Origin: Akkermansiaceae bacterium UBA7890
GTDB taxonomy: Bacteria > Verrucomicrobiota > Verrucomicrobiia > Verrucomicrobiales > Akkermansiaceae
DNA length: 64,000 nucleotides
Reading direction: 5' to 3'
Assembly: GCA_002501065.1 (NCBI GenBank)
Contig: DLRK01000196.1
Coordinates: 133,048-197,047, forward strand
In this document: positions 1-64,000 of the stretch, piece after piece
How the letters are laid out: every line of letters starts with the position of its first letter
Numbering within the stretch: the stretch's first letter is position 1
The notes under the pieces: generated by a model
The model's input: the letters and a program-made list of their open reading frames with translations, nothing else
What the model was told of the DNA's origin: nothing
Databases searched by the model: none
Program-made: the position numbers and the translations under genes

Positions 1-1111
1 CGTCCTCCAGGCTGGGATAGGCCGCCTGGAGGCCGGGTTTGACCCTGGGCCCGAAGAAGAACATCGCCCCGGCATGGCCGTGGTCGGTTCCGTTGCTGCC
101 GTTCTCCACAATGTTGCGGCTGAACTCGCTGAACGAAAACGTCAGGACCCGCTCGTCCTGCCCCTGCTGCGCCAGGTCCTTTTGAAAGGCGAAGATGGCG
201 TCGTTCAGATCGCCCAACAGCCTGTCGTGCGCTTTGCGCTGGTTGCTGTGGGTGTCGTAGCCCCCCTGGAGCGTGTAATAGATGCGTGTGTCGAGCCCGC
301 CGTTGATCAGGCCGGCGATGGAGCGCAAGTTGTTCGCCAGGCCGCTCTTGGGATATTCGACCTTGGGCTTGTAGGCACTGGCCAGACGGCGGATCTCTTC
401 GCTGCTCGCATTGGCTGCCACGGCGGTGTGGCTGAGAAAGTCGATATTCCCCTCCGGCTGGGCGACCGGCTGCTTGTGCAGTTTCTGGTAGAGGGCCTTG
501 CGGGCCGGGTCGTTCTGAGCACCCGTGTAGAGAAACGATTCCGGCCGCCGGAAGGTGATGCCGGAGTGGCGCGGACCCTTGAGGGCCGGGGGGCTCTTGT
601 CGGCTCCGACTGCCACGGACAGAATGGGTTCGGACTTCTCGGCGAATCCTCCCTCGATGGCCCGCCCGATCCAACCGTGCGGGACGTCCGGGCAGCGGCC
701 CCGCTCGTCGGCCATGTGCCAGATGTCCATGGAACTGAAATGGCTGTAGTTCGGATGGGGATACCCGACTCCCGGCAGGATGCCCAATTGCCCTTCGTCC
801 AGGAGCTCCTTGAATCCTTTCAGGCGGGGATGGAAACCCAACTCGGCGTCGAGCTTGATGATCTCGTTTTCCGGGATGCGAGTGGTCTTGCGCCCCTCCA
901 CGTAGGCCTTGTTGCCGTATGGAATCAGGGTGCTGAGGGTGTCGTTGCCACCGCTCATTTCGATGACAACAAGAATCTGGGGAGCGCTTTGAGCGGATGG
1001 CTCGGCCTGCGCGGATTGAATCAGGAAATCAGGCAGGACGGCGCTCGCTCCGATCAAACCGAGGCCCCGGTTGAGGAAGTCGCGACGGGTGGCGATGGGC
1101 TGGTGGGACAT
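1..1111 (-). CDS. DUF1501 domain-containing protein with Tat signal; 3' end runs off the left edge
   Basis: The minus frame is open from ATG (1109-1111) to base 1. My translation starts MSHQPIATRRDFLNRGLGLIGASAVLP (twin-arginine signal), continues ILVVIEMSGGNDTLSTLIPYGN and ends ...ENGSNGTDHGHAGAMFFFGPRVKPG. This parallels the GTDHGHGG core of the complete DUF1501 gene at 61792..63078. It lies 29 bp downstream of a DUF1800 gene. Track ORF 74..1153(+) is its antisense shadow. Confidence 0.85.
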   Translation of the reverse strand, partial: MSHQPIATRRDFLNRGLGLIGASAVLPDFLIQSAQAEPSAQSAPQILVVIEMSGGNDTLSTLIPYGNKAYVEGRKTTRIPENEIIKLDAELGFHPRLKGFKELLDEGQLGILPGVGYPHPNYSHFSSMDIWHMADERGRCPDVPHGWIGRAIEGGFAEKSEPILSVAVGADKSPPALKGPRHSGITFRRPESFLYTGAQNDPARKALYQKLHKQPVAQPEGNIDFLSHTAVAANASSEEIRRLASAYKPKVEYPKSGLANNLRSIAGLINGGLDTRIYYTLQGGYDTHSNQRKAHDRLLGDLNDAIFAFQKDLAQQGQDERVLTFSFSEFSRNIVENGSNGTDHGHAGAMFFFGPRVKPGLQAAYPSLED

Positions 1112-1139
1112 GGGAAATGTTCTGGTTGGTGGTTGGTTC

Positions 1140-3083
1140 TTATTGGCGGGTGATGACGGCAAGTTCGGAGCTGGGCTGGAAGCGGATCGGTGCGTTCCGA
1201 GCCAGTTGGTATTCCGGCAGGCTGACCAGGGCGACCAGCACGGCCCGGAGACGGGTGTTGATCTCGTTGCGCTTTCCGGCCCACTGCTCCGGTGGAGGCA
1301 GGGGCCCCAGATAGGCGATCAATTCCTGGCGTTTTGGTTTGCTGAGGGGAACACAGAGCAGGGCCCGGGCGAGCGAATCCACCACGACGGCGGGATCAGC
1401 GTTTCCACTCTCCTGTAACCAGGCAACGAGATCGACTGGAGCGACCAGCTTGGCCATGACGTTGTATCGCTGCAGCAGCGAGCTGGCATCAACCCAGGCG
1501 CGGCCTCCCTCCCAGCCGGCGACATTGGGCGGTTCGAGGAGCCGCTGTCCCAGATTGCTGACGGTTCCGTCGATGGACGCGAAGTCGACGTTGGTCAATT
1601 TGAGGGTGCGGATGGCGCTGATCATCAACTCCACCGGGCTCTTGATGTGGGTGCCCATCGATCGTTCGCTGAAAAACTCTTCGGATCGGAACAGATTGCG
1701 CAGCATGGGTTTCATCTCATACTGGTGGCTTCGCAGCACGTGGGCCATCTGCTCAACGGCTCCCTTGTCGGGATTGTCGTGGACAAAGAAGCGGAAGAGC
1801 TTGCCGGTGATGTAGCGGGAGGTGGCCGGTTGCTGCAGGATCAGACTCACCAGTTCGTCGCCTCCAAAGTTTCCCTTCTGGCCGAAGAGGGTCTTCTCCC
1901 CGGTATCGTGGCGGCTGGCCACAAATTTGAACTGGCCGTTGTGATACTCGAAGTTGTATCCGGTCAGCGCCCGCGCCGCTTCCGCCAGATCCTTCTCGGT
2001 GTAGCCCTGGCCCTCGCCCATGGAAAAGAGTTCCAGGATTTCCCGTCCGAGATTCTCGTTGCCCGATCCCTTGAAATTCACGTGGTTGTCCAGATAGCGG
2101 ATCATGGCCGGATCGTGGGCGATGCCGTTCAGAAGGGCGCCGAAGTTCTCCGAAGCCCGGTGGCGAAACATCTCGTTCTGCCGCCACATGGCATAGGAAT
2201 CCTCGCCCGCCAGGAAGCTGCAGGCAAAATGGCCGTGCCAGAAGAGGGCCAGTTTCTCCTGCAAGGGTCGCTTCGTCTCGGCCATGCGCCGCAACCACGC
2301 CCGGCGTAGTCGATGATGTTGATTCTGGCGGAACGAGACGCGGGATTGATTCAATTCCGCCTTTTGGGCCGCGTTGAGATGGTGCTCGTAAGGGGCGGTT
2401 CGCCGGTGGGGAAAAGCATCGAACCAACCGGCCGTTTCAGGCTGGAGGTGGTAGTCGACCAGGTAGTCCACGGCCGCAAAGAGACCCATCCTGTGTAATC
2501 GGGAGACTTCCTCGGGCGAACCTCCGAAACCGGCACGGAACAGCAGATGGCGGGCCTTCTCGTAGTTCCAGGCGCTGGCCGCCAGTGGCTTCAGTCCGCC
2601 GATGACCGCCGCCTTGGCCTGGGCGGCCCGCTCGGTGGCGCGCAGGACAGTCTCCCTGGCACTGGTCACGTCGCGCTCCCGGGCCTCCTTGTCGGCATCG
2701 GTCGCTTCCTTCGCCGCTTTCCTGGCTTTGGCGAGGGCCGCTTTGGTGCTCCTCACGGCCTTGTCGGCAGCGAAGGTCTCCTGGGCCCGCAATGCTTCGG
2801 TGGCCTTGCTGGCTGCTGCGGTCTTTTCGACCAGGGCCTTCTCTGCAGCGGCTTTCTCGGCTGCCTGGGCCTCCGCCCGGGCCTTGACTTCTGCAACGGC
2901 CTTTTCCGCGGCCGCCTGCTCCTGACGCGCCTTCTCCGCGGCAGCCCTGGCCGCCTCCAGCGGACTGGAATCAGCCTGTGCGTGGGGGGACAGGCATAGT
3001 GACAACCCAAGGGCACAGCCCAGCACGGTGGCGGACATCCCACGAAGGTTCTTGCTCGGGAAGACAGTGAGAGTCGATTTCAT
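1140..3083 (-). CDS. DUF1800 domain-containing protein with N-terminal Ala/Glu/Lys-rich coiled-coil-like extension
   Basis: 647-aa ORF with ATG start and a signal-like N-terminus (GCALGLSLCLSPHAQA). About 150 aa are low-complexity (AAEKARQEQAAAEKAVAEVKARAEAQAAEKAAAEKAL...). DUF1800-type blocks follow: LALFWHGHFACS, ELFSMGEGQGYTEKDL, TGYNF. The DUF1501 partner is immediately downstream. Confidence 0.85.
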   Translation of the reverse strand: MKSTLTVFPSKNLRGMSATVLGCALGLSLCLSPHAQADSSPLEAARAAAEKARQEQAAAEKAVAEVKARAEAQAAEKAAAEKALVEKTAAASKATEALRAQETFAADKAVRSTKAALAKARKAAKEATDADKEARERDVTSARETVLRATERAAQAKAAVIGGLKPLAASAWNYEKARHLLFRAGFGGSPEEVSRLHRMGLFAAVDYLVDYHLQPETAGWFDAFPHRRTAPYEHHLNAAQKAELNQSRVSFRQNQHHRLRRAWLRRMAETKRPLQEKLALFWHGHFACSFLAGEDSYAMWRQNEMFRHRASENFGALLNGIAHDPAMIRYLDNHVNFKGSGNENLGREILELFSMGEGQGYTEKDLAEAARALTGYNFEYHNGQFKFVASRHDTGEKTLFGQKGNFGGDELVSLILQQPATSRYITGKLFRFFVHDNPDKGAVEQMAHVLRSHQYEMKPMLRNLFRSEEFFSERSMGTHIKSPVELMISAIRTLKLTNVDFASIDGTVSNLGQRLLEPPNVAGWEGGRAWVDASSLLQRYNVMAKLVAPVDLVAWLQESGNADPAVVVDSLARALLCVPLSKPKRQELIAYLGPLPPPEQWAGKRNEINTRLRAVLVALVSLPEYQLARNAPIRFQPSSELAVITRQ

Positions 3084-3120
3084 TCAATGAATCTAAACGC
3101 TGGAGAAATCCATGACCGCA

Positions 3121-3134
3121 TTGATTCAAATCAA
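3121..3134. promoter_or_regulatory. FNR/FixK/Dnr-type box, perfect TTGATtcaaATCAA
   Basis: Perfect TTGAT-N4-ATCAA palindrome, intergenic. Its centre is 44.5 bp upstream of the DUF1800 ATG (3083, minus). On the minus strand a -10-like TAGATT ends 6 nt before that ATG, and no Shine-Dalgarno is visible. Confidence 0.65.
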
Positions 3135-3394
3135 AAGACGTGAAAATCTCCGATTCGGACAGCATCGAGGGATACGGAGTGCAAATCCGGAACAGTCCCG
3201 CGAAAGCGTCCCATCTTCCTGAAACCACGGGGCTCCCGTCCCGGTCCCAGGCGCGGTCGCTGGGGGATGGAAATCACATCAAATCACGATCGCCCGGGGC
3301 ACACATTTCGATTCGTCAACCCACGTCGCCGGGCAGTTCATGACGCTACCCGAGTGCGCCATGAATGTCTTTTTCCGGTCACTCGCCGGCATTC

Positions 3395-3670
3395 TTACTC
3401 GTGCTGGGTATGCTCATCCCGCCGGCACCAGTCCAGAAAGTCATCCCAGGATCTTTCGTCTGCTTCGGACAGGTCCTCGTGAATCGCGGCCGCGACTCTC
3501 TTCCCGGCGCCGGCGACGGCGGCCAGGATCACGGTGGTAGTCCCCGTCACGGCATCGCCGCCCGCATAGACGCGGCGGTGAGTGGTGAGGCCCTTCTCTT
3601 CCTCGACGATAGCCCTTCTCTTGCTGGCTTCGTGAGTTGCATCCGGGCAATGCCAAGCCCCTAAGCCGCT
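3395..3670 (-). pseudogene. C-terminal remnant of a GltD-like / pyridine-nucleotide-disulfide-type FAD oxidoreductase
   Basis: Hand translation of the minus frame between TGA (3671-3673) and TAA (3395-3397) gives SGLGAWHCPDATHEASKRRAIVEEEKGLTTHRRVYAGGDAVTGTTTVILAAVAGAGKRVAAAIHEDLSEADERSWDDFLDWCRRDEHTQHE. It contains the C-terminal FAD motif (VYAGGDAvtG ... AAG.RVAAAI). There is no Met/start, and only ~165 bp remain before the upstream gene, so the N-terminal ~350 aa of such an enzyme is missing. Confidence 0.4.
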
Positions 3671-3807
3671 TCACGCTTGGAACAGTTCCGGCGCGTGTGG
3701 AACGATTCACCCTGATCTGCCACACATTAATGAGGGATTGAGCCCGGAAGCTCTGGACCCAAGTCAATCACTTCCTGGAAACTGCTCTACAATTCCGCTG
3801 TCCCCAA

Positions 3808-3825
3808 CCTCCGGTTGACCGGAGG
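3808..3825 (-). terminator. Possible stem-loop downstream of the 1240-aa gene
   Basis: CCTCCGG-ttga-CCGGAGG: 7-bp perfect GC-rich stem with a 4-nt loop, 15 nt after the stop at 3840. No U-tract follows. Confidence 0.3.
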
Positions 3826-3839
3826 GGCAGGATGGCCTT

Positions 3840-6800
3840 TCACCTCCCCAGCAGATTGACGGCCCGGACGGTACGGGTGCGTTCCTCGATTTCAGGTGGC
3901 AGGTGTCCCTTGAACCAGGCCTTGGCCCGGTAGCGAAACTCATCGCCGTGGGGAAGGAACTTGAGGGGCGGGATGCCTGCCGCGAGGGGAAGTCGGTCTT
4001 GCGTGGTGGCGTGAGGGTCTTCGTGACAACCGACGCAGGACTTCATCTCACCTGGCCGCGTGTAGATCCAGGTGAGCTGGTTGCCGACCACCCGCCGGTC
4101 GCTGTCGAGGACCTGAAAGTGAACAAGCCGGTCCGCCGGTGCCTCGATGTAGAAGGAGCCATCCGGAAGAAGCGGAGCGGTTCCCAGAACGCGAGCGTGT
4201 GTCCCCCCGTGGTTCGTCCAGACCGGTCCGGTGTTGGTATGAGTACTGTGCCGTCCCACCACCGGCACGCCTTCGATCAGGCGAACAAGTTTGCCCCGCT
4301 GGGTCACTTTCTTTTCCCTGGTAGTGAATACGGAAGCACAGAGAAAGCGTCCGCTGTAGGCGCGTGGCAGGGTGCTGGCGGGCAGGACGGGCGGACGGCG
4401 CCGGGGAAGGATCGGACGGGCTTCGAACTCCGCGGCCGCCGGGTCGTTATAGAGGAGGGTGAGTGTCCTTGAAGAGGGATCGAATACATACAACCCCAGG
4501 TCAACTTCCCTGCGGTGGGGTGTTTTGAGAGTCGAAGCGCAGAGCACCCGGCCGTCAGGAAGCGGATATGGGGTGGTGTAGGAGCGCGTTGCGTTGTCGG
4601 GCGAAATGATGGTCTCACTATCTCGCCGAGGTCCAATCAGAGTGAGCCCACCCTGGGTGACGGTGATGATATTCCGGGAATCGGGCATGGGCTGGGGTTG
4701 GGTCATGCGCAGGACACGGTGAGTCAGCGGCGCTTCCTGTCCATCGGCCGGGGTGCGCGGACCGTGGTCCAGGTTCCGCCAGTAAGCCCGCCGCTCCGGA
4801 CCATAGAGGACGACGTCCTTCGTGCCGTCCGGCCGGACCGCATGCAGGGTCAGTTCGGTCTTGTTCCTCGAATAAAATACATCCAAACGGCTGAAGACGA
4901 TCCGACCGTCGGGCAGGATCGCGGGTTCGTTGTCGCGTCCGATATTGGTGGCGATCGGGCGCATGTTGCCGCCGTCGGCATCCATAACCCACAAGGCGGT
5001 GCACGGGTAGCCATGGTATTCGTCACGGATTCCACTGCGGGTGGTGGCGAAGGCGATGTGACCGTCCGGCAGGTAAACCGGCCCCACATCGTGGTAGGGG
5101 CCCTCCGTCAGTTGTTCCAATCCCGATCCATCGAGATTGATCCGAAAGAGGTGCCACCATGGATCGTCTTCACCGCGGTGGGCGAAGATCGCGTGCGAGG
5201 CATCCCACGAAAGTTCAAGGTCGCCTACGTAACCGCCATCAAAACTGGTCAGGGGGACCACTTCACCGTCCGGCCGGGCGGGTCGCAGAACATGGAGATT
5301 TCGTCCTGGCCGGTAAACCGGACCCGAGTCGGTTACGACATAGGTCTGCCTCCAACGGTCCGCCTGCTCGACCGTGCCAATGGTATTGGGAATGTTGTTG
5401 CTGCCCTTGATGAACACCACTCCATCTAAGGTGCTGGCTTCAGAATCGGGATTGCCTGTGGATCCGGGTGGGGGAGAGGGTTCAGGTTTTAGCTTCTCGC
5501 CCGGGGGCAGTTCAACGCCGTGAATGCGAAGAGCGTCCCTCGAAATGTGCCGCACACTGTGAAAGGAATGATGAGTCGCTGCTTTGCGTAGAGCAGTCAG
5601 AGCTGCTTCGTTGCCCAGGTCGCCCAACGCCTCCGCAGCGGCATGACGAATCTCCAGGACGGATTGCTCATCGTTGAGAATGCGGACAAGCAGGTCGGTG
5701 TGGCCGTGCGCATCGAGCAATCCGAGCGCCCGGATCAGTCCTTCGCGCCATCGGGGCGCCGGATCGTCGTATTCTTCGTTCTTGAATGTGGAATTGTAGC
5801 CATAGTCCGCTTCGGCCTTTGCTTCGGACAGAAGCCTGGCGATCGGATCGATGGCACGCTGGTCGCCGAGCCAGGCCAGCGTCTTGGCGGCATTGATCCG
5901 CACCCAGCCTTCTCCGTGCTGCAGGAGCTCCAGGAGCCGGGGTAGATCCTCCTTCTCGATGCAAACCGCCGGCAGCCAGCTCGCCATCCGGGAATCCTTG
6001 AAGATAGGCCAATCCACGGTCTCGTTCGATCCCGCCACCCGCCGGACCTGGCCCAGTCGCTGCATGGCATGCTCGCACGCTTCCTGCCGGAGCCCCGATT
6101 TTTTCATCAGGTAACGCGTCAGCAGATGCCCGACTTCCGGCTCGTAGAGCATGAAGGTGTCGTGGTCGCCCGGCAGATTGGCCATCAGCTGTGGGACGAT
6201 CCGGCGGAGTGCCATAAGGTCCCGGGGGGCATCCAGGGGCAACCGACAGAGTGCGTAGGCGATGGCGTAAGGGGTTTCCAACATTCGATCCTCACTCGGA
6301 AACCCCATTCTGTCGTCTTGCGGGACTCGTGCCGGATTACGGCCGTCCGGTTTCTTGGCGTAGCGGGGATAGGCGGCGAGAAGGGCGGGCACAGCCCGGT
6401 GATCCCCAAAATCCCCCAGGGCCTCCGCGGCGTGCCGGGCCCACTGCGTGTCATCCAGAAGCTGGATCAGGAACTGGAATCCGACTTCTTCCCGCAACCG
6501 CCCCAGGGCGCGGATTCCGGCCTGCATCATTGGTCCGTGGGGTTTGGCAGGTGCCCGGTTCAGACATTCAATGACCGCTTTGCTGGCCCCCCGCCCGCCC
6601 AATGCTCCCAGCGCCCGCAGGCCCCGCTCCCATCGCCATGCGGCGGCCGAGGCGATTTCATTTCCCGCATTGGGTTGGCCGTTGACTTCGATCTCGAAAA
6701 AGGTGGTGGGATAGGTCGAATTCTTCGAACCGAAGGAGGTGATGCGGATATAGCGAGCCTGGTGGGGGGGGAAGTCGATGGTCAACTTGACGGGCGATTC

Positions 6801-7562
6801 GCCCTTCCTGCGTTCAACGCGGTTGAAACTTCGATTATCGAGGCTGGTGGCCACTTCGTAGTCGGTCATCACGAACTGCGGGCCGTATTGGTGAATGACA
6901 AGATTTGCGACCTGCTCGACCCGCCCCAGATCAACGGTGCACCACTGTGGCAGAGGAACATTCTTGGTCTGCCAGTAATCGGGACCGATCAATCCGTCAC
7001 CCAGCAGCCGGGCCGGTCCACGGTAGGTTGAGGAGGCCGTGATCGTCCACGTGCTGGTTGGGGGGTTCGAGTCTTCGAGCAACTTCAGGACATCCGCTGG
7101 CGGTCGGTCGGCGGGCACTCCGGCCCACCAGTGTCGCCACAGGTTGACCTGCGCTTCGCGTTCTTCCACCGGGGCCAGGGCATTCAGTGGGAATTCCATT
7201 CCGGACAGATTGTTCAGGGCCACATGGGCCGACTGCCGGGTGACCCAATCCTCATCCTGCAGGGCGAGAAGAAGTGGGGGGATGGCCTTCCGGCTCCCGC
7301 ACCATGCCAGCGCCATCGCAGCCTCCCGTCGAACCAGTACCGATCGATCAAGCAGGCCCGAGATCAGGGGTTCCTCGGCTTCATAGGCCCGCAGGAATCC
7401 CAACCCTTCCGCCGCTCCGGCGCGGGTCCGTGGCGAGTCTGAGTCAAGTTTCGTCACCTGCTCGGCCACCTGGCGAGCGAAGGGTGATTGCATCTTCTTT
7501 TCGGCTCCGGGGCATTGTCCCACGGCCAGGCAGACCAGTAAGAGTTCGATCGAGACTTTCAT
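3840..7562 (-). CDS. HzsA-related beta-propeller c-type cytochrome, paralogue 1 of 8: HEAT repeats + F5/8 type C (discoidin) + HEAT + PD40-like propeller + single CxxCH
   Basis: 1240 aa, ATG start, signal MKVSIELLLVCLAVGQCPGA. HEAT-like repeats: SPRTRAGAAEGLGFL, VLVRREAAMALAW, DWVTRQSAHVAL, GWVRINAAKTLAWLGD, LEIRHAAAEALGDLG. Discoidin block: YWQTKNVPLPQWCTVDLGRVEQV...ARYIRITSFGS...FFEIEVNG. Propeller: INLDGSGLEQLTEGPYHDVGPVYLPDGHIAFATTR, ILPDGRIVFSR. Family haem block: GTAPLLPDGSFYIEAPADRLVHFQVLDSDRRVVGNQLTWIYTRPGEMKSCVGCHED. The protein ends ~60 aa later and lacks the second HCxxCH module. Confidence 0.8.
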   Translation of the reverse strand: MKVSIELLLVCLAVGQCPGAEKKMQSPFARQVAEQVTKLDSDSPRTRAGAAEGLGFLRAYEAEEPLISGLLDRSVLVRREAAMALAWCGSRKAIPPLLLALQDEDWVTRQSAHVALNNLSGMEFPLNALAPVEEREAQVNLWRHWWAGVPADRPPADVLKLLEDSNPPTSTWTITASSTYRGPARLLGDGLIGPDYWQTKNVPLPQWCTVDLGRVEQVANLVIHQYGPQFVMTDYEVATSLDNRSFNRVERRKGESPVKLTIDFPPHQARYIRITSFGSKNSTYPTTFFEIEVNGQPNAGNEIASAAAWRWERGLRALGALGGRGASKAVIECLNRAPAKPHGPMMQAGIRALGRLREEVGFQFLIQLLDDTQWARHAAEALGDFGDHRAVPALLAAYPRYAKKPDGRNPARVPQDDRMGFPSEDRMLETPYAIAYALCRLPLDAPRDLMALRRIVPQLMANLPGDHDTFMLYEPEVGHLLTRYLMKKSGLRQEACEHAMQRLGQVRRVAGSNETVDWPIFKDSRMASWLPAVCIEKEDLPRLLELLQHGEGWVRINAAKTLAWLGDQRAIDPIARLLSEAKAEADYGYNSTFKNEEYDDPAPRWREGLIRALGLLDAHGHTDLLVRILNDEQSVLEIRHAAAEALGDLGNEAALTALRKAATHHSFHSVRHISRDALRIHGVELPPGEKLKPEPSPPPGSTGNPDSEASTLDGVVFIKGSNNIPNTIGTVEQADRWRQTYVVTDSGPVYRPGRNLHVLRPARPDGEVVPLTSFDGGYVGDLELSWDASHAIFAHRGEDDPWWHLFRINLDGSGLEQLTEGPYHDVGPVYLPDGHIAFATTRSGIRDEYHGYPCTALWVMDADGGNMRPIATNIGRDNEPAILPDGRIVFSRLDVFYSRNKTELTLHAVRPDGTKDVVLYGPERRAYWRNLDHGPRTPADGQEAPLTHRVLRMTQPQPMPDSRNIITVTQGGLTLIGPRRDSETIISPDNATRSYTTPYPLPDGRVLCASTLKTPHRREVDLGLYVFDPSSRTLTLLYNDPAAAEFEARPILPRRRPPVLPASTLPRAYSGRFLCASVFTTREKKVTQRGKLVRLIEGVPVVGRHSTHTNTGPVWTNHGGTHARVLGTAPLLPDGSFYIEAPADRLVHFQVLDSDRRVVGNQLTWIYTRPGEMKSCVGCHEDPHATTQDRLPLAAGIPPLKFLPHGDEFRYRAKAWFKGHLPPEIEERTRTVRAVNLLGR

Positions 7563-7695
7563 GAACTGCAGACGCTCCAGCCGCTGCGGGACGCCGGGGT
7601 CACCAGGTCGTCGGTGCGCAACCGCCTCGGAGAATTGAGTCTACGTTGCGTAATGGCCGGGATCACCAGGGGTCGACCTTTGGAATGCCTAAGCT

Positions 7696-7709
7696 ATGAC
7701 CTGGATCAA
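7696..7709. promoter_or_regulatory. FNR-type box, one mismatch (aTGACctggATCAA)
   Basis: Intergenic, centre 140.5 bp upstream of ATG 7562 (minus). It matches TTGAY-N4-RTCAA except at position 1. The spacer 'ctgg' is the same as in the box at 60164. Confidence 0.35.
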
Positions 7710-7858
7710 TTTGCGATCCGGGGGCTTCGGTGATGCCTGAACACGTGATGTGCTTCCTTTGACCCGGGTGGAATTGAGACCGGCGAACCCTTCCCCAGTG
7801 TTCTGTTCTTCTGTCCCTCTGCCGGAATGCGCCCGTTCAGCAATTCGTATCCAGAGCC

Positions 7859-9343
7859 CTACTCAAAGGCGTAGAGCGTGCTCTCGGTGCGCAGGTAGAT
7901 CCGGTTGCCGACCAGGGCAGGCGTGGCGTCGATACGTTCCTCAAATGCAGTCCGGTGCAGGATTTCGGGCTCCTTCCCGCCCGCCTTCACCACGGTGAGA
8001 TCGCCGTTCGTTGAGGCCAGATAGATTCTTCCATCCGCCGCCACCGGAGAGGTGTAGTACTTGCCACCCCCACCGATGCGCTTTCGACTGTAGTGTGGTT
8101 CACCCGTCTCGGCATCGAGGCAGGACAGGAGGCCACCGTCGCGAACGAAATAGAGCCGGCCGTCATACAGGAGCGGTGATGATACGTAGGGCAGTCCTTT
8201 GGTGAACTTCCAGTTCACGTGTGTCTTCGTGATGTCACCCTGGCCTCCCGGTTCAACCGCGATGGCCATGTTCTCACCTTCGGCGGAACGCCTCTTCACC
8301 TTGACCCAGTCCGCGCCCGTGATCCTGCCGTCCTTGTCGAGATCCAGGCCCTGGTAGAAATCAAGGGCCTGCCCCTTGAACTCGTCCATGGAGATTTCGC
8401 CGTCCATGTTGCTGTCGTGCTGCTTCCGGAACTCCGGCCAGGAGGGCCAGGGGCTGTCGCTGGCACCGTAGGACCAGGCCACGAAGAAGAGTCGCTTGTG
8501 ACCGACGACCGGGGTGGTGCAGGCAAAGGCCGCGAGGCCATCGACCATCCATCGCTCTTTGCCCGTCTTCAGGTCGTAGCCTTTGAGACGCACCGATCCG
8601 GGAATCACGACCTGATGGTGCCCGGCGTTGTTCCAGATGATGGGCGTGCCGAAACTGCCGTATCCATCGGGACGAGGCGTTACCCACACCTTTTTTCCGG
8701 TTCTTACATCCAGGGCCAGGAGCTTGGCGTCGATGAGCTGGTCGCGATTCAGGATGACGAGATTTCCGGTGATGATGGGCGAGGAGCCGGATCCGAAGTC
8801 GCCGGCACTGCGGGTGATGGTCATCGGATGGCGCCACAGTTCCCGGCCGTCGAAGTCGTAGCAGACGAGACCGGTGGAACCGAAGTAACTCACCACATGC
8901 GTTCCGTCGGTGGCCGGAGTGGGGGCGGCGGGGCTTCCTTCGCTTCGATGATAGACTTCCAGTTTCTCGGGCTTGATCCCCCTGGTCCAGAGCAGGTCTC
9001 CCCTGGCCCGGTCGTAGCAGCAGGTCCTGAGTTCGCCTTCGGCAAAGGTGGTGAGAAAGATCCGGTCACCCCAGACACAGGGAGAGGAGGGCGATCTCGG
9101 CACCTCCTTCTTCCACAAAACATGCGAGGCAGGGCCGATCTTCAGGGGCGGCTTGGAATCATGGGCGACTCCGGAAGCATTGGGACCACGGAACTGCGGC
9201 CAGGACGCGCTCTCTTCCGCTGCGATCCACGGGCACGGGAGCAGCAGGAGGGCTGCGAACAGCACGTTCCTTGACGAGTGAGGCGGTGTTATCCACGCGT
9301 TGCAGATCCCAAGTGACCGCCCGGAAGCAAGGCTCGTTCTCAT
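7859..9343 (-). CDS. PQQ-like (BamB-type) beta-propeller repeat protein with inserted EF-hand pair
   Basis: The ORF 7859..9367 starts at TTG; the first ATG is at 9343 (MRTSLASGRS...LFAALLLLPCPWIAAEE, signal-like). Motif SWPQFRGPNASG plus repeated propeller strands (LLWT, GDRIFLTT, GNLVILN, GRLYFVRDGGLLSCLDAETGE, GRIYLASTNGDLTVV). The EF-hand pair DSNMDGEISMDEF ... DLDKDGRITGADW is inserted between blades. Confidence 0.75.
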   Translation of the reverse strand: MRTSLASGRSLGICNAWITPPHSSRNVLFAALLLLPCPWIAAEESASWPQFRGPNASGVAHDSKPPLKIGPASHVLWKKEVPRSPSSPCVWGDRIFLTTFAEGELRTCCYDRARGDLLWTRGIKPEKLEVYHRSEGSPAAPTPATDGTHVVSYFGSTGLVCYDFDGRELWRHPMTITRSAGDFGSGSSPIITGNLVILNRDQLIDAKLLALDVRTGKKVWVTPRPDGYGSFGTPIIWNNAGHHQVVIPGSVRLKGYDLKTGKERWMVDGLAAFACTTPVVGHKRLFFVAWSYGASDSPWPSWPEFRKQHDSNMDGEISMDEFKGQALDFYQGLDLDKDGRITGADWVKVKRRSAEGENMAIAVEPGGQGDITKTHVNWKFTKGLPYVSSPLLYDGRLYFVRDGGLLSCLDAETGEPHYSRKRIGGGGKYYTSPVAADGRIYLASTNGDLTVVKAGGKEPEILHRTAFEERIDATPALVGNRIYLRTESTLYAFE

Positions 9344-9368
9344 GCCGCGAGCATAGCGATCCGGCAAG

Positions 9369-9385
9369 CCGGGTCAATGACCCGG
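9369..9385. repeat. 17-bp perfect palindrome CCGGGTCA-a-TGACCCGG in a divergent promoter region
   Basis: 8-bp arms with a 1-nt centre. It lies 26 nt upstream of ATG 9343 (minus gene) and 121 nt upstream of the sulfatase ATG 9506. Confidence 0.3.
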
Positions 9386-9505
9386 ACGATGGGGGATGGC
9401 CCCGGAATGGGCGGCCTCTGAAACGGAGTCGCCTCATCGAGCGACACAACTCCTTTACAAACAGGCTCTCGTGATCACGATTTGGTCGGAAGGAGAGACA
9501 AATCC

Positions 9506-11092
9506 ATGCCGATCCAATATCGTTCACTCCAAGGCGTCACGATCGCGGTCCTGTTGGTGGTGCTGCTTTCGGCTCTCGCTGGCTTTTCGGTCGCGAAGGT
9601 GGAACGCTCCAAACCGAATATCATCCTCATTCTCGCGGACGACATGGGCATCGACTCGGTGTCGGCCTTCAACGAGAAGCTGGGGCTCAGGACGCCGGCC
9701 ATCGACCGTCTGGCGGAGGAGGGGATGAGCTTCACAGATGCTCATTCGACCTCCGCGGTGTGTTCCCCCACCCGTTACGGGGTGCTGACCGGTCGCTACA
9801 ACTGGCGCTCGCGGCTCAAGCGCGGAATCGTGGGGCAGTGGGAGCGTCCGCTGATCGGGGACGCGCGGCTGACCCTGCCGGAGATGCTGCGGATGGAGGG
9901 TTACGCCACCGCCATGATCGGTAAGTGGCACCTCGGTTGGCACTGGCCGAAGAAAGGCGGCGGGACGACCCGGAAACTGGCCGAGATCGACTTCACGCAG
10001 CCCATCAAGGGCGGACCCAATGACCACGGCTTCGACTATTACTTCGGCGATGATGTTCCCAACTGGCCCCCCTACGCCTGGCGCGAGAATGACAGGCTGC
10101 AGGGTGAGATCACCGCGAAGATGAAAGGCGGAGCGATGGTTGGAGTATCGGCCGGGCCCGCGGTCGAGAACTGGGATTTCCGGGCGGTTCTGGCGGAGTA
10201 TGGCAGGCGGTGCGCGGCCCATATTCGCGACCAAGCCGGGAAGAAGGAGCCGTTCTTTCTCTACTTTCCGATGCCTTCACCCCACACCCCCATCGCGCCT
10301 CACGAAGAGTTCCGCGGCCGGACCGGGATCAGCGAGTATGCCGATTTCCTGGTCCAGACCGATGCCGTGGTTGGCCAGTTGCTGAAGGCGCTCGACGAGT
10401 CGGAGCAGACGGATGAAACGATCCTGATCTTCACCTGCGACAACGGGACTTCGCCCAAGGCGGGGTTTGCGCAACTTGATGCCGCGGGCGTCCATTTGAA
10501 CCAGAATTGGCGAGGATGGAAGGCGGATGCCTACGAGGGCGGACATCGCGTTCCCTTCATTGTCCGCTGGCCGGGGAAGGTGGAAGGCGGTAGCACGAGT
10601 GACCAGATTATTTCGCTCACCGACATCATGGCCACCTGTGCGGAGGTGGTCGCACACAAGTTGCCGGTCAATGCAGCCGAGGATAGTGTCAGCCTGCTGC
10701 CGGTGTTGCGCGGCGAGGGTGTTGCGGAGTCGCTGCACGAGATCGTCATCAACCACTCGATCTCCGGACACTTTGCAGTGCGCAAGGGGAGGTGGAAGCT
10801 CCTGCTCTGTCGCGGATCGGGCGGGTGGAGTGCGCCCCGCGAATCCGAGGCCGCCAAGAAGGGGTTGCCGCATTTGCAGCTTTACGACCTGGAGAGCGAC
10901 CCGGGGGAATCACGGAACCTGTATGAGAAGCACCCGGAGATGGTGAGGGAGTTGATCGACGATCTCGCCCGTGCTTTCCGCGAAGGCCGCACCACTCCGG
11001 GTCCCCGTCAACTTAACGATGGCTGGCCGAACACCATCGCGGGGACGCTGTTGAAGCAGTTTCCCCAACTGGCAGTTCCCCCGCAGCGCTGA
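9506..11092 (+). CDS. Arylsulfatase A-family (S1) sulfatase
   Basis: The track ORF starts at TTG 9482. ATG 9506 is preceded by AGGAGA. Signal/anchor: VTIAVLLVVLLSALAGFSVA. Motifs: PNIILILADDMG and the formylglycine target CSPTRYGVLTGRY. C-terminal blocks: GGHRVPFIVRWPG, LYDLESDPGESRNLY. Confidence 0.9.
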   Translation: MPIQYRSLQGVTIAVLLVVLLSALAGFSVAKVERSKPNIILILADDMGIDSVSAFNEKLGLRTPAIDRLAEEGMSFTDAHSTSAVCSPTRYGVLTGRYNWRSRLKRGIVGQWERPLIGDARLTLPEMLRMEGYATAMIGKWHLGWHWPKKGGGTTRKLAEIDFTQPIKGGPNDHGFDYYFGDDVPNWPPYAWRENDRLQGEITAKMKGGAMVGVSAGPAVENWDFRAVLAEYGRRCAAHIRDQAGKKEPFFLYFPMPSPHTPIAPHEEFRGRTGISEYADFLVQTDAVVGQLLKALDESEQTDETILIFTCDNGTSPKAGFAQLDAAGVHLNQNWRGWKADAYEGGHRVPFIVRWPGKVEGGSTSDQIISLTDIMATCAEVVAHKLPVNAAEDSVSLLPVLRGEGVAESLHEIVINHSISGHFAVRKGRWKLLLCRGSGGWSAPRESEAAKKGLPHLQLYDLESDPGESRNLYEKHPEMVRELIDDLARAFREGRTTPGPRQLNDGWPNTIAGTLLKQFPQLAVPPQR

Positions 11093-11101
11093 GGGGCTGG
11101 G

Positions 11102-12442
11102 TCAGACCTCCTTTGTGATTCCTGGCTGAGGGGCCGGATAGATGCCCCCGGGGCCTTCGTGGATCGGGGCCTCCGCGCCATAGTCCATGTGGTCGATATC
11201 CTTGACGAACTGGAACTCGGACTTCAGAGCCTGATCCCAGGTGATGAATTGGCCGGTGTGGGTCGCCATCCGTCCCATCAAGGCAACGATGCCCGCCTCG
11301 CCTGCCCGCCGTGCTTCGTTGTGCGGCTTGTCGTGACGGATGGAGTCAAGGAGGACCTGCCATTCGGCGCGGTAGGGATTGACTTCGGGTTGACTGTATT
11401 GCCATGTCAGTTCACCGGGAACCATTTCCTGACTCTTGTAGATCTTGGGGTGAGGTCTGCTCAGCGATGTCATGATGACGGCCGAGCCCTTCGAACCGGA
11501 GGCGTAGTCGGTGTAGGTGTTCCAGCAGTTCTTCATGTGCCGTGAAAAGGCCAGAAGCTTGGCGCCGTCGGCAAAGGTGTATTCCACGGAGTAGTGATCG
11601 AACTGGTTGCCAGCCTCGGGATAACAACGACCACCGAACCCCTGGGCCGAGACGGGCCAGGCTCCCTTGGCCCAGCAGGCTACGTCGATGTTGTGGCAGT
11701 GCCAGTCGATGAAAAACCCGGATGACAGCCAGGAGAAGCTGTTGGGATGCTGGATCTGAAATTCCAGTTCGTTCTTGTCCTTGGGTCGAGGTGGGCAATG
11801 AACGGGTCCGTGGACGCGATAAATTCGTAGAGTGTGGACATCCCCGATCGCTCCGTCGTGAATGCGCTTGATCACTTCCTGCCTCGCGGCGGAGTGCCGC
11901 CACATGAACCCGACTCCCACCTTCAGGTTTTTTTTCTCGGAAAGCTCGGCGGTCTTCAGCCATCGCCGGGCGGCGGGAACATCCGTCGCAAACGACTTTT
12001 CCGCGAAGACATTGATTCCCTTGCTAACTGCGTACTCGAAGTGAAGGGGCCGAAAGGCAGCGTGCGTGGTGAGCAGCACCACATCGCCCGGGGACAGGCA
12101 GTCGATGGCCTTCTTGTAGGCGTCAAATCCGATGAACTGACGCTCCGGCGCCACCTCCACCTTGTCACCATAGGCGGCGCTCAGGTTGTTCAGGCTTCCC
12201 TTCAACCGGTGCTCGAAGACATCCGCCATGGCATGCAGTTTGACCGGGCCACCGGTGGTCGAAAGGGCATCGCGAACTGCGCCGCTACCGCGACCGCCGC
12301 AGCCCACCAAGGCGAGCCGGATCGTGTTTCGCTCTCCCGCATGGACGCCGCCGTGAGCGGCTCCTGCGGCCAGGGCCGAGGTGGCGGCGAGGCGTCCGGT
12401 GTTCTTTAGGAATGTGCGGCGTGTGGCGTCGTGATCTTTCAT
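11102..12442 (-). CDS. Gfo/Idh/MocA family oxidoreductase with twin-arginine signal
   Basis: 446 aa. MKDHDATRRTFLKNTGRLAATSALAAGAAHG (Tat). Rossmann motif IRLALVGCGGRGSGA. The C-terminal half is typical of PVC Gfo/Idh/MocA proteins (FIDWHCHNIDVACW). It starts 14 bp after the upstream TIM-barrel gene. Confidence 0.85.
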   Translation of the reverse strand: MKDHDATRRTFLKNTGRLAATSALAAGAAHGGVHAGERNTIRLALVGCGGRGSGAVRDALSTTGGPVKLHAMADVFEHRLKGSLNNLSAAYGDKVEVAPERQFIGFDAYKKAIDCLSPGDVVLLTTHAAFRPLHFEYAVSKGINVFAEKSFATDVPAARRWLKTAELSEKKNLKVGVGFMWRHSAARQEVIKRIHDGAIGDVHTLRIYRVHGPVHCPPRPKDKNELEFQIQHPNSFSWLSSGFFIDWHCHNIDVACWAKGAWPVSAQGFGGRCYPEAGNQFDHYSVEYTFADGAKLLAFSRHMKNCWNTYTDYASGSKGSAVIMTSLSRPHPKIYKSQEMVPGELTWQYSQPEVNPYRAEWQVLLDSIRHDKPHNEARRAGEAGIVALMGRMATHTGQFITWDQALKSEFQFVKDIDHMDYGAEAPIHEGPGGIYPAPQPGITKEV

Positions 12443-12456
12443 GGTTCAAGGTGGTT

Positions 12457-13365
12457 CTAGAGTTGGCTGGCGAGCCTGATCAGGTGAGCCCGCGATTTCC
12501 TGAGAGCTGCGCTGGTCTCGTCTGGAGCGGGTTCGTGGTGCAGGAAGGGGTTGAGCGGATACTTGAAATTGACCTCCTTGAGCGCGGCGAGGAGTGGTTT
12601 GAAGTCGACCGGTCCGATTCCGGGCAACTGGTTGGTGGAGCTGCCTTTCTGCCATCCATACACGTAGAGCAACTGGTCGCCACAGGTCCGGATGACCTGC
12701 GCTACATCGGCCTTCCAGCTTTGCAGATGATACGGGGCCAGTGCGATTCCGATACGTGGATTGTCATTGAGATCGACGAATGCCTTGAAGGAATCCGGCG
12801 CGTCGAGCAGGGCGTGGCTGTGGTTTTCGATGGCCAGAAACGAGTTGTTCTTCTCCGCCAGCTCAGCGAGGGGTTTGAGGGTTTCCAGAAACGCCTTCAT
12901 CTCGTTTCGGATGTCCTTGGGATTTCCTCCCCGGGAACCCTGTACCGCCACCCCCCCACCACAGCCACCCAGCAGACCGGCGTACTTGGCAAACCCGCCC
13001 GCATAGACCGAAAAGGAGTAGAGATCGAGCCGATGTTTCTTCAGCAGGGCCGTGAGTCCTTCGTGTCCAAGACGATTCAGGCAGTCATCCAGATGGGGAC
13101 AGCCCGCGTGAGCACTCCAGATGTCGATGGCATCGAAGCCGAGCGAGGCAATGCGCGCTACCGCCTGCTCGATAGGGAGGGACGAGAAATTAATGGACGA
13201 ACAGGAGAGGCGCATCGCCCGTTTTCCGGGGTCATCGGCACCGGCGCTTCGCGGCGCGTGCACCAGGGCCGAAAGCCCGGTCGTGGCCAGGGTCATGCGT
13301 TTCACAAAGCGACGACGTGTTTGGCGTTCCTGGCGGATCAACCCTAATTGTGGTCTGTTCGTCAT
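12457..13365 (-). CDS. Sugar phosphate isomerase/epimerase (xylose isomerase-like TIM barrel) with twin-arginine signal
   Basis: 302 aa. ERQTRRRFVKRMTLATTGLSALV (Tat). Motifs: GFDAIDIWS, FLAIENHSHALLD, PFLHHEP. Confidence 0.75.
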   Translation of the reverse strand: MTNRPQLGLIRQERQTRRRFVKRMTLATTGLSALVHAPRSAGADDPGKRAMRLSCSSINFSSLPIEQAVARIASLGFDAIDIWSAHAGCPHLDDCLNRLGHEGLTALLKKHRLDLYSFSVYAGGFAKYAGLLGGCGGGVAVQGSRGGNPKDIRNEMKAFLETLKPLAELAEKNNSFLAIENHSHALLDAPDSFKAFVDLNDNPRIGIALAPYHLQSWKADVAQVIRTCGDQLLYVYGWQKGSSTNQLPGIGPVDFKPLLAALKEVNFKYPLNPFLHHEPAPDETSAALRKSRAHLIRLASQL

Positions 13366-13442
13366 GGGTCAGGTGGGAGCTGTGGGACCTACCTGCGCCA
13401 GGGGTATGGTTTGTCGATGAGGCAGATCTAACAGTGCGCGGT

Positions 13443-13456
13443 TTGACTTGAGTCAA
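13443..13456. promoter_or_regulatory. FNR-type box TTGACttgaGTCAA
   Basis: Perfect 5+5 palindrome with a 4-nt spacer in the divergent intergenic region. Its centre is 84.5 bp from ATG 13365 (minus) and 117.5 bp from ATG 13567 (plus). Confidence 0.55.
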
Positions 13457-13566
13457 CGAGAGAGGGAAGAACGGGAAAGAAGAGGCCACTTCACAAGGGA
13501 AGCCGCTACCCGGGTGCACGAAGGTGCTCAGTGAGGCCGTAAACGTTTCTGTAATTCGATGCTGAA

Positions 13567-15717
13567 ATGCGTGATTCCTCCACCTGCGGCCGTCTCGCTG
13601 AGATTCTGGTCCTCATTCTCTCAATCCTGATCCACGGGGGGGGCCTCGCTGCCCCGGCATCTCCGGTGTTGCCGGAAGATGTTCAGGAAGTGATCTATGC
13701 CACCCGCCCGTATGGACCCGACAATCACTACTACGCGAATTTCGGCTACTATTGCCAGGAACCGGGGAAGAAGGCGTATCCGCAGGGTGGCAGGCTCTGC
13801 CGACTGGATCTGAGGACCGGGAAGGTGATCTCCCTGCTCGATGATCCGACCGGGGGGGTGCGGGATCCGCAGTTGCACTACGATGGAGACAAAGTCCTGT
13901 TTTCCTATCGCAAGGGTGGCTCCGAGCACTACCACCTCTACGAGATCAACATCGATGGCAGCGGTTTGAAACAACTGACGGATGGGCCCTATGACGATGT
14001 CGAACCGACCTACCTGCCCGACGACGGAATCGCATTCTGTTCGACACGTTGCAATCGCTGGGTGATGTGCTGGAAGGTCCCGGTTGCCATTCTCTACCGC
14101 TGTGATCCGGGCGGAAAAAACATCCGTGCTCTCAGCAGTAACGCCGTGACGGAGAACACGCCTTCGGTTCTGCCGGATGGTCGCATTCTCTACACCCGGT
14201 GGGAGTACGTGGAGCGCAGCCAGCTCTGTTACCACCACCTGTGGACGGTCAATCCGGATGGGACCGGACAGATGACCTATTACGGCAACATGTTCCCCTA
14301 CGGCATGAATCAGAGTATTGCCCGGCAATCCGGAAACCTGGTCGACTACAAGAATGTTCCCGGCGCGGTGGCGATGCTGGATGCTAAACCGATTCCCGGG
14401 ACGGGGAGGGTGGTCGCGATCTTTTCACCGGGTCACGGCCGCAAGGAGCACCAGGGATATGTGACCGTGATTGATCCGCGCAAGGGTCCGGATGACCCGC
14501 CATCGGCGCGCCGTATTCACAGTGACGGCGGGTGGCGCGATCCCTATTCGGTTGCGCCTGACCGGTTCCTGGTGGCCAGGGAGCGCGAGCTTCACCTGAT
14601 GGATGAACAGGGAAACACCAGGCTCCTGCACCGCTTGACGGGTGTGCGACCGGACATGCGACTGCACGAGCCGGTTCCAGTCCGGGCGCGGGCCCGGGAA
14701 GGAAACCCGGTCAAACGAATTGAAACTTCCGAGGAAACGGGCCGCATGATCCTGGCTGATGTCACGATTGGGCGCAACATGGAGGGAGTCCAGGCGGGCG
14801 AGATCAAGAAGCTCCTGGTCCTTGAGCAACTCCCTGGTCCCTTCCACGTCAGTCCGGGGTTCGACGGCATCAGCCTGTGGGGCGCCTTCACCCTCATGCG
14901 CATCATTGGCACCGTCCCGGTGGAGCCCGACGGATCGGCCTATTTTGAGGTCCCCGCGATGCGCAGCGTGTTCTTTGTCGCTCTCGACGAAAACGACCTG
15001 TCCATGAAGAAGATGCAGAGCTTCGTCACGGTGCAACCCGGCGAAGTGCTGAGTTGCGTTGGATGCCACGAGCCTCGAACCATGGCGCCACCCAGTTTGA
15101 ACCAGCCCTCCCTGCTGGCAGTGAGCAGGCCCCCCAGCAAGATCGAGCCGATTCCGGACGTGCCCCAGATCATCGACTTCCGGCGCCATGTTCAGCCAGT
15201 TCTCGACCGGCACTGCGTGGAGTGTCACGGCCGGGAGAGATCCGATGGCAACCTGCGCATCGATGCGGCACGAAGCGTGACTTCCCACGGAAGCGGACGC
15301 GTGTTGAGTTCCTATGTCGAACTGGTGAAGCGCCTCGGGGAAATTGCCGATGGCCGTAACGCGCATGGAAACCGGGCTCCGCGGACGATGGGCAGTTCGG
15401 CTGCCAAGCTCATGCAACGCATCGACGGCAGTCACTACGACGTGAAGGTCTCTCCCCGGGAACACAAACTGATCAGGCTCTGGCTGGATTCAGGCGCGGT
15501 GGCGAATGGCACCTATGCCATCATGGATGGCGGGACGCCCGAGCGACCCAGTCCGAATTACATCCGTGAAATGAAGCGCTACGGGGTTCTGCCGGAAGAC
15601 TTCGAGCTGGGCCGTGATCCGATCGACGTCTATGCCCTCGATGAGGCCTACTGGCGGACCTTCTGGTACCGGTCGCGGGTCGCCGGGCAGGAAGCTGCGT
15701 TAAAGGCGGGGAAATGA
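13567..15717 (+). CDS. HzsA-related beta-propeller c-type cytochrome, paralogue 2 (short type, 2 CxxCH)
   Basis: 716 aa with a signal-like N-terminus. PD40-like blades: YHLYEINIDGSGLKQLTDGPYDDVEPTYLPDDGIAFCSTR, LPDGRILYTRWEYVERSQLCYHHLWTVNPDGTG. Haem block: GTVPVEPDGSAYFEVPAMRSVFFVALDENDLSMKKMQSFVTVQPGEVLSCVGCHEP. Second module: VQPVLDRHCVECHG. Confidence 0.85.
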   Translation: MRDSSTCGRLAEILVLILSILIHGGGLAAPASPVLPEDVQEVIYATRPYGPDNHYYANFGYYCQEPGKKAYPQGGRLCRLDLRTGKVISLLDDPTGGVRDPQLHYDGDKVLFSYRKGGSEHYHLYEINIDGSGLKQLTDGPYDDVEPTYLPDDGIAFCSTRCNRWVMCWKVPVAILYRCDPGGKNIRALSSNAVTENTPSVLPDGRILYTRWEYVERSQLCYHHLWTVNPDGTGQMTYYGNMFPYGMNQSIARQSGNLVDYKNVPGAVAMLDAKPIPGTGRVVAIFSPGHGRKEHQGYVTVIDPRKGPDDPPSARRIHSDGGWRDPYSVAPDRFLVARERELHLMDEQGNTRLLHRLTGVRPDMRLHEPVPVRARAREGNPVKRIETSEETGRMILADVTIGRNMEGVQAGEIKKLLVLEQLPGPFHVSPGFDGISLWGAFTLMRIIGTVPVEPDGSAYFEVPAMRSVFFVALDENDLSMKKMQSFVTVQPGEVLSCVGCHEPRTMAPPSLNQPSLLAVSRPPSKIEPIPDVPQIIDFRRHVQPVLDRHCVECHGRERSDGNLRIDAARSVTSHGSGRVLSSYVELVKRLGEIADGRNAHGNRAPRTMGSSAAKLMQRIDGSHYDVKVSPREHKLIRLWLDSGAVANGTYAIMDGGTPERPSPNYIREMKRYGVLPEDFELGRDPIDVYALDEAYWRTFWYRSRVAGQEAALKAGK

Positions 15718-15807
15718 ATGGATCGCGGGGGCGCCTTGCGAAGTCGAGGCAGACCTGGCTTCAAACCCTTTTCCGAATTCAATGGATGCCTTCCCTGGGC
15801 GCAAAGA

Positions 15808-15821
15808 TTGATCAGGATCAA
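15808..15821. promoter_or_regulatory. FNR/FixK/Dnr-type box, perfect TTGATcaggATCAA
   Basis: Lies in the 139-bp gap between paralogues 2 and 3, centre 42.5 bp upstream of ATG 15857. A -10-like GAGAAT ends 8 nt before that ATG. Confidence 0.6.
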
Positions 15822-15856
15822 GGAATTCCCGGGGGGACAGGGGAGAATAACAAGTT

Positions 15857-18202
15857 ATGGTGAAATTTCTCATGGTCGCCGGTCTGTCTGGTTTTCTTTT
15901 CTCGAGCCCCGCGGGCGCGAAGAACCAGGCAGTGCAATCCTACGGGAAGATCCACTCCGGTGAACTCGGCTTTACCAGGATCGTTGTCTGCCAGCGGAGG
16001 GAGCTTTCTCCCTCCCACGTCTACACCTACCACCAGGAAGGCCTGCGGCCGGGAGGTGGTCTCTGGATCTGCGACTTCTCCGGTGAAAAGGTGCGCAAGA
16101 CCATGATTCTCGGCAGCCCGGACGGCGTGATCCTTGATCTCAACCTCCACTACGACGGGCGCACCCTGCTCTTCAGCTGGAAGCGCACCATGGAGGATCA
16201 TTTCCAGGTTTACTCGATCGGAATTGACGGCGGAAACCTGAAACAGATCACCAATCACGACTCCAACAACTTCAATGCCTGCTGGCTCCCGGACGGTGGA
16301 ATCGCGTTTCTTTCCGACCGCAAGCCGGCTTACGCCTACTGCTGGAAGACGACCACTCCCATCCTGTGGCGCTGCGATGCCGACGGCAGCAGGCCGGTTC
16401 GGCTCAGCGCCAATTACCTCAATGATTTCACCCCGGTGGTCTTCTCCGACGGCCGGATCGTTTACAGTCGCTGGGAGTATGTTGACCGGCCGGCTATTCC
16501 GATCCAGAGCCTGTGGTCGATCAACCCCGACGGGACGGGGCTGGCCGGGGTGTTCGGTAACCGGATCCTGAGCCCGGCCACCTTCATGGATGCGCGGGAG
16601 ATTCCGGGAAGCGATGGAACGATCCTGTGCGTTCTGACCTCGCACAACGGACCCTGTCGCGGAGCAATCGGGATCGTCGACCCGAAACTCGGTTCCAACG
16701 CCCAGGCCGCTATCAGGAACATCACCCCGGAAATCGACATTGGACGGATTGACGATGCGCGACGGGGCAATGGCATGCGGGGTCCCTACCTCAACCCCTT
16801 TCCGGTCAACGGGACTTACTACCTGGTTTCCAAGGCCGGCGAGATCGAACTGCGTGATTACGGGATGCAATACACGGCCCGCATCCTGGGCAAATCAGGG
16901 GAGCTTGGCTTTTATGCGCCCCAGCCGGTAAGAGCACGCAGCCGGGAGAGGCTCCTGGCCTCCAGCCTCCGGGAACCAGAGGATGAGGAACAGGGGTGGG
17001 GGACCATCTTCATGCAGGACGTCTACGAGGGGCTCGGCGGCAAGGTCGAACGGGGATCGGTGAAGCGGTTGGCGGTGGTGCAGGAAGTGGAAAAACCGTT
17101 GGGAATCGATCCCTCCAAGCGGGCTTTTGGATTTCAGTTTCCGGTGGTCAGTGCCGGCGCCACCTATGCGCCCAAGAAGATCTGGGGTTACGCAAAGGTT
17201 GAGCAGGACGGATCCGCTCATTTCCGCGTTCCGGCCCGGGAGCCGATCTACTTCCTGCCGATTGATGGGGAGGGCCGGGCCGTACAGCGGATGCGCACCT
17301 TCACGCATCTCATGCCGGGCGAGGTGCAGAGTTGCGTCGGTTGTCACGCCGACCGCAACAATGCGACGCCCCGGAGGGAGAGGAAAAGCACCGTGGCCCA
17401 GTCACGTCAGGTGGAGGAACTGACCCCTCCCGAATGGGGTGTTTCCGGGTTCAGCTATGCCCAGCTCGTCCAGCCCGTCCTGGATCAGCACTGCGTCAGT
17501 TGCCACAGCCACGAAGAGCAGGCCGGCGATCTTGAACTGACCGGGGACAAGACGGACTTTTTCAATGTTTCGTATGACAACCTGATCCGGAAAGGGCGGG
17601 ACAGGTATGTTCAATGGATCTCCACCTACAATGGCCAGGAATCCAACATCCTCGAAATCGAACCGGGCCGCTGGGGGGCCAAGGCGTCCCTTCTCGGACA
17701 GGTCGTTGCGACCGGGCATCCGGACCAGGAAGGGAAAAAGCGGATCGATCTCCCACCCGACCAGAAGCACCGCCTCTACGCCTGGATGGATCTCAACAGT
17801 CCCTACTACCGGAGCAGTGACTCAGCCTACCGGGAAAACAAGGGGTGCCGTCAGATTGTGCCCGACGGACTGCCCGGTGTGTTTGCCGATGTCGCAAAGC
17901 GGCGCTGCGTTTCCTGCCATGCGGGCCTGCAGGATGTGTTCAAGTCTCCGGGTCGTGACAGTTTCTTTATCCGTCTCGATCATCCTGAACGCAACGGATT
18001 CCTCCGTGCTCCTCTTGCAAGGAAAGCCGGCGGCACCGAGGCGTGTGGAGCAGCCGTTTATGCCGGCACCGATGACCCGGATTACCGGAGGTTGCTGGAG
18101 ACCTTCGAAGAAACCCGTAAGATGCTGGAAGCCAGGCCCCGGATGGACATGCACCCCATGGGCACCCCCTTCAAGTGCCTTCCTGCAGCCGAGACCCCCT
18201 GA
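15857..18202 (+). CDS. HzsA-related beta-propeller c-type cytochrome, paralogue 3 (short type, 3 CxxCH)
   Basis: 781 aa, signal MVKFLMVAGLSGFLFSSPAGA. Blades: LPDGGIAFLSDR, FSDGRIVYSRWEYVDRPAIPIQSLWSINPDGTG. Haem block: GYAKVEQDGSAHFRVPAREPIYFLPIDGEGRAVQRMRTFTHLMPGEVQSCVGCHAD. Additional modules: VQPVLDQHCVSCHS and RCVSCHAG. Confidence 0.85.
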   Translation: MVKFLMVAGLSGFLFSSPAGAKNQAVQSYGKIHSGELGFTRIVVCQRRELSPSHVYTYHQEGLRPGGGLWICDFSGEKVRKTMILGSPDGVILDLNLHYDGRTLLFSWKRTMEDHFQVYSIGIDGGNLKQITNHDSNNFNACWLPDGGIAFLSDRKPAYAYCWKTTTPILWRCDADGSRPVRLSANYLNDFTPVVFSDGRIVYSRWEYVDRPAIPIQSLWSINPDGTGLAGVFGNRILSPATFMDAREIPGSDGTILCVLTSHNGPCRGAIGIVDPKLGSNAQAAIRNITPEIDIGRIDDARRGNGMRGPYLNPFPVNGTYYLVSKAGEIELRDYGMQYTARILGKSGELGFYAPQPVRARSRERLLASSLREPEDEEQGWGTIFMQDVYEGLGGKVERGSVKRLAVVQEVEKPLGIDPSKRAFGFQFPVVSAGATYAPKKIWGYAKVEQDGSAHFRVPAREPIYFLPIDGEGRAVQRMRTFTHLMPGEVQSCVGCHADRNNATPRRERKSTVAQSRQVEELTPPEWGVSGFSYAQLVQPVLDQHCVSCHSHEEQAGDLELTGDKTDFFNVSYDNLIRKGRDRYVQWISTYNGQESNILEIEPGRWGAKASLLGQVVATGHPDQEGKKRIDLPPDQKHRLYAWMDLNSPYYRSSDSAYRENKGCRQIVPDGLPGVFADVAKRRCVSCHAGLQDVFKSPGRDSFFIRLDHPERNGFLRAPLARKAGGTEACGAAVYAGTDDPDYRRLLETFEETRKMLEARPRMDMHPMGTPFKCLPAAETP

Positions 18203-18217
18203 TCGAAACGGACCGCG

Positions 18218-19585
18218 ATGACCTTGAAGACCTGCTTTCTTGGTGCAACAGTGTTGATCGCAGTTCTGGCCGGAAGGCACGCAGGGGCCGGCGAGTCGAC
18301 CTGGCAGGTGGCCGAACGTGTCGAGGTCGAAACGGTGCCTTCGTGGTTCCCGGTCGGGTTCTCATTGCTGACCCATGGCCAGCGCCAGTACGTGGCATAC
18401 TATGATGCGGAACACCGGATGACGGTGGGCGTTCGCAGGCCGGGCCAGCGCCAGTGGCAGACCGTCAAGCTCGACTCGAAGGTCGGATGGGATTCGCACA
18501 ACGGTGTTACGATGGGGATGGACGGGAACGGCGATCTGCATGTGTCGGGCAACATGCACGGTGTGCCATTGATCTATTTTCGTAGCGAAATTCCGGGCGA
18601 TGTCATGACCTTGAAGCGGTTGCCCATGACCGGTCGGAATGAGAACCGGTGCACCTATCCCCACTTCCTGCATGACGCGGCGGGCAGACTGGTCTTCCAT
18701 TATCGGGACGGGGGCAGCGGGAACGGACGGCGCTACTACAACGTTTATGACCGCAGCTCGCGAACCTGGTCGCGGCTTCTTGACAGGCCGCTGTTCGAGG
18801 GGCAGGGCAAACGGAACGCCTATCCGATCGGTCCGGTGGCGGGACCCGGCAGGCGATTTCATGTCTTCTGGGTCTGGCGCGACACGCCCGACTGCGCGAC
18901 CAATAACAACCTGTCCTACGCCCGCAGCCCTGATCTTGTCCGTTGGGAGAGCGCTGCGGGCGAGCCTGTCGATCTGCCGATGGTGCTTGGGACCAGGGGG
19001 CTGATCGTCGATCCGGTCCCATCGGGAGGCGGAATGATCAACGGTGGGGCGAGGCTGGTTTTTGATTCTCAGGATCGGCCCATGATCGCGTATCACAAGT
19101 CCGACGAAGAGGGGAACATGCAGCTCTACGTGGCCCGTTTTGCCGGGGGCAGTTGGATGCGGCGGGTGATCACCACCTGGGACAAGCCGGTGAAGTTCTC
19201 GGGACGCGGAGCCATGCCATTCATTGGGATCCGGATCTCCACGCCCCGACGGGTCGGGGGAATGGTGTGGATGATCGGCTACCGCCATCGCGACTACGGT
19301 AGCGGGACAGTTGCCTTCGACGAAAGGACGCTCGAACCCGTGACCTCGAGGATCGAGCCGCTACCCCGCGAGCTTCCGAAGGAACTGGAACAGCCGGAGC
19401 TCAGGTTCGCCGGGATCGGCGTCCGCCGGGCGGAGGATCTCGGGGGGCCGGGCGACCCGAACGTGCGCTATGTCCTGAAGTGGGACGCCCTGTCCGCCAA
19501 CTACGACCGGAAGCGGACCGGATTATTGCCTCCACCCGCAATGCTGCGCGTCTACAAGCTCGTCCGCGATACGGAGGGGCAGTAG
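18218..19585 (+). CDS. BNR_4-like (BNR repeat family) beta-propeller protein
   Basis: 455 aa with a signal-like N-terminus, 15 bp after paralogue 3. Motifs as I remember them for the BNR_4 family: YVAYYDAEHRMTVGVRR, GWDSHNGVTMGMDGNGDLHVSGNMHGVPLIYFRS, TYPHFLHDAAGRLVFHYRDGGSGNG. Confidence 0.6.
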   Translation: MTLKTCFLGATVLIAVLAGRHAGAGESTWQVAERVEVETVPSWFPVGFSLLTHGQRQYVAYYDAEHRMTVGVRRPGQRQWQTVKLDSKVGWDSHNGVTMGMDGNGDLHVSGNMHGVPLIYFRSEIPGDVMTLKRLPMTGRNENRCTYPHFLHDAAGRLVFHYRDGGSGNGRRYYNVYDRSSRTWSRLLDRPLFEGQGKRNAYPIGPVAGPGRRFHVFWVWRDTPDCATNNNLSYARSPDLVRWESAAGEPVDLPMVLGTRGLIVDPVPSGGGMINGGARLVFDSQDRPMIAYHKSDEEGNMQLYVARFAGGSWMRRVITTWDKPVKFSGRGAMPFIGIRISTPRRVGGMVWMIGYRHRDYGSGTVAFDERTLEPVTSRIEPLPRELPKELEQPELRFAGIGVRRAEDLGGPGDPNVRYVLKWDALSANYDRKRTGLLPPPAMLRVYKLVRDTEGQ

Positions 19586-19674
19586 GGGGACGGTAAAGGT
19601 CTTCCCGTGGCAGAGGGTTGGACAAGGGAGATTCCCGGCGACGGTCAGGCTCTTGTGGGAAAGTGCTCCCGGCA

Positions 19675-22380
19675 TCACTTTGGCGTGGGGCGGAAGTCGG
19701 GGTGGTTGCGATATTTCACGTTGCGTCGCCCGAAGTAGCTGCCGTAGTAAGGGGAATTGGCATCGATCCAGGTGACCAGCCTGATGAACTCGGATCTGGA
19801 CAGGTTGACGTCCGCATGTCCCTCGCGGATCAACTGCACCAGTTTGCTCACGTGAGAACCCAGGGTGTAGGGTGGGACCGGTGAGGCATCCCCGGTTTTC
19901 GGTTCGTTTTCGTGAAAGACCTGCACGAGATCCTTCTGGAGGAGATTCTCGTAGGAACGGTTGAAGAGGGTGGTCAGTTCACCGCTCAAATCGAGATCCC
20001 CTTCGAGTTTCTCCGCGTTGTGGCAACTCACGCAGTGCCGGTCCAGGATCGGTTGGACATCGACCGCATAGTGAATGGGACGAGGTCCGGAGTCGCCGGG
20101 TTGTGGTCTCAATTCATGGGGCCGGTGGTGCAGGGCAAGCATGGGCCAGTTCCTGGGAGTCCACTTTTTGGGGCTGTGGCAACCGATACAGGAGCGCGAT
20201 TCACCCGGACGCAGATTCACGAATGATCGCATCCGTTGCACCTCCATGAAATCCTTGTCGAGGGCCTGGAAGTAGAGGTTGCGATCAGGTGGAACCGTGA
20301 AGTGGGCGGAGCCATCCGCTTCGACCGGGACGATGCCGAGCATACGCTTGGCGTGGAGGCTGCCATTCATGCTGACTACGGCGTGTTGCTGGTAGCTGCT
20401 GTCCCCGTCCCAGAATCGCCGGGCAGCCCAGGGCCGGGCCAGGGTCTCCATGACCCGGAGGTATTTGATCGTTCCGCGTTCCACGCCATTCAATCCCACG
20501 TACACGTCGGACATGATGAGAGTGGCGGCAGTGTTGGCGGAGTCTCTTGACGAGATTGCAACAGGAGGGGTTTTCCTCGGTTGGGCCCGGATCGGTTGCC
20601 AGCAGGAGATCGATGAGTCCCGATGGATCAGCACCCGGTTTCCGAATTCATCCAGGAGGTAGATTCCGTAGGCGGAGAGATCGTTGAATTCGCGGTCGGG
20701 GTTGCAGGTGACCAGGAAGAACTTATCGTCGAGGGGATAGGGATCCGTGTAAAGCGGCCCCTTGTAGTCCCGGCGCCAGCGGCCATTGCGCTTGTGAAAG
20801 TAGCCGTGTTCGGTCCGCACATCGACGTTCGGGGTGATATAGGTCATCGAGGGGCGGGTGCGGCCGGACTGCCGGGTATCGATACGAATGACGGTCCCGA
20901 CTCCCAGCGGCATGTGGGGCGCGCCGATCACCACGAACTGGCTGTTGCTTCCCGGGATGGCCCGCCCGTGAAGCAGGGTATCGGGAAAGGTGATATTGTT
21001 GCCGTAAATCTCGGTCGAACCACTTCCGTCCGGAAACATCGCCCAGAGGCATTTGATCACCACGTCCGGTTTGTCCACGTATTCCCAGCGGGTGTAAAGG
21101 ATGCGCCCATCGTTCATCACGCTGGGGGATCCCTCGCTCAGCGGACCATTCGAAAGAACCTCCAGGTTCCGGCCATCGGCGTCCATGCGGTAGAGGGTGG
21201 TGGTCGTGAACAGGTCAGGAGTGTCACAAAGGATGCCGCGTTCGCACCGGGTGGAGACGAAACAGATCCCCCCGTCCGGCAGGTAGCATGGGTGCATGTC
21301 GTCGGTGTGATGATGGTAGGCCTGATCGATCCTGTATTTCCTGATGCGCGACTGTTCGTCGGGTGGATCGAAGGTGATCTGGCGAAGCCCGCTCCCATCG
21401 AGGCCCACTTCCCAGATTCGGAATCCCTTTCCAATTCTGGGTTTGTAGCCAAAGACGGCCCGCTTGCCATCGAAGGACAGATCGCAGCGTCCGAAGATTC
21501 CTCCGTTCAACCGGGGCGCAAGTTCCGTCACCGTTCCGTCCGCCAGGGACAGGACGCACAGATTCCCGCCGAAATGTTTACACCCGTTGATGTAATCAGT
21601 GTAGTAATGATTGGACTGGTAGGTGTGCCGTTTGACAAAGAGCAGTTTGTCAAACTGCAGGAGGGGATTGTCGGAAAGCAGGGCTTCAGTTCTCAATTGT
21701 TCGATCTCGTCGGCAGCCTCCGGCCTGGTCCTGAGTTCGCGTTCCAGCACCGTCAACCGGGCCAGGTGATCCTCATGTCCGGGGTAATCATAGCGGGCCC
21801 CAAGATCTGTAATCGCTTTGCGCAAACCTGCGATATTCAGCTCGGTGAGCTGTTCTTCAGCTTCTGCGGCTGGATCACGAAAGAGATTCTTCTTTGGTGG
21901 GATCTTGCTCGAAGAGACTGTCAGTCCCCTGAGATGAGGCATGAATCCGGAACTTGCGATCCGGATCGTGTTCCGGCCACGCACCAGATTGAACGGACCG
22001 TGGGATTGCCAGCGAAGATCACCGCTGAAGAATCCGCCCGTGGGTTCCTGAAGCGCCACTTCAGGATGATCCTCTCCGTTGATGCTCAGTTGGCAGGGAC
22101 GAGGTTCCCCCGAGCAGTAGTAGAAATGGACGGAATAAGCCCCGCCCTGAACCTCGATCGCCCACTCCATGAATCCTCCCTTCCCAACGCAGAGGGTGAG
22201 GTTGTCGAAGGCGGCGTATTCGGCCGCAATGTTGGATGAGCGCGCCGAAAGCTCGCGAGCGGGAAGACTGACATCCTCGGCCCGGAGCAGAGACCCTCCC
22301 GGGAGAAGCAACGATATCAGCGCAAGCAGTGACTTGATCTGACACAGGTGGGGAGCCGCCGTCCTGGAGAATCGCTTCAT
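19675..22380 (-). CDS. HzsA-related beta-propeller c-type cytochrome, paralogue 4 (CBM6/35-like N-terminal domain, 2 CxxCH)
   Basis: Start is set at ATG 22380 (MKRFSRTAAPHLCQIKSLLALISLLLPGGSLLRAEDV), which overlaps the upstream stop as ATGA. The 223-codon 5' extension in the track is Pro/Arg/Gly-rich junk. CBM-like domain: GGAYSVHFYYCSGEPRPCQLSINGEDH...LVRGRNTIRIAS. Linker: NPLLQFDKLLFVKRH. Blades: LPDGGICFVSTR, NDGRILYTRWEYVDKPDVVIKCLWAMFPDGSG. Haem block: GIVPVEADGSAHFTVPPDRNLYFQALDKDFMEVQRMRSFVNLRPGESRSCIGCHSP. Second module: VQPILDRHCVSCHN. Confidence 0.85.
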   Translation of the reverse strand: MKRFSRTAAPHLCQIKSLLALISLLLPGGSLLRAEDVSLPARELSARSSNIAAEYAAFDNLTLCVGKGGFMEWAIEVQGGAYSVHFYYCSGEPRPCQLSINGEDHPEVALQEPTGGFFSGDLRWQSHGPFNLVRGRNTIRIASSGFMPHLRGLTVSSSKIPPKKNLFRDPAAEAEEQLTELNIAGLRKAITDLGARYDYPGHEDHLARLTVLERELRTRPEAADEIEQLRTEALLSDNPLLQFDKLLFVKRHTYQSNHYYTDYINGCKHFGGNLCVLSLADGTVTELAPRLNGGIFGRCDLSFDGKRAVFGYKPRIGKGFRIWEVGLDGSGLRQITFDPPDEQSRIRKYRIDQAYHHHTDDMHPCYLPDGGICFVSTRCERGILCDTPDLFTTTTLYRMDADGRNLEVLSNGPLSEGSPSVMNDGRILYTRWEYVDKPDVVIKCLWAMFPDGSGSTEIYGNNITFPDTLLHGRAIPGSNSQFVVIGAPHMPLGVGTVIRIDTRQSGRTRPSMTYITPNVDVRTEHGYFHKRNGRWRRDYKGPLYTDPYPLDDKFFLVTCNPDREFNDLSAYGIYLLDEFGNRVLIHRDSSISCWQPIRAQPRKTPPVAISSRDSANTAATLIMSDVYVGLNGVERGTIKYLRVMETLARPWAARRFWDGDSSYQQHAVVSMNGSLHAKRMLGIVPVEADGSAHFTVPPDRNLYFQALDKDFMEVQRMRSFVNLRPGESRSCIGCHSPKKWTPRNWPMLALHHRPHELRPQPGDSGPRPIHYAVDVQPILDRHCVSCHNAEKLEGDLDLSGELTTLFNRSYENLLQKDLVQVFHENEPKTGDASPVPPYTLGSHVSKLVQLIREGHADVNLSRSEFIRLVTWIDANSPYYGSYFGRRNVKYRNHPDFRPTPK

Positions 22381-25145
22381 CGCGGGCCTTCCGTCCGGAG
22401 ACTCCGGGCGACTGTTACGCTTGTCCTGGCCGGGGTTCCATGCCTGCTCATGGCACGCCATGTCAGGGCGTAGTGATACGTTCCCTCCCGCAGGGTCGGA
22501 TCGAGGTAGGCCGAGCGGGTCAGGGACACGAGGTGAGTCGATTCGTCGGGGATGAAGTCCGGTTCCGTGCCGCGGTGCAGTTCGAAGACTACTCCGCTCC
22601 AGTTCGAAGAATGCTCCCACGAAAGCGAAACTCCCTGCGGAGTCGCCACCGCTCGCAGGGTGGGGGAGTGCGGGGGTGGCGATGGCGGAATGAGCTGCCG
22701 GCTGGAGCCCGGAATGATCTTCGCTCCCGGCATGTCCACCCGTGGGTCGGTGAGGGCGAGGTCCCGCCCCTTGCGCAAGGTGGCAAGCATGGATTTGTAG
22801 TGCTGGCTCTGAGTGGATGGAAAGCTTGCCATCGGCTCTCCGGAGCGGTCCGGTCTGCTGAACTCCCGGCGCGCAAAGGCGGCAACTGGCTTCACGGCAT
22901 GGGCGTAGTTGTTCACCAGTTGGCGAATCCGTTGATGGGCCGGATTCACGTGGCGCTCGCGGCAGAGTCCCAGTCCGAATCCCTCGGCCCCGGGCGCCAG
23001 CGGAGCTCGCAGAATGCGGCTCAGGTGAGGCTGTTGCAGGTTGATCCAATCCTCCTCAAACAAGACGGGGTTTCCCTTCTTGTCGCCGTGACAGCGCATG
23101 CAGTCGGCTTGGCGCATGTTCTCGATAAGGGCTTGGCGAGTCTGCTTCCAACCCCTGGTGGCACAACCCGATTTGGTGGAATCCCATGTGCCATGATACA
23201 GTCCGTTGCTGTCGATCCAGGCCATCAGCAAGTCGCGCTCGCGGGGGCTGAGTCCGGTTTCGCCGTGGCCGTCCATGAGGAGCCTGGCAAGCGGCGCCGC
23301 TCCCGATCCATGGGTCCGGGGTGGGAAGATTCGGGATGACCAGAGGGCGGTGCCATTCATGCAGTCGATTCCTGCAATGAGGGTGGCCACCAACTGACTC
23401 CTGCGGCGGCTGACCAGGTTCTCATAGCTGATGCTGAAGTGCTGGGTCCACCCGCCGGTGAGGTCCAGGCCGGCCTCCAGCCCCTCCGCGCCCCCATGGC
23501 AACGGATGCAGTGACGGTCGAGGATGGGTTGGACCATGCTGGGATAGTCGATTGCTCCGCTGCCCCAGGATTCGGGCTTCAGCTGGCTGGGCGGACTCGC
23601 CAGCAATTGCTGGAACCGGGGGTCGGTCTGGGGTGCACTTGTGCGATCCTCATGGCAGCCCACGCACGTGCGGGTGGTTCCTGGCACGGCCTGGATGAAA
23701 GTCCTCATGCTCTGGACGAGCCGGCCATCGCGGTCGAGGGCCTGCAGGTAGAGGGCCCGCCCGGCGGGCACCTCGAAGTAGGCGGAGCCTTCCTCCGTGA
23801 CCGGCACGGTTCCGAGGTAATTCTTGGCGCTGAATGCCAGGGCGGCACTGACCAGGAAGGTCTGGTTGTAGGGGCTGCCTCCCATCGTGGAGGAGGAAAC
23901 GCGTGAAGTTTCCTCGATTACTCTCAGCCGTTTGACCTCGCCGCGTTTCACTCCATCGAGACCCTGGTAGATGTCCTGCACCAGGAATCGGCCGGTGGTG
24001 GCCTTGCGGTCGATGCTGGAAGGAATGAAAACCGGAAGCGGCCGTGGCTTCACCAGCATGGGTGAGTGAAGGCAGATGTCCGGATCGTCCAGCAGGGTGG
24101 TGCGGTGCCCGGTCCGGTTCAAGAGCTGGATGGCATTGCGCTTCCGGCCGGGCAGGCGTCCGCTGAAGAGGACGGTTTCCTCGTTCAGGGGCCACGGTTC
24201 GCAGGAATCGCCGACATCGCGGGTCGGTTGGTCGGGATGCTCGAGATTGGTGAGGGCGGCCGGGTTGTTCTTTCCCTTGCTGGGGTCGAGGAATGCGATC
24301 GAGCCGCGGGGCGTGCCGTTGTGTTTGGCGAGGGTGCCGACCAGGAGAGAGGAATTGGGAACCGGACGGGCATCCAGGACCGCTTCCGGGAAGACCATGT
24401 TGTTGGCATAGAGCGCGGTTTCCTGGGTTCCGTCGGGATGGCAGGTCCAGAGGGATTGAATGGTCAGCGCGTTCTTGTCCACATACTCCCACCGTCCGAA
24501 CAGGATGCGTCCGTCCGGCAGCACCACCGGATCGAATTCATTGACGAAATTGACCGAGATCGAATGGAGATCGGACCCGTCCGCATTCATGACGTGCAGC
24601 ACCGCCACCCCGGTGTTGTTGCAGGGCACCAGTCCGCTTTGACGGGTGGAGAGGAACACGATGCGGCCATCGGGAAGGTAGGCGGGCGAAATATCATGCT
24701 GGCCACTCTTGGATCCCTCGTAAGACGCGCAGGTCGGTTCGGGATTGGTGAGGCGCCGGAGGTTGCGGCCGTCGAGGCCGATCTCATAGATGCTCGTGTT
24801 GCCGTCAGGTTTGCCCTTGAAACTGAAGAGCAGGCGGGTGGCGTCCCAGGAGAGCTCGGGATCGGTGTAGACACCGAGGCCCAGGGTCTCGGGAGTGGTG
24901 GGATCGATGATGGCCCGGATGCGCCATTGATCCTTTGGTGCAGACGGATTCTCCAGCAGGTAGATGCCTCCCCCGCCCGGCGGCCATTTGTAGTAGGTGT
25001 CGTAGATGTGGATGCCGGAGTAGGAATGGCGCTTTACGAAGAGAAGGGGAGCGTCGAGCAGGTGGGCAGGGTGCACCGCCGCGGCCCGGCCGGGCAGCAT
25101 TACGAAGCCGCAGAGAAGCAGGAATAGAATTCGTAGCATGTTCAT
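22377..25145 (-). CDS. HzsA-related beta-propeller c-type cytochrome, paralogue 5 (3 CxxCH, C-terminal Fn3-like domain)
   Basis: 922 aa, signal MNMLRILFLLLCGFVMLPGRAAA. Blades: LPDGRIVFLSTR, LPDGRILFGRWEYVDKNALTIQSLWTCHPDGT. Haem block: GTVPVTEEGSAYFEVPAGRALYLQALDRDGRLVQSMRTFIQAVPGTTRTCVGCHED. Additional modules: VQPILDRHCIRCHG, DCMRCHGD. The C-terminus looks Fn3-like: GVSLSWEHSSNWSGVVFELHRG...GTYHYALTW. Confidence 0.85.
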   Translation of the reverse strand: MNMLRILFLLLCGFVMLPGRAAAVHPAHLLDAPLLFVKRHSYSGIHIYDTYYKWPPGGGGIYLLENPSAPKDQWRIRAIIDPTTPETLGLGVYTDPELSWDATRLLFSFKGKPDGNTSIYEIGLDGRNLRRLTNPEPTCASYEGSKSGQHDISPAYLPDGRIVFLSTRQSGLVPCNNTGVAVLHVMNADGSDLHSISVNFVNEFDPVVLPDGRILFGRWEYVDKNALTIQSLWTCHPDGTQETALYANNMVFPEAVLDARPVPNSSLLVGTLAKHNGTPRGSIAFLDPSKGKNNPAALTNLEHPDQPTRDVGDSCEPWPLNEETVLFSGRLPGRKRNAIQLLNRTGHRTTLLDDPDICLHSPMLVKPRPLPVFIPSSIDRKATTGRFLVQDIYQGLDGVKRGEVKRLRVIEETSRVSSSTMGGSPYNQTFLVSAALAFSAKNYLGTVPVTEEGSAYFEVPAGRALYLQALDRDGRLVQSMRTFIQAVPGTTRTCVGCHEDRTSAPQTDPRFQQLLASPPSQLKPESWGSGAIDYPSMVQPILDRHCIRCHGGAEGLEAGLDLTGGWTQHFSISYENLVSRRRSQLVATLIAGIDCMNGTALWSSRIFPPRTHGSGAAPLARLLMDGHGETGLSPRERDLLMAWIDSNGLYHGTWDSTKSGCATRGWKQTRQALIENMRQADCMRCHGDKKGNPVLFEEDWINLQQPHLSRILRAPLAPGAEGFGLGLCRERHVNPAHQRIRQLVNNYAHAVKPVAAFARREFSRPDRSGEPMASFPSTQSQHYKSMLATLRKGRDLALTDPRVDMPGAKIIPGSSRQLIPPSPPPHSPTLRAVATPQGVSLSWEHSSNWSGVVFELHRGTEPDFIPDESTHLVSLTRSAYLDPTLREGTYHYALTWRAMSRHGTPARTSVTVARSLRTEGPR

Positions 25146-25151
25146 TGTGGG

Positions 25152-28100
25152 TCAGGGATCGGATTTCCGGTTGGATTGACCGGGAGGAACCTCGTTGGCG
25201 TTCCATTCAGATTCACAGACCACGCGGAAGCCGACGTTGTAGACGCGTTGCCATGGTTCGTAGTTCTGGCGGAATGTTGACGTCCCCCGTGCCGGCTCAT
25301 CCCGCCAGGAGCCCCCGCGGGCAACCCGTCGTTCATCCGGTTCCTCACGCGCCTGGTCACGCCCCGTCCCCGGATGCGGGGTGTAGGCGGAGCGGGTCCA
25401 TTCCGCGACATTGCCGTGCAGGTCGTGGAGTCCCCATGGGTTTGGCAGATAGCGCCCGGAGGCCACCGCGATGAGGGCCCCGTCATTGAACCGCATGTCT
25501 TTTGGGATCCAGTCGTCGAAGGGCGTCGGGTTGGCCAGTGGTTTGTCCACGGTGTAGGGATCGCTTGCGAATTCGCGCAGTTTCGCATCGGCGAAGTTCG
25601 CGTGTTTGGAAAAGTCATCATCAGCAGAACCGAAGTTGAAGGGGGTGGCGGTCCCGGCCCGGCAGGCCCATTCCCATTGCGCCTCGGTGGGCAGGGTGAA
25701 TTCCTGGCCGGTACGGGCACTCAGCCAGCGGCAGAACTCCATGGCCTCCTGCCAGGAAACCCGAACCACTGGCTGGCCCGGGTTGTTGGCGGGATAACCA
25801 TGAATTCCGAACTGGTAGGTGTTCTTGTCCTCGACCCGGCTGTCGTGTTTCGGATTGAAAGCGGCGAACTGGGCATTGCTGATCTCAAAGCGCCCCATCC
25901 AGAAAGGTTGCCCGATATGGGCGAGGGAGACGGGTTGCTCGTCCGCCGCACCGTCGCGGCTCCCCATCAGGAACTGGCCGGTGGGAATCCGCACCAGGTC
26001 GAGGTGGAGCCCCGGATCCAGCTCCAGGCGACGGTGAACGTCCGGTCCGGCCGCCGCCTGACGGCGGATCGCCTCGGTTCTGTCGAATGGCCATCCCGCA
26101 GCCTTCAGGTGTGATTTGGGCGGAACTTCTGGCTGGCGGGGTGTCTCGGGAGCGGGGGACGGGCGGACCGTGGCGGGGATCGCTTCAGGGTCATCGATCA
26201 CATTGGCGTAGCGCTTGAGGAGTTCGCGTCGGCGTTCCCGTTGCCGGCCGGGTTGCGCGATGTGCTCACCCCAGGTGCCGTGATAGGGACAATTGAGATC
26301 AATCCACGTCACGATACGGTCCCAGGCCTCGGCGTCGAGCTTCACCCCGTGATGCCCCTTCATGAGCAACTGCACAAGGTGTGTCGTATTGGCATGGAAT
26401 TCGAGCGGCTCCAGCACGTGCATCTCGCTCTCGATTCCGGGACGGCGCACGTAGCGGTGCAGCTCGGCGTAGCCCACTGAGAATTTTCCCGCCGTCTTCG
26501 CGTAGCCGCCGTTACCGGGCGTGACGGATTTCCAGTTGGTGATCATCTCAGTCCCGCGCAGATCGGGGATGGCGGTGCCCTCCGGCGACGCCTGCCCGTC
26601 ATGGCAACTCACGCAGTGCCGGTCGATGACGGGTTGGACATCGCGCGGGTAGCTGAAGCCGCGCACCGGCCCGTGCCAGGGCGTGATCTTTGATACCTCC
26701 CGGGTCAGGGCGTAGGATTCCCGGGCTGGTGGAGTGCTGTTCTGGCGATCGTGGCAACCGGTACATTGCACCGTCTCACCCGGCATGGCGGTCATCCAGC
26801 TGCGCATGAGCTGGAGCGCTTTGCCTTCGGCATCGAGCGGTTGGATTGAGATGGGGGTGTTGGCCGGCACCTGGAATCGCGCCGAGCCGTCAGCTTCCAC
26901 CGGGACGGTGCCGAGCACGCGCTTGATGTCCCATGGGCCGTCCATGCCGACGACACCAAGCAGTCCTCCCATGCCCTGGTAGGCATAATGATAGGTGAAG
27001 AGGCGCAGACTCTTGACCGTCCCGCGTGGAACTCCACGCAGACCCTCGCCGGAATAAATGTCCTGCAGGACCACCAGTGCGTCGGTGCGGACCGGATCGA
27101 CGCGGTCGGGAATGACTGGCGGGCGTCTGGATTTGCGCAGGGGAATGGGTTCCAGCAGGGCGAACTCCGGCAACTCCTTCAGGAGCAGAAGATTGTCGAA
27201 GACGTCCGTCAGGTAGATTCCCCACCGCGAGCGGGGCCCGGGCTTGCAGGCCACCAGGAAGTATTTCTCACTCAGGGGCCAGGGGTGGAGGAATTTCGGC
27301 CAGCTGTTCATGGTGAGTCCGTCCCGGATCAGGGGATCCACCTTCTTGCCGAAGCCGGGGATTCGCTGCACGACCGGTTCCCCTTCATGCCGGCCCTTTT
27401 GCGGGTCGAAGAGGACCAGTTCCCCCATGCGCGGATGATCGTGATGGCCGCCAATGACCGAGACGATCATGGTGGGATGATTAGGGACGGGTCGGGCGTA
27501 GAAGAACGAGTTCGGCCAGAAGGAACCGCTGCCCAGGTAGGCCGATTGGTTGGTGCCATCGGGATTCATGGTGAAGAGCAACCGCGAGTTCGAGTGCGGG
27601 GTGTCGGCATACTCCCAGCGAGCGTAGAGGACACGCCCGTCGTTCATCACGGTGGGGCACCAGTTGTGTTCCTGGTCGAAACAGAGTTGGCGGATGTTTC
27701 CGCCGTCGGCATCCATCAGATAGAGATTTGCGACGTGGGCGCTGCCATTGACGCAGGGCACGCCGACAAAGGAGGCGGTGGAGGTGAACGTGATCCTGCC
27801 ATTGGGCAGGTAGCAGGCGTCATAGCTGTCCACATCGGGTTGCTCACCGGTAAGTTGGCGGGGAGAGGGGGCACCCTGGAGATTCAGCTCGAACACTTGC
27901 CAGCGGCCGTTGGGGCCGGGCATGGAGAACAGGGCACGATCCGAATCCCAATGCAGATCGACATCGCCGACGAACTTCCCGCCCGGCTGGAAGAGGGTTT
28001 GCGGTTCGGCTCCCTTTTCCTTGAACGACAGCAGGCACAAGGCGTCGTCATAGCCTTTCCCGGGCAGGGAGCAGTTGCTCTCCCAGTTGCGCGGCAAGCC

Positions 28101-28484
28101 CAGGGCAGGCGATTTTGCGGAGCGTTTGACCAGGAGAAGCTGATCGAAATCGAGGAGGGGATTGCCCAGGAGGGCTTCATGCTGCAACGCGAGGAACTGC
28201 TCCCGGATATCTCCCCGGGTGGCGGCCTTTTCCATTTCCCCGAGTCGAGCGAGGTAACGCCCTCCTTCGGGATAGCGTCCTTCAAAGGTCTGGATCAGGT
28301 CCTCGACGGCACGGCGCAAGGCAGGAAGGTTGATTCCCGGTCCGTGAGCGCCACTACCGGGGGATGTTGACTTGGGCGATTGAGCATGGAGGGAGGCGGG
28401 GACCAGCAGGCCCAGAAGCAAGAATCCCCAGCGGTTCCCTGCGACGCCTCCCGGCAGAAAGCGAAAAAGTTCGGATCTGATCAT
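25152..28484 (-). CDS. HzsA-related beta-propeller c-type cytochrome, paralogue 6, fused to a C-terminal FGE-sulfatase (SUMF1/EgtB/PvdO-type) domain
   Basis: Start is set at ATG 28484 (MIRSELFRFLPGGVAGNRWGFLLLGLLVPASLHA). Linker: NPLLDFDQLLLVKR. Blades: LPNGRITFTSTA, NDGRVLYARWEYADTPHSNSRLLFTMNPDGTN. Haem block: GTVPVEADGSARFQVPANTPISIQPLDAEGKALQLMRSWMTAMPGETVQCTGCHDR. Second module: VQPVIDRHCVSCHD. The last ~285 aa are FGE-like: VRIPTGQFLMGS...PVVRVSWQEAMEFCRWLS...LPTEAQWEWACRAG...GLHDLHGNVAEWT...RVARGGSWRD...GFRVV. Confidence 0.85.
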   Translation of the reverse strand: MIRSELFRFLPGGVAGNRWGFLLLGLLVPASLHAQSPKSTSPGSGAHGPGINLPALRRAVEDLIQTFEGRYPEGGRYLARLGEMEKAATRGDIREQFLALQHEALLGNPLLDFDQLLLVKRSAKSPALGLPRNWESNCSLPGKGYDDALCLLSFKEKGAEPQTLFQPGGKFVGDVDLHWDSDRALFSMPGPNGRWQVFELNLQGAPSPRQLTGEQPDVDSYDACYLPNGRITFTSTASFVGVPCVNGSAHVANLYLMDADGGNIRQLCFDQEHNWCPTVMNDGRVLYARWEYADTPHSNSRLLFTMNPDGTNQSAYLGSGSFWPNSFFYARPVPNHPTMIVSVIGGHHDHPRMGELVLFDPQKGRHEGEPVVQRIPGFGKKVDPLIRDGLTMNSWPKFLHPWPLSEKYFLVACKPGPRSRWGIYLTDVFDNLLLLKELPEFALLEPIPLRKSRRPPVIPDRVDPVRTDALVVLQDIYSGEGLRGVPRGTVKSLRLFTYHYAYQGMGGLLGVVGMDGPWDIKRVLGTVPVEADGSARFQVPANTPISIQPLDAEGKALQLMRSWMTAMPGETVQCTGCHDRQNSTPPARESYALTREVSKITPWHGPVRGFSYPRDVQPVIDRHCVSCHDGQASPEGTAIPDLRGTEMITNWKSVTPGNGGYAKTAGKFSVGYAELHRYVRRPGIESEMHVLEPLEFHANTTHLVQLLMKGHHGVKLDAEAWDRIVTWIDLNCPYHGTWGEHIAQPGRQRERRRELLKRYANVIDDPEAIPATVRPSPAPETPRQPEVPPKSHLKAAGWPFDRTEAIRRQAAAGPDVHRRLELDPGLHLDLVRIPTGQFLMGSRDGAADEQPVSLAHIGQPFWMGRFEISNAQFAAFNPKHDSRVEDKNTYQFGIHGYPANNPGQPVVRVSWQEAMEFCRWLSARTGQEFTLPTEAQWEWACRAGTATPFNFGSADDDFSKHANFADAKLREFASDPYTVDKPLANPTPFDDWIPKDMRFNDGALIAVASGRYLPNPWGLHDLHGNVAEWTRSAYTPHPGTGRDQAREEPDERRVARGGSWRDEPARGTSTFRQNYEPWQRVYNVGFRVVCESEWNANEVPPGQSNRKSDP

Positions 28485-28669
28485 GGAAATGTGGATAGTG
28501 CGTTTCTTGACGGAGGATGACGCGCTGCTGCGGGACCATTGCCCAATCACGGGTAGTCCGTCAGATCCACCTGAACTCACCACTCCGGAGGCAGCAGTTT
28601 CACCTTCCCTTAAACTGCTCCATCACGGACACCCATTGCGAATGGAAAGGGTCCTTGATTGGACAAGTT

Positions 28670-28683
28670 TTGATCGAAGTCAA
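28670..28683. promoter_or_regulatory. FNR-type box TTGATcgaaGTCAA
   Basis: Lies in the 347-bp divergent region between the paralogue 6-5-4 operon (ATG 28484, centre 192.5 bp away) and GH32 (ATG 28832, 155.5 bp away). Confidence 0.5.
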
Positions 28684-28831
28684 AGTCGTGTCCGGGCGGA
28701 TGACTACCTGCCCGCAGCTCCTCGTCCCGCCATAAACCAGAACCATCCGGGGTTCCTCCGTGTGCTGCGCTTTTCCCTGGATCGATCCCGTCTGAAAGGA
28801 CTTTTGAATTGTTCGCGTAGACCCGAACGCG

Positions 28832-30253
28832 ATGAAATTACTGAGGATCTCATTTGTGTTGTCTAGTTGCGCTGCTTCCGCCCTGGTTGCGGATGGTGAG
28901 AACACCGGCAAGGCACTGGAGACCCCCGCCTGGCCGGAGGAACCGCCTGCCAACTGGCTGACCTACCATCTTGCCCATCCCGGCCCGGGCAACGCCTTTC
29001 CGGGGGACCCGAACTGCGTGTTCGACTACAAGGGCCGCTACCACCTGCACTACATTTATCGCAATCGCACCGGATTTGTCTTTGCCCATGTTTCCAGTGA
29101 TGACCTGGTGCGCTGGAAGTGGCATCCGACGGTGCTCGCTCCTCCGACAACCGGACACGGGATGTTCAGTGGCACCGGTTTTTACACCAAGGACGGCCGC
29201 CCCACGGTCATCTATCACGGCCAGGGTTCGGGGCGTAACTGGATCCAGCATCCGCTCGACGATCAATTCGACAGCTGGTCCAAACCCGTTCCGGTGCTGC
29301 CGAAGACCGCCGATGGCAAGGATCCCAAGATGCGTCACTGGGATCCGGATTGCTGGCTGAACGGCGAAACGTATTACGCGCTGTCCGGTGGGCAGAACCC
29401 GCAGTTGATGAAGTCGACAGACCTCAAGAACTGGATCTACCTCGGCGACGTGCTGCACAAGGACTACCCGGCGGATCTCGGAGTGCCCAAGGGCGAGGAC
29501 ATTTCCTGCTCCAACATGTTCAAGATCGGCGACAAGTGGATGCTGCTGTGCATCAGTCACTCACTCGGGTGCCGCTATTACCTTGGTGACTTCAAGGATG
29601 AGAAGTATCTGCCAGAGTCCCACGCGATGATGAGCTTCGGCAACAACATGTTCTTCGCGCCGGAGTCGATGCTGACCCGCGACGGTCGGCGGGTGATGTG
29701 GGCCTGGCTGCTCAAGGTGCCCGCGGCGCCGACAGGCTTGCAGTGTCTGCCGCGCGAACTCGAGTTGCCAGAGGACGGGGTGCTTAGAATCCGCCCACTT
29801 CGGGAACTCAGCAAGCTTCGCTACGATGAAAAGAACTGGAGGGATCTGTCGATCAAAGACGGTGCGGAGCACGCTCTGAACGACCTCGAGGGGGACGCTC
29901 TTGAACTGGAGATCACCATCGCCGCGCCAGTGCCCGCCGAGGCTGGGTTGCACCTGCTGGGCGATGACGATGCCAGGGATGAGATGAGCATTGTCGCTGG
30001 TGGGAAGCGGAATACCCTGACGGTCGGCCCGACGAAGCCGCCGTTTGCACTCAAAGAAGGCGAGGATCTCACGCTGCGTGTGTTCATCGACAAGAACCTG
30101 GTCGAGGTTTTTGCCAACGACCGCCAGGCGGCGGCCTTTGCTCATAAGCACATCCGCAAGAAACCAAACATCCGTCTCTTCGCCAAAGGGGGCGATGTGG
30201 TCGTCAAGTCAATCAAGGCGTGGAAGATGAAGACGATCTATCAAATGCCTTAA
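28832..30253 (+). CDS. Glycoside hydrolase family 32-like (beta-fructosidase/levanase-type) protein
   Basis: 473 aa, signal MKLLRISFVLSSCAASALVA. GH32-type blocks appear in order: GDPNCVFDYKGRYHLHY (WMNDPNG-like), FSGTG, RHWDPDCW (RDP-like), EDISCSNMF (EC-like), followed by a C-terminal beta-sandwich. Confidence 0.65.
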   Translation: MKLLRISFVLSSCAASALVADGENTGKALETPAWPEEPPANWLTYHLAHPGPGNAFPGDPNCVFDYKGRYHLHYIYRNRTGFVFAHVSSDDLVRWKWHPTVLAPPTTGHGMFSGTGFYTKDGRPTVIYHGQGSGRNWIQHPLDDQFDSWSKPVPVLPKTADGKDPKMRHWDPDCWLNGETYYALSGGQNPQLMKSTDLKNWIYLGDVLHKDYPADLGVPKGEDISCSNMFKIGDKWMLLCISHSLGCRYYLGDFKDEKYLPESHAMMSFGNNMFFAPESMLTRDGRRVMWAWLLKVPAAPTGLQCLPRELELPEDGVLRIRPLRELSKLRYDEKNWRDLSIKDGAEHALNDLEGDALELEITIAAPVPAEAGLHLLGDDDARDEMSIVAGGKRNTLTVGPTKPPFALKEGEDLTLRVFIDKNLVEVFANDRQAAAFAHKHIRKKPNIRLFAKGGDVVVKSIKAWKMKTIYQMP

Positions 30254-30335
30254 GCAGTTACCGGCAGGCAATCCGGCTCCGGTTCTCCTGGCGGACGATT
30301 CGGTTCAGCCTGCCGGGGCTGGTGGGCGTTGATCC

Positions 30336-30361
30336 GGTCAACCGCTGAGGCGCGGTTGACC
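30336..30361. terminator. Stem-loop between convergent genes (candidate bidirectional terminator)
   Basis: GGTCAACCGC-tgaggc-GCGGTTGACC: perfect 10-bp stem with a 6-nt loop, between the GH32 stop (30253) and the stop of the minus-strand gene (30376). No clear U-tract. Confidence 0.45.
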
Positions 30362-30375
30362 TGTGAAGACAGTCC

Positions 30376-30804
30376 TCAACCCTCGAGCGGCGAGGATTTG
30401 CGGAGTTTCCTGGCATCATCCATGAGCCGGCTCCGGAATTGGGTCTCCTCGTCTCCGGGCTTGGGTCTCATGAGAAGGATTGCGCCTGGTTTCTGATCGT
30501 GTGCCACGGGCAGGGGAATGACCGCCACGGCGAGGTCGAGGGGCGATCTGTCCACCGCACAGATTTTCTCCTCGCAAAAGGCGATTGGGCCACCGTTGCG
30601 GACCGCTTTTACCGCTGGGCAGCGGGCAGCGCAATTTTGGTCCGCCACCGGGAAGACCTTCCAGCATGGTTTGCCGAGCCAGTCCGACTGGACGAGGGAC
30701 TTTGCCTGGCCGTTAAGGTAGATCACCTCCATGCCCTTGCTGACCACGGCACAGGGATCCGGCGTTCTCTCAAGGAACCGCCATGGTTCAGCATCTGCAG
30801 GCAC
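30376..30804 (-). CDS. Small Cys-rich PAS-like protein (hypothetical)
   Basis: 142 aa with a GTG start in the track. The N-terminal ~100 aa look PAS-like (PCAVVSKGMEVIYLNGQAKSLV...). Six Cys at residues 18, 47, 58, 62, 77 and 82 (NCAARCPA ... FCEEKIC). No CxxCH and no output domain. It lies 250 bp downstream of ric on the same strand. Confidence 0.5.
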   Translation of the reverse strand: MPADAEPWRFLERTPDPCAVVSKGMEVIYLNGQAKSLVQSDWLGKPCWKVFPVADQNCAARCPAVKAVRNGGPIAFCEEKICAVDRSPLDLAVAVIPLPVAHDQKPGAILLMRPKPGDEETQFRSRLMDDARKLRKSSPLEG

Positions 30805-31054
30805 GTTGATGGAGAATCGGCTCTAGCGACTCATCCTGACAAGTAGAATTGCCGGATCGGTGACCTACATCCTGCGAACTTATTCACATTGCCTGGAAGC
30901 AGAGGGGAGAGTCCCCTGCATAAACTGGATCCTGGCAGGGCCTTGGCAGGGGGCGAAAAACCCTGAAACACTGCGACGAATCGATGAATGGGCCAGAAAG
31001 TCATGCTTCGCCAGTAACCGCTGGCGACCCCTGCCTGATCTTGAGCCATTCCTG

Positions 31055-31735
31055 CTAGGCCGCCCCAAGTTTGAGGGCGCGCGGGAAGAGGATGTTGTTC
31101 TCGAGATGGATGTGCTGATGGAGTGATTCTTCCAGGGCCGCCAGGCCATGCCAGAGGGCTCGCCAAGTATTGCAGGCACCGTCGGGAACGATGTAGCCGT
31201 TGGTCAGCTCCCGCAATCGTTGCAGGGCCTGGCCCGCTGACTCATGCTCGTGTTCCATGACCTGGACGGGACCGCTCGCCATGAAGCCGTCTCCCCGACG
31301 GATAAGAGGAAAGAGAATCTGCTCTTCCTTGAGCATGTGTTGTTCGAGTTCGTTCCTCAGGTCGGAGAAGACTGATGCCAGTTCGGGCAGGACGTCGGGA
31401 GCCCGGTCACCGTGAACGGCGTTCACTTTTCTGGCCATGGCCTCCAGACGGGGAAGTTCTTCGCGGAGTGGGGCGTGGTAGGTCACCAGGATGTGATCAA
31501 TCAAATCCTCGAGCGGTGACTGATCCCAGCGTTGCTGCGGGCCGTCCTTTTCTCCGGCAGTCTCGCTGATTTCATTCAGGACCATCTGCAGGTCGAGCTC
31601 GCGCTTTTGACAGGCTTCCTCCAGTGACGTTCCTCCTCCACAGCAGAAGTCGATTCCATGACGATGCAGAACGCGTGTTGCCAGCGGGTACTTGGTAGCG
31701 AGATCGCCAACGCGGGTTTCCTTTTCGATTTTCAT
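31055..31735 (-). CDS. ric: Iron-sulfur cluster repair di-iron protein (RIC/YtfE/ScdA family)
   Basis: 226 aa. ScdA_N-type N-terminus: VGDLATKYPLATRVLHRHGIDFCCGGGTSLEEAC. Hemerythrin-like His/Glu motifs follow: HILVTYHAPLREELP, LEQHMLKEEQILFP, VMEHEHE, LHQHIHLENNILFP. Confidence 0.9.
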   Translation of the reverse strand: MKIEKETRVGDLATKYPLATRVLHRHGIDFCCGGGTSLEEACQKRELDLQMVLNEISETAGEKDGPQQRWDQSPLEDLIDHILVTYHAPLREELPRLEAMARKVNAVHGDRAPDVLPELASVFSDLRNELEQHMLKEEQILFPLIRRGDGFMASGPVQVMEHEHESAGQALQRLRELTNGYIVPDGACNTWRALWHGLAALEESLHQHIHLENNILFPRALKLGAA

Positions 31736-31798
31736 TGTTTCGTTTCCATGTTCCGGAATCGCCCTCCAATGTCAGCAGAAATCCCCGATATCAAGCTT

Positions 31799-31820
31799 GC
31801 TCTTGATCAAGATCAAGAGC
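31799..31820. promoter_or_regulatory. FNR/FixK/Dnr-type box, perfect TTGATcaagATCAA (31803..31816) inside a 10+10 bp palindrome
   Basis: GCTCTTGATC-aa-GATCAAGAGC. The box centre is 74.5 bp upstream of the ric ATG (31735, minus) and about 294 bp upstream of the ctaA ATG 32103. Confidence 0.65.
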
Positions 31821-31931
31821 AGGCGCAGGCGTAATCGGACGGGGATCGAAGTTGTTCCGCCGGATGGGATGACGTCAATTTGGCGACGGCCCCGGAATGC
31901 CGCTACTGAATGTCATGCGCGTGTTCATCGG

Positions 31932-32036
31932 CACATTCGCGAAAGTCTGAACATCCGCTTGTCCGCCGAGGGCGGGGATGCGAGTATCAAGTCCACCAAG
32001 GTGTGGAAGGTGCAGACGATCTGCCAGACGCCTTAG
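31932..32036 (+). pseudogene. Remnant of the 3' end of a second GH32-like gene
   Basis: Translation HIRESLNIRLSAEGGDASIKSTKVWKVQTICQTP* aligns codon for codon with the end of the intact GH32 gene, HIRKKPNIRLFAKGGDVVVKSIKAWKMKTIYQMP* (30149..30253). By-eye nucleotide identity is ~70% over 105 nt. Nothing GH32-like lies upstream of it. Confidence 0.6.
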
Positions 32037-32102
32037 AACCGGGACTGGCTGAGCCGGAAGGGCTGATTCCGGGTGACGGACCCGGTGTGCAGTATTTTGT
32101 CC

Positions 32103-33161
32103 ATGGCCATTCCAGAGCCCCGAACTCATCATCGTCCCATCGCGATCTGGCTTTTGATCTGTTGTGCGACCCTTGCCGGAATGGTCGTGCTGGGCGGGGC
32201 AACCAGGCTGACGGGCTCGGGACTCTCGATGGTGGAATGGAAACCGGTCACCGGTGTTCTTCCTCCCCTGAACCAGGATGACTGGGAGGAGGTTTTTGGG
32301 CTCTATCAGCAGTCACCGGAATTTCAGGAGGTGAATCTCAATATGAACCTCGAGGGGTTCAAGGGCATCTTCTATCTCGAATACTTCCATCGCCTTCTCG
32401 GACGCCTGATCGGGCTCATCGTCATGCTGCCGCTGATCTACTTCGTGGTCAGAAGGAAGATCGATTGGACGCTGGCCCTGAAACTGGGAATCATGGTGGT
32501 TCTCGGCGGGTTGCAGGGGGTGCTCGGTTGGTACATGGTCCAGAGTGGGTTGGTGGATGTTCCCCATGTCAGCCAATACCGGTTGACCGCCCATCTCGGC
32601 CTGGCGTTCCTGATCTACGGCTACATTCTCTGGATTGCCTTCGATCTGCTGTGGCCGAACTCTGCCGGCAAACCAGACCCCGACCATCGTGGGCTCCGGC
32701 GCTTCTCCGTTCTCATCCCCTGCCTGGTCTTTGGGATCGTTCTTTCAGGAGGATTTGTGGCCGGCCTGAAGGCCGGTCTCATTCACAACACCTTTCCCCT
32801 GATGGGCGGTCGGGTGGTTCCGGAGGGGCTTCTGTATCTTGATCCGGTCTGGAGAAATGTTTTTGAGAATCCCGTTACGGTGCAATTCAATCACCGTGTT
32901 CTTGCGACGCTCCTGTTTGCCTTGATTCCTGTTTTCTGGCTCCACGCAAGACGCCATGCCCTGCCCCGTCGGATCAGAATCGGCTTTCACCTCCTTCTGG
33001 CAATCCTGTTGATCCAGGTTGCACTGGGCATCTCGACCCTGCTTCTGCGCGTGCCGGTGTCGATTGCGACCATTCACCAGGGTGGAGCGCTGGCTCTTTT
33101 CTCGGCGGCCTTGTTTCTGGCCAACCAGCTGGGAAAAGGGGTTGCCGGTGAGCCTCGGTAG
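32103..33161 (+). CDS. ctaA: Haem A synthase (COX15/CtaA family)
   Basis: The track ORF starts at GTG 32073; the first ATG is 32103 (MAIPEPRTHHRPIAIWLLICCATLAG). Motifs: GGATRLTGSGLSMVEWKPVTGVLPPLNQDDWEEVFGLYQQSPEF, HRLLGR, LTAHLGLAF, QFNHRVLA, IHQGGA. It is polytopic. Confidence 0.88.
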   Translation: MAIPEPRTHHRPIAIWLLICCATLAGMVVLGGATRLTGSGLSMVEWKPVTGVLPPLNQDDWEEVFGLYQQSPEFQEVNLNMNLEGFKGIFYLEYFHRLLGRLIGLIVMLPLIYFVVRRKIDWTLALKLGIMVVLGGLQGVLGWYMVQSGLVDVPHVSQYRLTAHLGLAFLIYGYILWIAFDLLWPNSAGKPDPDHRGLRRFSVLIPCLVFGIVLSGGFVAGLKAGLIHNTFPLMGGRVVPEGLLYLDPVWRNVFENPVTVQFNHRVLATLLFALIPVFWLHARRHALPRRIRIGFHLLLAILLIQVALGISTLLLRVPVSIATIHQGGALALFSAALFLANQLGKGVAGEPR

Positions 33162-33174
33162 GGCCGCCCGATGC

Positions 33175-34008
33175 TCATCTTAGCATCAGATCGACGGGCA
33201 TGTATTTCTGCCCGTCAGCCCCCGGCCAGCCGGCGGGATGGTAGAGGAGACCGGCCAGTTTCCCGATGTTGGTGGGAGCGTAATCCCCGATCGGCAGGGT
33301 GATCGTGATTTCACTGCCGTCGATCCGCAACTTCTGCTTTTCGAGGGTATTGATGTGGTTGAAGTGGGAATAGAAGTAGATCTCATCCGCCGCGATCAGG
33401 GGATGGCCGGCGCTATTCCTGATCTTGAGAACGAACTGATTGCCGTTTCGTTTGCAGGAATACTCCCAACCACTGATCGGGCGGGGAAGGCGGAGGCGGG
33501 CATCTGAGATTTGCTTTCGGACTGACTCATCCCACTCCGTGTTCTTTCCGCCGGGCAGCTGCAGGGTGAACTCCTTGAATCCGAGGTTGCAGCACCGCTT
33601 TGGCCCACAGGCCATCCAGGCTCCCTTGGCTTTCAGGATGATGGGCTCCTTCGGAAGCGGGTCCGGCGCGGTGATATCCACCAGCAGCAGGGTGTCGTGG
33701 TTGTAGCCATGGGCATTGTAGATCACCATCTTGCACCGTTCCGGGACCTGCCACTGAATCTCTCCGGCTGTGAATCCCTCCGGCAGTTCCCATTGCAGGG
33801 AGGTGGCGAATCCGACGGTGCCGGGGTTGACCCAGTAGGTGTGATAGGTTTTCGCGTGCTTCAGGGAGAGTGCTACCGTGAATGTCTGCCCCGGAACGAT
33901 GGTCTTCGCTTCCGAAATCAGATCCGGCCGGACCCCGACAAAACTGGTTGGTGCCGCCGTGCAGATCGCGACGGTGGCGGAGAGGAAGAGGGCGGGGTGC
34001 AGGTTCAT
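33175..34008 (-). CDS. DsbD N-terminal/DsbC-like (thiol:disulfide interchange) domain protein
   Basis: 277 aa, signal MNLHPALFLSATVAICTA. Block: VPGQTFTVALSLKHAKTYHTYWVNPGTVGFATSLQWELPEGFTAGEIQWQVPE, typical of the DsbD-alpha-like domain. Confidence 0.6.
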   Translation of the reverse strand: MNLHPALFLSATVAICTAAPTSFVGVRPDLISEAKTIVPGQTFTVALSLKHAKTYHTYWVNPGTVGFATSLQWELPEGFTAGEIQWQVPERCKMVIYNAHGYNHDTLLLVDITAPDPLPKEPIILKAKGAWMACGPKRCCNLGFKEFTLQLPGGKNTEWDESVRKQISDARLRLPRPISGWEYSCKRNGNQFVLKIRNSAGHPLIAADEIYFYSHFNHINTLEKQKLRIDGSEITITLPIGDYAPTNIGKLAGLLYHPAGWPGADGQKYMPVDLMLR

Positions 34009-34099
34009 GAAGGAGTATCCCCCCTACTCTCGGCAGGGCGAGGATCGATCACGATGACCTGTCCGTCGCGAAAGTCCGCCCCCCGGATCCCGCCATTCG

Positions 34100-34113
34100 T
34101 TGACTTGCGTCAA
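34100..34113. promoter_or_regulatory. FNR-type box TTGACttgcGTCAA
   Basis: Perfect 5+5 palindrome in the 122-bp gap, centre 98.5 bp upstream of ATG 34008 (minus). Confidence 0.5.
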
Positions 34114-34130
34114 GAAGCTCCCTGGGTGGA

Positions 34131-35603
34131 TTAACGCCGGGGTCTCCCCGCGCCCGGGCCATCAGGTCTCTCCGGGGGCTTTCGGGGAGCCTCGCGGTCG
34201 GAAAGATAGCCATCCTTGTCCCGGTCCAACCGATCAAAGTGATGAGGCGGACCGTCGAACTCGACCTTGGAGACTTTCCCGTCTCCGTTGCGGTCAAGGC
34301 GCTTGATGAAATGTCCGGAACGCCCCGGCGGATTTTCTCCCCTCCCGGGCGAACGACGGCCTGCCTCCTTCCCGGTCTCCAGGGCTGGCCCGGATGCGAT
34401 GGGCTTTGCGGTTCCACTGCGGACACAGCGAACGAAGTTTTCAATCCGGATCACGTCGCCCTGCGGTCCGCGCCCGCGGGGAAACTCCGTGGCCTTGCCC
34501 GACTTGGGATCACTGCGTTGCGAACCCGCACCGTGGACGTCCATCAGGCGAAACTTTCCGCTCCGGCGATCCTGCATCCAGCCGAGGGAACGGCCGAAGG
34601 CAAGGTAAACCGCGCTGTGGCCGGCACCATTTCCACGGACGTGGGTTGTGCTGGTCCAGTAGTGTGCGAAGTCGTTCTTGCCGCCCTCATTCCTGAAGGA
34701 CGTGCAGTCGAACAAGGGATCGATTGCGGCGGATTTGGTGGTGTCGGGCGAGCGGGAGTAGTCGACGATGCTCTGCAGTTCCTTCGCGTTTGGCAATCGC
34801 CAGTCGGAGTGTCCACCCAGTTCCAGGTTCTTTGCGTAGGCCAGGGCATCCTGCCAGTTGAGTCCCTTCCCGCTGTCGGTCCTGGTCCAGGTCAACCCGG
34901 TGGAGGTATCGGTAATCGTCCCGTTCCGGTTATCCCTGAACTTGTTCTTGCCGTAGTGCGGATTCCCGCGCACGTAGAACACGTAGTACTTCTTGTTGCG
35001 GCGGCCTTCGACCGGGTATCCCTTGATGCGGCCGTCTGCGAAGTTGACGCCGAACATGGTCTTGTTTCCGCCCATGGTGGTGCTGACGTAGCGGGTTCTG
35101 GTGGCGAATTGCGAGTCGATGATGCGGTCTCCGTCTTTCTCCCTGCCGTATTGGAACCTGAAGGCCGAGTCGTCGATGAATGGGTGGAGGTCTTCTTCAT
35201 CAACGGCGCGCGGATCGGGATCGGTTCCGGAGAACAGGATCAGCGAATAGAGTTCCTTGATGGATGGAAGCCGCCAGTCGGTATGGCCGCCGGTCCGGCA
35301 CCTTGAGGCGCCTGTCACTGCTTTCTGGTAGCTCTGCTTCGCGCCGGGATCCTGTTGCCACATCAGCCCCGTGACGAGATCACTGACGGTGCCGTCGCCG
35401 TTGTCGCGGTAGCTCGGCGGGTTGCCCGCATACTGTCCGTCCTGTCCGTGAAACGGTTCTCCAGGGTCCGGATGCCTGATGGCGGTCCGTCCGTCGTAGC
35501 AATGCTCCTGCCCTGTATCGACGATGGGGGAGGTGATCTCCGCAAGGATTGTCCCTGCGGTGAAGGCGCTTGTGATAAGAGCTAAAGGGGTTGTCGTTTT
35601 CAT
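34131..35603 (-). CDS. DUF1566 (Lcl C-terminal-like) domain protein with C-terminal EF-hand pair
   Basis: The track ORF starts at GTG 35621; ATG 35603 gives the signal MKTTTPLALITSAFTAGTILAE. Two DUF1566-type motifs: HTDWRLPSIKELYSL and HSDWRLPNAKELQSI. EF-hands: LDRNGDGKVSKVEF and LDRDKDGYLSDRE. Confidence 0.75.
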   Translation of the reverse strand: MKTTTPLALITSAFTAGTILAEITSPIVDTGQEHCYDGRTAIRHPDPGEPFHGQDGQYAGNPPSYRDNGDGTVSDLVTGLMWQQDPGAKQSYQKAVTGASRCRTGGHTDWRLPSIKELYSLILFSGTDPDPRAVDEEDLHPFIDDSAFRFQYGREKDGDRIIDSQFATRTRYVSTTMGGNKTMFGVNFADGRIKGYPVEGRRNKKYYVFYVRGNPHYGKNKFRDNRNGTITDTSTGLTWTRTDSGKGLNWQDALAYAKNLELGGHSDWRLPNAKELQSIVDYSRSPDTTKSAAIDPLFDCTSFRNEGGKNDFAHYWTSTTHVRGNGAGHSAVYLAFGRSLGWMQDRRSGKFRLMDVHGAGSQRSDPKSGKATEFPRGRGPQGDVIRIENFVRCVRSGTAKPIASGPALETGKEAGRRSPGRGENPPGRSGHFIKRLDRNGDGKVSKVEFDGPPHHFDRLDRDKDGYLSDREAPRKPPERPDGPGAGRPRR

Positions 35604-35777
35604 GAGACGGGGATTGAACACGTGCGCTGTCCGGAAGTTTCTGCCCGTCCCGGCAGGCCCGGTGTCAGGGGCCCATTATCTGGTTCATCCAGTCTCAAAG
35701 TGAAGACGGGACTGTCTGGTTGCCCTCTCTTCATACAGGTGGATTTTGAGCGGCAGCGGGAGAGAAGTTTGCCCTTC

Positions 35778-35791
35778 CTTGACTTGAATCA
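35778..35791. promoter_or_regulatory. FNR-type box TTGACttgaATCAA
   Basis: Intergenic. Its centre is 41.5 bp upstream of ATG 35826 and 95.5 bp upstream of the better-supported ATG 35880. The spacer 'ttga' is the same as in box 13443. Confidence 0.55.
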
Positions 35792-35825
35792 AGAACTATC
35801 GGGAGCTCCTCGTCGTTGCTTCTGA

Positions 35826-38315
35826 ATGCCAAAATCCGATCGTTGGTGGACTTGTGGGAATCGAATGAGGAGAGAGAGGATGCACGTGATTCTGCCCGTG
35901 ATGGGATGTGTCTGCGTCCTGCTGAGTGGACGGCTTCACGCCGCGTCACCAGGGGTGGGGATTGAGAGTGAAGACTCGACGGAACTCCGATTGCAATTCG
36001 AAGTGTTGCAGGGAGACCTCAAGAAGCGCCAGCGCATCGCCGGGTATGCGAGCCAGGTCACCCATGAGGAAGCGTTGATCCTGGATGCTGATCGGGATCC
36101 GGTCGACGTGGTGCTGCGCCGGACGGAAGCGCTTCTCGACGACTTGAGCCGGGAGGCGGCGCCGCCCTTCACCACGATGCGCAAAGAACTGGCGGTGCTT
36201 CGGGAGGAGGTCCTGCGAACCGAAGTGGAAGACGCCGAGGGGCGCTATGCGGTTTATGAGAAGCTCTGTGCGCTTCGCCGCCGGATTGCGTTTTCGAATC
36301 CGCTTCTCGATTTCGACGAAGTTCTCTTCATGAAGCGCCACCGCTCGGGCTTCAATCACATGTGTGACCAGTACTACGGAGTGAATGCCAAGCCGGGTGG
36401 GGGACTTTACGTCCTTTCCGATCCCTTTGGTCCGGATCCGCAGGTGCGCGATATTCTGTCGGATTCGGTGGTGCAGCGAGGGCGGCTGAAGGGTGAGAAG
36501 CTGATCAACGGCTCCTTCGTGTCTCCGGATCTCTCCTACGACGGCAGGAACGTCCTCTTTGCATACGTGGAATGTGAAGGCGATACGAAACACAGACATC
36601 ATACCGATCCTTCACGTGGGCACTGGGCGGAAGGGCGCAGTTACCACCTCTTCAAGGTTGGAGTGGACGGGAGCGGGCTCGAGCAGCTGACGGACGGGAC
36701 GTGGAACGACTTCGATCCCTGCTGGCTTCCGAACGGAAGGGTCGCCTTCATCAGCGAGCGGCGGGGTGGCTACCTGCGCTGCGGCCGCGTTTGCCCGACC
36801 TACACCCTGCACGACATGGAGCCCGATGGCAGTGACATCCTGTGCCTCAGTCCGCACGAGACCAACGAGTGGCATCCCAGCGTGACGAATGACGGGATGA
36901 TAATCTATACTCGCTGGGACTATGTCGATCGCCACGGTTGCACTGCCCACCTGCCGTGGATCACAACGCCCGATGGGCGTGACTCGCGTGCTGTGCACGG
37001 CAATTTCGCACCCCGGGAGCGTCGTCCCGACATGGAACTCGATCTGCGTGCCATTCCCGGCTCCAGCAAGTTTGTTGCAACTGCCGCGCCGCACCACGGT
37101 CAATCCTTCGGATCGCTGGTGGTGGTGGATCCGCGGGCGAGGGACGACGATGCGATGGCGCCGGTGAAGCGGATCACTCCGGAAGTAGATTTTCCCGAAA
37201 CCCAGGGCGGGGGCCAGGTCTATGGCACGCCATGGCCGCTCAGCGAGAAGTACTACCTCTGTGTCTACGATGCGGGGATGAAGCCGGGTTTCGGGGGACA
37301 GGGCCGGAGGCACGTCCGGGGCAACTACGGGATCTACCTCGTGGATGCCTTTGGAAACCGGGAACTGATCCATCGCGATGGAGAGATTGCCTGTCAGAAT
37401 CCGGTTCCCCTGCGGGCGCGCCCGGTTCCGCCGCAGGTTCCAGTGGCGTCCCAGCGCGTGGCGGCGGGTGAGTCGGGGGAAGGCACCCTCGCGGTGTTGA
37501 ATGTCTACGACAGCCTGAAGGCGTGGCCGGAGGGAACGAAAGTGGACGCCTTGCGCGTTTACCAGGTCATTCCCATGTCAGTTCCCTCCGGGGCGCCACC
37601 CCACGAGGTCGGCCTGCGCCTGCCCACCGGGCGGGACTCCGTCATTCTGGCCCGCTATATCCTGGGCACGGTTCCGGTCGAGAAGGACGGGAGTGCGCAC
37701 TTTGTCGTTCCGGCGGGCAAGGAGTTGTTCTTCCAGGTCCTGGATGACGAGGGCCTCGCGGTGCAGTCCATGCGCTCGTCAACCTATGTCCAGCCGGGTG
37801 AACGGCTGGTGTGTGCAGGCTGTCATGAACCCCGGCATCGCACGCCGGAGCTTCAATTTGAACTGCCCCTCGCCCTGAGCCGCGAGCCTTCCAGGATCGT
37901 CCCTGATGTCGACGGGACCAATCCCTTCAGTTATCCCCGGCTGGTGCAGCCGGTGCTCGACCGGCATTGCGTCAAGTGCCATGCCGAAAATCCGGATACC
38001 TCCCCGAGACTGGACAAGGAGGTCATCGTGAAGGGTCGGCAGAAGTGGTACGCCTCGTATCACAGCCTCGCTTCCAAGTTCGGGTTCTGGAGTTACGGGG
38101 ACCGGCATCGGACCACGCCCGGTAAATTCGGAGCCCGGGCCTCCAAGCTCTACCAGATACTCCGGGATGGTCACTACGAGGTAAAGCTGTCCCAGGAAGA
38201 GATGCACCGGATCACGGTGTGGCTCGATTCCTGTTCGGTCTTCTACGGCGTTTACGAAAAAGAAGGAGGTGAAGCCCAGCTCCGTGGCGAGGTCGTGAAG
38301 CCGACCCTGGAGTGA
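35826..38315 (+). CDS. HzsA-related beta-propeller c-type cytochrome, paralogue 7 (2 CxxCH)
   Basis: 829 aa from ATG 35826. ATG 35880 is preceded by AGGAGAGAGAGG and gives the signal MHVILPVMGCVCVLLSGRLHA, so it is probably the true start. Linker: NPLLDFDEVLFMKRH. Blades: LPNGRVAFISER, NDGMIIYTRWDYVDRHGCTAHLPWITTPDG. Haem block: GTVPVEKDGSAHFVVPAGKELFFQVLDDEGLAVQSMRSSTYVQPGERLVCAGCHEP. Second module: VQPVLDRHCVKCHA. Confidence 0.85.
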   Translation: MPKSDRWWTCGNRMRRERMHVILPVMGCVCVLLSGRLHAASPGVGIESEDSTELRLQFEVLQGDLKKRQRIAGYASQVTHEEALILDADRDPVDVVLRRTEALLDDLSREAAPPFTTMRKELAVLREEVLRTEVEDAEGRYAVYEKLCALRRRIAFSNPLLDFDEVLFMKRHRSGFNHMCDQYYGVNAKPGGGLYVLSDPFGPDPQVRDILSDSVVQRGRLKGEKLINGSFVSPDLSYDGRNVLFAYVECEGDTKHRHHTDPSRGHWAEGRSYHLFKVGVDGSGLEQLTDGTWNDFDPCWLPNGRVAFISERRGGYLRCGRVCPTYTLHDMEPDGSDILCLSPHETNEWHPSVTNDGMIIYTRWDYVDRHGCTAHLPWITTPDGRDSRAVHGNFAPRERRPDMELDLRAIPGSSKFVATAAPHHGQSFGSLVVVDPRARDDDAMAPVKRITPEVDFPETQGGGQVYGTPWPLSEKYYLCVYDAGMKPGFGGQGRRHVRGNYGIYLVDAFGNRELIHRDGEIACQNPVPLRARPVPPQVPVASQRVAAGESGEGTLAVLNVYDSLKAWPEGTKVDALRVYQVIPMSVPSGAPPHEVGLRLPTGRDSVILARYILGTVPVEKDGSAHFVVPAGKELFFQVLDDEGLAVQSMRSSTYVQPGERLVCAGCHEPRHRTPELQFELPLALSREPSRIVPDVDGTNPFSYPRLVQPVLDRHCVKCHAENPDTSPRLDKEVIVKGRQKWYASYHSLASKFGFWSYGDRHRTTPGKFGARASKLYQILRDGHYEVKLSQEEMHRITVWLDSCSVFYGVYEKEGGEAQLRGEVVKPTLE

Positions 38316-41300
38316 TTTCCCTCAAGACGGATTTCGGCATGTACCTGCAGATTCTTCTCTTCTGGCTTCTCTCCCTTGCGGTGTGGGGGAGCCAGGGAAT
38401 CGTCTTCGAGGGCCACTCGGGAATCGGGAAGGGCAAACACATCGTTCTGGTCAGCGGGGATGAGGAATATCGCTCCGAGGAAGCCCTGCCGATGCTGGGG
38501 GAAATCCTGTCCAGGCGATACGGGTTCAAGTGCACCGTGCTCTTCGCCATCAACCGCGAAACGGGCGAGATCGATCCCAATACGGTCGACAACATTCCCG
38601 GCCTCTCGGCCCTGGAGAGCGCCAACCTGATGATCGTGTTCACCCGCTTCCGGGATCTTCCGGATGAGCAGATGGCTTACGTCGACGCCTACCTGCAGAG
38701 CGGGAAACCGGTGATCGGAATCCGCCCCTCGGTGGTGGCCTTTCGAACCAGGAAGGGCAGCAGGTTCTTCCGATACAGTTCCAGCAACGGGGGAGGCGAT
38801 TTCGCGGGCGGCTTCGGGCGTCAGGTCCTGGGGGCGACCTGGATTTCGCACCATGGCCGGCACGGAGCGGAGAGCACCCGTGGTATCCCGGTTGACGCCA
38901 TGGCAGATCATCCCATCCTGCGGGGGGTGGATACCATGTGGGGTCGAACCGATGTCTACACGGTCCGCACTCCCATTCCGCACGGCGGGAAGGTGCTGGT
39001 GATGGGCCAGTGCCTGGAGGGGATGACACCCTCTTCTCCCCCATCGGCCAAGCCGCAGATGCCACTGGCCTGGATCAAGCGTTTTCCTTCCACGAATGGA
39101 GATGCGCGGGTGTTCATGACCACCATGGGCGATGCCCAGGATTTCCGGGATACGGGTTTCCGGCGCATGGTCGTGAATGCCTGTCTGTGGGGCGTGGGTC
39201 TGGAGGATCAGATTCCGGCCAAAAGCATGGTCGACTTCGTCGGCGCCTACGATCCGTTGCCCTTCGGATTCAACGGTTTCAAGAAGGGGCTGTTTCCCCG
39301 CCACTATGCGGGGGGCGATAAACCGAAGAAGGAAGGCGCCCCTTCCGACGAGGCCCTCCTGGGCGATCTGTTCCGGAAAGGAGATCGTATCTGTTATATC
39401 GGCAATACCCTGGCGGACCGGATGCAGCACTTCGGGTGGGTGGAGACCCTGTTTCAGGCCAGGTATCCCGACAAGCAGTTGGTTTTCCGAAACCTGGGAT
39501 TCGCGGCGGACGAACTCACGGTGCGCCCCCGCTCCATGAACTTTGGCGACCCGGATGTTCATCTCATGCACTCCGAGGCCGACCTTGTTTTCGCCTTCTT
39601 CGGCTACAACGAGTCGTTTGGAGGAGAGGCCGGTCTGCTGGAATTCAGAAAGAACCTCACGGAGTTCGTCGATCACACTCTGGCCCGCAAATACAATGGA
39701 ACGAGCGCGCCGCGCCTGGTGCTGTTTTCGCCCATTGCGCACGAGAATCTGCGCGATCCGGACCTGCCGGATGGAACCGAGAACAACCGTCGTCTTGCTC
39801 TCTACACCGAAACGATGCGTGAGGTGGCGAGGGAGAAGAAAGTCGTCTTCGTGGATCTGTTTGCACCAACCAAGGCGCTGTTCGCAAAATCAGATGAACA
39901 GCTGACGATCAATGGAATTCATCTCGATGGGAAGGGGAACCGGCAATTGGCGGAGATCATTGATGGAGCTCTCAACGGAAGGTCTGGTCGCTATGATGAA
40001 AAGAAACTCGAGCGGATCCGGGAGGCGGTGCTGAACAAGAATCTCCGCTGGTTCAACCGTTACCGTGCCACGGATGGTTACAGTACATACGGCCAGCGAG
40101 CCTACCTGACTTTCGTGAACGGCCAGTCCAACAAGGACGTGATGGATCGTGAGATGTTGATCCTCGATGCCATGACCGCGAACCGGGACAGGCGGATCTG
40201 GGCGGCCGCACAGGGCCGTGAGCTCGCGGTCGATGACAGCAACCTCCCGAAGCCGATCCCCGTCAAGACCAACCTGGGAGGTGGAAGCAGGAGCTCCAGC
40301 GCGGTGAAGGAGGGTTCCCTCAATTACCTCGGGGGGAAAGAGGCCATCGACAGGATGACGGTGGCCAAGGGGATGGAGGTTGGTCTTTTTGCCTCCGAAG
40401 AACAGTATCCCGAGCTGGTCAATCCGGTCCAGATGGCGGTCGATACCGATGGACGGATGTGGGTGGCGGCCTGGCACACTTATCCGCACTGGGACCCGAA
40501 CAAGGAACTCAATGACAAGCTGCTGATCTTTCCCGATGAGGACGGAGACGGGGTGGCGGACCGCTGCATCGTGTTTGCGGACAAGTTGCACAATCCGACC
40601 GGATTCGAGTTCTGGAACGGGGGCGTGCTGGTGGCCTGTGCGCCCGAAATTCTCTTCCTGAAGGACACCGATGGCGACGATAGAGCCGACCTGACGATCC
40701 GGTTGCTCGATGGGATCGACTCGGCCGACACGCACTGCGGGGCCAACAGCTTTGTCTACGGTCCCGACGGTTACATCTATTTTTCGGAAGGGATTTTTCA
40801 TTTCACCAACGTCGAAACGCCCTGGGGAAAACCGCTTCGGACCAAGGGGCCGATGCTCTATCGCTTTAACCCGCGAACCTACGAGATCCACGAACAGTTC
40901 AAGATCAGTCCCAATCCCCACGGAGTCGTGATCGATGATTGGGGACGGCTCTTTGCCACCGACGGCACGAGTGGCCGTGGTTACTATGTCGGCTATCCCG
41001 GGGCGGGCACTCCGCACGAACTCTACCGGAAGCGGGTGCGGCCGGTGGCGGGTTTCGGCCGGATTTCGGGGAGTCACTTCCCCGAAGAGAATCGGGGCAA
41101 CCTTCTGATCTGCAACACGATCGGGGTCCTCGGAATCCTGCAGCACAAGGTGGTGGTGGAAGGGGCGGACATTCGGAGCGAAGAGATCGAACCGATCGTG
41201 GTCTCCACCGATGGGAATTTTCGGCCGACCGATGTTGAGCTTGGCGCCGATGGAGCCCTCTACTTCCTGGACTGGCACAATGCCATCATCGGGCACATGC

Positions 41301-42832
41301 AGCACAACCTGCGTGATCCGAGCCGCGATCATGCCCACGGGCGGATCTACCGCGTTACCGCAAAAGGGCGGCCGTTGTTGAAGCCGGTGCAGATGAGCAG
41401 GAAGTCGATTTCGGAGTTGCTCGAGTTGCTCGAGTCGCCCGAGGACGCGGTGCGCTATCGGGCCCGCATTGAACTCAGTGGACGGGACAGCAGCGAGGTT
41501 CTGGCCGCGGCACGGAAGTGGATCAGTCGATTTGATGCAGGTGACTTAGCGGATGCCCGTCCGCTCACTGAAGCGCTCTGGCTGCACGAGCAGCACAACG
41601 CGGTGAACGAACCATTGCTGACGAAAGTCCTCCGCTCGTCCAGCGGGCCGGCCCGCGCGGCGGCCACCCGCACCCTGGGGCACTGGGGAAGGAGAGTGAA
41701 AGAGGGCGCCAGGCTCCTGCAGGAGAGAGCCCGGGATCCCGAACCTCTGGTGCGGGCCGAGGCGCTGGTGGCGGCCGCGGCATTCGAGGGCCTGGATGCA
41801 GCCGAAGTGGTCTTCCGCGCGGTGCAGTGTCCCACCGATGCCCAGATCGAGTACAACCTCGCGCAGACGCGACGCGTGATCGATCCCTACTGGCAGAAGG
41901 CGCTCGGGGAGGGCCGGACCCTGTCGCGGGCAGGCCAGGCCTTCGTGAGGGGGATGAAGCGCGGATCGAGGGAAGGGGTTGTGGGTGCGGGATCGCAGGA
42001 CAGCGCCACGAACCTCCTCCATGTTTATCATGAGACCGCCTTTACGAAGGCCGGTGAAGCGACCGGGATCAGGTATTTCACCAAGTCCCCTCCGGGGAAG
42101 GAGTTCAGCGTCTATCATCTGCGTCCGGAGAAGAGTGGGAGCTACAAGGTCGTGCATGCCGGGATGTTCAAGTCGGATGCCAAGACCGGGATGAAGAGCG
42201 TGTCCTTTGCCCGACCATGGCAGATGATGGCCGGCGATGTGCTCGCCCACTCCGGCAACGGGGGGCCGACCTATCGGAGTGCTCCGGATGCCTGGGGGGA
42301 TACCCTCTATCACCCGGTGAAAAGTCTTCCGGTGGTGGGGCAGAGTTTTCGACCTGGCCAGCAGCAGGTTCTTCCGCAGAAGCGGCAGTATTCCATGCAG
42401 CCCATCATGAGTGGATCCTCGGGGGAGCAGCCGGATCCGGTGCCCGCGGAGGCGGATGCCGACGTGATCATCAGGACCATTCCCGAGATGATGAGATACG
42501 ATTTGAAGGAGTTCACGGTGAAGGCCGGGAAGAAGGTGAAGCTCCTCCTCATCAATCCCGACAACATGCCGCACAACGTCGTTATCGCCGAGCCCGGAAC
42601 GATGGAGCAGGTCGGACTCCTTGCCGACAAGATGGCGGTGGACCCGCAGGCGGCGAAACGGCACTACGTGCCGAATTCTTCCATGGTTCTCTTTGCGACC
42701 ACGATGGTCGACGATCACTCGCAGGCCACCCTCGATTTTATCGCTCCCGGCGAGCCCGGAGACTATCCCTTCCTCTGCACCTTTCCCGGCCACTGGCGCC
42801 TGATGCAGGGCGTGATGAAGGTCGTTCCTTGA
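38312..42832 (+). CDS. 1506-aa multidomain protein: ThuA-like + SGNH-hydrolase-like + PVC-type (glucose/sorbosone-dehydrogenase-like) propeller + HEAT repeats + C-terminal blue-copper (azurin/plastocyanin-like) domain
   Basis: GTG 38312 overlaps the upstream stop (GTGA); the alternative ATG 38339 gives the signal MYLQILLFWLLSLAVWG. ThuA-like: KHIVLVSGDEEYRSEEALP...ARVFMTTMGDAQDF. SGNH-like: ICYIGNTLADRM...FRNLGFAADE...NGIHLDGKGN. Dehydrogenase: NPVQMAVDTDGRMWVAAW...DGDGVADR...NPTGFEFWNGGVLV...DTDGDDRAD. HEAT: AVRYRARIELSG, PLVRAEALVA. Type-1 Cu ligand pattern: MPHNVVIAEPG ... YPFLCTFPGHWRLMQG. Confidence 0.8.
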   Translation: MISLKTDFGMYLQILLFWLLSLAVWGSQGIVFEGHSGIGKGKHIVLVSGDEEYRSEEALPMLGEILSRRYGFKCTVLFAINRETGEIDPNTVDNIPGLSALESANLMIVFTRFRDLPDEQMAYVDAYLQSGKPVIGIRPSVVAFRTRKGSRFFRYSSSNGGGDFAGGFGRQVLGATWISHHGRHGAESTRGIPVDAMADHPILRGVDTMWGRTDVYTVRTPIPHGGKVLVMGQCLEGMTPSSPPSAKPQMPLAWIKRFPSTNGDARVFMTTMGDAQDFRDTGFRRMVVNACLWGVGLEDQIPAKSMVDFVGAYDPLPFGFNGFKKGLFPRHYAGGDKPKKEGAPSDEALLGDLFRKGDRICYIGNTLADRMQHFGWVETLFQARYPDKQLVFRNLGFAADELTVRPRSMNFGDPDVHLMHSEADLVFAFFGYNESFGGEAGLLEFRKNLTEFVDHTLARKYNGTSAPRLVLFSPIAHENLRDPDLPDGTENNRRLALYTETMREVAREKKVVFVDLFAPTKALFAKSDEQLTINGIHLDGKGNRQLAEIIDGALNGRSGRYDEKKLERIREAVLNKNLRWFNRYRATDGYSTYGQRAYLTFVNGQSNKDVMDREMLILDAMTANRDRRIWAAAQGRELAVDDSNLPKPIPVKTNLGGGSRSSSAVKEGSLNYLGGKEAIDRMTVAKGMEVGLFASEEQYPELVNPVQMAVDTDGRMWVAAWHTYPHWDPNKELNDKLLIFPDEDGDGVADRCIVFADKLHNPTGFEFWNGGVLVACAPEILFLKDTDGDDRADLTIRLLDGIDSADTHCGANSFVYGPDGYIYFSEGIFHFTNVETPWGKPLRTKGPMLYRFNPRTYEIHEQFKISPNPHGVVIDDWGRLFATDGTSGRGYYVGYPGAGTPHELYRKRVRPVAGFGRISGSHFPEENRGNLLICNTIGVLGILQHKVVVEGADIRSEEIEPIVVSTDGNFRPTDVELGADGALYFLDWHNAIIGHMQHNLRDPSRDHAHGRIYRVTAKGRPLLKPVQMSRKSISELLELLESPEDAVRYRARIELSGRDSSEVLAAARKWISRFDAGDLADARPLTEALWLHEQHNAVNEPLLTKVLRSSSGPARAAATRTLGHWGRRVKEGARLLQERARDPEPLVRAEALVAAAAFEGLDAAEVVFRAVQCPTDAQIEYNLAQTRRVIDPYWQKALGEGRTLSRAGQAFVRGMKRGSREGVVGAGSQDSATNLLHVYHETAFTKAGEATGIRYFTKSPPGKEFSVYHLRPEKSGSYKVVHAGMFKSDAKTGMKSVSFARPWQMMAGDVLAHSGNGGPTYRSAPDAWGDTLYHPVKSLPVVGQSFRPGQQQVLPQKRQYSMQPIMSGSSGEQPDPVPAEADADVIIRTIPEMMRYDLKEFTVKAGKKVKLLLINPDNMPHNVVIAEPGTMEQVGLLADKMAVDPQAAKRHYVPNSSMVLFATTMVDDHSQATLDFIAPGEPGDYPFLCTFPGHWRLMQGVMKVVP

Positions 42833-42882
42833 GGACGAATGCCATGCCAAGGAACTCTGATGGGAGGATCACGCGCCAACCG

Positions 42883-42901
42883 GGGCGGACGAGCTCCGCC
42901 C
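42883..42901 (+). terminator. Possible stem-loop after the 1506-aa gene
   Basis: GGGCGGA-cgagc-TCCGCCC: 7-bp stem with a 5-nt loop, 51 nt after the stop and followed by TTGCCGTT. It could be an attenuator rather than a full terminator, since same-strand genes follow. Confidence 0.25.
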
Positions 42902-42960
42902 TTGCCGTTCGACGGGATCCATGGTGCGGTGCCTGGAGGAAAGGAGTTGTGAAGAGGAGC

Positions 42961-43857
42961 ATGAGAACGGTAGTGGCGGCAGGGACCGCAGGTATTCGGC
43001 CCGGTGTTGCCGTCTTCTGCTTCCTGATGTGGATTTCTGCAGGTCTTGCTGGCGCGGAGAAGGAGAGAAGGGCGAACCTCTTCTTCGCTTTCGACAACGG
43101 TGTCGGACGTGGCAAGTGGATGCCGCAGGAGCAGGCGCGAACCCTCAAGGAGCTTGGTTACGACGGGATCGGATACACCGGCACGAAGAATCTCCTCGAA
43201 CGGTTCAAGGCCTGCGATTCGCAAGGCCTGAGAGTGTTCAGTCTGTATCTGCCCTGCCATCCCGGGAATGAAGTTCCCTTCTCACCGCAGCTCGCAGAGG
43301 CCGTGAAACAGCTCGAAGGAACGGGAACGATGCTCTGGTTGACAGTGCAGGGAAGGAGCAGCGACATGGAAGCGGTGCGGGTGATCCGGGAAATCTCTGA
43401 CATTGCCGGCAGGCATGGCATCAAGGTTGCGCTCTACCCGCATCATGGATTTTATGTTGCTACGGCAAGGGACGCGGTGCGACTTGTGAAGCAGGTCGGT
43501 CGCCCCAACGTGGGTGTTTCCATCAACCTCTGCCACGAGCTGCGGGCTGGCAACGTGGACAGGCTGGGCGAAATCATCGAGGAGGCGGCGCCCCATCTGT
43601 TCCTGGTTTCGATCAACGGTGCGGATCGGGAAGGGGGATGGGACAAGCTGATCAGGACGCTGGACCAGGGTGAGTTCGACGTCCCGGGGTTTCTACGGAA
43701 GCTGGCGGCAGTGGGTTACACGGGGCCCGTCGGTCTGCAATGCTACAACCTCAAGGGTGACCAGCGGGAGAATCTGGAGATCTCGATGAAGGCGTGGAGA
43801 AACCATCTCTCGAGTGATGACAGGTCCCGCGGGCAGCTTCAGGTGCCGGAAAAATGA
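42961..43857 (+). CDS. Sugar phosphate isomerase/epimerase (xylose isomerase-like TIM barrel), secreted
   Basis: The track ORF 42217..43857 is an over-extension that overlaps the previous gene. ATG 42961 gives MRTVVAAGTAGIRPGVAVFCFLMWISAGLAGA (signal). Motifs: LGYDGIGYTG, VALYPHHGFYV, VSINLCHELRAG. Confidence 0.7.
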   Translation: MRTVVAAGTAGIRPGVAVFCFLMWISAGLAGAEKERRANLFFAFDNGVGRGKWMPQEQARTLKELGYDGIGYTGTKNLLERFKACDSQGLRVFSLYLPCHPGNEVPFSPQLAEAVKQLEGTGTMLWLTVQGRSSDMEAVRVIREISDIAGRHGIKVALYPHHGFYVATARDAVRLVKQVGRPNVGVSINLCHELRAGNVDRLGEIIEEAAPHLFLVSINGADREGGWDKLIRTLDQGEFDVPGFLRKLAAVGYTGPVGLQCYNLKGDQRENLEISMKAWRNHLSSDDRSRGQLQVPEK

Positions 43858-43902
43858 CAGGCCGACACTTGTGATTTCCCTGTGTGTCTGGAACATGCAC
43901 GG

Positions 43903-45150
43903 ATGCGCCTTGGATCGATGATCGCTCTTCTTGCCGCGGCCACTGCAATTCCCGCCGGTGCTGCACCCGCCCCGTTTTCCCTGGAGATCAGTCAGCTGAC
44001 TTCCGGTGAGAAACACCACTTCTTCGGCTATATCGGTCAGTGCCGGACCATTCCCTGGAATGAGAGTGGACGTTATGTGCTCGGGTTGGAGATCGATGCC
44101 ATCGATCGCATGCCGAAACCCGGGGAGGCCGCTCTCATCGTCCTGATCGATACCAGGCAGAACAACCAGATCATTCCCATCGAGAAAACCCGCGCCTGGA
44201 ATCCGCAGCAGGGGACCATGTTCTACTGGAATCCGCTCGCAGCCGGGACGCAGTTCTTCTTCAACGACCGTGATGAGGAGACCGGAAAGATCTTCACGGT
44301 TCTCTATGATATCGGGAAGAGGGAACGGATCCGGGAGTATAGATTCGACGACACCCCTGTTGCTAACGGCGGGGTGGCCCAGAAGGGAGGAGCCTTCCTT
44401 GCCCTCAACTACGGGCGCATGGCGAGGCTGCGGCCCGTCACGGGTTATCCTGGTGTGGCCGACTGGTCGCAGGCCGGGGACCCCGCCCCCGCCAACGACG
44501 GCATCTTCGTGGTTGATACCCGGACCGGCGCCAGGCGGCTCCTGGTCTCTTTTCGCCAGCTGGCCGACAAACTGAAGGAGGCTGATTCCAGGACGCCCGA
44601 TCTCCCCCTTTTCATCAATCACAGCCTTTGGAATCGTGATGGCAATCGGGTTTACTTCTTCGCACGGGGCGGATGGAATCGGCGTGGGTCACGAATCAAT
44701 GTTCCGTTTTCCATCCACAGCGACGGCACGAATCTGACCTGCCACTCACAACATATCGGCGGCCATCCCGAGTGGGCGGAGGGATCCCTCGTCATCGGAC
44801 GATCCGGTCCGGATCAGATCCTTTACGACATTGATACCCGGAAGGTCGCCGGCAAGCTGGGCACGCCGAAGATCTTCCCCAATCCGGAGGGTGATGTCTC
44901 GCTCTCTTCTGATGGAAAGTGGTTCGTAAACGGATACAAGACCGGCACCAGTAACCACTACGTCGTCTACCGCCGTAGCGACGGCGCCTCGGTCCGGAGT
45001 GAAGGCTTCGACAAGGGGAGATACTCCGGCGACATCCGTATTGATCCCGCTCCGCGATGGAACCGCACCAACGACGCCATCCTCGTCCCGGGCCTTGCGG
45101 ACAACGGAACCCGGCAGATGTTCGTGATCCGGATACGTTCGAACGAGTGA
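43903..45150 (+). CDS. Hypothetical secreted protein, probably beta-propeller (TolB/oligogalacturonate-lyase-like)
   Basis: The track starts at GTG 43882; ATG 43903 gives the signal MRLGSMIALLAAATAIPAGAA. Repeated strand-like segments: GRYVLGLE, MFYWNP, IFTVLYD, IFVVDTRTG, NRVYFFARG, GKWFVNGY, and a C-terminal IRIDPAPRWNRTNDAILV. I recognise no family with confidence. Confidence 0.5.
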   Translation: MRLGSMIALLAAATAIPAGAAPAPFSLEISQLTSGEKHHFFGYIGQCRTIPWNESGRYVLGLEIDAIDRMPKPGEAALIVLIDTRQNNQIIPIEKTRAWNPQQGTMFYWNPLAAGTQFFFNDRDEETGKIFTVLYDIGKRERIREYRFDDTPVANGGVAQKGGAFLALNYGRMARLRPVTGYPGVADWSQAGDPAPANDGIFVVDTRTGARRLLVSFRQLADKLKEADSRTPDLPLFINHSLWNRDGNRVYFFARGGWNRRGSRINVPFSIHSDGTNLTCHSQHIGGHPEWAEGSLVIGRSGPDQILYDIDTRKVAGKLGTPKIFPNPEGDVSLSSDGKWFVNGYKTGTSNHYVVYRRSDGASVRSEGFDKGRYSGDIRIDPAPRWNRTNDAILVPGLADNGTRQMFVIRIRSNE

Positions 45151-45154
45151 CCCT

Positions 45155-46066
45155 CTACCTGGCTGGAATTGATTCTGTTGTCGCGGTGAGATCACCGAGC
45201 GCGAACTGGATGCCGTCGAGGTAGTGCTGCAGGACGGTCGGGTTCCAGAAGATGTCATGCTGGTGCCCAAGGGCGGAGTAGAAGACCCGGCCCTTGCCGT
45301 AATTCTTGATCCAGCTCAGGGCAAAATCGCGATCCGTGCGGCGGATGCCCTTGATCTTCGCCAGGTCCATCCCGGTGGTGTCGAGACTGAAGAGGACCCG
45401 CAGCTGTTTGCGGTCGAATTCCTTGAACTGGTAGATCTCGTCCGTGACGGTGAAACGGTCGGACGGGAAGGCGTGGCAAAGGCAGTGCTCGGGATCCTCG
45501 ATTTTCAGGGTAACGGTCGAGCCTGCATTCCACGGATGGCTTTCGAAGCGGGCCCCGACGATGGCGCCGTACTCCGGCCACTTCCGGAAGCTGGCAATGC
45601 CGGCGTGAATGACCATGAGCCCCTTTCCATCCGAGAGGAATCCGCGGAGGCTCTTCTTCAGGAGGGTGTCGCGTGCATTGGCCTTCTCCTGCCCGGCGGG
45701 TGGGAGCTTGGAGAAGTTCTCGGGAAGGAAGATCTCGTTGTTGGTGTTGTTGAAGACGACCGCATCGAACTTCGCGAGACGATCGGGTTCGAAGAAGGAA
45801 TCGTCGTTGGTGATTGTGGCGTCGAAGGCCTTCGTCTTCTCACCCATCATCCTGATGGCGGCTTCTCCATAGGGAATGGCAGTGTGCCAGTATCCCCAGG
45901 CGCGGGAGAAGACCAGGAGTTTGCGGGGTTTGTGGGGCTTTGCGGAGGCTTTTGATGGGACTGCGGCTTTGATCCTTGCGAGCTCATCCGGAGTGGGGGC
46001 GGCACTGAGTCCCGCTACGGCGATCAGAAGCAGGACGGAAGTAAGAGAGGAGAGGATGAGTTTCAT
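45155..46066 (-). CDS. ThuA domain-containing protein
   Basis: ATG 46066 (MKLILSSLTSVLLLIAVAGLSAA) overlaps the upstream stop as ATGA. The 91-codon extension in the track is junk. Motifs: RKLLVFSRAWGYWHTAIPYG, FDAVVFNNTNNE, GLMVIHAGIASF, RVFYSALGHQHDIFWNP. Confidence 0.85.
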   Translation of the reverse strand: MKLILSSLTSVLLLIAVAGLSAAPTPDELARIKAAVPSKASAKPHKPRKLLVFSRAWGYWHTAIPYGEAAIRMMGEKTKAFDATITNDDSFFEPDRLAKFDAVVFNNTNNEIFLPENFSKLPPAGQEKANARDTLLKKSLRGFLSDGKGLMVIHAGIASFRKWPEYGAIVGARFESHPWNAGSTVTLKIEDPEHCLCHAFPSDRFTVTDEIYQFKEFDRKQLRVLFSLDTTGMDLAKIKGIRRTDRDFALSWIKNYGKGRVFYSALGHQHDIFWNPTVLQHYLDGIQFALGDLTATTESIPAR

Positions 46067-48570
46067 TTCGATCGATTCTGGTTGGCGTAATGCCGGAACT
46101 GTCCGGCGATGTTCGCGCTTCCGGCGTCGCCCCGATGCAGGACGATCCGATAGCGCAGGATGAGAGGCTTGGTGGTGGGCAGAACGACGGGCTGCCGTCC
46201 CGGAAACACGGGATTCTGACAACTTCTGCTTCGTCGAATCGTCCAGCCCTGGGGGAAGCCGGGGAGAGAGGGATGGCAGAGGATGGCAAGGCCGGAAGTT
46301 TCGCCCCGTCCGCCGAAGTCGGCGCTGAAATCGACCCATGGCTGAGGCGATGAGGGATTCCTGGTATCCACGGTCACGGGGCCCTCCGGACCGATGATCT
46401 GCAGCTCCGGCGGCAAGGGGATACGAACCGAGAATCCGCCATAACCTTTCGTGTTCTCGGAACCGCCGAGACGCACGTTCTCTTCAAGGGCACGCAGTTG
46501 GATCTTGAAGTCGATCAGGCGAGTCGTCTCTGTGGATGAGTGAACGCGGATCGTGGCGTGCTCCTCCACGATCGGTTTCTGGTTGCCATCCTCATCGACC
46601 CAGAGCGGCGACTTCCAGTGGACCATCGCCTCGATCGCAGACGAGGTTTCATCACTCTCGATGTCGACATCGCGCACGTCCCAGATGAGATCCTTCTGTT
46701 CCCACGGAACTCCGATGCGTTTTTCACCGATCCAGAGCTGCATCCACGACCAGAAAACGCCCCGATGGTGACGATGATCAGCGGGCATGTCGTCGGTCAT
46801 GCCCACCCCGTCGAGATCGTAGAGAGGGTGAATGTAGTGGCCGCGTCTGTAGCTTCCGTCCGGCTGTGAAAGCGGATCCCTGTTGTAGACGAGGATCTCT
46901 TTCCCGTCTTCCGAAAACCGGAATCCACCCCTGGTGCGGTGAATCTTGACCTTGGAAGGAGTGTTGATCGCGGGGAATTCCTGCGGACCGCCGATCGACT
47001 GCACCCCACCTCCTGGAACGGAGGGGACGGTGCGCCTCGGGGGTGGCGTCTTCTGTGGTTCGGGAGGTGGGGGAGAGTTCCTGTGGAGGCGATTCAGGGT
47101 GTAGACCATCCACGGATTGACCAGGGCATGGCCATCCTTGCTGGTGAGATCCTTGATCCGGAGGTCATAGAGTCGCCATGGTTTCAGCTTGTCGAGGGTG
47201 AGGGATACGGTCCGCTGGTCGCTGGAGACGTGGGCTGAAACCACGCGTTCAGGAGTCTGCCCGTACTTCTTCGAGCCATATTTCTCGTGGTAGTTGTAGA
47301 GATAGCTCTGGAGTGCGTAAGTGGATGGATCAGCGGCAGTTTCCATGTGAACGGGACGGGTAAAGGTGAGCTCGAATCCGGAGCTGGTGAGTTTCATCGA
47401 ATGCACTTCCATGGGCGTCACGCCGTTCCACTTCAAACACTTCAGACCACTTGCGCCTACCCACGCCTTGTGTCTGGTCCCTCCAATCCAGAGGCTTCCA
47501 TCATCGGGGTGGAAGGCGAGTCTGTTGTTCCCGAGGCTCAGGCCGGCCTTGTCGAAGAATGGAATGCAGGCGCCCTGAAGCTGTCCATCCACCTTCTCGA
47601 GCATGATCCGAATCAGCCGCGGGAAATTCATGGCCCCGATGAACATTTGTCCTGCAAAGGGGCCGAAGCGGCCGCCAGTGGTATCGCACAATGGCTGGGA
47701 AGGGGAATTCGCCATCTCGCCGTGGGGAAAGACGATTGCCGGGCGTGAGCGCAGGCGATCCAGTTCCGCGACCGGGACTTCGAAGGGATGTCGATTGAAG
47801 CCGGCTCGCCACACGAGGCTGTGTGGGTGTCCGTAAAATCCGCCCCGGCGAATGTGATAAAGGGCACTGGAACCGACGAAGTCACCCTGGTTGTCAGGCA
47901 CAAGGAGATTTCCATCCAGATCGAATCCAAGTCCGTTCGGTTCGCGAAAGCCGTTGGCCCACGGAATGGTCCTGCCGTCCGAAGTGAGCTTCATGATCCA
48001 GCCACGGTAGGGCACACAGGAGTTCATCCGCCCGTCGTGACCGGTACGGCTGTAGAGGCCCCGGACTTCGTTGGTGAGGAGCCGACCGAAGGCGGATCCC
48101 GTTCCGAGACTGAAGTAGAGATTGCCGTCGTCGTCCCGGACTGGACCGAAGTTGAACTCGGCGTAGTTGCCCGAGATGCCGAAATCGTCCGAGAGGGTCC
48201 GGAAGTGGTCGGCTGCACCGTCTCCGTTCCGGTCGGTGAGCAAAGTGATCTCCGGCCGTTGTGCCACGACGATCTCGGTATCACTTATCGGCAGAAGTCC
48301 CAGGGGTGTGTGCAGCCCTTCGGCGAAGAGGCGCCATTTCCCGGTCACCGGATGGTAAGTGTAGACCTTGCTGAGGGAGAGACAGCAGGCCAGTCGGCCG
48401 TCGGGAAGAAAGGCCACCGCATCGACGCTGGACTCGCCGTCCGGAAGGGGGATGGACTGCAGTTCGTAGTAGTTGTTGATCAGGGTCGCGGACTCCTTGT
48501 CTTCACCGTGAGCAGGCGGACATGCGAGAAGAGCGGCGAAGAGAAAGACGATAATGGATCTGGGGGGCAT
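46063..48570 (-). CDS. Fusion of a glucose/sorbosone-dehydrogenase-like (PVC-type) beta-propeller with a C-terminal PmoA-like DUF6807 domain
   Basis: 835 aa, signal MPPRSIIVFLFAALLACPPAHG. Propeller: AVAFLPDGRLA, DRNGDGAADH, DDDGNLYFSLG, FREPNGLGFDLDGNLLVPDNQGD, FYGHPH. A Pro-rich linker follows (PPPPEPQKTPPPRR). DUF6807-type block: RGHYIHPLYDLDGVGMTDDMPADHRHHRGVFWSWMQLW. Confidence 0.75.
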   Translation of the reverse strand: MPPRSIIVFLFAALLACPPAHGEDKESATLINNYYELQSIPLPDGESSVDAVAFLPDGRLACCLSLSKVYTYHPVTGKWRLFAEGLHTPLGLLPISDTEIVVAQRPEITLLTDRNGDGAADHFRTLSDDFGISGNYAEFNFGPVRDDDGNLYFSLGTGSAFGRLLTNEVRGLYSRTGHDGRMNSCVPYRGWIMKLTSDGRTIPWANGFREPNGLGFDLDGNLLVPDNQGDFVGSSALYHIRRGGFYGHPHSLVWRAGFNRHPFEVPVAELDRLRSRPAIVFPHGEMANSPSQPLCDTTGGRFGPFAGQMFIGAMNFPRLIRIMLEKVDGQLQGACIPFFDKAGLSLGNNRLAFHPDDGSLWIGGTRHKAWVGASGLKCLKWNGVTPMEVHSMKLTSSGFELTFTRPVHMETAADPSTYALQSYLYNYHEKYGSKKYGQTPERVVSAHVSSDQRTVSLTLDKLKPWRLYDLRIKDLTSKDGHALVNPWMVYTLNRLHRNSPPPPEPQKTPPPRRTVPSVPGGGVQSIGGPQEFPAINTPSKVKIHRTRGGFRFSEDGKEILVYNRDPLSQPDGSYRRGHYIHPLYDLDGVGMTDDMPADHRHHRGVFWSWMQLWIGEKRIGVPWEQKDLIWDVRDVDIESDETSSAIEAMVHWKSPLWVDEDGNQKPIVEEHATIRVHSSTETTRLIDFKIQLRALEENVRLGGSENTKGYGGFSVRIPLPPELQIIGPEGPVTVDTRNPSSPQPWVDFSADFGGRGETSGLAILCHPSLPGFPQGWTIRRSRSCQNPVFPGRQPVVLPTTKPLILRYRIVLHRGDAGSANIAGQFRHYANQNRSK

Positions 48571-48594
48571 GGGACTCGCGATTACGGATGGTGG

Positions 48595-49674
48595 TCATTT
48601 CCCGGCTGCCTCCGGGGAAGAGATGGTGAGGTAAAACTCCCGAGCGTCGTCGCCGCGGAAGACAAGGTAGTCGCCCTTCCGTTGGCCGTTGGAATGGATT
48701 TGGTCCACCTGTTCGGGATCGATGGAAAACCAGATCAGGTTACCGGAAGCTGACGTCGTCCGGAACCGTCGCAGCAGTCGATCATCGCGGACTTCGATTC
48801 GCTCCTTCACCAGGATGCCGTCCATTTCGTATTCGAATTCCGGTATGCCTGAATCGTCCAGGGCGTAGCCGAGAAAGCGGATTTCAGACGGCTTCCGTGG
48901 TTTTGCACCTCCGATCCGCAACGGGAACGCGTTGCTTTCCCGGTAATAGACCTCACCCACCAGTTTGCCTGGTTGGCGATAAACCGGTTCCACGAAGCCT
49001 CCTTTCCAGGCGTAGCGGAAGGAGCAGGCGCCGGCGTCCCAGCAGTAAGAATGCCCCTCCGGCAAGTGCACCGCGATGGAGGCCGGACCGGAATCAGGCA
49101 TGAAAATACGTTTCAGTATCGCCCGGTCGCTTCCCGTCAGGAGAGTTGTTTCGGCGCTTGATGGATCGGTGTTCGCGACGGATGGCTTCGGATCATTGGT
49201 GACATGCATGGAACCGTGCATGACGAACCCGTGGCCGGGATAGGTGCAGACGAAGGAATACTCGGCGAGAGTGGCCGGAGCGGTGAACCGCAGCGTGAAG
49301 GATTCTCCCGAGGCGACCACCTTGGTGGCCCAGAGCACATTTGTGGAGCTCGGAACAAAGTGAACCTCCGGCGCCCTGGATCCCAGAGCCAGGGCGGCAT
49401 TGACCACGGTGTTTCTGGTCCCGGGTTTCACGATTACGAGGTTGTGCAGCATTGTGTCACTGTTGGAAAAGATCAGCTCCACCTCTGCCCCCGGTTTGAT
49501 GTCGAAACGCTTGAGATCATAGCGCAAGCCCGGGAGGGTGCCGATCCGGATGGTGGTCCTGGTGTCGGCGGCTTCGAGATCATGAACCACAGAGGCCGGA
49601 AGGAGGAGGACTCCCAGGAAGGAGAGAAGCCTGTATCCCCGGTGCTTGAGTGGAAAGGCAGGGAGTGTGCTCAT
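48595..49674 (-). CDS. Blue-copper (cupredoxin, azurin/plastocyanin-like) domain protein with uncharacterised C-terminal domain
   Basis: 359 aa with a signal-like N-terminus (LLSFLGVLLLPASVV). Type-1 Cu ligand pattern: MLHNLVIVKPG ... YSFVCTYPGHGFVMHGSMHV (His, Cys-x4-His-x4-Met). The ATG overlaps the upstream stop (ATGA). Confidence 0.75.
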   Translation of the reverse strand: MSTLPAFPLKHRGYRLLSFLGVLLLPASVVHDLEAADTRTTIRIGTLPGLRYDLKRFDIKPGAEVELIFSNSDTMLHNLVIVKPGTRNTVVNAALALGSRAPEVHFVPSSTNVLWATKVVASGESFTLRFTAPATLAEYSFVCTYPGHGFVMHGSMHVTNDPKPSVANTDPSSAETTLLTGSDRAILKRIFMPDSGPASIAVHLPEGHSYCWDAGACSFRYAWKGGFVEPVYRQPGKLVGEVYYRESNAFPLRIGGAKPRKPSEIRFLGYALDDSGIPEFEYEMDGILVKERIEVRDDRLLRRFRTTSASGNLIWFSIDPEQVDQIHSNGQRKGDYLVFRGDDAREFYLTISSPEAAGK

Positions 49675-50948
49675 TCGATTGTGAACTGGGTTCCTCCGGC
49701 GAGGGCCTTCACTTTTCCTTCATCGACCTCCACCCCGAGTCCATGGCCGGTGGGGATCTCCATCATTCCATTCTCGATCTTAAGGGGTCGTTCCAACACG
49801 TCCGCAGTCAGAAACTGCGGGCCGTTCAGCGCCGCAGGTTTCCTGAGACCAAACGCCCCGTAGAGTCCGAGCGTGGCAGCAAGAGAAATGTCGGGGTCGG
49901 TCAATCCGCTTCCGAGCCACATCAGGCCTTCCGAGAGAATCAGTTCGATTTGTGCTTTCGCCGATACCAACCCGCCACACCGCGAGTGCTTCATCGCGAC
50001 GCCGTCGATCATCTTGAGCTGGATGAACTCACGAAGTTCCACGGGGGAGACCACACCCTCGTCCATCAGGATCGGCAGGGCTCCCTGCTTCTTGAGGGCC
50101 TGGTAGCCGCTGATCTGGTTTGGTTTGATGGGCGCCTCCAGGACATCCACGCCGGCCTTGGCCAGCTTGGGGGCGATTTCCAGGGCGGTGGCGGGATCGT
50201 ATCCACCGTTGGCGTCCGCCCAGAGAAAGGCGTTCGGGGCGTTCCTGCGAACCGCGGTCGCCAGAGCGAGGTCGAACCTGGGATCGGGGGCAACCTTGAT
50301 GTTGAAGTGCCTGTAACCTCGTTTATGCCCCTTCTCCATGAGGCCGTCGACCTCATCGAGCGACCTTGGGTTCAGGGTCCAGCTGAGGGTGAGTGGTTCT
50401 CCTGCCGGGCGTCCCCAGAGTTTTGCCAGCGACTTCTTCTCTATTCGTCCCGCCAGATCGTGCAGGGCCACATCGAGGCCGGCGCGCGTGATCGGCATCC
50501 CGGTCGAGAATCCGTCGGCGATCGACCGGGTCATGATTTCGTGAGCCCCGGCGAAATCGAAGAGATTGTGCCCGATGAGTTTCGGAGCAAAGTAGTCACG
50601 CAGGGCGGTCGTTGCCGTCTCAAGCGTTTCGTAACTCCACTTTGCCACAGGCACGCTCTGCCCCCAGCCGGTCACTCCGTTTGCAGCCGTTACTTTGACA
50701 AGAACGGCGGCACGACCCTTCGATCCGTGGGGACCGGTGAAGAACTTGAAGTGCCCGGTCATCGGGTAGCGTACGGGGAACAGGTCGATGCGACTGATTC
50801 TCATGGTTGAATCCGTGGTCCGGCCCATTACTCGTCTGCTCATTCCGACGAAGGGCAGGGCGGCGGCACCCTTCACGAACCGGCGTCGCCCGATACAAGC
50901 ACGACTTCGGATGGATCTGGGAGCACAACCTGCATCGAGTGAGCTCAT
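49671..50948 (-). CDS. Enolase-superfamily (mandelate racemase/muconate lactonizing enzyme-like) protein, possible twin-arginine signal
   Basis: The track ORF (to 51236) overlaps the upstream gene. ATG 50948 gives MSSLDAGCAPRSIRSRACIGRRRFVKGAAALPFVG. The alternative ATG 50804 gives MRISRIDLFPVRYPM, a classical MR/MLE N-terminus. Catalytic blocks: HFNIKV, LWADANGGY, VLEAPI, ILMDEG, KHSRCGG. Confidence 0.8.
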   Translation of the reverse strand: MSSLDAGCAPRSIRSRACIGRRRFVKGAAALPFVGMSRRVMGRTTDSTMRISRIDLFPVRYPMTGHFKFFTGPHGSKGRAAVLVKVTAANGVTGWGQSVPVAKWSYETLETATTALRDYFAPKLIGHNLFDFAGAHEIMTRSIADGFSTGMPITRAGLDVALHDLAGRIEKKSLAKLWGRPAGEPLTLSWTLNPRSLDEVDGLMEKGHKRGYRHFNIKVAPDPRFDLALATAVRRNAPNAFLWADANGGYDPATALEIAPKLAKAGVDVLEAPIKPNQISGYQALKKQGALPILMDEGVVSPVELREFIQLKMIDGVAMKHSRCGGLVSAKAQIELILSEGLMWLGSGLTDPDISLAATLGLYGAFGLRKPAALNGPQFLTADVLERPLKIENGMMEIPTGHGLGVEVDEGKVKALAGGTQFTIE

Positions 50949-50981
50949 TCTGAAGCTACGCCGGTGGGATGCCGGGGGTTT

Positions 50982-50995
50982 TTGATACAGATCAA
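50982..50995. promoter_or_regulatory. FNR/FixK/Dnr-type box, perfect TTGATacagATCAA
   Basis: Lies in the 98-bp gap between the heparinase-like stop (51047) and ATG 50948, centre 40.5 bp upstream of that ATG. A -10-like TAGCTT ends 4 nt before the ATG on the minus strand. No SD is visible. Confidence 0.6.
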
Positions 50996-51046
50996 TTGCA
51001 TGGCCGTCCGGGCTTTCCTGCCCGTCGCCTTGCGGCCGCAGCCGGG

Positions 51047-52987
51047 TTACCACTTCTTCAGCGGGCGCAACTTGATCTGGGTCCCGGAGGACTTGTTCAG
51101 TGGGCCGGGAGTGAAGAGGACCGCAAGGGTGAGCCTGCCGGATGCCGGGGCGACAGATTCGAAGGCGGTCATGCGGGTTCCGGTGTTGGGAGAGTCCCAG
51201 TCGTGCCGGGGTCGGGAGGTGTCGAGGACATGCCATGTGGCATTGGGACCTGCCGAAAGGATGCGGGCCCGGAGAAACTTTCCGGAGTGGCGCAGATCGA
51301 GGGAACGCTGTTTCAGTGAGCCCGGGATTGCCGGTGTGATCATGCCCCAGCGCACCCGACTCCCGGGCTTCAGGCCTCCCAGTTCATCCTGCAGGAGGAC
51401 TTCACCGGAGGGGAGCAGAGCAATGCCGCGGGCAACGGAAGTCGCCTGGCCGGCATAGACCGGAGTGAGATCCGCAATCGAGTAAGGAAAGGCGGCATCG
51501 TCCGAAAACCCTGCCATCCCGGCGTGGCCCTTGGCGACCTGGAGCTGATCATCGATGACGAGGGTGTTGTGTCCGTGATTCTGCTGCCGGAAGATGGTCC
51601 ACCGGTCAGAGTTCTGGGCACGATTCCAGAGATTCATGCCACGCGATTCGATCCCGTGGTAGCCCTCGGCTCCGAGATCGACCGCCCAGCGCACGCCATT
51701 GGCATCGAGCACGAAGGAGCCGATATCCATCTGCCCGTGGTTGGCGGAGGGTGAACCAGCCTTGAAGCCGACAAAGGTCGCGGCTGGATCGTCCCAGGAA
51801 CTGCGGTGTAACGCGATGGGCGTTTCCCCGCCGCTCTGCCAGTGAAGGGGTAGAGCACATTCGGGTTTGCCTGGTCCGGTTTTCATCCAGAGGAGAGCGA
51901 GCGGCAGAAAGCGGTCGAGATTGGAGGCGCCCCGGGAGGCTTCGGTCGTGGCCAGCAGTTCGCTCAGGCGCTGACGCTCACCCCGCAACCAGTCGAACCG
52001 GTTGAAGCGGGAGGCGAACCAGAACAGGATGGGGGAGGGATTGCGCGAGGAGCCTCCGTCGGCGTAGTTGAAGAAGAGATCGGAGGGACCGCCCGCCAGG
52101 GCAGGATATTGTCCGGTCATGCTGAACCCTGGCGCCATGGAAAGTCCATAGTCGGTCCCAAGGACGCTCTCGAGCACACCGATCAACATCACGTTGTAGC
52201 TCGTTCCGTAGGACCAGTAGGCGGGGCCTTCCGGGTAGCTTCCGCGGGGCGCGTAGACAGCCATGGAGCGCGTTACGTTACGCAGGGTGTTGTGAACAGT
52301 CTGGGCGGCGAGCTCGGGTTCGTCCTCAAGAACGGCAAGCGCACCCGCGGTGAGCCCGCCGTGGCAGACCTGTCCCCAGTTGTTGGCAGACCGGACCCAG
52401 CCCTTGTGGCGACTGTTGAAGGGGAGAGCGACTCCCTTTTCAACGATGGCTTTCCGGATCCGGGTTCGGCTCGCCTCGTCGATCTGGTCATGGAGCCAGT
52501 CATAACCGATCGCGAGAGCGAAGGTCATTTCAGCGACATCGAGGAAGTGGGAGGGGTTCCAGTCACGGAAGCGGGACACGGCCAGCATCTCGTCCGTGGC
52601 GCGCCTGGCGAAGGCGTTATTGCCGGTGAGTTGATAAGCCATCGCGAGAGTGACGACTCTCCTGACACAGCGTCTCGATTCGCCGAGAAGTCGCCGTCCG
52701 CGCAGTTTTCTCTCGATGGGAGGGACAGTCAGCAGGTGATCGGCATGAGCAATTACGGCATGGGCCAGCATCTGCCGCAACGGATCGTCGCTGAGTGATG
52801 TGCGCAGTGCGGCGAAGTCGTCCCGGGTCGCAAGGAGACGGGGATGCCCGGACGGGACCCTGCCGATTCCTTCGCGGATCTCAGGAAGGGTGGTGGTGGG
52901 CGGGTAGCGATACGTCTTTGGAGCAGCGACGGACCAGCCTGATACGATCACACATAGCGTGAAGGTGGCGAGATTACGGCAGGCCAT
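51047..52987 (-). CDS. Heparinase II/III-like (alginate-lyase-fold + Hepar_II_III) protein
   Basis: 646 aa, signal MACRNLATFTLCVIVSGWSVAA. Motifs: RDWNPSHFLDVAEMTFALAIGYDWL, GGLTAGALAV, SANHGQMDIGSFVLDANGVRWAVDLG, NHGHNTLVID. Confidence 0.75.
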   Translation of the reverse strand: MACRNLATFTLCVIVSGWSVAAPKTYRYPPTTTLPEIREGIGRVPSGHPRLLATRDDFAALRTSLSDDPLRQMLAHAVIAHADHLLTVPPIERKLRGRRLLGESRRCVRRVVTLAMAYQLTGNNAFARRATDEMLAVSRFRDWNPSHFLDVAEMTFALAIGYDWLHDQIDEASRTRIRKAIVEKGVALPFNSRHKGWVRSANNWGQVCHGGLTAGALAVLEDEPELAAQTVHNTLRNVTRSMAVYAPRGSYPEGPAYWSYGTSYNVMLIGVLESVLGTDYGLSMAPGFSMTGQYPALAGGPSDLFFNYADGGSSRNPSPILFWFASRFNRFDWLRGERQRLSELLATTEASRGASNLDRFLPLALLWMKTGPGKPECALPLHWQSGGETPIALHRSSWDDPAATFVGFKAGSPSANHGQMDIGSFVLDANGVRWAVDLGAEGYHGIESRGMNLWNRAQNSDRWTIFRQQNHGHNTLVIDDQLQVAKGHAGMAGFSDDAAFPYSIADLTPVYAGQATSVARGIALLPSGEVLLQDELGGLKPGSRVRWGMITPAIPGSLKQRSLDLRHSGKFLRARILSAGPNATWHVLDTSRPRHDWDSPNTGTRMTAFESVAPASGRLTLAVLFTPGPLNKSSGTQIKLRPLKKW

Positions 52988-53037
52988 ACAGTTGGCAGAC
53001 AGGGGATTGGTGTTCCGGAACCCACTGACGGTCAGCG

Positions 53038-54066
53038 TCAGGCCTCCCCGATGGCATCCACTTCTATCTCGAAGAGCAGGTCATCGCGGCAGACGTCGTT
53101 TTGCACGACTGCCACGGGAAGCTCCGTCACATCATGCTCTCTGCAAAAGCGGTCATAGGCAGGGAGATCTTCGAGATGCTTGAAGTAGGCGGCCCCGCGC
53201 GTGACGTCGGCCCAGTTCATTCCGCGCGACTCCAGGATGGCTTCCACGACTCTCATCGTCAGCGCGACCTGTTCATCCACATCCCCGACGTGGAGGGTCT
53301 CGCCGCTGGGGGCAATGCTGGCAGTGCCGGAGACGAGGAGGCGCCGGTGGTCGGGCATTGCGAGTTCAACCGCCCGGCTGAACGAGCTGCCGTATTCGAG
53401 GGCCGCACCCTGCAGAGGGGAAGGCACCGCCTCGATTATTACGTTTTCAGTCTTCGGCATGACGGCGGTAAGGCTGCAGGTGATCGCACTGCCGGACGAA
53501 TTGGAGGCACCCACCCCGGTGCTGGCCGGGACCAGGCCGTCGTAGATTCCCCGTGTGGTGAAAAACTGGTCGCGGATCTGATTGAGCTCGTCATACCAGT
53601 CAAGGATATCGTCGACGAAAAGCCAGGTGCGGACCACGTGGGAGAAGCTCATGCCGACCTGGTGCAGGGCGGATTCCATTCGTTCGAAGATCTGACGGGC
53701 CTGTTCTTCCCTGGAGAGACGGGAGTCCGGATGGATCTCCTTGAGTTGGCAGTAGCGGGCGTGGGCATCCTCATAGATTGTCCCCACAATGCGTCCTCCC
53801 AGCCAGACTGGTTCGACCGGTGTGCCCGATACGGTATGAACGTAGAGACCGGTCACCGGGCAGTCGGTGTGCGCCTCCCCAACGGAGACATTCAGCGGAC
53901 AGTCGTCGCAGTCGCAGCAATACCTCTGCTGCAAGGTGGCGGTCCCCTGCGTGTTGAGCAACCCAATCGAGTCCTTGCGTGCTACCTTTCCGTCACGATG
54001 GCGCAGATGGTCGTCCATCCTGTCGAACATCGCGGTCGGGTTATCCCCGCTGCGGCTCAGGAACAT
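53038..54066 (-). CDS. RidA/YjgF-fold protein, possibly FkbO/Hyg5-type chorismatase-like; start uncertain
   Basis: The track ORF (429 aa) starts at TTG 54327 and would overlap the upstream gene by 137 nt. ATG 54066 gives 342 aa. The C-terminal RidA-like domain reads LLVSGTASIAPSGETLHVGDVDEQVALTMRVVEAIL ... DLLFEIEVDA. An upstream half (HVVRTWLFVDDILDWYDELNQIRDQFF) suggests the two-domain chorismatase arrangement. It also has an unusual Cys cluster, RYCCDCDDCP. Confidence 0.5.
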   Translation of the reverse strand: MFLSRSGDNPTAMFDRMDDHLRHRDGKVARKDSIGLLNTQGTATLQQRYCCDCDDCPLNVSVGEAHTDCPVTGLYVHTVSGTPVEPVWLGGRIVGTIYEDAHARYCQLKEIHPDSRLSREEQARQIFERMESALHQVGMSFSHVVRTWLFVDDILDWYDELNQIRDQFFTTRGIYDGLVPASTGVGASNSSGSAITCSLTAVMPKTENVIIEAVPSPLQGAALEYGSSFSRAVELAMPDHRRLLVSGTASIAPSGETLHVGDVDEQVALTMRVVEAILESRGMNWADVTRGAAYFKHLEDLPAYDRFCREHDVTELPVAVVQNDVCRDDLLFEIEVDAIGEA

Positions 54067-54190
54067 CAAGAACGACTCACTGCATCCAGTCCGGCAGATT
54101 TCCCGCCGGAACTGGTTGGCGTTGCTTGGCTCGGTGCTTGGTTCGATCGTGGAGATGGTCTTCACGGTTGAGGAGGAAGCAGTTTCAAGG

Positions 54191-55552
54191 TTAAATGGGG
54201 TTGCCCTGTCCGGGATTGGGAATGGGATACTGGTTGTCTGCATCGGGTCGGACCGGGGCGTCGGAAGCCCAGGTGCAGGCATCGAGCCCGGGCGCCAGTT
54301 CGTGATCCGAGGCGAGGGCTTCTTCAAATGTCACTTCCCGGCCGGACTCCGCGGCCATCCGACCCATGATGGCGGTCATGGCGGCCCTGGCACAGCGGTC
54401 GGTTTCGTTGTAGGGATTGTTCTGGCGAATCGCCTCGAAGAAGAGGTCGTGCTCATGTTGGTAGGCATTCTTGGCCGTCCCCTTGTGCCGCCAGATCACG
54501 TTCTCGACCTTCTCGTCGTGTCCACGGCAGATACGGGGTTTCGAGACGCCCTCGCCGAGGGTGGCGCTACCGGTCGTTCCGTGAATTACGTCTCCAAAGT
54601 GGTTCCAGGTGTTGGGGATGTGGCGTCCCTGGGCGAACATGCGGGTGCCGTCCGCAAAGCGGTATTCGACCGCGAAGTGGTCATACATCTGGTCCGGCTG
54701 GGAGCGAACCTGCCGACCTCCCTGGCCCTGCGCGGAGACCGGCCAGGCATTCTTGACCCAGCAGCACACGTCGATGTTGTGAATCAGCCAGTCCACAATG
54801 AAGCTGCCGTTCAGCCAGGTGAAGTTGCTGTAGTTGGCGATCTGGTGGGCAAGTTCGCTCATCCCGGATTGCTTCGGTTTGAAGCCGACCGGTCCATGCT
54901 CGCGGTAGGCCCAGCACGTGATGATGTCGCCGATGGCGCCATCGTGAATGCGGCGAATCGCTTCTTCCAGCGGCGGGGAGTGACGGCTCATCAGTCCGCC
55001 TGCGATCTTCAGGTTCTTCCTGTCAGCTGCTTCGCCGGCCCGCAGGACCCGCCGGATACCAGGCCCGTCCACCGCAAACGACTTTTCCATGAACACGTTA
55101 CACCCGTGATTGACCGCATATTCGAGGTGAATGGGCCGGAAGGCCGGGGGAGTGGTCAGAAGCACCACGTCCGCCTCGCCCAGCAGGTCGATGGCCGACT
55201 GGTAGGCGTCCATCCCAAGGAAACGGCGCTCCGGTGGAACCTCGACCTGCTTGGGGAACTGTGCGCTGATGGACTTGAGGCTGCTTTCAAGGCGGTGTTC
55301 GAAGACATCCGCCACCGCCCAGAGTTTGGTTGGTCCGCTGGTCTTTAGCGCATTGAAGGCGGCACCGGTACCACGTCCCCCACAACCAACGAGGGCGACC
55401 TTGATCGTATCGTCACCTGGGGAAGCCCCTTGAGCAAATCCTGGCGCCGTGGCGGCACCCATCAGACCCGCCGCCGCAGCACTCTTCCCGGTGTTTTTGA
55501 GGAACGTTCTGCGGGATGGATCGGTCTCAATGACAGTATTAGTTGGTTTCAT
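54191..55552 (-). CDS. Gfo/Idh/MocA family oxidoreductase with twin-arginine signal
   Basis: ATG 55552 gives MKPTNTVIETDPSRRTFLKNTGKSAAAAGLMGAATAPGFA (Tat). Rossmann motif IKVALVGCGGRGTGA. FIVDWLIHNIDVCCW parallels the gene at 11102..12442. Confidence 0.85.
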   Translation of the reverse strand: MKPTNTVIETDPSRRTFLKNTGKSAAAAGLMGAATAPGFAQGASPGDDTIKVALVGCGGRGTGAAFNALKTSGPTKLWAVADVFEHRLESSLKSISAQFPKQVEVPPERRFLGMDAYQSAIDLLGEADVVLLTTPPAFRPIHLEYAVNHGCNVFMEKSFAVDGPGIRRVLRAGEAADRKNLKIAGGLMSRHSPPLEEAIRRIHDGAIGDIITCWAYREHGPVGFKPKQSGMSELAHQIANYSNFTWLNGSFIVDWLIHNIDVCCWVKNAWPVSAQGQGGRQVRSQPDQMYDHFAVEYRFADGTRMFAQGRHIPNTWNHFGDVIHGTTGSATLGEGVSKPRICRGHDEKVENVIWRHKGTAKNAYQHEHDLFFEAIRQNNPYNETDRCARAAMTAIMGRMAAESGREVTFEEALASDHELAPGLDACTWASDAPVRPDADNQYPIPNPGQGNPI

Positions 55553-55598
55553 CAGAGCTTCTTTTTGTTCGTTGAGGCAAACAGGTTGCGGGTGGCAG

Positions 55599-58085
55599 TC
55601 ACAGTTGGTTCGGCCGGTACCACAGAGATTTCCAGTAGGCCTGGTCGAGGGCGTAGGGATCGAGGAAGGACTTTTCGCTTTGATTCGCGGGCAGGATTCC
55701 ATAGCGCTTCATTTCCCTCAGATAGTCATCACGCGGACGGAACCCCGGCATGTCGAAGCGCTTGATGGTCTCGAGGTGAAACTTCGCGGCGCGCACGACC
55801 GCGAGCAGTTTCTGGTAATCGGGGTCTTCCGTGTCCGTGAACACCGAAGCGACCTGGCCCTTTGCCTCGCCCTCCCTCACCCTGCAGAGGCCCAGTCCCC
55901 CGGCCTCCTTTGCGAGAGGCGCGAGGATGAGAGGAGATTTCTGCGGGCGAGTCAGATTGTAGACGATATGGCGGGAGAGGCGCAGTTTGAGATCGTCTTC
56001 CTGAAGCGCCCAGGGCGGAAAGCGATCCACGGAGGGAGTTTCGGGCAATGCCGTGGGTCCGGAGTGGCACTGCTGGCAGCGCCGGTTGATTGCGGCCCGG
56101 CCGTCGCCCACGGCGGGCCAGGAGAAGTCCGCATGATTGCTCCTGTTTTCTTCGTAGCCTCCGATCATGCCAGTCCCAAGAGCGGCATAGGTGCCGGGGT
56201 AGGGGGCGCCGGTGTCGATCCAGAGGGCGAGCATCCTGCGCTCATGCTCGCTGACCTTGGCGCCATAGTGGCTGCCGTCAGACTTCTGGATCAAGGGGCT
56301 GGCAGAGGATCCGATCGTGCGGGGCGCGTAGTTGCTTCGGGGCCGGTTGCGGCCGTCCACGAATTGTCTTCGCACCGTCAGAATGTAGTAGCTGTGGGAG
56401 TAGAGCGGACCCCGGTCACCGGTGAGGATCACGTCGCCTGCCCGGGGACCGCCGTGCTCTGTCGCTTCGTAGTCGTGACAGGCCACGCAGTGCCTATCGA
56501 GAATCGGCTGGATGTCCCGTGGGAAATCGAAAACGTCAGGCGTTCCGGGGATAGGCTTGATCCGGCTTGCCGGGCGCCGCAGGGCGGCCAGATCGGGAAT
56601 GGGGAGGGGAGTGCGTGTGCGTTGTTCATGACATCCGACGCAACTGGTGACCTCGCCCGGCTGCACGGTAGTGAAGCTCTGCATGCGCTTGACCGACAGG
56701 CCGTCTTTGTCCCGTGCCACGAACAGGACACTGCGAAGGGCGGGCAGTTCCAGGTAGGCCGAGCCGTCTGGCTCGACCGGGACGGAGCCGAGAACCCGCT
56801 GCAGAGTGAAGGTGCCACCGTAACTGAGTGGCTCCATGCCACCGGTGTAGTTGATCGGCTTGGGCAGCGTTTCCAGGACCAGCAGGTCCTTGATCTCACC
56901 GCGCTCGATTCCGCTCATGTTGCGGCCCTCGTAGATATCGGCGAGGATGAGGCGGCCGGTGTCCTGTTGAGGTTCCGCCCTGGATGGAATCACGTGCTCG
57001 CGCTCACGGGGCCGGATCGGCCGCGGTTCGTGACACTGCAGTCCAGCCGCCCGGTCGGATTCGGGCAGTTGATAGATGGTCCGCACCTGTCCGTCTCCAT
57101 CCATCACCATCAACTCCGTTCCCCGTGCCACGAGGAAGTGATCCGGCTCGAGAGCGTATGGATCGCGAAAGTTGTTGTCCTTGTTGAGTATCCGGGCCGA
57201 GGGGAGATGATCCGGTCCCATCCCCGGATCCACAATTGCGACGGCCCCATTGTGTTCACGGCGACCGTGCGAGGGAGAGAAGATTGCCACCACCGTGTTC
57301 CCTCCCGGGATCGGTTTGGCGTCGATCATGACAATGCCGGGATGCTGGTTGCCGTAGAACACCATCTGTCCGGTCCCGTCCGGATTGGCAGTCCAGAGAT
57401 GGTGGTAATGCACCTGGCTGCGATCGATGTATTCCCAGCGCTGATAGAGGATGCGCCCGTCGGGCAGAACCCATGGCGTGTTGTCGTGCTCGTTGTTGCT
57501 GGAAATCATGCGGATGTTTCCGCCTTTGGCATCGCAGCGGTAGAGCACCGCGACCTGAGTCAGCCAGCAGTTCACCCAGCGGTTGCAGCGGCTCGAACAG
57601 AACATGATCCCGCCATCCGGCAGGTAAGTGGGTTCGATGTCGTCGCAATCGCCGTCTGTGAGTTGCTTCAGTCCGGTGCCGTTGATGCCGATCTCGTAGA
57701 GATGGAAGTGAGTGGAGCTGCCCTTGCGGTAGGCGAAGAGAATCTTCTTCCCGTTGTAGTGAACCTGAGGATCACGGATGCTTCCCTTCCCGTCCTCCAG
57801 CAGAACGGTGAGCGTCCCGGTCCGGGGGTCGAGGCGGCAGAGTTTGCCTCCCCCGTCGGAGTAGGCCATCCGGTCCGTGTCCGCTGCATAATAGCTGAAA
57901 TTCGCGTACCAGTGTCCATCCTTGCCCGGCTTGCGTACCGCGAAGACGAGATCGTCCGTAATTCCGGACCCGGGTGATTCAGTTCCCTGGAGACTGCCGC
58001 CCAGGAGAGGGAGAAACAGAACCAGAAACAATCCGAGCCATCCTGGACCAGGTTTTGTTTCTGCCACTCTATTACTCCTGATCAT
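55599..58085 (-). CDS. HzsA-related beta-propeller c-type cytochrome, paralogue 8 (short type, 3 CxxCH)
   Basis: 828 aa with a signal-like N-terminus (WLGLFLVLFLPLLGGSLQG). Blades: FHLYEIGINGTGLKQLTDGDCDDIEPTYLPDGGIMFCSSR, LPDGRILYQRWEYIDRSQVHYHHLWTANPDGTG. Haem block: GSVPVEPDGSAYLELPALRSVLFVARDKDGLSVKRMQSFTTVQPGEVTSCVGCHEQ. Additional modules: IQPILDRHCVACHD, RCQQCHSG. It is closest in layout to paralogue 2. Confidence 0.85.
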   Translation of the reverse strand: MIRSNRVAETKPGPGWLGLFLVLFLPLLGGSLQGTESPGSGITDDLVFAVRKPGKDGHWYANFSYYAADTDRMAYSDGGGKLCRLDPRTGTLTVLLEDGKGSIRDPQVHYNGKKILFAYRKGSSTHFHLYEIGINGTGLKQLTDGDCDDIEPTYLPDGGIMFCSSRCNRWVNCWLTQVAVLYRCDAKGGNIRMISSNNEHDNTPWVLPDGRILYQRWEYIDRSQVHYHHLWTANPDGTGQMVFYGNQHPGIVMIDAKPIPGGNTVVAIFSPSHGRREHNGAVAIVDPGMGPDHLPSARILNKDNNFRDPYALEPDHFLVARGTELMVMDGDGQVRTIYQLPESDRAAGLQCHEPRPIRPREREHVIPSRAEPQQDTGRLILADIYEGRNMSGIERGEIKDLLVLETLPKPINYTGGMEPLSYGGTFTLQRVLGSVPVEPDGSAYLELPALRSVLFVARDKDGLSVKRMQSFTTVQPGEVTSCVGCHEQRTRTPLPIPDLAALRRPASRIKPIPGTPDVFDFPRDIQPILDRHCVACHDYEATEHGGPRAGDVILTGDRGPLYSHSYYILTVRRQFVDGRNRPRSNYAPRTIGSSASPLIQKSDGSHYGAKVSEHERRMLALWIDTGAPYPGTYAALGTGMIGGYEENRSNHADFSWPAVGDGRAAINRRCQQCHSGPTALPETPSVDRFPPWALQEDDLKLRLSRHIVYNLTRPQKSPLILAPLAKEAGGLGLCRVREGEAKGQVASVFTDTEDPDYQKLLAVVRAAKFHLETIKRFDMPGFRPRDDYLREMKRYGILPANQSEKSFLDPYALDQAYWKSLWYRPNQL

Positions 58086-58146
58086 GCTGCCGGGGCTTCT
58101 TGATTGGTTTATCCAGGAAGCCCGTTGGGGTGGTCGATTTCCGGTT

Positions 58147-59967
58147 TCAGAGTGACTCGACGAACTCGATGAGATCGGTGATCTCCTCCGGGGTAAGATC
58201 GGTGGTCACGCCATGTTCGTCGTCAGCGTTGAACGTCGTGACCACGTCACGAATCGAAGTGGCGCGTCCATCATGCAGGTAGGGGCCGTTGCGCCAGATT
58301 TCGATCAGGGTCGGCACGTCATATTTCATGTTCTTTTCCAGGTTCACCCCCGTGCCGATATCGTAGCGCTTCATGTTGGTGTAGAGGGGAGGCTTGTGAC
58401 AAAGGGCGCAGTTGGCCTTCTCAAAGACCTTTTTTCCCCGTAGCGCCGCCGGGCTGAGTTGCCCCTTCACGAGACGGGGGCTGGGCACCTGTTTGAGCGA
58501 CTTCAGGTATTCGTCGATGGCCACTGCGTCACTCTCAGGACGCACCGCCATGAAGAATCGGATTCCAGCCCGGACAGAGATCTCGGCATTGGCGCGCACC
58601 GCGGTCGCAGTAGTGGGCGGTGTCTGGTGGGCCAAAACGAGGCTCTTGGTGTTCTTCGGGGTTCCCAGGCCATCGTTGAGGAGATCCCAGTTGAGCGCAT
58701 CGGTGCGGTCACTGGGATGGCAGCTGACGCAACTCTGCCACTGCTGAAAACACCACGAGGCGTCCTTGAAGAGAAACTCGCCGCGCCGGACCACGGTCAT
58801 GGGCGGGACTTCACCAAGAGCGACCGAAGTTGAGCGAGGGTCACGCTGCGTGTCGAGATCGATGATGCCGATGCTGTCGGAGAAATACTCGGCAGTGTAG
58901 AGTTTCGAACCCACCATCACCAGTTCCCGAGGGCCGAGGCCGGAGAGTTTTACACGCTGCCGTAATCCCACCATGAAGCTCAGATCGTTCGGAATGTTCT
59001 CCGGGGGGTCCGTGGCCAGCTTTTCATGCAGCGCCACGCGATCAATGATGCTCACTTCATGGCTCCCGGAATGAGTCACGGCGAGAACCTTGCCGTCGCT
59101 CGTGCAGGCCACGCCCCATGGGTTGGCTGCTCCCCGGTCGACATTGTCCAGCAACACCGCGTTGACCAGTTTCAGATTGACCGCATCGATGACACTCAGG
59201 GCGTTGGTGTTCACCCATCCGCGCTCCAGTTGAGTGGCGGGCACGTGATAGCGACCAATCGTATGAGTGGCATACACGTGGTTGCCGTCGGGAGACAGGC
59301 ACAGGCCGTTCACTCCGGTAGATCCGTTGTGGAGCGGGATCGAGGTGAGCAGTTTCTTGGCCTTGGTATCGATCACGCTCAACTCCGCGGCCGCGAATGC
59401 TCCGTTGGCGGGGCCAGCCGGTATGTGATTGGCGACGAAGAGACGCTGGCCGTCCGGGCTGAGAACCGCTGCCACGGGCTCTCGCGCCACCGGAACAGAC
59501 GCCAGTTCTTTCCCGGAGCCCAGATCGATGAATGCGACGCGATTGTTGAAGCGATTACACACATACAGGATCCCGCCCTCCGGACTGATCGCCAGCGCAC
59601 TGGGGGTGTGTCCCACCGGAATGATGTTGACGATCTTGCCGCTGGCAGTGTTCACCACCGCGATCCGGCCCTCCGGTTCCCCGAGGGCGACGTAAAGCCG
59701 GGAAGCATCCGGGCTCAAAACGAGGTCGGCAGGGGTTCCTGGCACCGGGATTGTCCTTTTGACACTTCCGGTCTCAAGGTCGAATGCGGCCACTTGCTGT
59801 GTCGTGGTCTGCGCGATGTAAAGCGCCACTCCTCCACTGTCGGCACAGAGTGCGGAAGGCGAACGATAGGTCGCGTCCTCCGCTGCTCCTGCCAGCAGCA
59901 ATCCCGTCGCCAACCAGACCGACACGATTCCCCGGGTGATTCCGCTCGTCCTCTTCGCTTGTTTCAT
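58147..59967 (-). CDS. YVTN/YncE-type beta-propeller fused to a di-haem cytochrome c peroxidase/MauG-like domain
   Basis: ATG 59967 gives MKQAKRTSGITRGIVSVWLATGLLLAGAAEDA; in-frame ATGs at 59973 and 59982 are also possible. Propeller repeats: LYVALGEPEGRIAVVN, HTPSALAISPEGGILYVCNRFNNRVAFIDL, EPVAAVLSPDGQRLFVANH. CCP-like half: SCVSCHPSD ... NCALCHKPPLY ... NGPYLHDGRATSIRDVV. Confidence 0.8.
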   Translation of the reverse strand: MKQAKRTSGITRGIVSVWLATGLLLAGAAEDATYRSPSALCADSGGVALYIAQTTTQQVAAFDLETGSVKRTIPVPGTPADLVLSPDASRLYVALGEPEGRIAVVNTASGKIVNIIPVGHTPSALAISPEGGILYVCNRFNNRVAFIDLGSGKELASVPVAREPVAAVLSPDGQRLFVANHIPAGPANGAFAAAELSVIDTKAKKLLTSIPLHNGSTGVNGLCLSPDGNHVYATHTIGRYHVPATQLERGWVNTNALSVIDAVNLKLVNAVLLDNVDRGAANPWGVACTSDGKVLAVTHSGSHEVSIIDRVALHEKLATDPPENIPNDLSFMVGLRQRVKLSGLGPRELVMVGSKLYTAEYFSDSIGIIDLDTQRDPRSTSVALGEVPPMTVVRRGEFLFKDASWCFQQWQSCVSCHPSDRTDALNWDLLNDGLGTPKNTKSLVLAHQTPPTTATAVRANAEISVRAGIRFFMAVRPESDAVAIDEYLKSLKQVPSPRLVKGQLSPAALRGKKVFEKANCALCHKPPLYTNMKRYDIGTGVNLEKNMKYDVPTLIEIWRNGPYLHDGRATSIRDVVTTFNADDEHGVTTDLTPEEITDLIEFVESL

Positions 59968-60163
59968 AAACATGATTAACATGAATAGGATTACCGCCAC
60001 CAGCGTCATTAGCGTTGGAAGCGTACACTTCGCTATAAGAAAAACAGAAAGGCTCTTTATCCGTGAGACTCGACTAATTGACCTCAAGTTGTTCTGGGTC
60101 AAAACACCGCCAGGTGAGGGGAGGATCAAGATCTGCTGAACCGGGGTTAAAAGTTCCCAGACC

Positions 60164-60177
60164 TTGATCTGGATCAT
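60164..60177. promoter_or_regulatory. FNR-type box, one mismatch (TTGATctggATCAT)
   Basis: Lies in the relatively AT-rich divergent region. Its centre is 60.5 bp upstream of GTG 60231 (87.5 from ATG 60258) and 203.5 bp from ATG 59967 (minus). Confidence 0.4.
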
Positions 60178-60230
60178 CAACTGACCGGTTTTCGGGCGCA
60201 CGAGAACGTGAAGAGTGGCATTGTGGGGCG

Positions 60231-61790
60231 GTGAATCAGGACATGGGTTCCGACTTCATGAAACGGAACTCTGATCCAAGTGCCGTTCGACCGGCCGATG
60301 TAGTCAAGTTCGGCACAATTCTGGCGGCCACGCTGTTTTCCATCCTGGGTGCACATGCTTCCGAGAAAAGCACGGTCCCGACCACCCGCCAGCAGGCCGT
60401 TCATGCCCTCAATCGCCTTGCCTTCGGTCCCGCCTCTGGAGACGTCGACCGCGTGGTGAACGTGGGGTGGCGCGCCTGGGTCGAACAACAACTCGACCCG
60501 AAGTCGATTGATGACAGCTCCCTGGAGCGGCGCCTCAGAAAATTCCCCTCGTTGGAGATGAGCATGGCTCAGACCTACCGCAGCTATCGACCCCCGAGGG
60601 CTCTCGTGCCGGAGACGTCCCGCGAGCAGAGGAAACTCGAACTGGAAAAACAACGATTGCGCAGGGGTCTCCAGAGAGAACTCGACGAGTCGGTCTTCCT
60701 GCGGGCTGCCGAGAGCAGGCGGCAGTTCAATGAAGTGATCGTCAATTTCTGGCGTAATCACCTGAACATCGATTGTAACAAATCCCCTTACTGGGCCAAC
60801 CATTACGAAGTGAACGTCCTGCGAAAACACGCCTTCGGGATGTGGGAGGACCTCCTCATGGCCTCCGCAAAGCACCCCGCCATGCTGGTCTATCTCGACA
60901 ATTACCACTCGAAGAAGGGGAACATCAACGAAAACTACGCGCGTGAATTGATGGAGCTGCACACCCTGGGGGTCGATAATTGCTACACTCAACAGGACGT
61001 GGGCGAACTCACGCGGGTCCTCACCGGATGGACCTGCTTCTGGCGTTATGATGACGACGGAACGGAACACTGGCGCTTCATTTTCCGCGCGAATCACCAC
61101 GATTCGGACCCTGCCACCGTTCTTGGGCTGCGGCTCGATGGAAACGGCGGCCTGACCGATGGCGAGATGGCGGTGCGATACCTGGCTCATCACGAAGGGA
61201 CGGCTCGCTTCCTCGCCCGCAAACTCTGTCGCCACCTCGTCAGCGATGATCCACCTGAAGCCCTCGTCGACCATGTGGCCGCAGTCTTCCGTGCCACGCG
61301 GGGTGATCTCACCAAGGTCTACCGTGCCATCATCCTGAGCCCCGAGTTCATGGATCCGGTCTTTTACGGTAGCAAGCACAAGACGCCGTTTGAATTCGTG
61401 ATCAGCGCGGTGCGCGCCACGGGTGCATGTGTTGAGAATCCACGACGGACCCTGCAGGCTCTTGAGGTGATGGGACAGCCTGTCTTCAAGTGCGGGGTGC
61501 CCACCGGTTATTCCGATCAGGCCGAGGCCTGGCTTGATCCCGGCGCCCTGGTTCACCGTTGGAACTTCGCGATGCGCTTCGCCAACGACAAGGAGGACGG
61601 TGTGGCCATCCCCGCGACGTTCCATGAACGCATGGCCGGATCACCCCCGGTCGAGATGCGTCGACAAACGATCGATGCCATCCTTCCCGGAGGGCCCGGG
61701 ACAGACCTGGCAAAGAGCCTGAGCAAAACCGGGGACCCGCGGCGTATGATCGCACTGGCATTGGGATCGCCAGCCTTTCAACAGCAATAG
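60231..61790 (+). CDS. DUF1800 domain-containing protein
   Basis: 519 aa from GTG 60231; in-frame ATGs lie at 60243 and 60258 (MKRNSDPSAV...ILAATLFSILGAHA). Blocks: VNFWRNHLNID, ARELMELHTLGVDNCYTQQDV, TGW. The stop lies 1 nt before the DUF1501 ATG. Confidence 0.85.
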   Translation: MNQDMGSDFMKRNSDPSAVRPADVVKFGTILAATLFSILGAHASEKSTVPTTRQQAVHALNRLAFGPASGDVDRVVNVGWRAWVEQQLDPKSIDDSSLERRLRKFPSLEMSMAQTYRSYRPPRALVPETSREQRKLELEKQRLRRGLQRELDESVFLRAAESRRQFNEVIVNFWRNHLNIDCNKSPYWANHYEVNVLRKHAFGMWEDLLMASAKHPAMLVYLDNYHSKKGNINENYARELMELHTLGVDNCYTQQDVGELTRVLTGWTCFWRYDDDGTEHWRFIFRANHHDSDPATVLGLRLDGNGGLTDGEMAVRYLAHHEGTARFLARKLCRHLVSDDPPEALVDHVAAVFRATRGDLTKVYRAIILSPEFMDPVFYGSKHKTPFEFVISAVRATGACVENPRRTLQALEVMGQPVFKCGVPTGYSDQAEAWLDPGALVHRWNFAMRFANDKEDGVAIPATFHERMAGSPPVEMRRQTIDAILPGGPGTDLAKSLSKTGDPRRMIALALGSPAFQQQ

Positions 61791-61791
61791 C

Positions 61792-63078
61792 ATGAACAGT
61801 TCGCGACGACGATTCATCAACCGGTCAGGCTCTTGCCTGCTGGGGGCCTCAACCCTGGGGTCGCTTGCGGCAGTGGAGAGGGGGCGGGCCGATCGGAACC
61901 CCAGGCAGGATCAGGAGGATCCGGTTCTCGTGACCGTCTACCTGCGCGGCGGGGTGGATTCGCTCGGGGTGCTGGTGCCATACCGGGAGAAACGTTACGC
62001 GGAAATCCGCCCGACCATTGCCGTTCCGGCGCCCGATGCCAGGGAAGGCAGGGTCTCTCTGCCGCTCGACGGGACCTTTGCGCTGAATCCGAACATGCCG
62101 GGACTGCATGCGCTCTATGAAAAGGGTGATTGTGTTCCAGTGGTGTGCGTCGGATCGCATCACTCCACCCGGAGCCATTTCGATGCACAGGATTTCATGG
62201 AGCGCGGTGCACCCGGCCTCCGTCACGTCAAGGACGGCTGGCTGAATCGCTATCTCGCCGAAACGAAGAGCAAACGTGATGTTCCTCTGCGGGCCCTCGC
62301 CCTGCAACCCCGCCTTCCGCGATCACTGCGCGGATCCTATCCGGTGCTCGCGGTACCGGAGCAGGGGACCACTGCGCAAGTAATGGATGAATTTTCGGAT
62401 CTCTTCGGCCTCCCGCCTGCCGCGGAGGGAAGCAGCCGAGGTGAAGGAGAACGTGCCATGCAACGGCAAATCCGTCAGAGCGGACACGACACCATCAAGC
62501 AGTTGCGTTTTCTCAACGACATCCTGGCACAGAGCGAAGGGGATGGGGCTCCCGATTACCCCGACAGCCCCTTTGCCCGGCGGATGCAGAAGATTGCGAA
62601 GGTCATCAAGGCGAAGAGTGGGTTGGAGATCGCTGCGGTGGACTACAACGGCTGGGATCATCACGTCGATGAAGGCCCGGTCGATGGCAACATGGCCCGG
62701 CATCTTGCCAGCGTGAGTGACGGCATTGAAGCGTTCGCCAGGGACCTGGGATCCCGTATGAGCCGGGTGCTGGTGCTGGTCATGAGTGAGTTCGGCCGGA
62801 CTGTGAAGGAGAACGGCAACGAGGGCACGGATCACGGTCACGGTGGTCTCATGCTGGCGGTGGGAGGAATGCTCAACGGCAAGCAGGTGTGCGGCCGGTG
62901 GACGGGACTCGAAGCGGGCAAGCTCTACGAAGAACGCGATCTTCCGGTGCACACCGATTTCCGGGTCGTGCTGGCCGAAACTCTGCATGGACTCTTTGGA
63001 TTCGACGGAATCAAGGCGGGGCTCTTTCCCGAGTACACCCCCACATCACCGCCCCTCGAATTCATGCGACCGGGGTGA
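61792..63078 (+). CDS. DUF1501 domain-containing protein with twin-arginine signal
   Basis: 428 aa. MNSSRRRFINRSGSCLLGAS (Tat). Motifs: VYLRGGVDSLGVLVPY, HSTRSHFDAQDFME, GWDHH, GNEGTDHGHGG. Confidence 0.9.
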   Translation: MNSSRRRFINRSGSCLLGASTLGSLAAVERGRADRNPRQDQEDPVLVTVYLRGGVDSLGVLVPYREKRYAEIRPTIAVPAPDAREGRVSLPLDGTFALNPNMPGLHALYEKGDCVPVVCVGSHHSTRSHFDAQDFMERGAPGLRHVKDGWLNRYLAETKSKRDVPLRALALQPRLPRSLRGSYPVLAVPEQGTTAQVMDEFSDLFGLPPAAEGSSRGEGERAMQRQIRQSGHDTIKQLRFLNDILAQSEGDGAPDYPDSPFARRMQKIAKVIKAKSGLEIAAVDYNGWDHHVDEGPVDGNMARHLASVSDGIEAFARDLGSRMSRVLVLVMSEFGRTVKENGNEGTDHGHGGLMLAVGGMLNGKQVCGRWTGLEAGKLYEERDLPVHTDFRVVLAETLHGLFGFDGIKAGLFPEYTPTSPPLEFMRPG

Positions 63079-63109
63079 GGAGGGGGAGAAGAAACCTGTC
63101 TCTCCCGTT

Positions 63110-64000
63110 CTACCCCAGCGACCACCCGTCCCGATAAGGCCGCTTTACCCACTTGTTGGCCTCCTCGTGGTTGGTGATGCGCAGCTTGTCGTTGTTCCAG
63201 AGTAGTTTCTTGCCGGGGAAGCGCTTGGCGACATTGCCGAGGAGGGTGATTTCGGTGAGGGGCCCGCCGTAACCGAAGTGGGCGCCGGCGGGTTTGCCGG
63301 CTTTGCAGGCGCGGATCCAATCCTGCTCATGGCCACCCTTGACTCGTTCGATGGTCCTGGCCGGGGGGTTGAAGGCCTTCATGGCGGTTTCGGGAATGAG
63401 CTGCGGATTCTGACCGTAGACCCCGCACAAGATCGTGCCCTTGTCCCCCTTGAAGATGACTCCGCCTTCCCTGGGCAAGGCACGGCCTTTTTCCAGTTCC
63501 TCCGGGCGAGGCGGTTCCTGTCCTTCATACCAGGTCAGCTTGAGAGGGGGGGAGCTATCGCGTTTCGGAAAGTGGTAAGTGACCACCGCCTTGGCCGGAT
63601 GCACCTCCATATTGCCACCCTCGACGGTGGCTTCGATGCTATCCGGGGCACCGAGCTTCAGCGCCGAGACAATGGGATCAAAGGTGTGCACGCCGCGGTC
63701 GCCCATCATGCCGCAACCGAAATCCCACCAGCAGCGCCAGACTTTGGGATGATAGCAACTGTGGTAGGGACGCATGGGGGCGGGGCCGATCCAGGTATCC
63801 CAATCCAGACCGGCTGGAAGCGACTGGCCTTTGTCGGGGCGATCGCTCAAGGGGGAACTCCACCAGGTGTGGCCATGTGGCGCGTAGGACAGGCTGCACC
63901 AGGCGTCGACTTCTTCGATCGTTCCGATCGCACCGGACCAGATCCACTCGCTGATCTGCATGCGGCCTTCACCCGAATGCCCCTGGATGCCGAGTTGGGT
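63110..64000 (-). CDS. Gfo/Idh/MocA family oxidoreductase, C-terminal part; 5' end beyond the right edge
   Basis: The track ORF starts at Met 63961, but the frame stays open to base 64000. My translation of the last 39 nt is TQLGIQGHSGEGR, directly preceding MQISEWIWSGAIG. That is an internal motif of PVC-type Gfo/Idh/MocA proteins, so the Rossmann domain must lie outside the window. Confidence 0.8.
   Translation of the reverse strand, partial: TQLGIQGHSGEGRMQISEWIWSGAIGTIEEVDAWCSLSYAPHGHTWWSSPLSDRPDKGQSLPAGLDWDTWIGPAPMRPYHSCYHPKVWRCWWDFGCGMMGDRGVHTFDPIVSALKLGAPDSIEATVEGGNMEVHPAKAVVTYHFPKRDSSPPLKLTWYEGQEPPRPEELEKGRALPREGGVIFKGDKGTILCGVYGQNPQLIPETAMKAFNPPARTIERVKGGHEQDWIRACKAGKPAGAHFGYGGPLTEITLLGNVAKRFPGKKLLWNNDKLRITNHEEANKWVKRPYRDGWSLG

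Follow-up and report, generated by a model that had tools for sequence, protein, structure and literature searches.

HZS_alpha-type dihaem cytochromes have no known function outside anammox bacteria (PMC12758564), and a 2025 survey found no experimentally characterised relative. Eight such cytochromes of a globally distributed marine Verrucomicrobium are encoded in the 64-kb stretch of DNA analysed here (the window), and they have one common predicted operator, the palindrome TTGAYNNNNRTCAA (TTGAY-N4-RTCAA). The locus therefore raises the question of which regulator acts at this palindrome and to which signal it responds.

By exact search, eight perfect copies of the palindrome were found across the window, whereas dinucleotide shuffles of the window gave an expectation of 0.21 and a maximum of 2; with one mismatch allowed, there were 15 matches against 4.7 expected. 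The original prediction had placed the motif before nearly every operon, and these counts bear it out; its assumption of ~60% G+C was right because the measured value is 0.58-0.63. In a gene map assembled from GC3, Pfam and public gene calls, intergenic DNA makes up 3773 bp (5.9%) of the window, and all eight perfect copies fall within it (p = 1.5e-10 under uniform placement), in agreement with the claim that coding sequence holds no exact copy. Four one-mismatch copies are also intergenic, two of which (7696 and 60164) had been predicted, while those at 60089 and 3754 are additional. Seven of the eight predicted full-match coordinates were exact; the other, 35778, was off by one and is corrected to 35779. 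The sites and their neighbouring genes are as follows:

3121..3134, perfect site TTGATTCAAATCAA; centre 44.5 bp upstream of ATG 3083 of the left DUF1800-DUF1501 pair (minus strand)
3090..3095, minus strand, -10-like hexamer TAGATT; at -12..-7 from ATG 3083, suggesting a leaderless transcript
3754..3767, one-mismatch site TGGACCCAAGTCAA; inside a 756-bp gap, with TACAAT 20 nt further on the plus strand; may be a chance match or a relic
7696..7709, one-mismatch site ATGACCTGGATCAA; 140.5 bp upstream of ATG 7562 (HEAT/F5-F8/HZS_alpha protein, 1240 aa)
13443..13456, perfect site TTGACTTGAGTCAA; divergent region, 84.5 bp to the TIM-Gfo operon (minus strand, start 13365) and, on the opposite side, 117.5 bp to an HZS_alpha cytochrome gene (plus strand, start 13567)
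15808..15821, perfect site TTGATCAGGATCAA; 42.5 bp upstream of ATG 15857 (HZS_alpha cytochrome, then BNR_4)
15843..15848, plus strand, -10-like hexamer GAGAAT; predicted transcript start at or 1-2 nt before ATG 15857
28670..28683, perfect site TTGATCGAAGTCAA; divergent region between a three-HZS_alpha operon (minus strand, start 28484 or 28583) and GH32 (plus strand, start 28832)
31803..31816, perfect site TTGATCAAGATCAA; 74.5 bp upstream of RIC (ScdA_N+hemerythrin; minus strand, start 31735), with ctaA (start 32103 or 32181) as the divergent partner
34100..34113, perfect site TTGACTTGCGTCAA; 98.5 bp upstream of a DsbD_N-like gene (minus strand, start 34008)
35779..35792, perfect site TTGACTTGAATCAA; 40.5 bp upstream of ATG 35826 (HZS_alpha ORF), with Lcl_C (start 35603) as the divergent neighbour
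50982..50995, perfect site TTGATACAGATCAA; 40.5 bp upstream of ATG 50948 (enolase-superfamily protein, minus strand)
60089..60102, one-mismatch site TTGTTCTGGGTCAA; 86.5 bp upstream of start 60009 (minus strand)
60164..60177, one-mismatch site TTGATCTGGATCAT; 60.5-72.5 bp upstream of the right DUF1800-DUF1501 pair (plus strand, start 60231 or 60243)

Several of these genes head operons. The HZS_alpha gene at ATG 35826, which public callers begin 39-54 nt downstream (at 35865 or 35880), is followed by a 1506-aa ThuA/DUF7133/cupredoxin protein; the enolase-superfamily protein at 50948 carries a TAT-like GRRRFVK and heads a cupredoxin / DUF7133-DUF6807 / ThuA operon (minus strand); and the gene at start 60009 encodes a beta-propeller+CCP-like protein, followed by the HZS_alpha gene 55599-58085 (minus strand). 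Among about 12 promoter-bearing intergenic regions, 8 contain a perfect site, two (7563-7858 and 60010-60242) contain one-mismatch sites only, and two (9344-9505 and 30805-31054) contain no site. Within 10 kb beyond the window edges there are three further perfect palindromes, each intergenic and upstream of a gene start, and the genes behind them are a DAO-URO-D-DeoC-FGGY-FeADH-RhaT operon, another HZS_alpha gene and a beta-helix protein.

The motif also emerges without prior knowledge of its sequence. When all 4-N-4 inverted dyads in 17 intergenic regions were counted without bias, TTGA-N6-TCAA ranked top with 8 regions, whereas the best unrelated dyad and the null maximum both reached 3. 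Similarly, when a PWM derived only from palindromes of unrelated metagenome loci, with no window sites, was applied to the window, the top 13 positions were all intergenic (scores 24.9 to 10.3), and the highest coding match (9.8) scored below all window sites; at inner positions 6 and 7, both sets prefer C/T in the same way. As in FNR-type operators, the sites are 14-bp inverted repeats of the form TTGAT-N4-ATCAA or a close variant. TTGAC does resemble the -35 hexamer recognised by sigma-70, and the intergenic DNA is somewhat richer in A+T (0.576 G+C), so a general promoter element, a repeat or an accident of intergenic composition had to be considered. However, both arms are kept as a strict 5-4-5 palindrome, only 0.0056 palindromes are expected in shuffled intergenic DNA, and the centre lies at -41.5, not -35. 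In addition, the motif co-occurs with one regulator family over 80 independent loci, and it is missing from three loci of other lineages, of 24 kb, 19 kb and 16 kb, in which related genes of the HZS or ThuA families occur. An origin without a regulator is thus effectively refuted.

The position of the sites relative to the start codons gives a clue to how they may work. A site centre 39.5-44.5 bp from the start codon was found in 23 cases, 4 in the window and 19 at other loci, and the distance distribution is sharp, with 20 start codons in the 37.5-42.5 bp bin and 2-5 in adjacent bins. In these 23 cases, the bases T-15 (13/23), G-14 (16/23), A-11 (16/23) and T-7 (17/23) relative to the start codon form an extended -10 (TG-n-A-nnn-T) in register with the sites, and a separate -35 element is absent. 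This combination of distance and register implies class II activation of leaderless mRNAs: at four or more window promoters, about 41.5 bp separate the centre of the site from the first base of the start codon downstream, and the transcript of such an activator-dependent class II promoter would begin at the start codon itself. Relative to these predicted transcription starts, the sites occupy the promoter location and the class II position (-41.5) of FNR-type operators. In keeping with this, of the 33 gene starts mapped in the window, two of them mis-set, only 7 are preceded by a Shine-Dalgarno-like sequence. An Rfam search of the window returned no known RNA.

On the other hand, only 4 of the 8 perfect window sites lie at the class II distance, and among these four the -10 hexamers of 35779 and 50982 are weak or shifted. 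For the sites 13443, 28670, 31803, 34100, 60089 and 60164, no convincing -10 was found at class II distance; at the remaining promoters the site is 60-190 bp from the start codon, and these could be promoters of class I or class II that have a 5' leader. The lack of a recognisable -10 at 13443, 28670, 31803 and 34100 would also suit a repressor operator, at which transcription is blocked until a signal releases the regulator, and some CRP/FNR members do repress at certain promoters. We consider this very unlikely, since the sharp peak at 39.5-44.5 bp from the predicted +1, together with an extended -10 and no -35, is the arrangement of an activator-dependent class II promoter, and the characterised FNR, DNR, NnrR and HcpR mainly activate at such sites (PMC1274295). 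Activation is therefore the reading followed below.

The original prediction had assigned the island to a CRP/FNR-family regulator, and comparison with relatives strengthens this assignment. In three relatives (L014, L017 and L018), a 241-aa CRP/FNR-family gene lies beside an orthologous HZS_alpha or RIC gene, each with the palindrome. In L014, whose orthologues are ~80% identical to the window proteins, the regulator P0241 (cNMP_binding+HTH_Crp_2) adjoins HZS_alpha and CCP genes, and three perfect palindromes precede the orthologue of the 15857 HZS gene (by 46.5 bp), CCP (by 61.5 bp) and the regulator itself (by 147.5 bp). In L017, the palindrome lies in the divergent region that separates the regulator from HZS_alpha+FGE, and in L018 it lies upstream of RIC-hemN. 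When the regions upstream of the 15857 gene pair in the window and L014 were aligned, the palindrome was the best-conserved block between diverged flanks, as expected of a footprint; the corresponding alignment with L017 (HZS+FGE gene) gave no information, since the sites lie at different positions in the two regions. RIC homologues proved unsuitable for footprinting, the next best being 71% identical and from other phyla.

Beyond these relatives, 80 metagenome loci with regulator homologues (444.6 kb) contain 43 perfect palindromes against 0.9 expected. The genes behind them include qNOR (x3), NirK-cytochrome c (x2), Hcp, YgbA (x5), cupin (x5), radical-SAM/HemN (x2), hemerythrin, an Fe-S assembly protein and cytochrome c, as well as RIC (x3, in L018, L046 and L072), including RIC downstream of ygbA. 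In the homologue loci, the operator thus stands before NO-metabolism genes, the set (nir, nor, hcp, ytfE/dnrN, ygbA, nnrS) that marks the N-oxide-responsive class of DNR, NnrR and HcpR; in the window, the only member of this gene set is RIC. The association of the motif with HZS genes is lineage-specific, since the motif is absent from the distant HZS_alpha loci L011, L015, L016 and L101; in L015, L016 and L101, which carry other HZS orthologues, the regulator is likewise absent. A scan of genome contigs for the 1506-aa protein yielded four relatives (61-70% identity) in different gene contexts, two with one perfect motif each and one 24-kb locus with none, and was uninformative. The eight HZS paralogues were too divergent in alignment to seed such a scan.

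The regulator clade is conserved in Verrucomicrobiota, and its proteins of ~240 aa have a cNMP-binding-like sensor domain and HTH_Crp_2. The recognition helix is GTVSETLSRT, whose core SETLSR is of the E--SR type, with R180 of CRP replaced; FNR and DNR use this helix for TTGAT half-sites (PMC1274295). The residues C22, H84, H144 and C172 are invariant in both the main clade and the island-linked subgroup (P0241, P0243, P0244), although the two are only ~60% identical. None of the characterised sensors is matched in full. Compared with the E. coli FNR sequence, the N-terminal Cys cluster is absent and Cys122 aligns with Leu, and C22 and C172 are the only clade-invariant cysteines. In E. coli FNR, the [4Fe-4S] ligands are Cys20, 23, 29 and 122. 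Because the cluster ligands Cys16/20/23/29/122 are absent, a [4Fe-4S] oxygen sensor is impossible here. CRP is marked by the cAMP-contacting residues Arg82/Ser83, an RE--R helix and the site TGTGA-N6-TCACA. In the clade, by contrast, the helix is SETLSR rather than RETVGR, the spacer of the site is 4 bp long and its position 3 is T, and Arg82/Ser83 align with an invariant GYPAD stretch (the register is approximate at the residue level). The NCBIfam equivalogs FtrB, Fnr, FixK, FnrL and NtcA all scored below cut-off (best FtrB, 82-84 bits against 211). The best PDB matches, 3fx3 and 3h3z, carry no deposition title more specific than 'cyclic nucleotide-binding protein', and the best functionally characterised match is DNR (3dkw, E 4e-20). 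In the phmmer alignment with 3dkw, His187 aligns with the invariant Glu195 and His139 with Arg146, the invariant His144 lying two residues upstream; in DNR, the two histidines are the haem ligands, with the role of His139 given by PMC8510549.

Based on the results presented above, the palindromes are probably operators that a homodimeric CRP/FNR-superfamily factor binds to co-activate most of the island, with nitric oxide and/or low oxygen as the likeliest signal. Since the site of this one regulator lies at most promoters, most of the island would be switched on together: the eight HZS_alpha-type cytochromes and a fused beta-gamma-like partner, the ThuA/Gfo/TIM/cupredoxin oxidoreductases, GH32, the DUF1800/DUF1501 pairs, RIC and the DsbD_N-like gene. 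The palindrome thereby suggests a link between the HZS-like cytochromes and a response to NO or low oxygen. Because the sensing residues match neither FNR nor DNR, the inference of the signal rests on guilt by association, and the content of the regulon makes nitric oxide and/or oxygen limitation the most likely candidate.

The earlier addition that this response replaces simple carbohydrate induction goes beyond the data, as plain sugar-catabolic operons also belong to the regulon. For the same reason, the regulator may be broad and global and not specific to the island, and a second layer of control may act on the island operons. The same operator and family could even serve a CRP-like global regulator of carbon or energy state, with another effector; the signal would then have shifted in a Roseibacillus-like lineage, and polysaccharide and sugar oxidation would be under its control. 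Most regulated genes are indeed carbohydrate-like (Gfo/Idh/MocA, xylose-isomerase-like TIM, ThuA, GH32, enolase superfamily), as is the DAO-DeoC-FGGY-RhaT operon, the 84 kb contain no sugar-specific local regulator, and the subgroup has diverged from the main clade to the extent given above. However, the CRP residues that contact cAMP are absent, the four invariant Cys and His residues are common to both groups, and the main-clade targets are NO and denitrification genes; moreover, within the subgroup, P0244 adjoins RIC-hemN, Rrf2 and globin genes, and RIC of the window bears a site. A carbon or energy signal is therefore possible but unlikely, and NO or oxygen limitation is retained as the preferred signal.

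Among known systems, DNR (P. aeruginosa, P. stutzeri and beta-proteobacterial orthologues), an NO-responsive CRP/FNR activator with the box CTTGATnnnnATCAAG, shares the 5-4-5 FNR-type palindrome, the E--SR helix, the lack of an N-terminal Cys cluster and, in the homologue loci, the targets nirK and norB. It differs in phylum, in its low identity and in the His187 position, here an invariant Glu; moreover, the present regulon reaches HZS_alpha cytochromes and sugar-oxidation genes, and many of its promoters are apparently leaderless. HcpR (Geobacter, Desulfuromonas, Desulfotalea), predicted to control hcp and nitrosative-stress genes, has an FNR-like box, wyTTGACnnnnGTCAArw, before hcp and frdX. 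Its half-site preference (TTGAC/GTCAA) is nearly identical, and in L072 Hcp lies directly behind the regulator with a site between them, but hcp is absent from the window and the regulon here is much larger. The class II promoters of E. coli FNR (-41.5) agree in the TTGAT-N4-ATCAA consensus, the position relative to the -10 and the E--SR helix. Unlike FNR, the clade has no Cys cluster ligands, and whereas E. coli promoters give leadered mRNAs, the +1 here would fall on the start codon. NnrR of alpha-proteobacteria and FixK2 are likewise CRP/FNR members without a Cys cluster, controlling nir/nor or micro-oxic genes; the NnrR box ctTTGcgnnnncgCAAag differs at positions 4-5, and FixK is under an upstream two-component system.

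No CRP/FNR gene was detected in the window and 10 kb on each side (84 kb; phmmer with E. coli FNR and CRP against all ORFs), and tblastn with five clade members revealed no remnant there, including in the 756-bp gap (3084-3839); no other transcription factor genes were found in the 84 kb. The regulator is presumably encoded in this genome outside the 84 kb read, and the negative result agrees with the original prediction that its gene lies elsewhere. The closest database relatives, P0242-P0245, were rejected as this organism's own regulator, each being confined to a single contig and derived from another organism, and P0319 is of forest-soil origin. The collection indexes proteins of the source organism in 65-174 blocks, but each protein found with 65% or more identity to P0241 was confined to one contig. 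Contig counts in the homologue table are unreliable as a marker of abundance: RIC is given 1 contig in that table, whereas exact look-up places it in 174 blocks. This organism's regulator may be a more distant member of the clade that shares the helix.

The regulator is of a type already known, the CRP/FNR family, and it is the regulon that is unusual. In other genomes, the cognate family is predicted to control NO reductase, nitrite reductase, Hcp, YgbA and RIC, so that the regulator offers a biochemical handle on the HZS_alpha cytochromes. The model would be the first of a Verrucomicrobiota regulon together with its putative promoter architecture (class II site, extended -10, leaderless start), and no published equivalent was found in the literature searched. 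A bolder and rather improbable extension is that the cytochromes and their fused partner themselves transform N-oxides, with NO, hydroxylamine or nitrite as the substrate. In marine Roseibacillus-like Verrucomicrobia, NO or low O2 would then induce them via a DNR/HcpR-like regulator, and periplasmic sugar oxidation (ThuA, Gfo, cupredoxin) would supply them with electrons. If true, it would reveal an unrecognised nitrogen-cycle module, with leaderless class II promoters, in an abundant heterotroph. Cytochromes with an HZS_alpha domain occur widely, both within the PVC superphylum and outside it, and the homologues of one window paralogue were 56-81% identical.

An exact search of the window for TTGAYNNNNRTCAA returned eight matches, compared to 0.21 in dinucleotide-preserving shuffles, and 15 matches were found against 4.7 expected when one mismatch was allowed (window G+C approximately 0.61). 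The gene map, which combines a GC3 filter, Pfam scans and public gene calls from identical contigs, leaves 3773 bp (5.9% of the window) as intergenic DNA. All eight exact sites are located there, with a probability of 1.5e-10 under uniform placement, and shuffling the intergenic DNA alone yields 0.0056 expected sites. When all 4-N-4 inverted dyads were counted without regard to the motif, TTGA-N6-TCAA ranked first, occurring in 8 of 17 intergenic regions; the best unrelated dyad reaches 3 of 17 and the null maximum is 3. The original prediction that an FNR-type palindrome (TTGAY-N4-RTCAA) marks the promoter regions is confirmed in this respect; seven of its exact coordinates stand, the eighth moves by one base from 35778 to 35779, and its one-mismatch copies at 7696 and 60164 were recovered together with two additional ones.

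Candidate operator sites in the window:
3121, 13443, 15808, 28670, 31803, 34100, 35779 and 50982: exact palindromes, intergenic
7696, 60164, 60089 and 3754: one-mismatch palindromes, intergenic

Approximately 12 intergenic regions need a promoter: eight contain a perfect site, two contain only a one-mismatch site, and two, upstream of the sulfatase/PQQ-propeller pair and of a small PAS gene, contain none. TARA Oceans and many more metagenome assemblies include long contigs with proteins identical to those of the window, and the NCBI entry for the product of gene 15872-18202 is a hypothetical protein from a 'Roseibacillus sp.' MAG. Overlapping contigs (L004 and L007) add approximately 10 kb to each end of the window, and three further perfect sites are present there, all intergenic and 5' of gene starts. 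Their targets are a DAO-URO-D-DeoC-FGGY-FeADH-SGL-RhaT operon, another gene for a hydrazine-synthase-alpha-like cytochrome (HZS_alpha), and a beta-helix protein.

No transcription factor gene of any family was found among the approximately 45 genes of the resulting 84 kb. A phmmer search of all ORFs with E. coli FNR and CRP gave no match, and tblastn with members of the regulator clade described below detected no remnant. The genes of this region are mostly related to carbohydrates or redox reactions, and the absence of a transcription factor is unusual for such clusters; the sole sensor-like gene encodes a stand-alone PAS_4 protein of 118-142 aa (30376-30804), downstream of the gene for RIC, an ScdA_N and hemerythrin protein.

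The candidate regulator was instead found beside orthologous genes in relatives. Contig L014 (G+C 0.62) was reached through homologues of window gene 15857; its Gfo, HEAT-HZS and HZS proteins share 79-82% identity with those of the window. This contig encodes a 241-aa protein with cNMP_binding and HTH_Crp_2 domains (P0241, L014:12948-13673), and its gene adjoins those for a dihaem cytochrome c peroxidase and two HZS_alpha proteins. Three perfect palindromes are present on L014, upstream of the 15857 orthologue (by 46.5 bp), the peroxidase gene (61.5 bp) and the regulator gene (147.5 bp). When the upstream regions of 15857 and its L014 orthologue were aligned, the palindrome was the most conserved block. 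On contig L017, a regulator 86% identical to P0241 shares a divergent, site-containing region with an HZS_alpha and FGE-sulfatase orthologue. On L018, the regulator is 77% identical, a site lies upstream of a RIC-hemN operon, and the neighbours include Rrf2, globin and radical-SAM genes. Such genes, together with the palindrome, beside orthologous loci support the reading of the sites as operators of a CRP/FNR-family regulator. Every database homologue sharing 65% identity or more with P0241 derives from one contig only, and from an organism other than that of the window, though the latter is abundantly assembled. Judged from the conservation between L014 and L017, an orthologue in that organism is expected to be approximately 90% identical. 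The role may be filled there by a clade member that is less closely related but shares the recognition helix.

Scanning metagenomes with the regulator alignment gave 80 loci, 444.6 kb in all, whose regulators are 55-62% identical. In these loci the perfect palindrome occurs 43 times, where 0.9 occurrences are expected. With a PWM built from the metagenome-locus sites only, 13 intergenic positions of the window outrank every coding position, and both sets of sites favour C/T in the same way at inner positions 6 and 7. The genes directly 3' of the motif in the 80 loci are the following:
quinol NO reductase (3), NirK fused to cytochrome c (2), Hcp
YgbA (5), small cupins (5), DGC-domain proteins (2), radical-SAM proteins (2)
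a hemerythrin, an Fe-S assembly protein, cytochromes c, TauE, UbiA, DUF488, a porin

This is the gene set of DNR, NnrR and HcpR, the N-oxide-responsive CRP/FNR regulators. In two loci RIC follows ygbA, and in L018 it precedes hemN in one operon. The window RIC gene (31055-31735), with a site 74.5 bp upstream, is a direct link between the core N-oxide regulon and the island. RICs with annotations from Planctomycetota, Acidobacteriota, Gemmatimonadota and other phyla match its product at 65-71% identity. Because no homologue falls between 71% and 100% identity, the sequences suggest that the RIC gene is horizontally mobile.

The regulator family is strongly conserved in Verrucomicrobiota, with 826 database matches at approximately 58-65% identity, several of which carry the JGI label 'dissimilatory nitrate respiration regulator'. 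The recognition helix, GTVSETLSRT, is of the E--SR type when aligned with VETISR of E. coli FNR and RETVGR of CRP; this type is correlated with T at half-site position 3 (Rodionov et al., PMC1274295). Neither the FNR cluster cysteines nor the cAMP-contacting Arg82/Ser83 of CRP are present in the regulator alignment. In the PDB, two unnamed cyclic-nucleotide-binding proteins match best and P. aeruginosa DNR comes next (E 4e-20); His187 of DNR aligns with an invariant Glu and its His139 with Arg, an invariant His lying two residues upstream. Given these alignments, and with no NCBIfam equivalog cut-off reached, the regulator is assigned to the CRP/FNR superfamily but is predicted to lie outside every characterised subfamily. 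All aligned clade members share C22, H84, H144 and C172 (alignment A2); these are candidate ligands, fitting neither the FNR cluster nor the DNR haem ligand set.

The promoter geometry was analysed with 58 distinct perfect sites and start codons opening an ORF of at least 80 aa. Start codons cluster 39.5-44.5 bp from the site centre; the 37.5-42.5 bp bin holds 20, and adjacent bins hold 2-5. Anchoring 23 promoters on the start codon reveals T-15 (13/23), G-14 (16/23), A-11 (16/23) and T-7 (17/23). This pattern is read as an extended -10 element with +1 at the first base of the start codon, which would centre the palindrome at -41.5, canonical for class II. The simplest reading would be activator-dependent promoters without a -35 element that produce leaderless mRNA. 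Four window sites bear on this geometry:
3121, ATG at 3083: TAGATT at -12 to -7; fits
15808, ATG at 15857: GAGAAT; fits, and the ORF begins with a proper signal peptide, MVKFLMVAGL
50982, ATG at 50948: fits, followed by a TAT-like GRRRFVK
35779, ATG at 35826: weak hexamer TTGCTT; poorer fit, gene callers preferring 35865 or 35880

At the other window sites, 60-190 bp from start codons, no convincing -10 element was found. Of the 33 window gene starts that were mapped (two of them mis-set), only 7 have a Shine-Dalgarno-like sequence. Since such starts are few and many motif-dependent promoters let +1 coincide with the start codon, this verrucomicrobial lineage may often initiate translation on leaderless mRNAs or independently of SD sequences. 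Some of these starts seem to be overlooked in public gene calls, e.g., 15872 is picked over 15857.

Textbook FNR/DNR biology accounts for the operator, the E--SR helix and the class II geometry, and DNR (CTTGATnnnnATCAAG) and delta-proteobacterial HcpR (wyTTGACnnnnGTCAArw) match most closely. What appears to be new is a verrucomicrobial regulator clade predicted to lack the FNR and DNR ligand sets, apparently leaderless class II promoters, and the putative recruitment to the regulon, in a Roseibacillus-like lineage, of at least ten operons encoding HZS_alpha cytochromes, a fused beta-gamma-like partner and sugar-oxidation proteins. Literature searches found no published description of the regulon. 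Its content points to NO and/or low O2 as the signal, and the earlier proposal of control by low oxygen or N-oxides is supported overall; an island regulon and a global regulator are each possible. An induction experiment can now directly probe what the HZS-like cytochromes do.

HZS-alpha homologues outside anammox bacteria were without characterised function in a 2025 study, which found them paired with fused beta-gamma homologues (PMC12758564). The same arrangement occurs at window 55599-60009 (minus strand), where a 620-aa beta-propeller and CCP/cytochrome c gene (58147-60009) lies directly upstream of an HZS_alpha gene (55599-58085), the pair standing behind sites 60089 and 60164. On the aquifer contig L022, a regulator homologue is 2.3 kb from an FG-GAP/HZS_alpha-like/beta-gamma-like cluster (9147-14337), near which only a one-mismatch site is present, before a DUF2249 gene. 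HZS_alpha loci of more distant lineages (L011, L015, L016 and L101) have neither motif nor regulator. Twin-arginine-like N-termini (RRxF[LV]K) are seen in several predicted oxidoreductases, namely the Gfo, xylose-isomerase-like TIM, enolase-superfamily, second Gfo and DUF1501 proteins (window 11102-13365, 49671-50948, 54191-55552 and 61792-63078). These N-termini suggest that the sugar-oxidation proteins, together with the cytochromes, reach the periplasm by export.

At a distance of 20 nt behind the one-mismatch site at 3754, the plus strand reads TACAAT, which would point antisense into gene 3840-7562. The 756-bp stretch 3084-3839 has no Pfam or Rfam match; its reverse strand at approximately 3430-3620 resembles what we take to be an FAD/NAD(P) oxidoreductase C-terminus (VYAGGDAVTG...), possibly a gene remnant. 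Finally, divergent promoter regions often carry paired sites approximately 55-57 bp apart (L046:9619/9674, L072:3568/3625, L082:6157/6213 and L096:252/308), apparently one per direction, e.g., one towards ygbA and one towards the regulator gene; the window pair 60089/60164 is spaced by 75 bp.

What the first reader, a model, noticed from the sequence alone, without database searches (positions are those of the whole stretch)
3840..58085. Eight paralogous HzsA-architecture beta-propeller c-type cytochromes clustered in one non-anammox island
Seen in sequence. The eight CDS are 3840..7562, 13567..15717, 15857..18202, 19675..22380, 22377..25145, 25152..28484, 35826..38315 and 55599..58085. All share PD40/TolB-like blades (LPDG[RG]I.F.S.R; RWEY[VI][DE][RK]; (W/F)T.NPDGTG-type blade ends, e.g. 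HHLWTVNPDGTG) followed by a highly conserved block: G[TSI]VPVE.DGSA.F.VP ... [MLV][RQK].[MN][RQ][ST][FWS] ... PGE...C.GCH. Seven of the eight then carry [VI]QP[VI][LI]D[RQ]HC..CH, and three carry a third CxxCH. Together with the di-haem peroxidase fusion, I count 20 CxxCH motifs in 64 kb. Established knowledge: a propeller plus a middle haem domain plus a C-terminal haem domain is the published architecture of hydrazine synthase subunit alpha. Databases carry an HZS_alpha middle-domain family and 'HzsA-related' proteins of unknown function in PVC bacteria. Inference: there are no HzsB/HzsC-like partners, no octahaem HAO/HDH-like gene and no anammox context. The neighbours are instead sulfatase, GH32, heparinase-like, BNR_4 and Tat-exported sugar oxidoreductase genes. 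This looks like an uncharacterised periplasmic redox family that has radiated locally. It could act on glycan-derived or small N/S-containing substrates, or serve as electron acceptors for the periplasmic dehydrogenases.
Basis: partly seen in the sequence, partly recalled or inferred. Interest (0 to 1): 0.85.

Follow-up and report, generated by a model that had tools for sequence, protein, structure and literature searches.

The report
Eight HzsA-related cytochromes, one HzsBC-like partner

Summary
All eight CDS are intact, have signal-peptide-like N-termini and match Pfam HZS_alpha above threshold. A profile of the eight hits HzsA (5C2V chain A) at E=5.6e-43. A model of H8 matches HzsA over 793 columns. 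There are 20 CxxCH motifs against about 0.12 expected.

- A partner exists. The ORF 61 nt upstream of H8 is a fused HzsB+HzsC homologue. This pairing recurs, on the same strand, in 43 of 61 informative loci from other phyla.
- The copies did not radiate locally. They are 26-35% identical to each other (H2/H8 53%). H2-H8 each have 54-69% relatives in other organisms, and no two are sisters in a tree.

None is hydrazine synthase. NCBIfam equivalog scores are 45-71 against a cutoff of 800. The equivalents of alpha-Tyr591, gamma-Cys165 and gamma-His144 are absent. The host is Roseibacillus, presumed aerobic.

The family is large (at least 4,445 clusters at 50% identity). NCBI names members "HzsA-related protein", and three 2023-2025 papers discuss it. 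Function is untested.

Carbohydrate-binding and FGE-like fusions hint at a glycan-linked periplasmic redox role. These are new members of a known, uncharacterised kind.

The parts
3840..7562 (-). H1, 1240 aa. Domains in order: signal peptide, HEAT repeats, F5/8 type C (discoidin) domain, HEAT repeats, PD40/TolB-type propeller, HZS_alpha haem domain. It has a single CxxCH (CVGCH at 1176) and no second haem domain. It is the most divergent copy.
   Evidence: Pfam HEAT_2 1.4e-38, F5_F8_type_C 8.5e-14, HZS_alpha 1e-18. CxxCH count. Identity to the other copies is 26-31%. The exact sequence is annotated in Roseibacillus MAGs as 'HEAT repeat protein' or hypothetical.
13567..15717 (+). H2, 716 aa. 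It comprises a propeller, an HZS_alpha haem domain (CVGCH at 497) and a second haem domain (CVECH at 550). It is the closest copy to H8 (53% identity). H3 lies 139 nt downstream on the same strand.
   Evidence: Pfam HZS_alpha 1.2e-20. H2 and H8 share a clade of 28 leaves that includes 26 sequences from other organisms.
15857..18202 (+). H3, 781 aa. It comprises a propeller, an HZS_alpha domain (CVGCH at 493), a second haem (CVSCH at 546) and a third haem (CVSCH at 684). A BNR_4 gene (18218-19585) follows 15 nt downstream.
   Evidence: Pfam HZS_alpha 1.6e-23. phmmer against 5c2v_A gives E=3.2e-07, collinear. The nearest cluster representative, P0247, is 69% identical.
19675..22380 (-). H4, 901 aa. 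Domains in order: signal peptide, CBM6-like module (about residues 70-165), helical linker, propeller, HZS_alpha domain (CIGCH at 731), second haem (CVSCH at 783). Its start overlaps the H5 stop by 4 nt.
   Evidence: Pfam HZS_alpha 3e-25. The N-terminal module matches, by BLASTP at E 4e-10 to 1e-7, regions of P0156, P0165 and P0173 that Pfam calls CBM_6. Pfam does not hit H4 itself there. The nearest representative, P0245, is 60% identical.
22377..25145 (-). H5, 922 aa. It comprises a propeller, an HZS_alpha domain (CVGCH at 494), a second haem (CIRCH at 546), a third haem (CMRCH at 682) and a C-terminal extension of about 200 aa with no family match. It starts 6 nt after the H6 stop.
   Evidence: Pfam HZS_alpha 3.5e-23. 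The extension has no Pfam hit. The nearest representative, P0242, is 68% identical.
25152..28484 (-). H6, 1110 aa. Domains in order: helical N-terminal linker, propeller, HZS_alpha domain (CTGCH at 574), second haem (CVSCH at 624), C-terminal FGE-sulfatase-fold domain (829-1089). The FGE-like domain has no cysteine pair in the RGGSW... segment.
   Evidence: Pfam FGE-sulfatase 9.3e-42, HZS_alpha 4.1e-31. The best NCBIfam hits for the C-terminal domain are PvdO and GldK, both far below their cutoffs. The same fusion occurs at 62-76% identity in Limisphaerales, Pirellulales, Thermoguttaceae and Fuerstiella, and NCBI names it 'SUMF1/EgtB/PvdO family nonheme iron enzyme'.
35826..38315 (+). H7, 829 aa. 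It comprises an N-terminal helical extension, a propeller, an HZS_alpha domain (CAGCH at 663) and a second haem (CVKCH at 715). It abuts the co-directional 1506-aa ThuA-GDSL-DUF7133-HEAT-cupredoxin ORF (38312-42832).
   Evidence: Pfam HZS_alpha 2.2e-22. Domains of the neighbouring ORF. The nearest representative, P0263, is 68% identical.
55599..58085 (-). H8, 828 aa. It comprises a propeller, an HZS_alpha domain (CVGCH at 482), a second haem (CVACH at 533) and a third haem (CQQCH at 670). It is the alpha-like member of an HZS-like gene pair.
   Evidence: Pfam HZS_alpha 6.5e-19. The AF2 model has pLDDT 74.6 and pTM 0.75. The top Foldseek hit is 5c2v_A at E=3.1e-27. Orthologues are 57-67% identical across Planctomycetota, Verrucomicrobiota, Hydrogenedentota and Acidobacteriota, and some are named 'HzsA-related protein'.
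58147..60009 (-). Fused HzsB+HzsC-like partner, 620 aa as called in public assemblies (the mechanical ORF runs to 60201). It comprises a signal peptide, a YVTN-type beta-propeller and a di-haem peroxidase-like domain (CVSCH and CALCH). It lies 61 nt upstream of H8 on the same strand.
   Evidence: 5c2v_B E=4.1e-29 and 5c2v_C E=1.1e-22. NCBIfam hydrazine_BC 1.5e-48, at 165.5 bits against a cutoff of 1250. Public gene call of 620 aa. An orthologue lies next to the H8 orthologue on the same strand in 43 of 80 loci.

Best explanation
The window comes from a marine Roseibacillus (Verrucomicrobiota). It holds eight anciently diverged members of the large, uncharacterised 'HzsA-related' family. Each is a Sec-exported protein with a TolB/PD40-type beta-propeller, an HZS_alpha mono-haem c domain, and zero to two further c-type haem domains. 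Several also carry accessory modules: HEAT plus discoidin in H1, a CBM6-like module in H4, and an FGE-fold domain in H6.

Shown: each copy belongs to its own conserved subfamily with closer relatives in other organisms than in this window. The cluster is therefore a collection of old paralogues, not a recent local burst.

Shown: H8 is encoded directly after a fused HzsB+HzsC homologue, and this pairing is conserved across phyla.

Inferred: H8 and this partner form a periplasmic HZS-like alpha/beta-gamma complex carrying five haems.

Shown by alignment: the residues that make hydrazine synthase special are missing. These are the alpha-Tyr591 proximal ligand, the gamma-Cys165 third thioether and gamma-His144.

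Inferred: the first haem of these proteins is a normally His-ligated haem. A family-conserved Met 14 residues before the CxGCH motif may be its sixth ligand. On that reading the alpha-like proteins would mainly pass electrons, and any small-molecule chemistry (peroxide-type or NO-type reduction or oxidation) would happen at the peroxidase-like haem of the beta-gamma partner.

Inferred: the seven partnerless copies are free-standing periplasmic cytochromes. Their propeller and carbohydrate-binding or FGE-like modules would target them to glycan-derived substrates or to partner enzymes of the surrounding polysaccharide-utilisation genes. None of them makes hydrazine.
For: Family identity and homology to HzsA:
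- Pfam HZS_alpha matches 8 of 8 above threshold.
- The profile of the eight hits 5c2v_A at E=5.6e-43 across three collinear stretches.
- Foldseek of the H8 model gives 5c2v_A at E=3e-27 over 793 columns; the next hits are TolB propellers only.

Not HzsA or HZS:
- NCBIfam hydrazine_alpha scores are 45-71 bits against a cutoff of 800.
- The hydrazine_BC score is 165.5 bits against 1250.
- There is no Tyr four residues after the CxxCH histidine in any copy, nor among the four commonest residues at that position in 158 family sequences.
- In the partner, the gamma-Cys165 equivalent is Ala or Ser in 41 of 43 orthologues, and the gamma-His144 equivalent is Ser, Ile, Ala or Val.

Partner:
- The beta-gamma-like gene lies on the same strand, mostly within 50-500 bp, in 43 of 61 loci that have at least 2.5 kb on both flanks. 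It is upstream in 26 and downstream in 17.
- It is the only widely conserved neighbour.

Ancient paralogy.

Family-specific haem-1 pocket (158 sequences):
- D(-23) in 157, M(-14) in 141, a PGE motif at -6 to -4, CxGCH in all 158, and E(+1) in 139.
- HzsA has Ala, Pro-Tyr-His and Tyr at the M, PGE and E positions (HzsA sequence read from the alignments).

Glycan link:
- H1 carries a discoidin domain and H4 a CBM6-like module.
- H8 orthologues carry PL4 CBM-like or discoidin domains, and H6 orthologues carry CBM_6.
- Family representatives carry SASA esterase, CBM-like, F5/8 type C and DUF4960 domains.
- H8 and its partner head a co-directional gene string: GFO/IDH/MocA (Tat), RidA-like, heparinase II/III-like, MR/MLE, cupredoxin, DUF7133/DUF6807.

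Literature: PMC12758564 and PMC10732223 reach the same 'HZS-like but not hydrazine synthase' reading for related gene pairs.
Against: - No member of this family has been characterised biochemically, so every functional step is inference.
- The His/Met ligation is deduced from conservation only. I could not inspect model coordinates or place a haem.
- H1 has Gln, and 13 of 158 family members have Glu, at the Met position.
- 18 of 61 informative loci lack an adjacent beta-gamma-like gene, and seven of the eight window copies have none. The alpha-like proteins must therefore be able to work without it, which weakens the picture of them as an 'electron-transfer subunit of a complex'.
- Beyond the partner gene, the neighbourhood is poorly conserved: GFO-type genes occur in 6-7 loci per cluster, RidA-like genes in 6-9 and sulfatase in 5 of 80. 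The glycan context seen here may simply reflect how common such genes are in PVC genomes.
- The commonest N-terminal extension in the family has no Pfam match and only weak PDB profile hits (E 0.006-1).
Confidence: 0.6

Rival explanations
1. H8 and its beta-gamma-like partner, and perhaps the other copies, carry out HZS-type nitrogen chemistry short of anammox. The peroxidase-like haem would reduce NO to hydroxylamine or ammonium as a periplasmic detoxification or scavenging route, using only the first half-reaction proposed for hydrazine synthase.
For: The partner is specifically closer to HzsB and HzsC (E 4e-29 and 1e-22) than to true cytochrome c peroxidases (E 0.13). It shares with HzsC an invariant His in the (K/R/E)HG motif, at the position of HzsC's DMHG. 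A RIC/ScdA di-iron repair gene, a type linked to nitrosative stress (recalled from the literature, not tested), lies inside the island at 31055-31735. HZS haem gamma-I is proposed to reduce NO to hydroxylamine (PMC12607021).
Against: The gamma-I hallmarks (Cys165 thioether, His144) are absent. The window holds no nitrite or NO reductase genes and no HAO genes. Fusions to carbohydrate-binding modules and FGE-like domains are hard to explain on this reading. The RIC gene is a single weak association.
Confidence: 0.12
2. The proteins are true hydrazine synthase alpha subunits, so the organism has cryptic anammox-like potential. This is how some metagenomic surveys treat HZS_alpha-domain proteins.
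For: The proteins share the three-domain fold and the HZS_alpha domain, and one copy has an adjacent beta-gamma-like gene. PMC11828985 interprets comparable proteins from 10 phyla as expanding the range of anammox bacteria.
Against: Equivalog scores are 6-13% of the NCBIfam cutoffs for both alpha and beta-gamma. The equivalents of alpha-Tyr591, gamma-Cys165 and gamma-His144 are absent. The window has no octahaem HDH or HAO. The host is a Roseibacillus with a haem A synthase gene in the window, which points to aerobic respiration. Orthologues occur in at least 594 stretches of GTDB species genomes, including Acidobacteriota and Verrucomicrobiota. PMC12758564 rejects this reading for related clades on the same residue grounds.
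Confidence: 0.02
3. The eight proteins are dedicated periplasmic electron acceptors or shuttles for the neighbouring Tat-exported GFO/IDH/MocA and DUF7133-type sugar dehydrogenases. They would pass electrons on to cupredoxins or the respiratory chain. The HZS-like pair would be incidental.
For: A Tat-type GFO gene lies 46 nt downstream of H8, and another lies near H2. H7 abuts a 1506-aa ThuA-DUF7133-HEAT-cupredoxin gene. Two GFO-type clusters recur next to H8 orthologues in 6-7 loci each. The conserved Met and His residues are compatible with six-coordinate electron-transfer haems.
Against: The recurrence is low (about 13 of 80 loci), and such oxidoreductases may simply be common in PVC genomes (my knowledge, not tested). 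This rival does not explain the large conserved propeller, the strong conservation of the haem-1 pocket, or the conserved beta-gamma partner.
Confidence: 0.2
4. The alpha-like proteins are themselves catalysts that act on glycans or glycan-derived groups, for example by oxidative modification or cleavage, or by processing sulfated or aminated sugars. The carbohydrate-binding modules would deliver the substrate to the haem-1 pocket.
For: Fusions to carbohydrate-binding or carbohydrate-active modules recur: discoidin, CBM6, PL4 CBM-like, SASA esterase and DUF4960. A polar pocket is strongly conserved around haem 1, with D(-23), PGE and E(+1). The genes are embedded among sulfatase, GH32, heparinase-like and BNR_4 genes.
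Against: A conserved Met that may occupy the sixth coordination site argues against an open catalytic haem. I know of no precedent for c-type haem glycan-active enzymes of this fold. The carbohydrate context is not conserved around orthologues.
Confidence: 0.15

Closest known systems
Hydrazine synthase alpha subunit, HzsA (Kuenenia stuttgartiensis, PDB 5C2V chain A)
   Same: Both have the same three-part layout: an N-terminal TolB-like propeller, a middle domain ending in a CxGCH haem motif, and a C-terminal class-I-like cytochrome c domain. Profile E=5.6e-43. The H8 model matches over 793 columns with TM 0.55-0.59. D(-23), Q(-16), T(-12), W/F(-11) and P(-6) before the haem motif are shared.
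   Different: Identity is about 19%. Equivalog scores are far below the cutoff. There is no Tyr591-type proximal ligand. HzsA's Ala(-14), Tyr-His(-5, -4) and Tyr(+1) are replaced by family-conserved Met, Gly-Glu and Glu. The window proteins also show extra third haem domains, carbohydrate-binding, HEAT or FGE-like fusions, Sec signal peptides, and presence in a non-anammox host presumed to be aerobic.
'HzsA-related protein' / 'HZS_alpha domain-containing protein' of non-anammox bacteria (NCBI naming; described in PMC12758564, PMC10732223 and PMC11828985)
   Same: This is the family the eight proteins belong to. H8 is 60-63% identical to proteins NCBI names 'HzsA-related protein'. The variable alpha/beta-gamma gene order and the partner without extra N-terminal haems match the description of 'clade IV' in PMC12758564. 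The missing key residues match that paper's conclusion.
   Different: The papers concentrate on alpha/beta-gamma pairs, mostly in anaerobes or sediments. Here one genome segment holds eight copies, seven without a partner, in a marine heterotroph presumed to be aerobic. The copies include conserved FGE-fold and carbohydrate-binding fusions that the passages I read do not discuss. I could not place the window proteins in the published trees.
Fused hydrazine synthase beta-gamma subunit (Scalindua type; NCBIfam NF052342) and HzsB/HzsC (5C2V chains B and C)
   Same: The partner at 58147-60009 has a YVTN-type propeller followed by a di-haem peroxidase-like domain with two CxxCH. It hits chains B and C at E 4e-29 and 1e-22. 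It has an invariant His at the position of HzsC's DMHG motif. It lies next to an alpha-like gene.
   Different: It scores 165.5 bits against a cutoff of 1250. The gamma-Cys165 and gamma-His144 equivalents are absent. A different Cys, seven residues before the first CxxCH, is conserved in 37 of 43 orthologues.
Bacterial di-haem cytochrome c peroxidase / MauG family
   Same: The C-terminal half of the partner shows two c-haem motifs and the P-T-L...P-Y-L-H-D-G signature region. It hits Pfam CCP_MauG at 6.1e-07.
   Different: Direct similarity to solved peroxidases is marginal (E 0.13-0.25). The position aligned to the inter-haem Trp of CCP/MauG is Ser, Ile, Ala or Val (Trp position as described in PMC12758564). 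The domain is fused to a propeller and paired with an alpha-like protein.
TolB / PD40 six-bladed beta-propellers
   Same: The N-terminal halves match TolB by profile (E about 2e-07) and by fold (E about 1e-11 over about 327 columns).
   Different: TolB has no haem domains and works in the Tol-Pal envelope system. Only the propeller fold is shared.

Membership tests
Hydrazine synthase alpha subunit (HzsA; NCBIfam NF052339 equivalog) | Three-domain architecture: propeller, middle haem domain, C-terminal cytochrome c domain | tested here: met
   Collinear profile match to 5c2v_A at E=5.6e-43. Foldseek match over 793 columns. H1 lacks the third domain.
Hydrazine synthase alpha subunit (HzsA; NCBIfam NF052339 equivalog) | Equivalog-level sequence score (cutoff 800 bits) | tested here: not met
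   44.7-71 bits for the eight proteins.
Hydrazine synthase alpha subunit (HzsA; NCBIfam NF052339 equivalog) | Tyr591 as proximal ligand of haem alpha-I, four residues after the CxxCH histidine (PMC12607021, PMC12758564) | tested here: not met
   The residue at +4 is H, T, N, K, T, N, H and T in H1 to H8. Tyr is not among the four commonest residues at +4 in 158 family sequences.
Hydrazine synthase alpha subunit (HzsA; NCBIfam NF052339 equivalog) | Zinc site formed by His587 and Cys303 | not tested
   I had no full HzsA sequence or model coordinates with which to locate the Cys303 equivalent. PMC12758564 reports it is not conserved in related homologues.
Hydrazine synthase alpha subunit (HzsA; NCBIfam NF052339 equivalog) | Bis-His haem alpha-II with distal His772 | tested here: inconclusive
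   The second CxxCH is present in 7 of 8 copies. A His in a 'GH' motif about 70 residues downstream is conserved in all seven. Its equivalence to His772 was not established.
Hydrazine synthase alpha subunit (HzsA; NCBIfam NF052339 equivalog) | Adjacent genes for beta and gamma subunits, and hydrazine dehydrogenase or HAO-type octahaem genes in the genome | tested here: not met
   Only H8 has a beta-gamma-like neighbour. No CDS in the 64-kb window has more than three CxxCH. The rest of the genome was not available.
HzsA-related / HZS_alpha-domain family (Pfam PF18582) | PF18582 match above the gathering score (26.6 bits) | tested here: met
   68.1-107.8 bits in all eight.
HzsA-related / HZS_alpha-domain family (Pfam PF18582) | TolB/PD40-type propeller N-terminal to the haem domain, and a CxGCH motif closing the domain | tested here: met
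   Pfam PD40 matches at E 5.8e-07 to 1.5e-03 in 6 of 8 (some below the gathering score), and TolB profile and fold matches. CxGCH is present in 8 of 8 and in 150 of 150 representatives.
HzsA-related / HZS_alpha-domain family (Pfam PF18582) | Close, full-length similarity to proteins so named by NCBI | tested here: met
   H8 is 60-63% identical over 94-98% of its length to P0048, P0064, P0086 and P0092, all named 'HzsA-related protein'. H2-H7 are 54-69% identical to family cluster representatives. H1 reaches only 31%.
Hydrazine synthase beta-gamma fusion (NCBIfam NF052342) for the partner at 58147-60009 | Propeller plus di-haem domain homologous to HzsB and HzsC | tested here: met
   5c2v_B E=4.1e-29 and 5c2v_C E=1.1e-22. 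Two CxxCH invariant in 43 orthologues.
Hydrazine synthase beta-gamma fusion (NCBIfam NF052342) for the partner at 58147-60009 | Curated score cutoff (1250 bits) | tested here: not met
   165.5 bits.
Hydrazine synthase beta-gamma fusion (NCBIfam NF052342) for the partner at 58147-60009 | Third covalent haem link through gamma-Cys165, and gamma-His144 near haem gamma-I | tested here: not met
   The aligned positions are Ala in the window protein. In the 43 orthologues they are Ala or Ser, and Ser, Ile, Ala or Val, respectively. This result depends on the alignment.
Formylglycine-generating enzyme (for the C-terminal domain of H6) | FGE-sulfatase fold (PF03781) | tested here: met
   E=9.3e-42 over residues 829-1089.
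Formylglycine-generating enzyme (for the C-terminal domain of H6) | Pair of catalytic copper-binding cysteines after the RGGS motif (motif recalled from the literature) | tested here: not met
   H6 reads RGGSWRDEPARGTSTFRQNYEPW, with no cysteine. The best NCBIfam matches are PvdO and GldK, not FGE, and all are below cutoff. The reference motif is from memory, so this should be treated as provisional.

The most novel reading that the evidence does not exclude
The HzsA-related family may be a major, unrecognised class of glycan-targeted periplasmic multihaem redox proteins in PVC bacteria, Acidobacteriota and allies. On this reading, carbohydrate-binding modules (discoidin, CBM6-like, PL4 CBM-like) bring a propeller-haem unit to polysaccharide-derived substrates. 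There it would either catalyse oxidative chemistry itself or feed electrons to partner enzymes, including the peroxidase-like beta-gamma protein. The anammox hydrazine synthase would then be a late, specialised offshoot of this heterotrophic machinery.
Probability: 0.15. Interest if true: 0.7.

Novelty: new member of a known kind. Interest (0 to 1): 0.4.

Why it matters
There are three reasons.

- **Annotation.** Proteins of this kind are being counted as 'hzsA' in metagenomic nitrogen-cycle surveys, and anammox potential has been inferred for ten phyla on that basis (PMC11828985). A marine heterotroph, presumed aerobic, that carries eight copies plus a beta-gamma-like partner, all lacking the HZS-specific residues, is a clear counter-example. 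It supports the more cautious reading of PMC12758564.
- **Scale.** The family is very large, with at least 4,445 clusters at 50% identity. H8-type orthologues occur in at least 594 stretches of GTDB species genomes and are conserved at about 60% identity across phyla. No member has a tested function.
- **A testable lead.** The recurrent fusions to carbohydrate-binding and FGE-fold modules give a concrete hypothesis about what the ancestors of hydrazine synthase were doing.

The window itself adds no new kind of system.

Tried and rejected
- **Recent local duplication: rejected.** Inter-paralogue identity is 26-35%. Closer relatives exist elsewhere. No two window copies are sisters in the neighbour-joining tree.
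- **Real hydrazine synthase: rejected.** This rests on the equivalog scores and the missing key residues.
- **Genome scan with the eight-paralogue alignment: failed.** No stretch was conserved enough. I replaced it with an H8-orthologue alignment.
- **Conserved neighbours other than the beta-gamma-like gene: not found.** I clustered all ORFs from 80 loci. Nothing else exceeded 8 loci. DUF1800, DUF1501 and the heparinase-like gene were not found next to any orthologue.
- **Pfam on unassigned segments: no result.** The H4 and H7 N-terminal segments gave no matches; the H5 and H8 C-terminal segments gave only sub-threshold cytochrome-type hits. The H4 module was later linked to CBM_6 only transitively.
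- **Commonest N-terminal extension of the family: unresolved.** It has no Pfam hit. A profile against the PDB gave only weak matches (E 0.006-1) to RsgI3, sialate O-acetylesterase and GH2 sugar-binding domains. This is suggestive of a galactose-binding-like sandwich but not significant.
- **ORF 60177-61625(-): discarded as spurious.** It has no family match. The opposite-strand DUF1800 gene (60231-61790) is the one called in public assemblies.
- **Dietl et al. 2015 structure paper: not available.** The paper is not held. HZS features were taken from PMC12607021 and PMC12758564.
- **Direct check of haem ligation geometry: not possible.** The tools do not expose model coordinates.
- **Pfam PF26549 and PF26550: could not be named.** They are listed for orthologues but are absent from the local Pfam copy.

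Full report
**Observation**

The eight CDS are real and intact. Each has an ATG start, one terminal stop and a hydrophobic, signal-peptide-like N-terminus. The H1, H3, H6 and H8 products occur as exactly these sequences in public gene calls.

All eight match Pfam HZS_alpha (PF18582) at E 1e-18 to 4e-31, well above the gathering score.

The CxxCH tally is correct. There are 18 motifs in the eight proteins and 2 in the ORF at 58147-60201, and none elsewhere in the window. Composition predicts 0.11. Shuffling within proteins gave a mean of 0.12 and never more than 2.

All pairwise comparisons are significant at E 1e-24 or better.

**Homology to hydrazine synthase alpha**

- A profile built from the eight proteins finds HzsA (PDB 5C2V chain A) at E=5.6e-43. 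The three collinear stretches cover the propeller, the middle haem domain and the C-terminal haem domain. The next hits are TolB-type propellers.
- H3 alone finds 5c2v_A at E=3e-07.
- An AlphaFold2 model of H8, built on 24 sequences, has pLDDT 74.6 and pTM 0.75.
- In Foldseek that model has 5c2v_A as its only full-length match, at E=3.1e-27, TM 0.55/0.59 and 793 columns. TolB follows with about 327 columns.

The architectural claim is therefore correct.

**These are not HzsA**

The NCBIfam equivalog model for hydrazine synthase alpha gives 45-71 bits against a cutoff of 800.

In HZS, haem alpha-I has Tyr591 as its proximal ligand, four residues after the motif histidine. That histidine binds zinc instead (PMC12607021, PMC12758564). 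None of the eight has Tyr at +4. Tyr is also not among the four commonest residues there in 158 family sequences.

Around this haem the family conserves the following in 158 sequences:
- D at -23 (157 sequences)
- Met at -14 (141)
- a PGE motif at -6 to -4
- CxGCH (all 158)
- Glu at +1 (139)

HzsA keeps the Asp, Pro and Gly. It has Ala, Tyr-His and Tyr at the Met, Gly-Glu and Glu positions (HzsA sequence as printed). I read this as a normally His-ligated haem with a different, family-specific pocket, and Met as a possible sixth ligand. This is inference; I could not inspect coordinates.

**The missed partner**

Public assemblies call it as 620 aa, at 58147-60009. It is a fused HzsB+HzsC homologue:
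- 5c2v_B at E=4.1e-29 and 5c2v_C at E=1.1e-22, against E=0.13 for the best true peroxidase
- the NCBIfam beta-gamma fusion model at E=1.5e-48, but only 165.5 bits against a cutoff of 1250

It ends 61 nt before H8 on the same strand.

I fetched 80 loci with H8 orthologues from GTDB species genomes. The loci came from Planctomycetota, Verrucomicrobiota, Hydrogenedentota and Acidobacteriota at 56-64% identity. A beta-gamma-like gene lies on the same strand next to the H8 orthologue in 43 of them. That is 43 of the 61 loci with at least 2.5 kb on both flanks. It is upstream in 26 and downstream in 17. It is the only widely conserved neighbour.

In 43 orthologues:
- both CxxCH motifs and a His in a (K/R/E)HG motif, at the position of HzsC's DMHG, are invariant;
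- the gamma-Cys165 equivalent is Ala or Ser;
- the gamma-His144 equivalent is Ser, Ile, Ala or Val.

H8 and this protein therefore most likely form an HZS-like complex that lacks the HZS-specific catalytic residues.

**Not a local radiation**

- The window copies are 26-35% identical to each other, with H2/H8 at 53%.
- H8 has orthologues at 57-79% identity in several phyla.
- H6 keeps its FGE-fold fusion at 62-76% identity in Limisphaerales, Pirellulales, Thermoguttaceae and Fuerstiella.
- H2-H7 each have a 54-69% relative among 50%-identity cluster representatives.
- In a neighbour-joining tree of the eight plus 150 representatives, no two window copies are sisters. The H2/H8 clade holds 28 leaves.
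- Arrays are common elsewhere: 26 of 80 loci have two to four family genes within 22 kb.

**Family size and what is already known**

The eight-protein profile finds 4,445 clusters (50% identity) at E<=1e-30, among 1.84 billion representatives. It finds 36,691 at E<=1e-10, a number that probably includes propeller-only proteins. Lengths of the listed hits range from 589 to 1774 aa.

NCBI already names members in several ways: 'HzsA-related protein', 'PD40 domain-containing protein', 'polysaccharide lyase family protein', 'discoidin domain-containing protein' and 'SUMF1/EgtB/PvdO family nonheme iron enzyme'.

Three papers treat such proteins.
- PMC10732223 proposes a broader HZS-like enzyme family with other substrates.
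- PMC12758564 describes co-localised alpha and fused beta-gamma homologues in non-anammox bacteria and shows that key residues are not conserved. The variable gene order and the lack of extra N-terminal haems seen here fit that paper's 'clade IV'.
- PMC11828985 counts such proteins as hzsA and infers anammox potential in ten phyla.

**Organism and context**

Exact matches are annotated in Roseibacillus sp. MAGs, and members of the same 90%-identity clusters occur in Tara Oceans data. The host is therefore a marine Verrucomicrobium. The window encodes haem A synthase CtaA.

The window also holds sulfatase, GH32, BNR_4, heparinase II/III-like, MR/MLE, ThuA, DUF7133, cupredoxin, DUF1800/DUF1501 and GFO/IDH/MocA genes. 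Some of the GFO genes carry RRxFLK Tat motifs.

The partner and H8 head a co-directional string of genes: GFO, RidA-like, heparinase-like, MR/MLE, cupredoxin, DUF7133/DUF6807. H6-H5-H4 and H2-H3-BNR_4 are tightly spaced, operon-like sets.

**Hints to function**

Accessory modules point to carbohydrates.
- H1 carries a discoidin domain.
- H4's N-terminus matches regions that Pfam calls CBM_6 in H6 orthologues.
- H8 orthologues carry PL4 CBM-like or discoidin domains.
- Family representatives carry SASA esterase, CBM-like, F5/8 type C, DUF7402 and DUF4960.
- The commonest N-terminal extension has no Pfam match and only weak profile hits to sugar-binding sandwiches.

H6's FGE-fold domain has no cysteine after RGGSW. 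By the FGE motif as I recall it, it is therefore not a formylglycine-generating enzyme.

**Verdict**

The interpretation needs two corrections: a partner exists, and the copies are ancient.

The best reading is a set of periplasmic multihaem proteins of a known but uncharacterised family. One of them is in an HZS-like pair. They are probably electron-transfer or peroxidase-type machinery with a glycan connection, and they are not hydrazine synthase.

Novelty is low: these are new members of a known kind. Interest is moderate. The family is huge, its function is open, and its misannotation as hzsA has consequences for nitrogen-cycle surveys.

Noticed in passing
window 31055-31735 (-), with 32073-33161 (+) and 33175-34008 (-): A RIC/ScdA-type di-iron protein (ScdA_N plus hemerythrin) sits in the middle of the island. 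It lies next to haem A synthase CtaA and a DsbD_N-domain protein. Proteins of this type are usually linked to nitrosative or oxidative damage repair (recalled from the literature, not tested). It is only a weak hint to the chemistry of the neighbouring haem proteins.
   Followed up: no
window 58147-60009 (-); orthologues in L007-L082: The HzsBC-like partner has a Cys seven residues before its first CxxCH (C-F-Q-x-W-x-S-C-x-S-C-H). It is conserved in 37 of 43 orthologues, and HzsC has Ser there. It could be an extra haem link or a disulfide partner.
   Followed up: partly
window 38312-42832 (+): This is a 1506-aa multidomain ORF: ThuA, GDSL lipase-like, DUF7133, HEAT and a C-terminal cupredoxin. 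It starts where H7 ends. The cupredoxin sits at the C-terminus, where I recall related PVC DUF7133 proteins carrying a CxxCH haem domain (recalled, not tested). A second stand-alone cupredoxin gene is at 48595-49674.
   Followed up: no
window 25152-28484 (-), residues 829-1089 of H6: The FGE-sulfatase-fold domain fused to H6 has no cysteine in the RGGSW... segment. Its best NCBIfam matches are PvdO and GldK, not FGE. The fusion is conserved at 62-76% identity across Verrucomicrobiota and Planctomycetota. Most orthologues are 140-220 aa longer than H6, and some of them carry an N-terminal CBM_6 module that the window copy lacks.
   Followed up: partly
window 1140-3083 (-), 60231-61790 (+), 61792-63078 (+): DUF1800 genes lie at both ends of the window, and a DUF1501 gene follows the one at 60231-61790. 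The mechanical ORF 60177-61625 (-) is a shadow of that DUF1800 gene and is not a gene.
   Followed up: yes
window 53038-54165 (-); L-loci: A RidA / chorismatase-like (FkbO-type) gene lies two genes downstream of H8. Similar genes recur near H8 orthologues in 6-9 of 80 loci. After the beta-gamma-like gene this is among the most frequent neighbours, on a par with Tat-type GFO oxidoreductases and sulfatases. The link is unexplained.
   Followed up: partly
whole window; L001-L006: The exact H8 protein is on 22 public contigs from many independent metagenomes (ENA, JGI, Logan, NCBI), and members of its 90%-identity cluster occur in Tara Oceans data. The best match returned from GTDB species genomes was only 64% identical. 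Either this Roseibacillus lineage has no close representative in that set or the pattern scan missed it.
   Followed up: no
orthologues P0010, P0012, P0047 and others: Precomputed annotations list two recent Pfam families, PF26549 and PF26550, on H8 orthologues. They flank the HZS_alpha domain. They are absent from the local Pfam copy, so I could not name them. They may already formalise the propeller and C-terminal domains of this family.
   Followed up: partly

Follow-up and report, generated by a model that had tools for sequence, protein, structure and literature searches.

A Cys-Less FGE-Fold Domain Fused to an HZS-Alpha-Like Dihaem Protein in an Akkermansiaceae Genome

The window, a stretch of 64,000 nucleotides from Akkermansiaceae bacterium UBA7890, contains a gene for an HZS-alpha-like dihaem propeller protein that ends in an FGE-fold domain (Table 1). 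The gene is a single ORF without interruption, and its probable start is the ATG at position 28484. The mechanical ORF reaches further 5', to a GTG at 28583 (25152..28583(-)). Two more HZS-alpha-like paralogues follow the fusion gene in the same operon, and a putative FNR/CRP-type box lies upstream of it. The window has eight boxes of this type where 1.09 would be expected, and none of 100 shuffles got to eight.

Table 1. Features of the fusion gene and its surroundings in the window.
Feature	Position	Strand	Basis or remark
HZS-alpha-like paralogue, third operon gene	19675..22380	-	Its ATG at 22380 and the TGA that ends the gene before it overlap (ATGA)
HZS-alpha-like paralogue, downstream operon partner, 922 aa	22377..25145	-	Start 6 nt past the stop of the fusion gene
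Whole fusion gene, HZS-alpha-like dihaem propeller protein with C-terminal FGE-fold domain	25152..28484	-	1110 aa and stop
FGE-sulfatase-fold domain (PF03781), PvdO-like, without Cys pair	25218..26000	-	Pfam and fold match
GGSWRDEP loop, in place of the catalytic CxxxxC loop of true FGEs	25293..25316	-	Alignment to the FGE of the same genome
Subfamily-specific, nearly invariant loop HDSRVEDKNTYQFGIHGYP	25791..25847	-	Alignment
Pro-rich linker DDPEAIPATVRPSPAPETPRQPEVPPKSHLKAAG	26094..26195	-	Alignment and AF2 model
Second haem domain	26250..26744	-	Contains CVSCH
Second haem motif CVSCH	26601..26615	-	Sequence
HZS_alpha middle domain (PF18582), ending with the first haem motif	26748..27023	-	Pfam, E 4.4e-31
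First haem motif CTGCH	26751..26765	-	Sequence
Beta-propeller region (P0002 residues about 96-485)	27030..28199	-	AF2 model, Foldseek
Sec-type signal peptide MIRSELFRFLPGGVAGNRWGFLLLGLLVPASLHA	28383..28484	-	Read from the sequence
FNR/CRP-type box, one mismatch (TTGATCGAAGTCAA)	28670..28683	.	Some 190 nt ahead of the gene's ATG at 28484; putative

The window protein is composed, in this order, of a signal peptide, a beta-propeller, the HZS_alpha domain, two CxxCH motifs, a Pro-rich linker and the FGE-sulfatase domain. Its database cluster representative, P0002, begins with MIRSELF and differs from it at one residue (D1050N). The CxxCH motifs are at residues 574 and 624 of P0002, and exactly two such motifs are present in all 121 of the 121 family proteins. 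In the ORF 25152..28583(-), PF18582 matches residues 521-612 and PF03781 matches residues 862-1122 (E 1e-41, 143.8 bits, profile positions 4-254 of 255). The initial annotation described an FGE fold at the C-terminus of one secreted polypeptide, and both points hold: all six motifs that it quoted are found, the ORF is unbroken, and a Sec-type signal peptide can be read at its N-terminus. Export is also implied by the c-type haem motifs, and the protein is probably periplasmic. The FGE-like part was placed directly downstream of the CxxCH modules. It is indeed in the same polypeptide, but it begins ~200 residues after the second motif, and the remainder of the second haem domain and then the Pro-rich linker lie between them.

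The core of the protein has the layout of HZS-alpha from Kuenenia (PDB 5c2v chain A), that is, a propeller, a PF18582 middle haem domain and a C-terminal haem domain. In Foldseek, the full-length AF2 model matches this chain with E 3.6e-23 over 822 columns (TMt 0.54-0.59), and its strand-rich propeller region matches both 5c2v_A and TolB propellers. With phmmer, the core found 5c2v_A in the PDB at only E 1e-4; the kinship with HZS-alpha is based on Pfam and fold. With PF18582, two CxxCH motifs and the 5c2v-like fold, the window protein is a member of the HZS-alpha-like superfamily. The identity of the core to HZS-alpha is only 15-16%, and HZS-alpha has no FGE-fold domain. True HZS-A identity was rejected, as the hydrazine_alpha equivalog (NCBIfam NF052339) scored 46.8 bits, below its cut-off of 800. 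In non-anammox HZS homologues the key catalytic residues are not conserved, and no function has been confirmed for any of them (Hagglund et al. 2025, PMC12758564); the same paper makes no mention of an FGE fusion.

The fold of the C-terminal domain is that of FGE. The AF2 model of the isolated domain has a pLDDT of 75.9 and a pTM of 0.82, and Foldseek against PDB gives a probability of 1.00 to PvdO and to true FGEs (1y1h, 2q17, 5nyy). True FGEs (SUMF1; human 1y1e, S. coelicolor 2q17/6muj, T. curvata 5nxl) share the fold at a TM of about 0.56-0.64. The FGE motifs QPVV.VSW, LPTEAEWE, GNV.EW and D..GNV.E are kept, the last of which is a Ca-site motif. The catalytic loop is not kept. In place of GGSHLCHNTYC of FGE, the window protein has GGSWRDEPARG, and both Cu-binding Cys residues, C336 and C341 in the C-x4-C after GGS of human FGE, are gone. 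The aligned stretch is GGSWRDEPARGTSTFR in the window protein and GGSHLCHNTYCFRYR in the FGE of the same genome. CxxxxC was found at this position in none of 199 family members, nor in the window protein. A single loop Cys was considered as a family catalytic residue and rejected; it is present in ~40% of relatives (RPKRCT), but the position is C, A, S or G and is Gly in the window protein. The Trp of NVWEW in FGE is Ala in the window protein (HGNVAEWT), and the FGE of the same genome has GGNVWEHC there. This position varies in the family, with GNVAEW in 90, GNAAEW in 38 and GNVWEW in 32 sequences.

Other loops of the domain are strictly conserved. Where FGE has a long subdomain before QPVV, the window domain has just a short invariant loop. 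In the alignment of 54 sequences, the Asp and Pro of GGSWRDEP are invariant, and so are H72, D73, E77, K79, Y82, Q83, F84, G85, G88 and P90 of the subfamily-specific loop. YQFG[IV]HGY is among the two most conserved peptides picked from the whole family alignment. The pLDDT of this loop is below 50 in the models of both the isolated domain and the full-length protein, and in the latter the invariant loops in general stay below 50, with no sign that docking on the core orders them. The AF2 confidence is low precisely at the conserved loops.

The fusion is not rare. The search for it in other PVC genomes, which had been proposed, found PF18582 and PF03781 together in all of the 120 best database relatives. 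Of 76 loci from other species, 75 have the FGE-like part inside an HZS-like ORF that carries two CxxCH motifs. Within the phylum, 34 of 201 genomes have the fusion, and it is conserved across hundreds of PVC bacteria, among them many Verrucomicrobiota and Planctomycetota and Akkermansia muciniphila (for instance WP_306701308.1). In a tree from the core alone, all fused proteins form one clade (support 100, stem length 0.9), and by the sequences the fusion evidently arose once. Mean identity to the family is 69.5% for the propeller region (53 members), 85.5% for the HZS_alpha middle domain and 66.4% for the FGE-fold domain, which is thus conserved like the core (66% versus 68-70%). The Pro-rich linker is the internal segment of lowest identity (43% versus 66-85% for the domains), and the full-length model gives it a pLDDT of 39-59. 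Some relatives carry extra CBM6, NPCBM or F5/8-type-C modules. Public automatic annotation calls the fusion a 'SUMF1/EgtB/PvdO family nonheme iron enzyme'. No paper combining 'FGE-sulfatase' with 'hydrazine synthase', no description of the fusion and no characterised member were found in a literature search, in agreement with the initial statement that no characterised FGE-like domain tethered to c-type haems is known.

No conserved neighbour of the fusion gene was found across the 76 loci. The commonest neighbour is another HZS-like paralogue (16 loci), followed by Gfo/Idh/MocA (9), beta-gamma-like genes (7), GH95-like and PQQ-like propellers (5-6) and ThuA (4). In Akkermansia, the fusion is the sole HZS-alpha-like gene and adjoins beta-gamma-like and Rid-like genes. 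A fused beta-gamma-like gene next to it, as in Akkermansia and at those seven loci, is also seen with other non-anammox homologues.

The best match of the FGE-fold domain is PvdO of Pseudomonas (PDB 5hha), by sequence (E 6.3e-22), NCBIfam and fold (TM 0.67/0.76). The two have in common that the Cys pair of FGE is missing and that the loop following GGS/GND-W contains a Pro and an acidic residue, and both PvdO and the fusion protein are exported. PvdO is, however, a stand-alone protein of about 280 aa without the subfamily-specific loops of the window domain (HDSRVEDKNTYQFGIHGYP and the DDWIPKD insert). PvdO is a periplasmic FGE-fold protein needed for the final oxidation of dihydropyoverdine; as purified it lacks a cofactor and shows no activity, and the path of its electrons is not known (PMC6206403). 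A Glu is reported to be essential in PvdO (cited in bioRxiv 10.1101/2021.05.21.445229), and it may be the Glu of the PvdO stretch NDWGEPP. The second-best sequence match is PorK (E 5e-18). PorK/GldK of the T9SS ring and the T6SS immunity protein Tsi3 are Cys-less FGE folds used for protein-protein binding (PMC12421860 for PorK; bioRxiv 10.1101/2021.05.21.445229 for Tsi3), with inserts and partners unlike those of the window domain. PorK/GldK identity was rejected (TIGR03525, 93.4 bits against a cut-off of 350), and no T9SS or T6SS genes were seen adjoining the fusion gene. EgtB and SenA identities were rejected as well (56.5 versus 360 bits and 58.3 versus 420 bits), and Pfam found no DinB-type iron-binding domain of EgtB/OvoA/SenA in the window protein.

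A formylglycine-generating or thiol-oxidising sulfatase maturase, in which the haems would give or take electrons, was the role initially proposed, and it is now extremely improbable, also in an O2-independent form. Besides the fold, it has in its favour that the organism is rich in sulfatases. There are 135 sulfatase-like ORFs in the 5.04 Mb genome, 69 of them with CxPxR, and one of them, the PF00884 gene at 9482..11092 with CSPTR, is in the same island as annotated. Furthermore, a search of three Akkermansia genomes turned up neither a canonical FGE nor a TIGR03942 match over the cut-off. Because the copper-binding Cys pair is missing, in the window protein and in 199 relatives, the domain is nevertheless predicted not to be a formylglycine-generating or sulfatase-maturing enzyme, and the NVWEW Trp is lost from the window protein too. 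The genome already encodes a canonical FGE, as a separate 369-aa gene on contig C187 with CHNTYC, and an anSME elsewhere. A. muciniphila strains without anSME, the type strain included, showed no sulfatase activity (PMC8920140), while the fusion protein is widespread among the assemblies of this species and may be present in the type strain as well. The functional tie to the island sulfatase is not upheld either. At 135 such ORFs, or about 1.7 per 64 kb, chance alone would place one in the window, and a sulfatase is near the fusion gene at just 4 of 76 loci, so that synteny was rejected as a link. The same absence of synteny argues against a non-catalytic role, similar to that of SUMF2/pFGE, in binding unfolded sulfatases or other proteins with CxPxR in the periplasm. 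Human pFGE (1y4j), a Cys-less FGE paralogue, is among the fold matches and the genome is sulfatase-rich, but nothing would require a chaperone of this kind to be joined to a dihaem propeller enzyme, and we consider this role very unlikely.

The chance that the domain results from a misassembly or a frameshift, or is a remnant in decay, is close to negligible. The ORF is unbroken, the architecture is repeated in more than 190 independent assemblies, including closed Akkermansia genomes, and the mean domain identity indicates purifying selection; the fusion is real and not two genes split by a frameshift. A weightier alternative, though still an unlikely one, is a PvdO-like redox module, in which a second active site without Cys and Cu would dehydrogenate an organic substrate and the electrons would exit via the two tethered c-haems. 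Coupling of an oxidation to the cytochrome, which fails as FGE chemistry with the Cys pair lost, is possible solely in this form. It is consistent with PvdO as the nearest relative, with the invariant polar loops, with the invariant Asp of GGSWRDEP opposite the Glu of NDWGEPP in the alignment, and with the cofactor-free, inactive state of purified PvdO. The domain and the catalytic core are conserved to the same degree, and the long stem in the core-only tree indicates that the core diverged together with it. On the other hand, the PvdO equivalog (NCBIfam NF051459) scored 98.6 bits, below its cut-off of 500, the identity to PvdO is only about 25%, and no pyoverdine genes (pvdMNO, pvdP) were found among neighbours in the window or at the 76 loci. 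A flexible linker of roughly 35 residues is a poor fixed electron path, and catalysis by PvdO itself has never been demonstrated in vitro. In a more speculative and rather improbable version, the PvdO-type module is hard-wired to c-haems and either catalyses a reaction or presents the substrate, within an HZS-like alpha/beta-gamma periplasmic enzyme that works with a Rid/FkbO-like protein and performs an oxidation, possibly nitrogen-centred, in non-anammox PVC bacteria including Akkermansia muciniphila. If true, the fusion would be a 'Rosetta stone', hinting that the electron partners still missing for PvdO-like proteins are c-type cytochromes.

It is probable that the C-terminal 260 residues, a genuine FGE fold, are a Cys-less PvdO-like binding module integral to a distinct clade of HZS-alpha-like haem proteins. 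The secreted core consists of the propeller, a catalytic-type haem domain and an electron-transfer haem domain, and the FGE-fold domain hangs from it by the Pro-rich linker, which is likely to be flexible. The domain would most likely bind a specific ligand, substrate or partner, with three invariant loops that may ring the former FGE active-site face, and would serve the haem-propeller core or, where present, an HZS-like alpha/beta-gamma complex. The extra CBM6, NPCBM and F5/8-type-C modules of relatives fit accessory binding modules. The conservation of a His/Asp/Glu/Lys/Tyr-rich loop across several phyla is stricter than usual for a binding module, and catalysis or cofactor binding would also fit it, as they would fit the invariant Asp where the first catalytic Cys would be.

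Of the initial reading, the fold, the fusion and the secretion stand, while the FGE chemistry and the link to sulfatases do not. A cytochrome-fed FGE that matures a nearby sulfatase does not hold, because the domain has lost the catalytic cysteines and the genome carries FGE and anSME genes of the ordinary kind. The names 'formylglycine-generating enzyme required for sulfatase activity' and 'nonheme iron enzyme' are unsafe as function calls for the fusion family. What stands is an old, well-defined and strongly conserved domain architecture without a characterised member. It unites two poorly understood kinds of protein, the non-anammox relatives of HZS-alpha and the Cys-less PvdO-like FGE folds. 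Akkermansia is cultivable and genetically tractable, so the function is directly testable there.

The fusion gene is an uninterrupted minus-strand ORF (25152..28583 contains no stop codon), and the ATG at 28484, the start in public gene calls, gives a protein of 1110 aa. Its N-terminus, MIRSELFRFLPGGVAGNRWGFLLLGLLVPASLHA, reads by eye as a Sec-type signal peptide. The motifs quoted in the initial annotation, the haem motifs and both Pfam domains were all located in this ORF, and thus the observation of an FGE-fold tail on a haem c protein was correct. The tail belongs to the same polypeptide as the two CxxCH motifs and begins ~200 residues past the second one, so "directly downstream" holds in a loose sense. 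The gene product is an HZS-alpha-like exported protein with two haems, to which a Cys-less FGE-fold domain of the PvdO-like kind is permanently joined through a poorly conserved Pro-rich linker. Alignments and models were built on P0002, the database cluster representative, which differs from the window protein at one residue (D1050N).

Positions of the fusion protein features and of related genes and sites
Feature	Position	Strand	Basis or remark
HZS_alpha (PF18582)	residues 521-612 of long ORF		Pfam E 4.4e-31
FGE-sulfatase (PF03781)	residues 862-1122 of long ORF; 25218..26000	(-)	Pfam E 1e-41, profile 4-254 of 255
Haem motif 1 CTGCH	26751..26765	(-)	sequence
Haem motif 2 CVSCH	26601..26615	(-)	sequence
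Pro-rich stretch DDPEAIPATVRPSPAPETPRQPEVPPKSHLKAAG			sequence; joins second haem domain to FGE-like domain
Loop 1 HDSRVEDKNTYQFGIHGYP	25791..25847	(-)	invariant columns
Loop 2, insert ...DDWIPKD.RFNDG			invariant columns
Loop 3, GGSW.D.P			invariant columns
Beta-gamma-like propeller + CCP/MauG dihaem protein	58147..60201	(-)	hydrazine_BC E 1.5e-48
Unfused alpha-like paralogue	55599..58085	(-)	directly after beta-gamma-like gene
Gfo/Idh/MocA gene	54191..55702	(-)	after alpha-like paralogue
Rid/FkbO-like protein	53038..54327	(-)	downstream in same cluster
Akkermansia locus L099	G078:C1:1506000-1524000, 7212..13776		fusion 1181 aa; beta-gamma-like gene 14 nt later, then Rid/FkbO-like
FNR/CRP-type boxes	3121, 15808, 28670, 31797, 31803, 35779, 50982, 60164		
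HZS-alpha-like ORFs in window	3840..7562, 13567..15717, 15857..18202, 19675..22380, 22377..25145, 25152..28484, 35826..38315, 55599..58085		

A protein search with the FGE-like part, limited to long proteins (E <= 0.001), returned 6223 proteins. The best 120 of them, which belong to MAGs of Verrucomicrobiota and Planctomycetota, all contain PF18582 and PF03781 and are 60-75% identical in the FGE-like part; NCBI labels them "SUMF1/EgtB/PvdO family nonheme iron enzyme". The CxxCH count is exactly two in 121/121 family sequences. A scan with one genome per species confirmed at least 328 stretches, labelled Planctomycetota, Verrucomicrobiota, Lentisphaerae, Hydrogenedentes and Armatimonadota; the other labels are single MAGs. 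The ORF that holds the FGE-like part could be identified in 76 loci; in 75 of them it is HZS-like and has two CxxCH, and the exception is truncated by a contig end. The fusion is also present in other PVC genomes, Verrucomicrobiota and Planctomycetota among others. An assembly or frameshift artefact is excluded, because the ORF is stop-free and the same architecture recurs in these loci and in the best 120 proteins. Sampling of the phylum of the window covered 201 genomes from 104 genera, and 34 genomes in 13 genera gave matches at E <= 1e-60. Almost all of these matches fall in open frames of 1100-1450 aa, and a single genome can have as many as 9 copies.

In the genome of the window, the tail is found on two of the ~29 HZS-alpha-like ORFs, the window fusion and C88_9909_13322, which are 44% identical over their full length. 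In a propeller-haem core tree, built with FastTree only, all 11 FGE-fused sequences (both of these copies, eight relatives and Akkermansia) fell into a single clade (support 100) on a long stem (0.9). This grouping indicates that the fusion arose once, long ago, and has been retained ever since. Mean family identity is 66% for the FGE-like domain, 69.5% for the propeller, 68% for the haem-2 domain and 43% for the linker; the FGE-like domain is conserved to the same degree as the core.

The second fused paralogue (contig C88, region 6041..13322, minus strand; 1137 aa) does not have the HDSR...YQFG loop and reads GGSFRDRPHRCRS. An unfused paralogue of ~907 aa comes after it, which partly parallels the window operon (fused, then unfused). 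Most relatives (P0003 and others) have an extra N-terminal domain of ~170 aa, with the family consensus F.IPA.AFDRGNA...GxFPHV..LRF. It has no Pfam match and is absent from the window fusion protein; the third operon gene (19675..22380) has a similar N-terminal block, GFMPHLRGLTV.

Among solved structures, PvdO (5hha, E 6.3e-22) is closest to the fused domain in sequence, followed by PorK/GldK, ToxD and true FGEs (about 1e-13). PvdO is also top in NCBIfam (98.6 bits, cut-off 500); GldK, SenA and EgtB rank below it, and the domain is far under each cut-off. The AF2 model of the isolated domain (54-sequence alignment, pLDDT 75.9, pTM 0.82) has PvdO as its best fold match (TM 0.67/0.76), and human, Streptomyces and Thermomonospora FGEs come next (TM about 0.56-0.64). 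The full-length model (pLDDT 68.9, pTM 0.67) matches hydrazine synthase alpha (5c2v_A, E 3.6e-23, 822 columns), with PvdO and FGEs as the second-best group. With 147,258 clusters (50% identity, E <= 0.001), the superfamily of FGE-sulfatase proteins is very large, and some proteins contain tandem FGE-like stretches, up to 22 (e.g., P0145, 4448 aa).

The invariant columns of the 54-sequence alignment are grouped in three loops, and no more than one other peptide of the entire protein is as strongly conserved as YQFG[IV]HGY. The pLDDT of these loops is below 50 in both the isolated-domain and the full-length models, and thus intramolecular packing does not order them in the model. Such a pattern suggests loops that become ordered upon binding of a ligand, cofactor or partner. 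In the full-length model, the pLDDT of the linker is 39-59. The Glu of NDWGEPP in PvdO pairs with the invariant Asp of GGSW-R-D-E-P in the HMMER alignment, and the first catalytic Cys of FGE falls at the place of this Asp in the ungapped register from GGS. A Glu of PvdO is reported to be essential (cited in bioRxiv 10.1101/2021.05.21.445229) and may be the Glu of NDWGEPP.

The initial annotation pointed to a Cys-type sulfatase in the same island and suggested that the fusion could supply electrons to the FGE-like site or couple the oxidation of a thiol or similar substrate to the cytochrome. Elsewhere, the genome has a gene for a canonical, exported FGE (contig C187, 369 aa, motif GGSHLCHNTYCFRYR) and one for an anSME (contig C8; TIGR03942, 474.5 bits). 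At the site aligned with this FGE, the fused domain reads GGSWRDEPARGTSTFRQ and has no cysteine. The Cys pair, whose loss the initial annotation itself had counted against FGE activity, is absent from the window protein, and C-x4-C after GGS was found in 0/199 family sequences. One Cys is near that site in ~40% of the 199, at a variable position (C/A/S/G) that is occupied by Gly in the window protein. The Trp of NVWEW is Ala in the window fusion protein. The missing Cys pair, this Ala and the separate canonical FGE led us to reject the tail as a formylglycine-generating enzyme; judged from its sequence, it is not one. The link to the island sulfatase is not upheld either. The genome has 135 sulfatase-like ORFs (69 with CxPxR). 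At this density, about one per 37 kb, any 64-kb window is expected to hold a sulfatase by chance, and just 4 of 76 homologous loci have one within 10 kb. In the Akkermansia genomes G078, G063 and G087, no FGE Cys pair was found among the PF03781 proteins read, and no TIGR03942 match was above the cut-off (best 44-48 bits). The latter agrees with the report that many A. muciniphila strains have neither anSME nor sulfatase activity; strains without anSME, including the type strain, showed no such activity (PMC8920140). Across A. muciniphila assemblies the fusion protein (WP_306701308.1) is widespread; its cluster at 90% contains 1237 proteins. Together with these strains it speaks indirectly against an FGE role, the count being one for the species as a whole. 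It is very unlikely that the tail acts as a true FGE or in sulfatase maturation, and a pFGE-like sulfatase binder is a slim possibility that gained no support.

We consider it rather likely that the FGE-fold domain serves the haem-propeller core as a module that specifically binds a substrate, a ligand or a partner protein. The loss of the Cu site, the flexible-looking tether and the extra CBM6, NPCBM or discoidin modules in some relatives (among the matches listed) favor this function, as do the precedents of FGE folds turned to binding, PorK (PMC12421860) and Tsi3 (bioRxiv 10.1101/2021.05.21.445229). The main rival, a PvdO-like redox site feeding the haems, would fit the polar loop residues, which are conserved unusually strictly, but appears unlikely. 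PvdO, for which no electron route is known, contained no cofactor when purified and was inactive (PMC6206403).

Propeller-dihaem neighbours are distantly homologous to the beta-gamma fusion subunit of hydrazine synthase; their matches to NCBIfam hydrazine_BC (E 1.5e-48 and 4.7e-34) are far under the cut-off. In the window, the cluster at 53038..60201 (minus strand) resembles a non-anammox hydrazine-synthase-like unit and holds the sole beta-gamma-like gene and the sole long Rid-like gene of the genome. Each of three closed Akkermansia genomes has exactly one HZS_alpha gene, the FGE-fused one, followed by the beta-gamma-like and then the Rid/FkbO-like gene. A 2025 paper described alpha and beta-gamma homologues that lie together in non-anammox bacteria; according to it, key residues are not conserved and no homologue has a confirmed function, and the FGE-fold tail is not mentioned there (PMC12758564).

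The fusion gene is the first of a tight three-gene operon: the ATG of a 922-aa paralogue is 6 nt past its stop, and the ATG of the third paralogue overlaps the TGA of the second. An FNR-type box with one mismatch lies ~190 nt upstream of the fusion gene (28670). The window contains 8 such FNR/CRP-type boxes (TTGAT-N4-ATCAA, up to 1 mismatch) vs. 1.09 expected, a number that none of 100 shuffles attained; several are upstream of HZS-like paralogues. Across species, no conserved neighbourhood of the fusion was found in the 76 loci, where the neighbours were an HZS-like paralogue (16), Gfo/Idh/MocA (9), a propeller and dihaem protein (7) and a sulfatase (4). The HZS-alpha-like family is massively expanded in this genome, with about 29 ORFs in 5.04 Mb, 8 of them in the window; another Verrucomicrobiota genome, G197, has 59 such proteins. 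A PF18582 match above the cut-off in Bacteroides thetaiotaomicron, a control genome, extends the family past PVC into a well-studied gut bacterium.

The initial annotation named no characterised example of an FGE-like domain tethered to haems, and our literature search likewise found no paper describing or testing the combination with an HZS-alpha-like protein. This combination is abundant and auto-annotated in databases. Taken singly, its elements are already known: the FGE fold, its Cys-less form and the family of HZS-alpha-like proteins.
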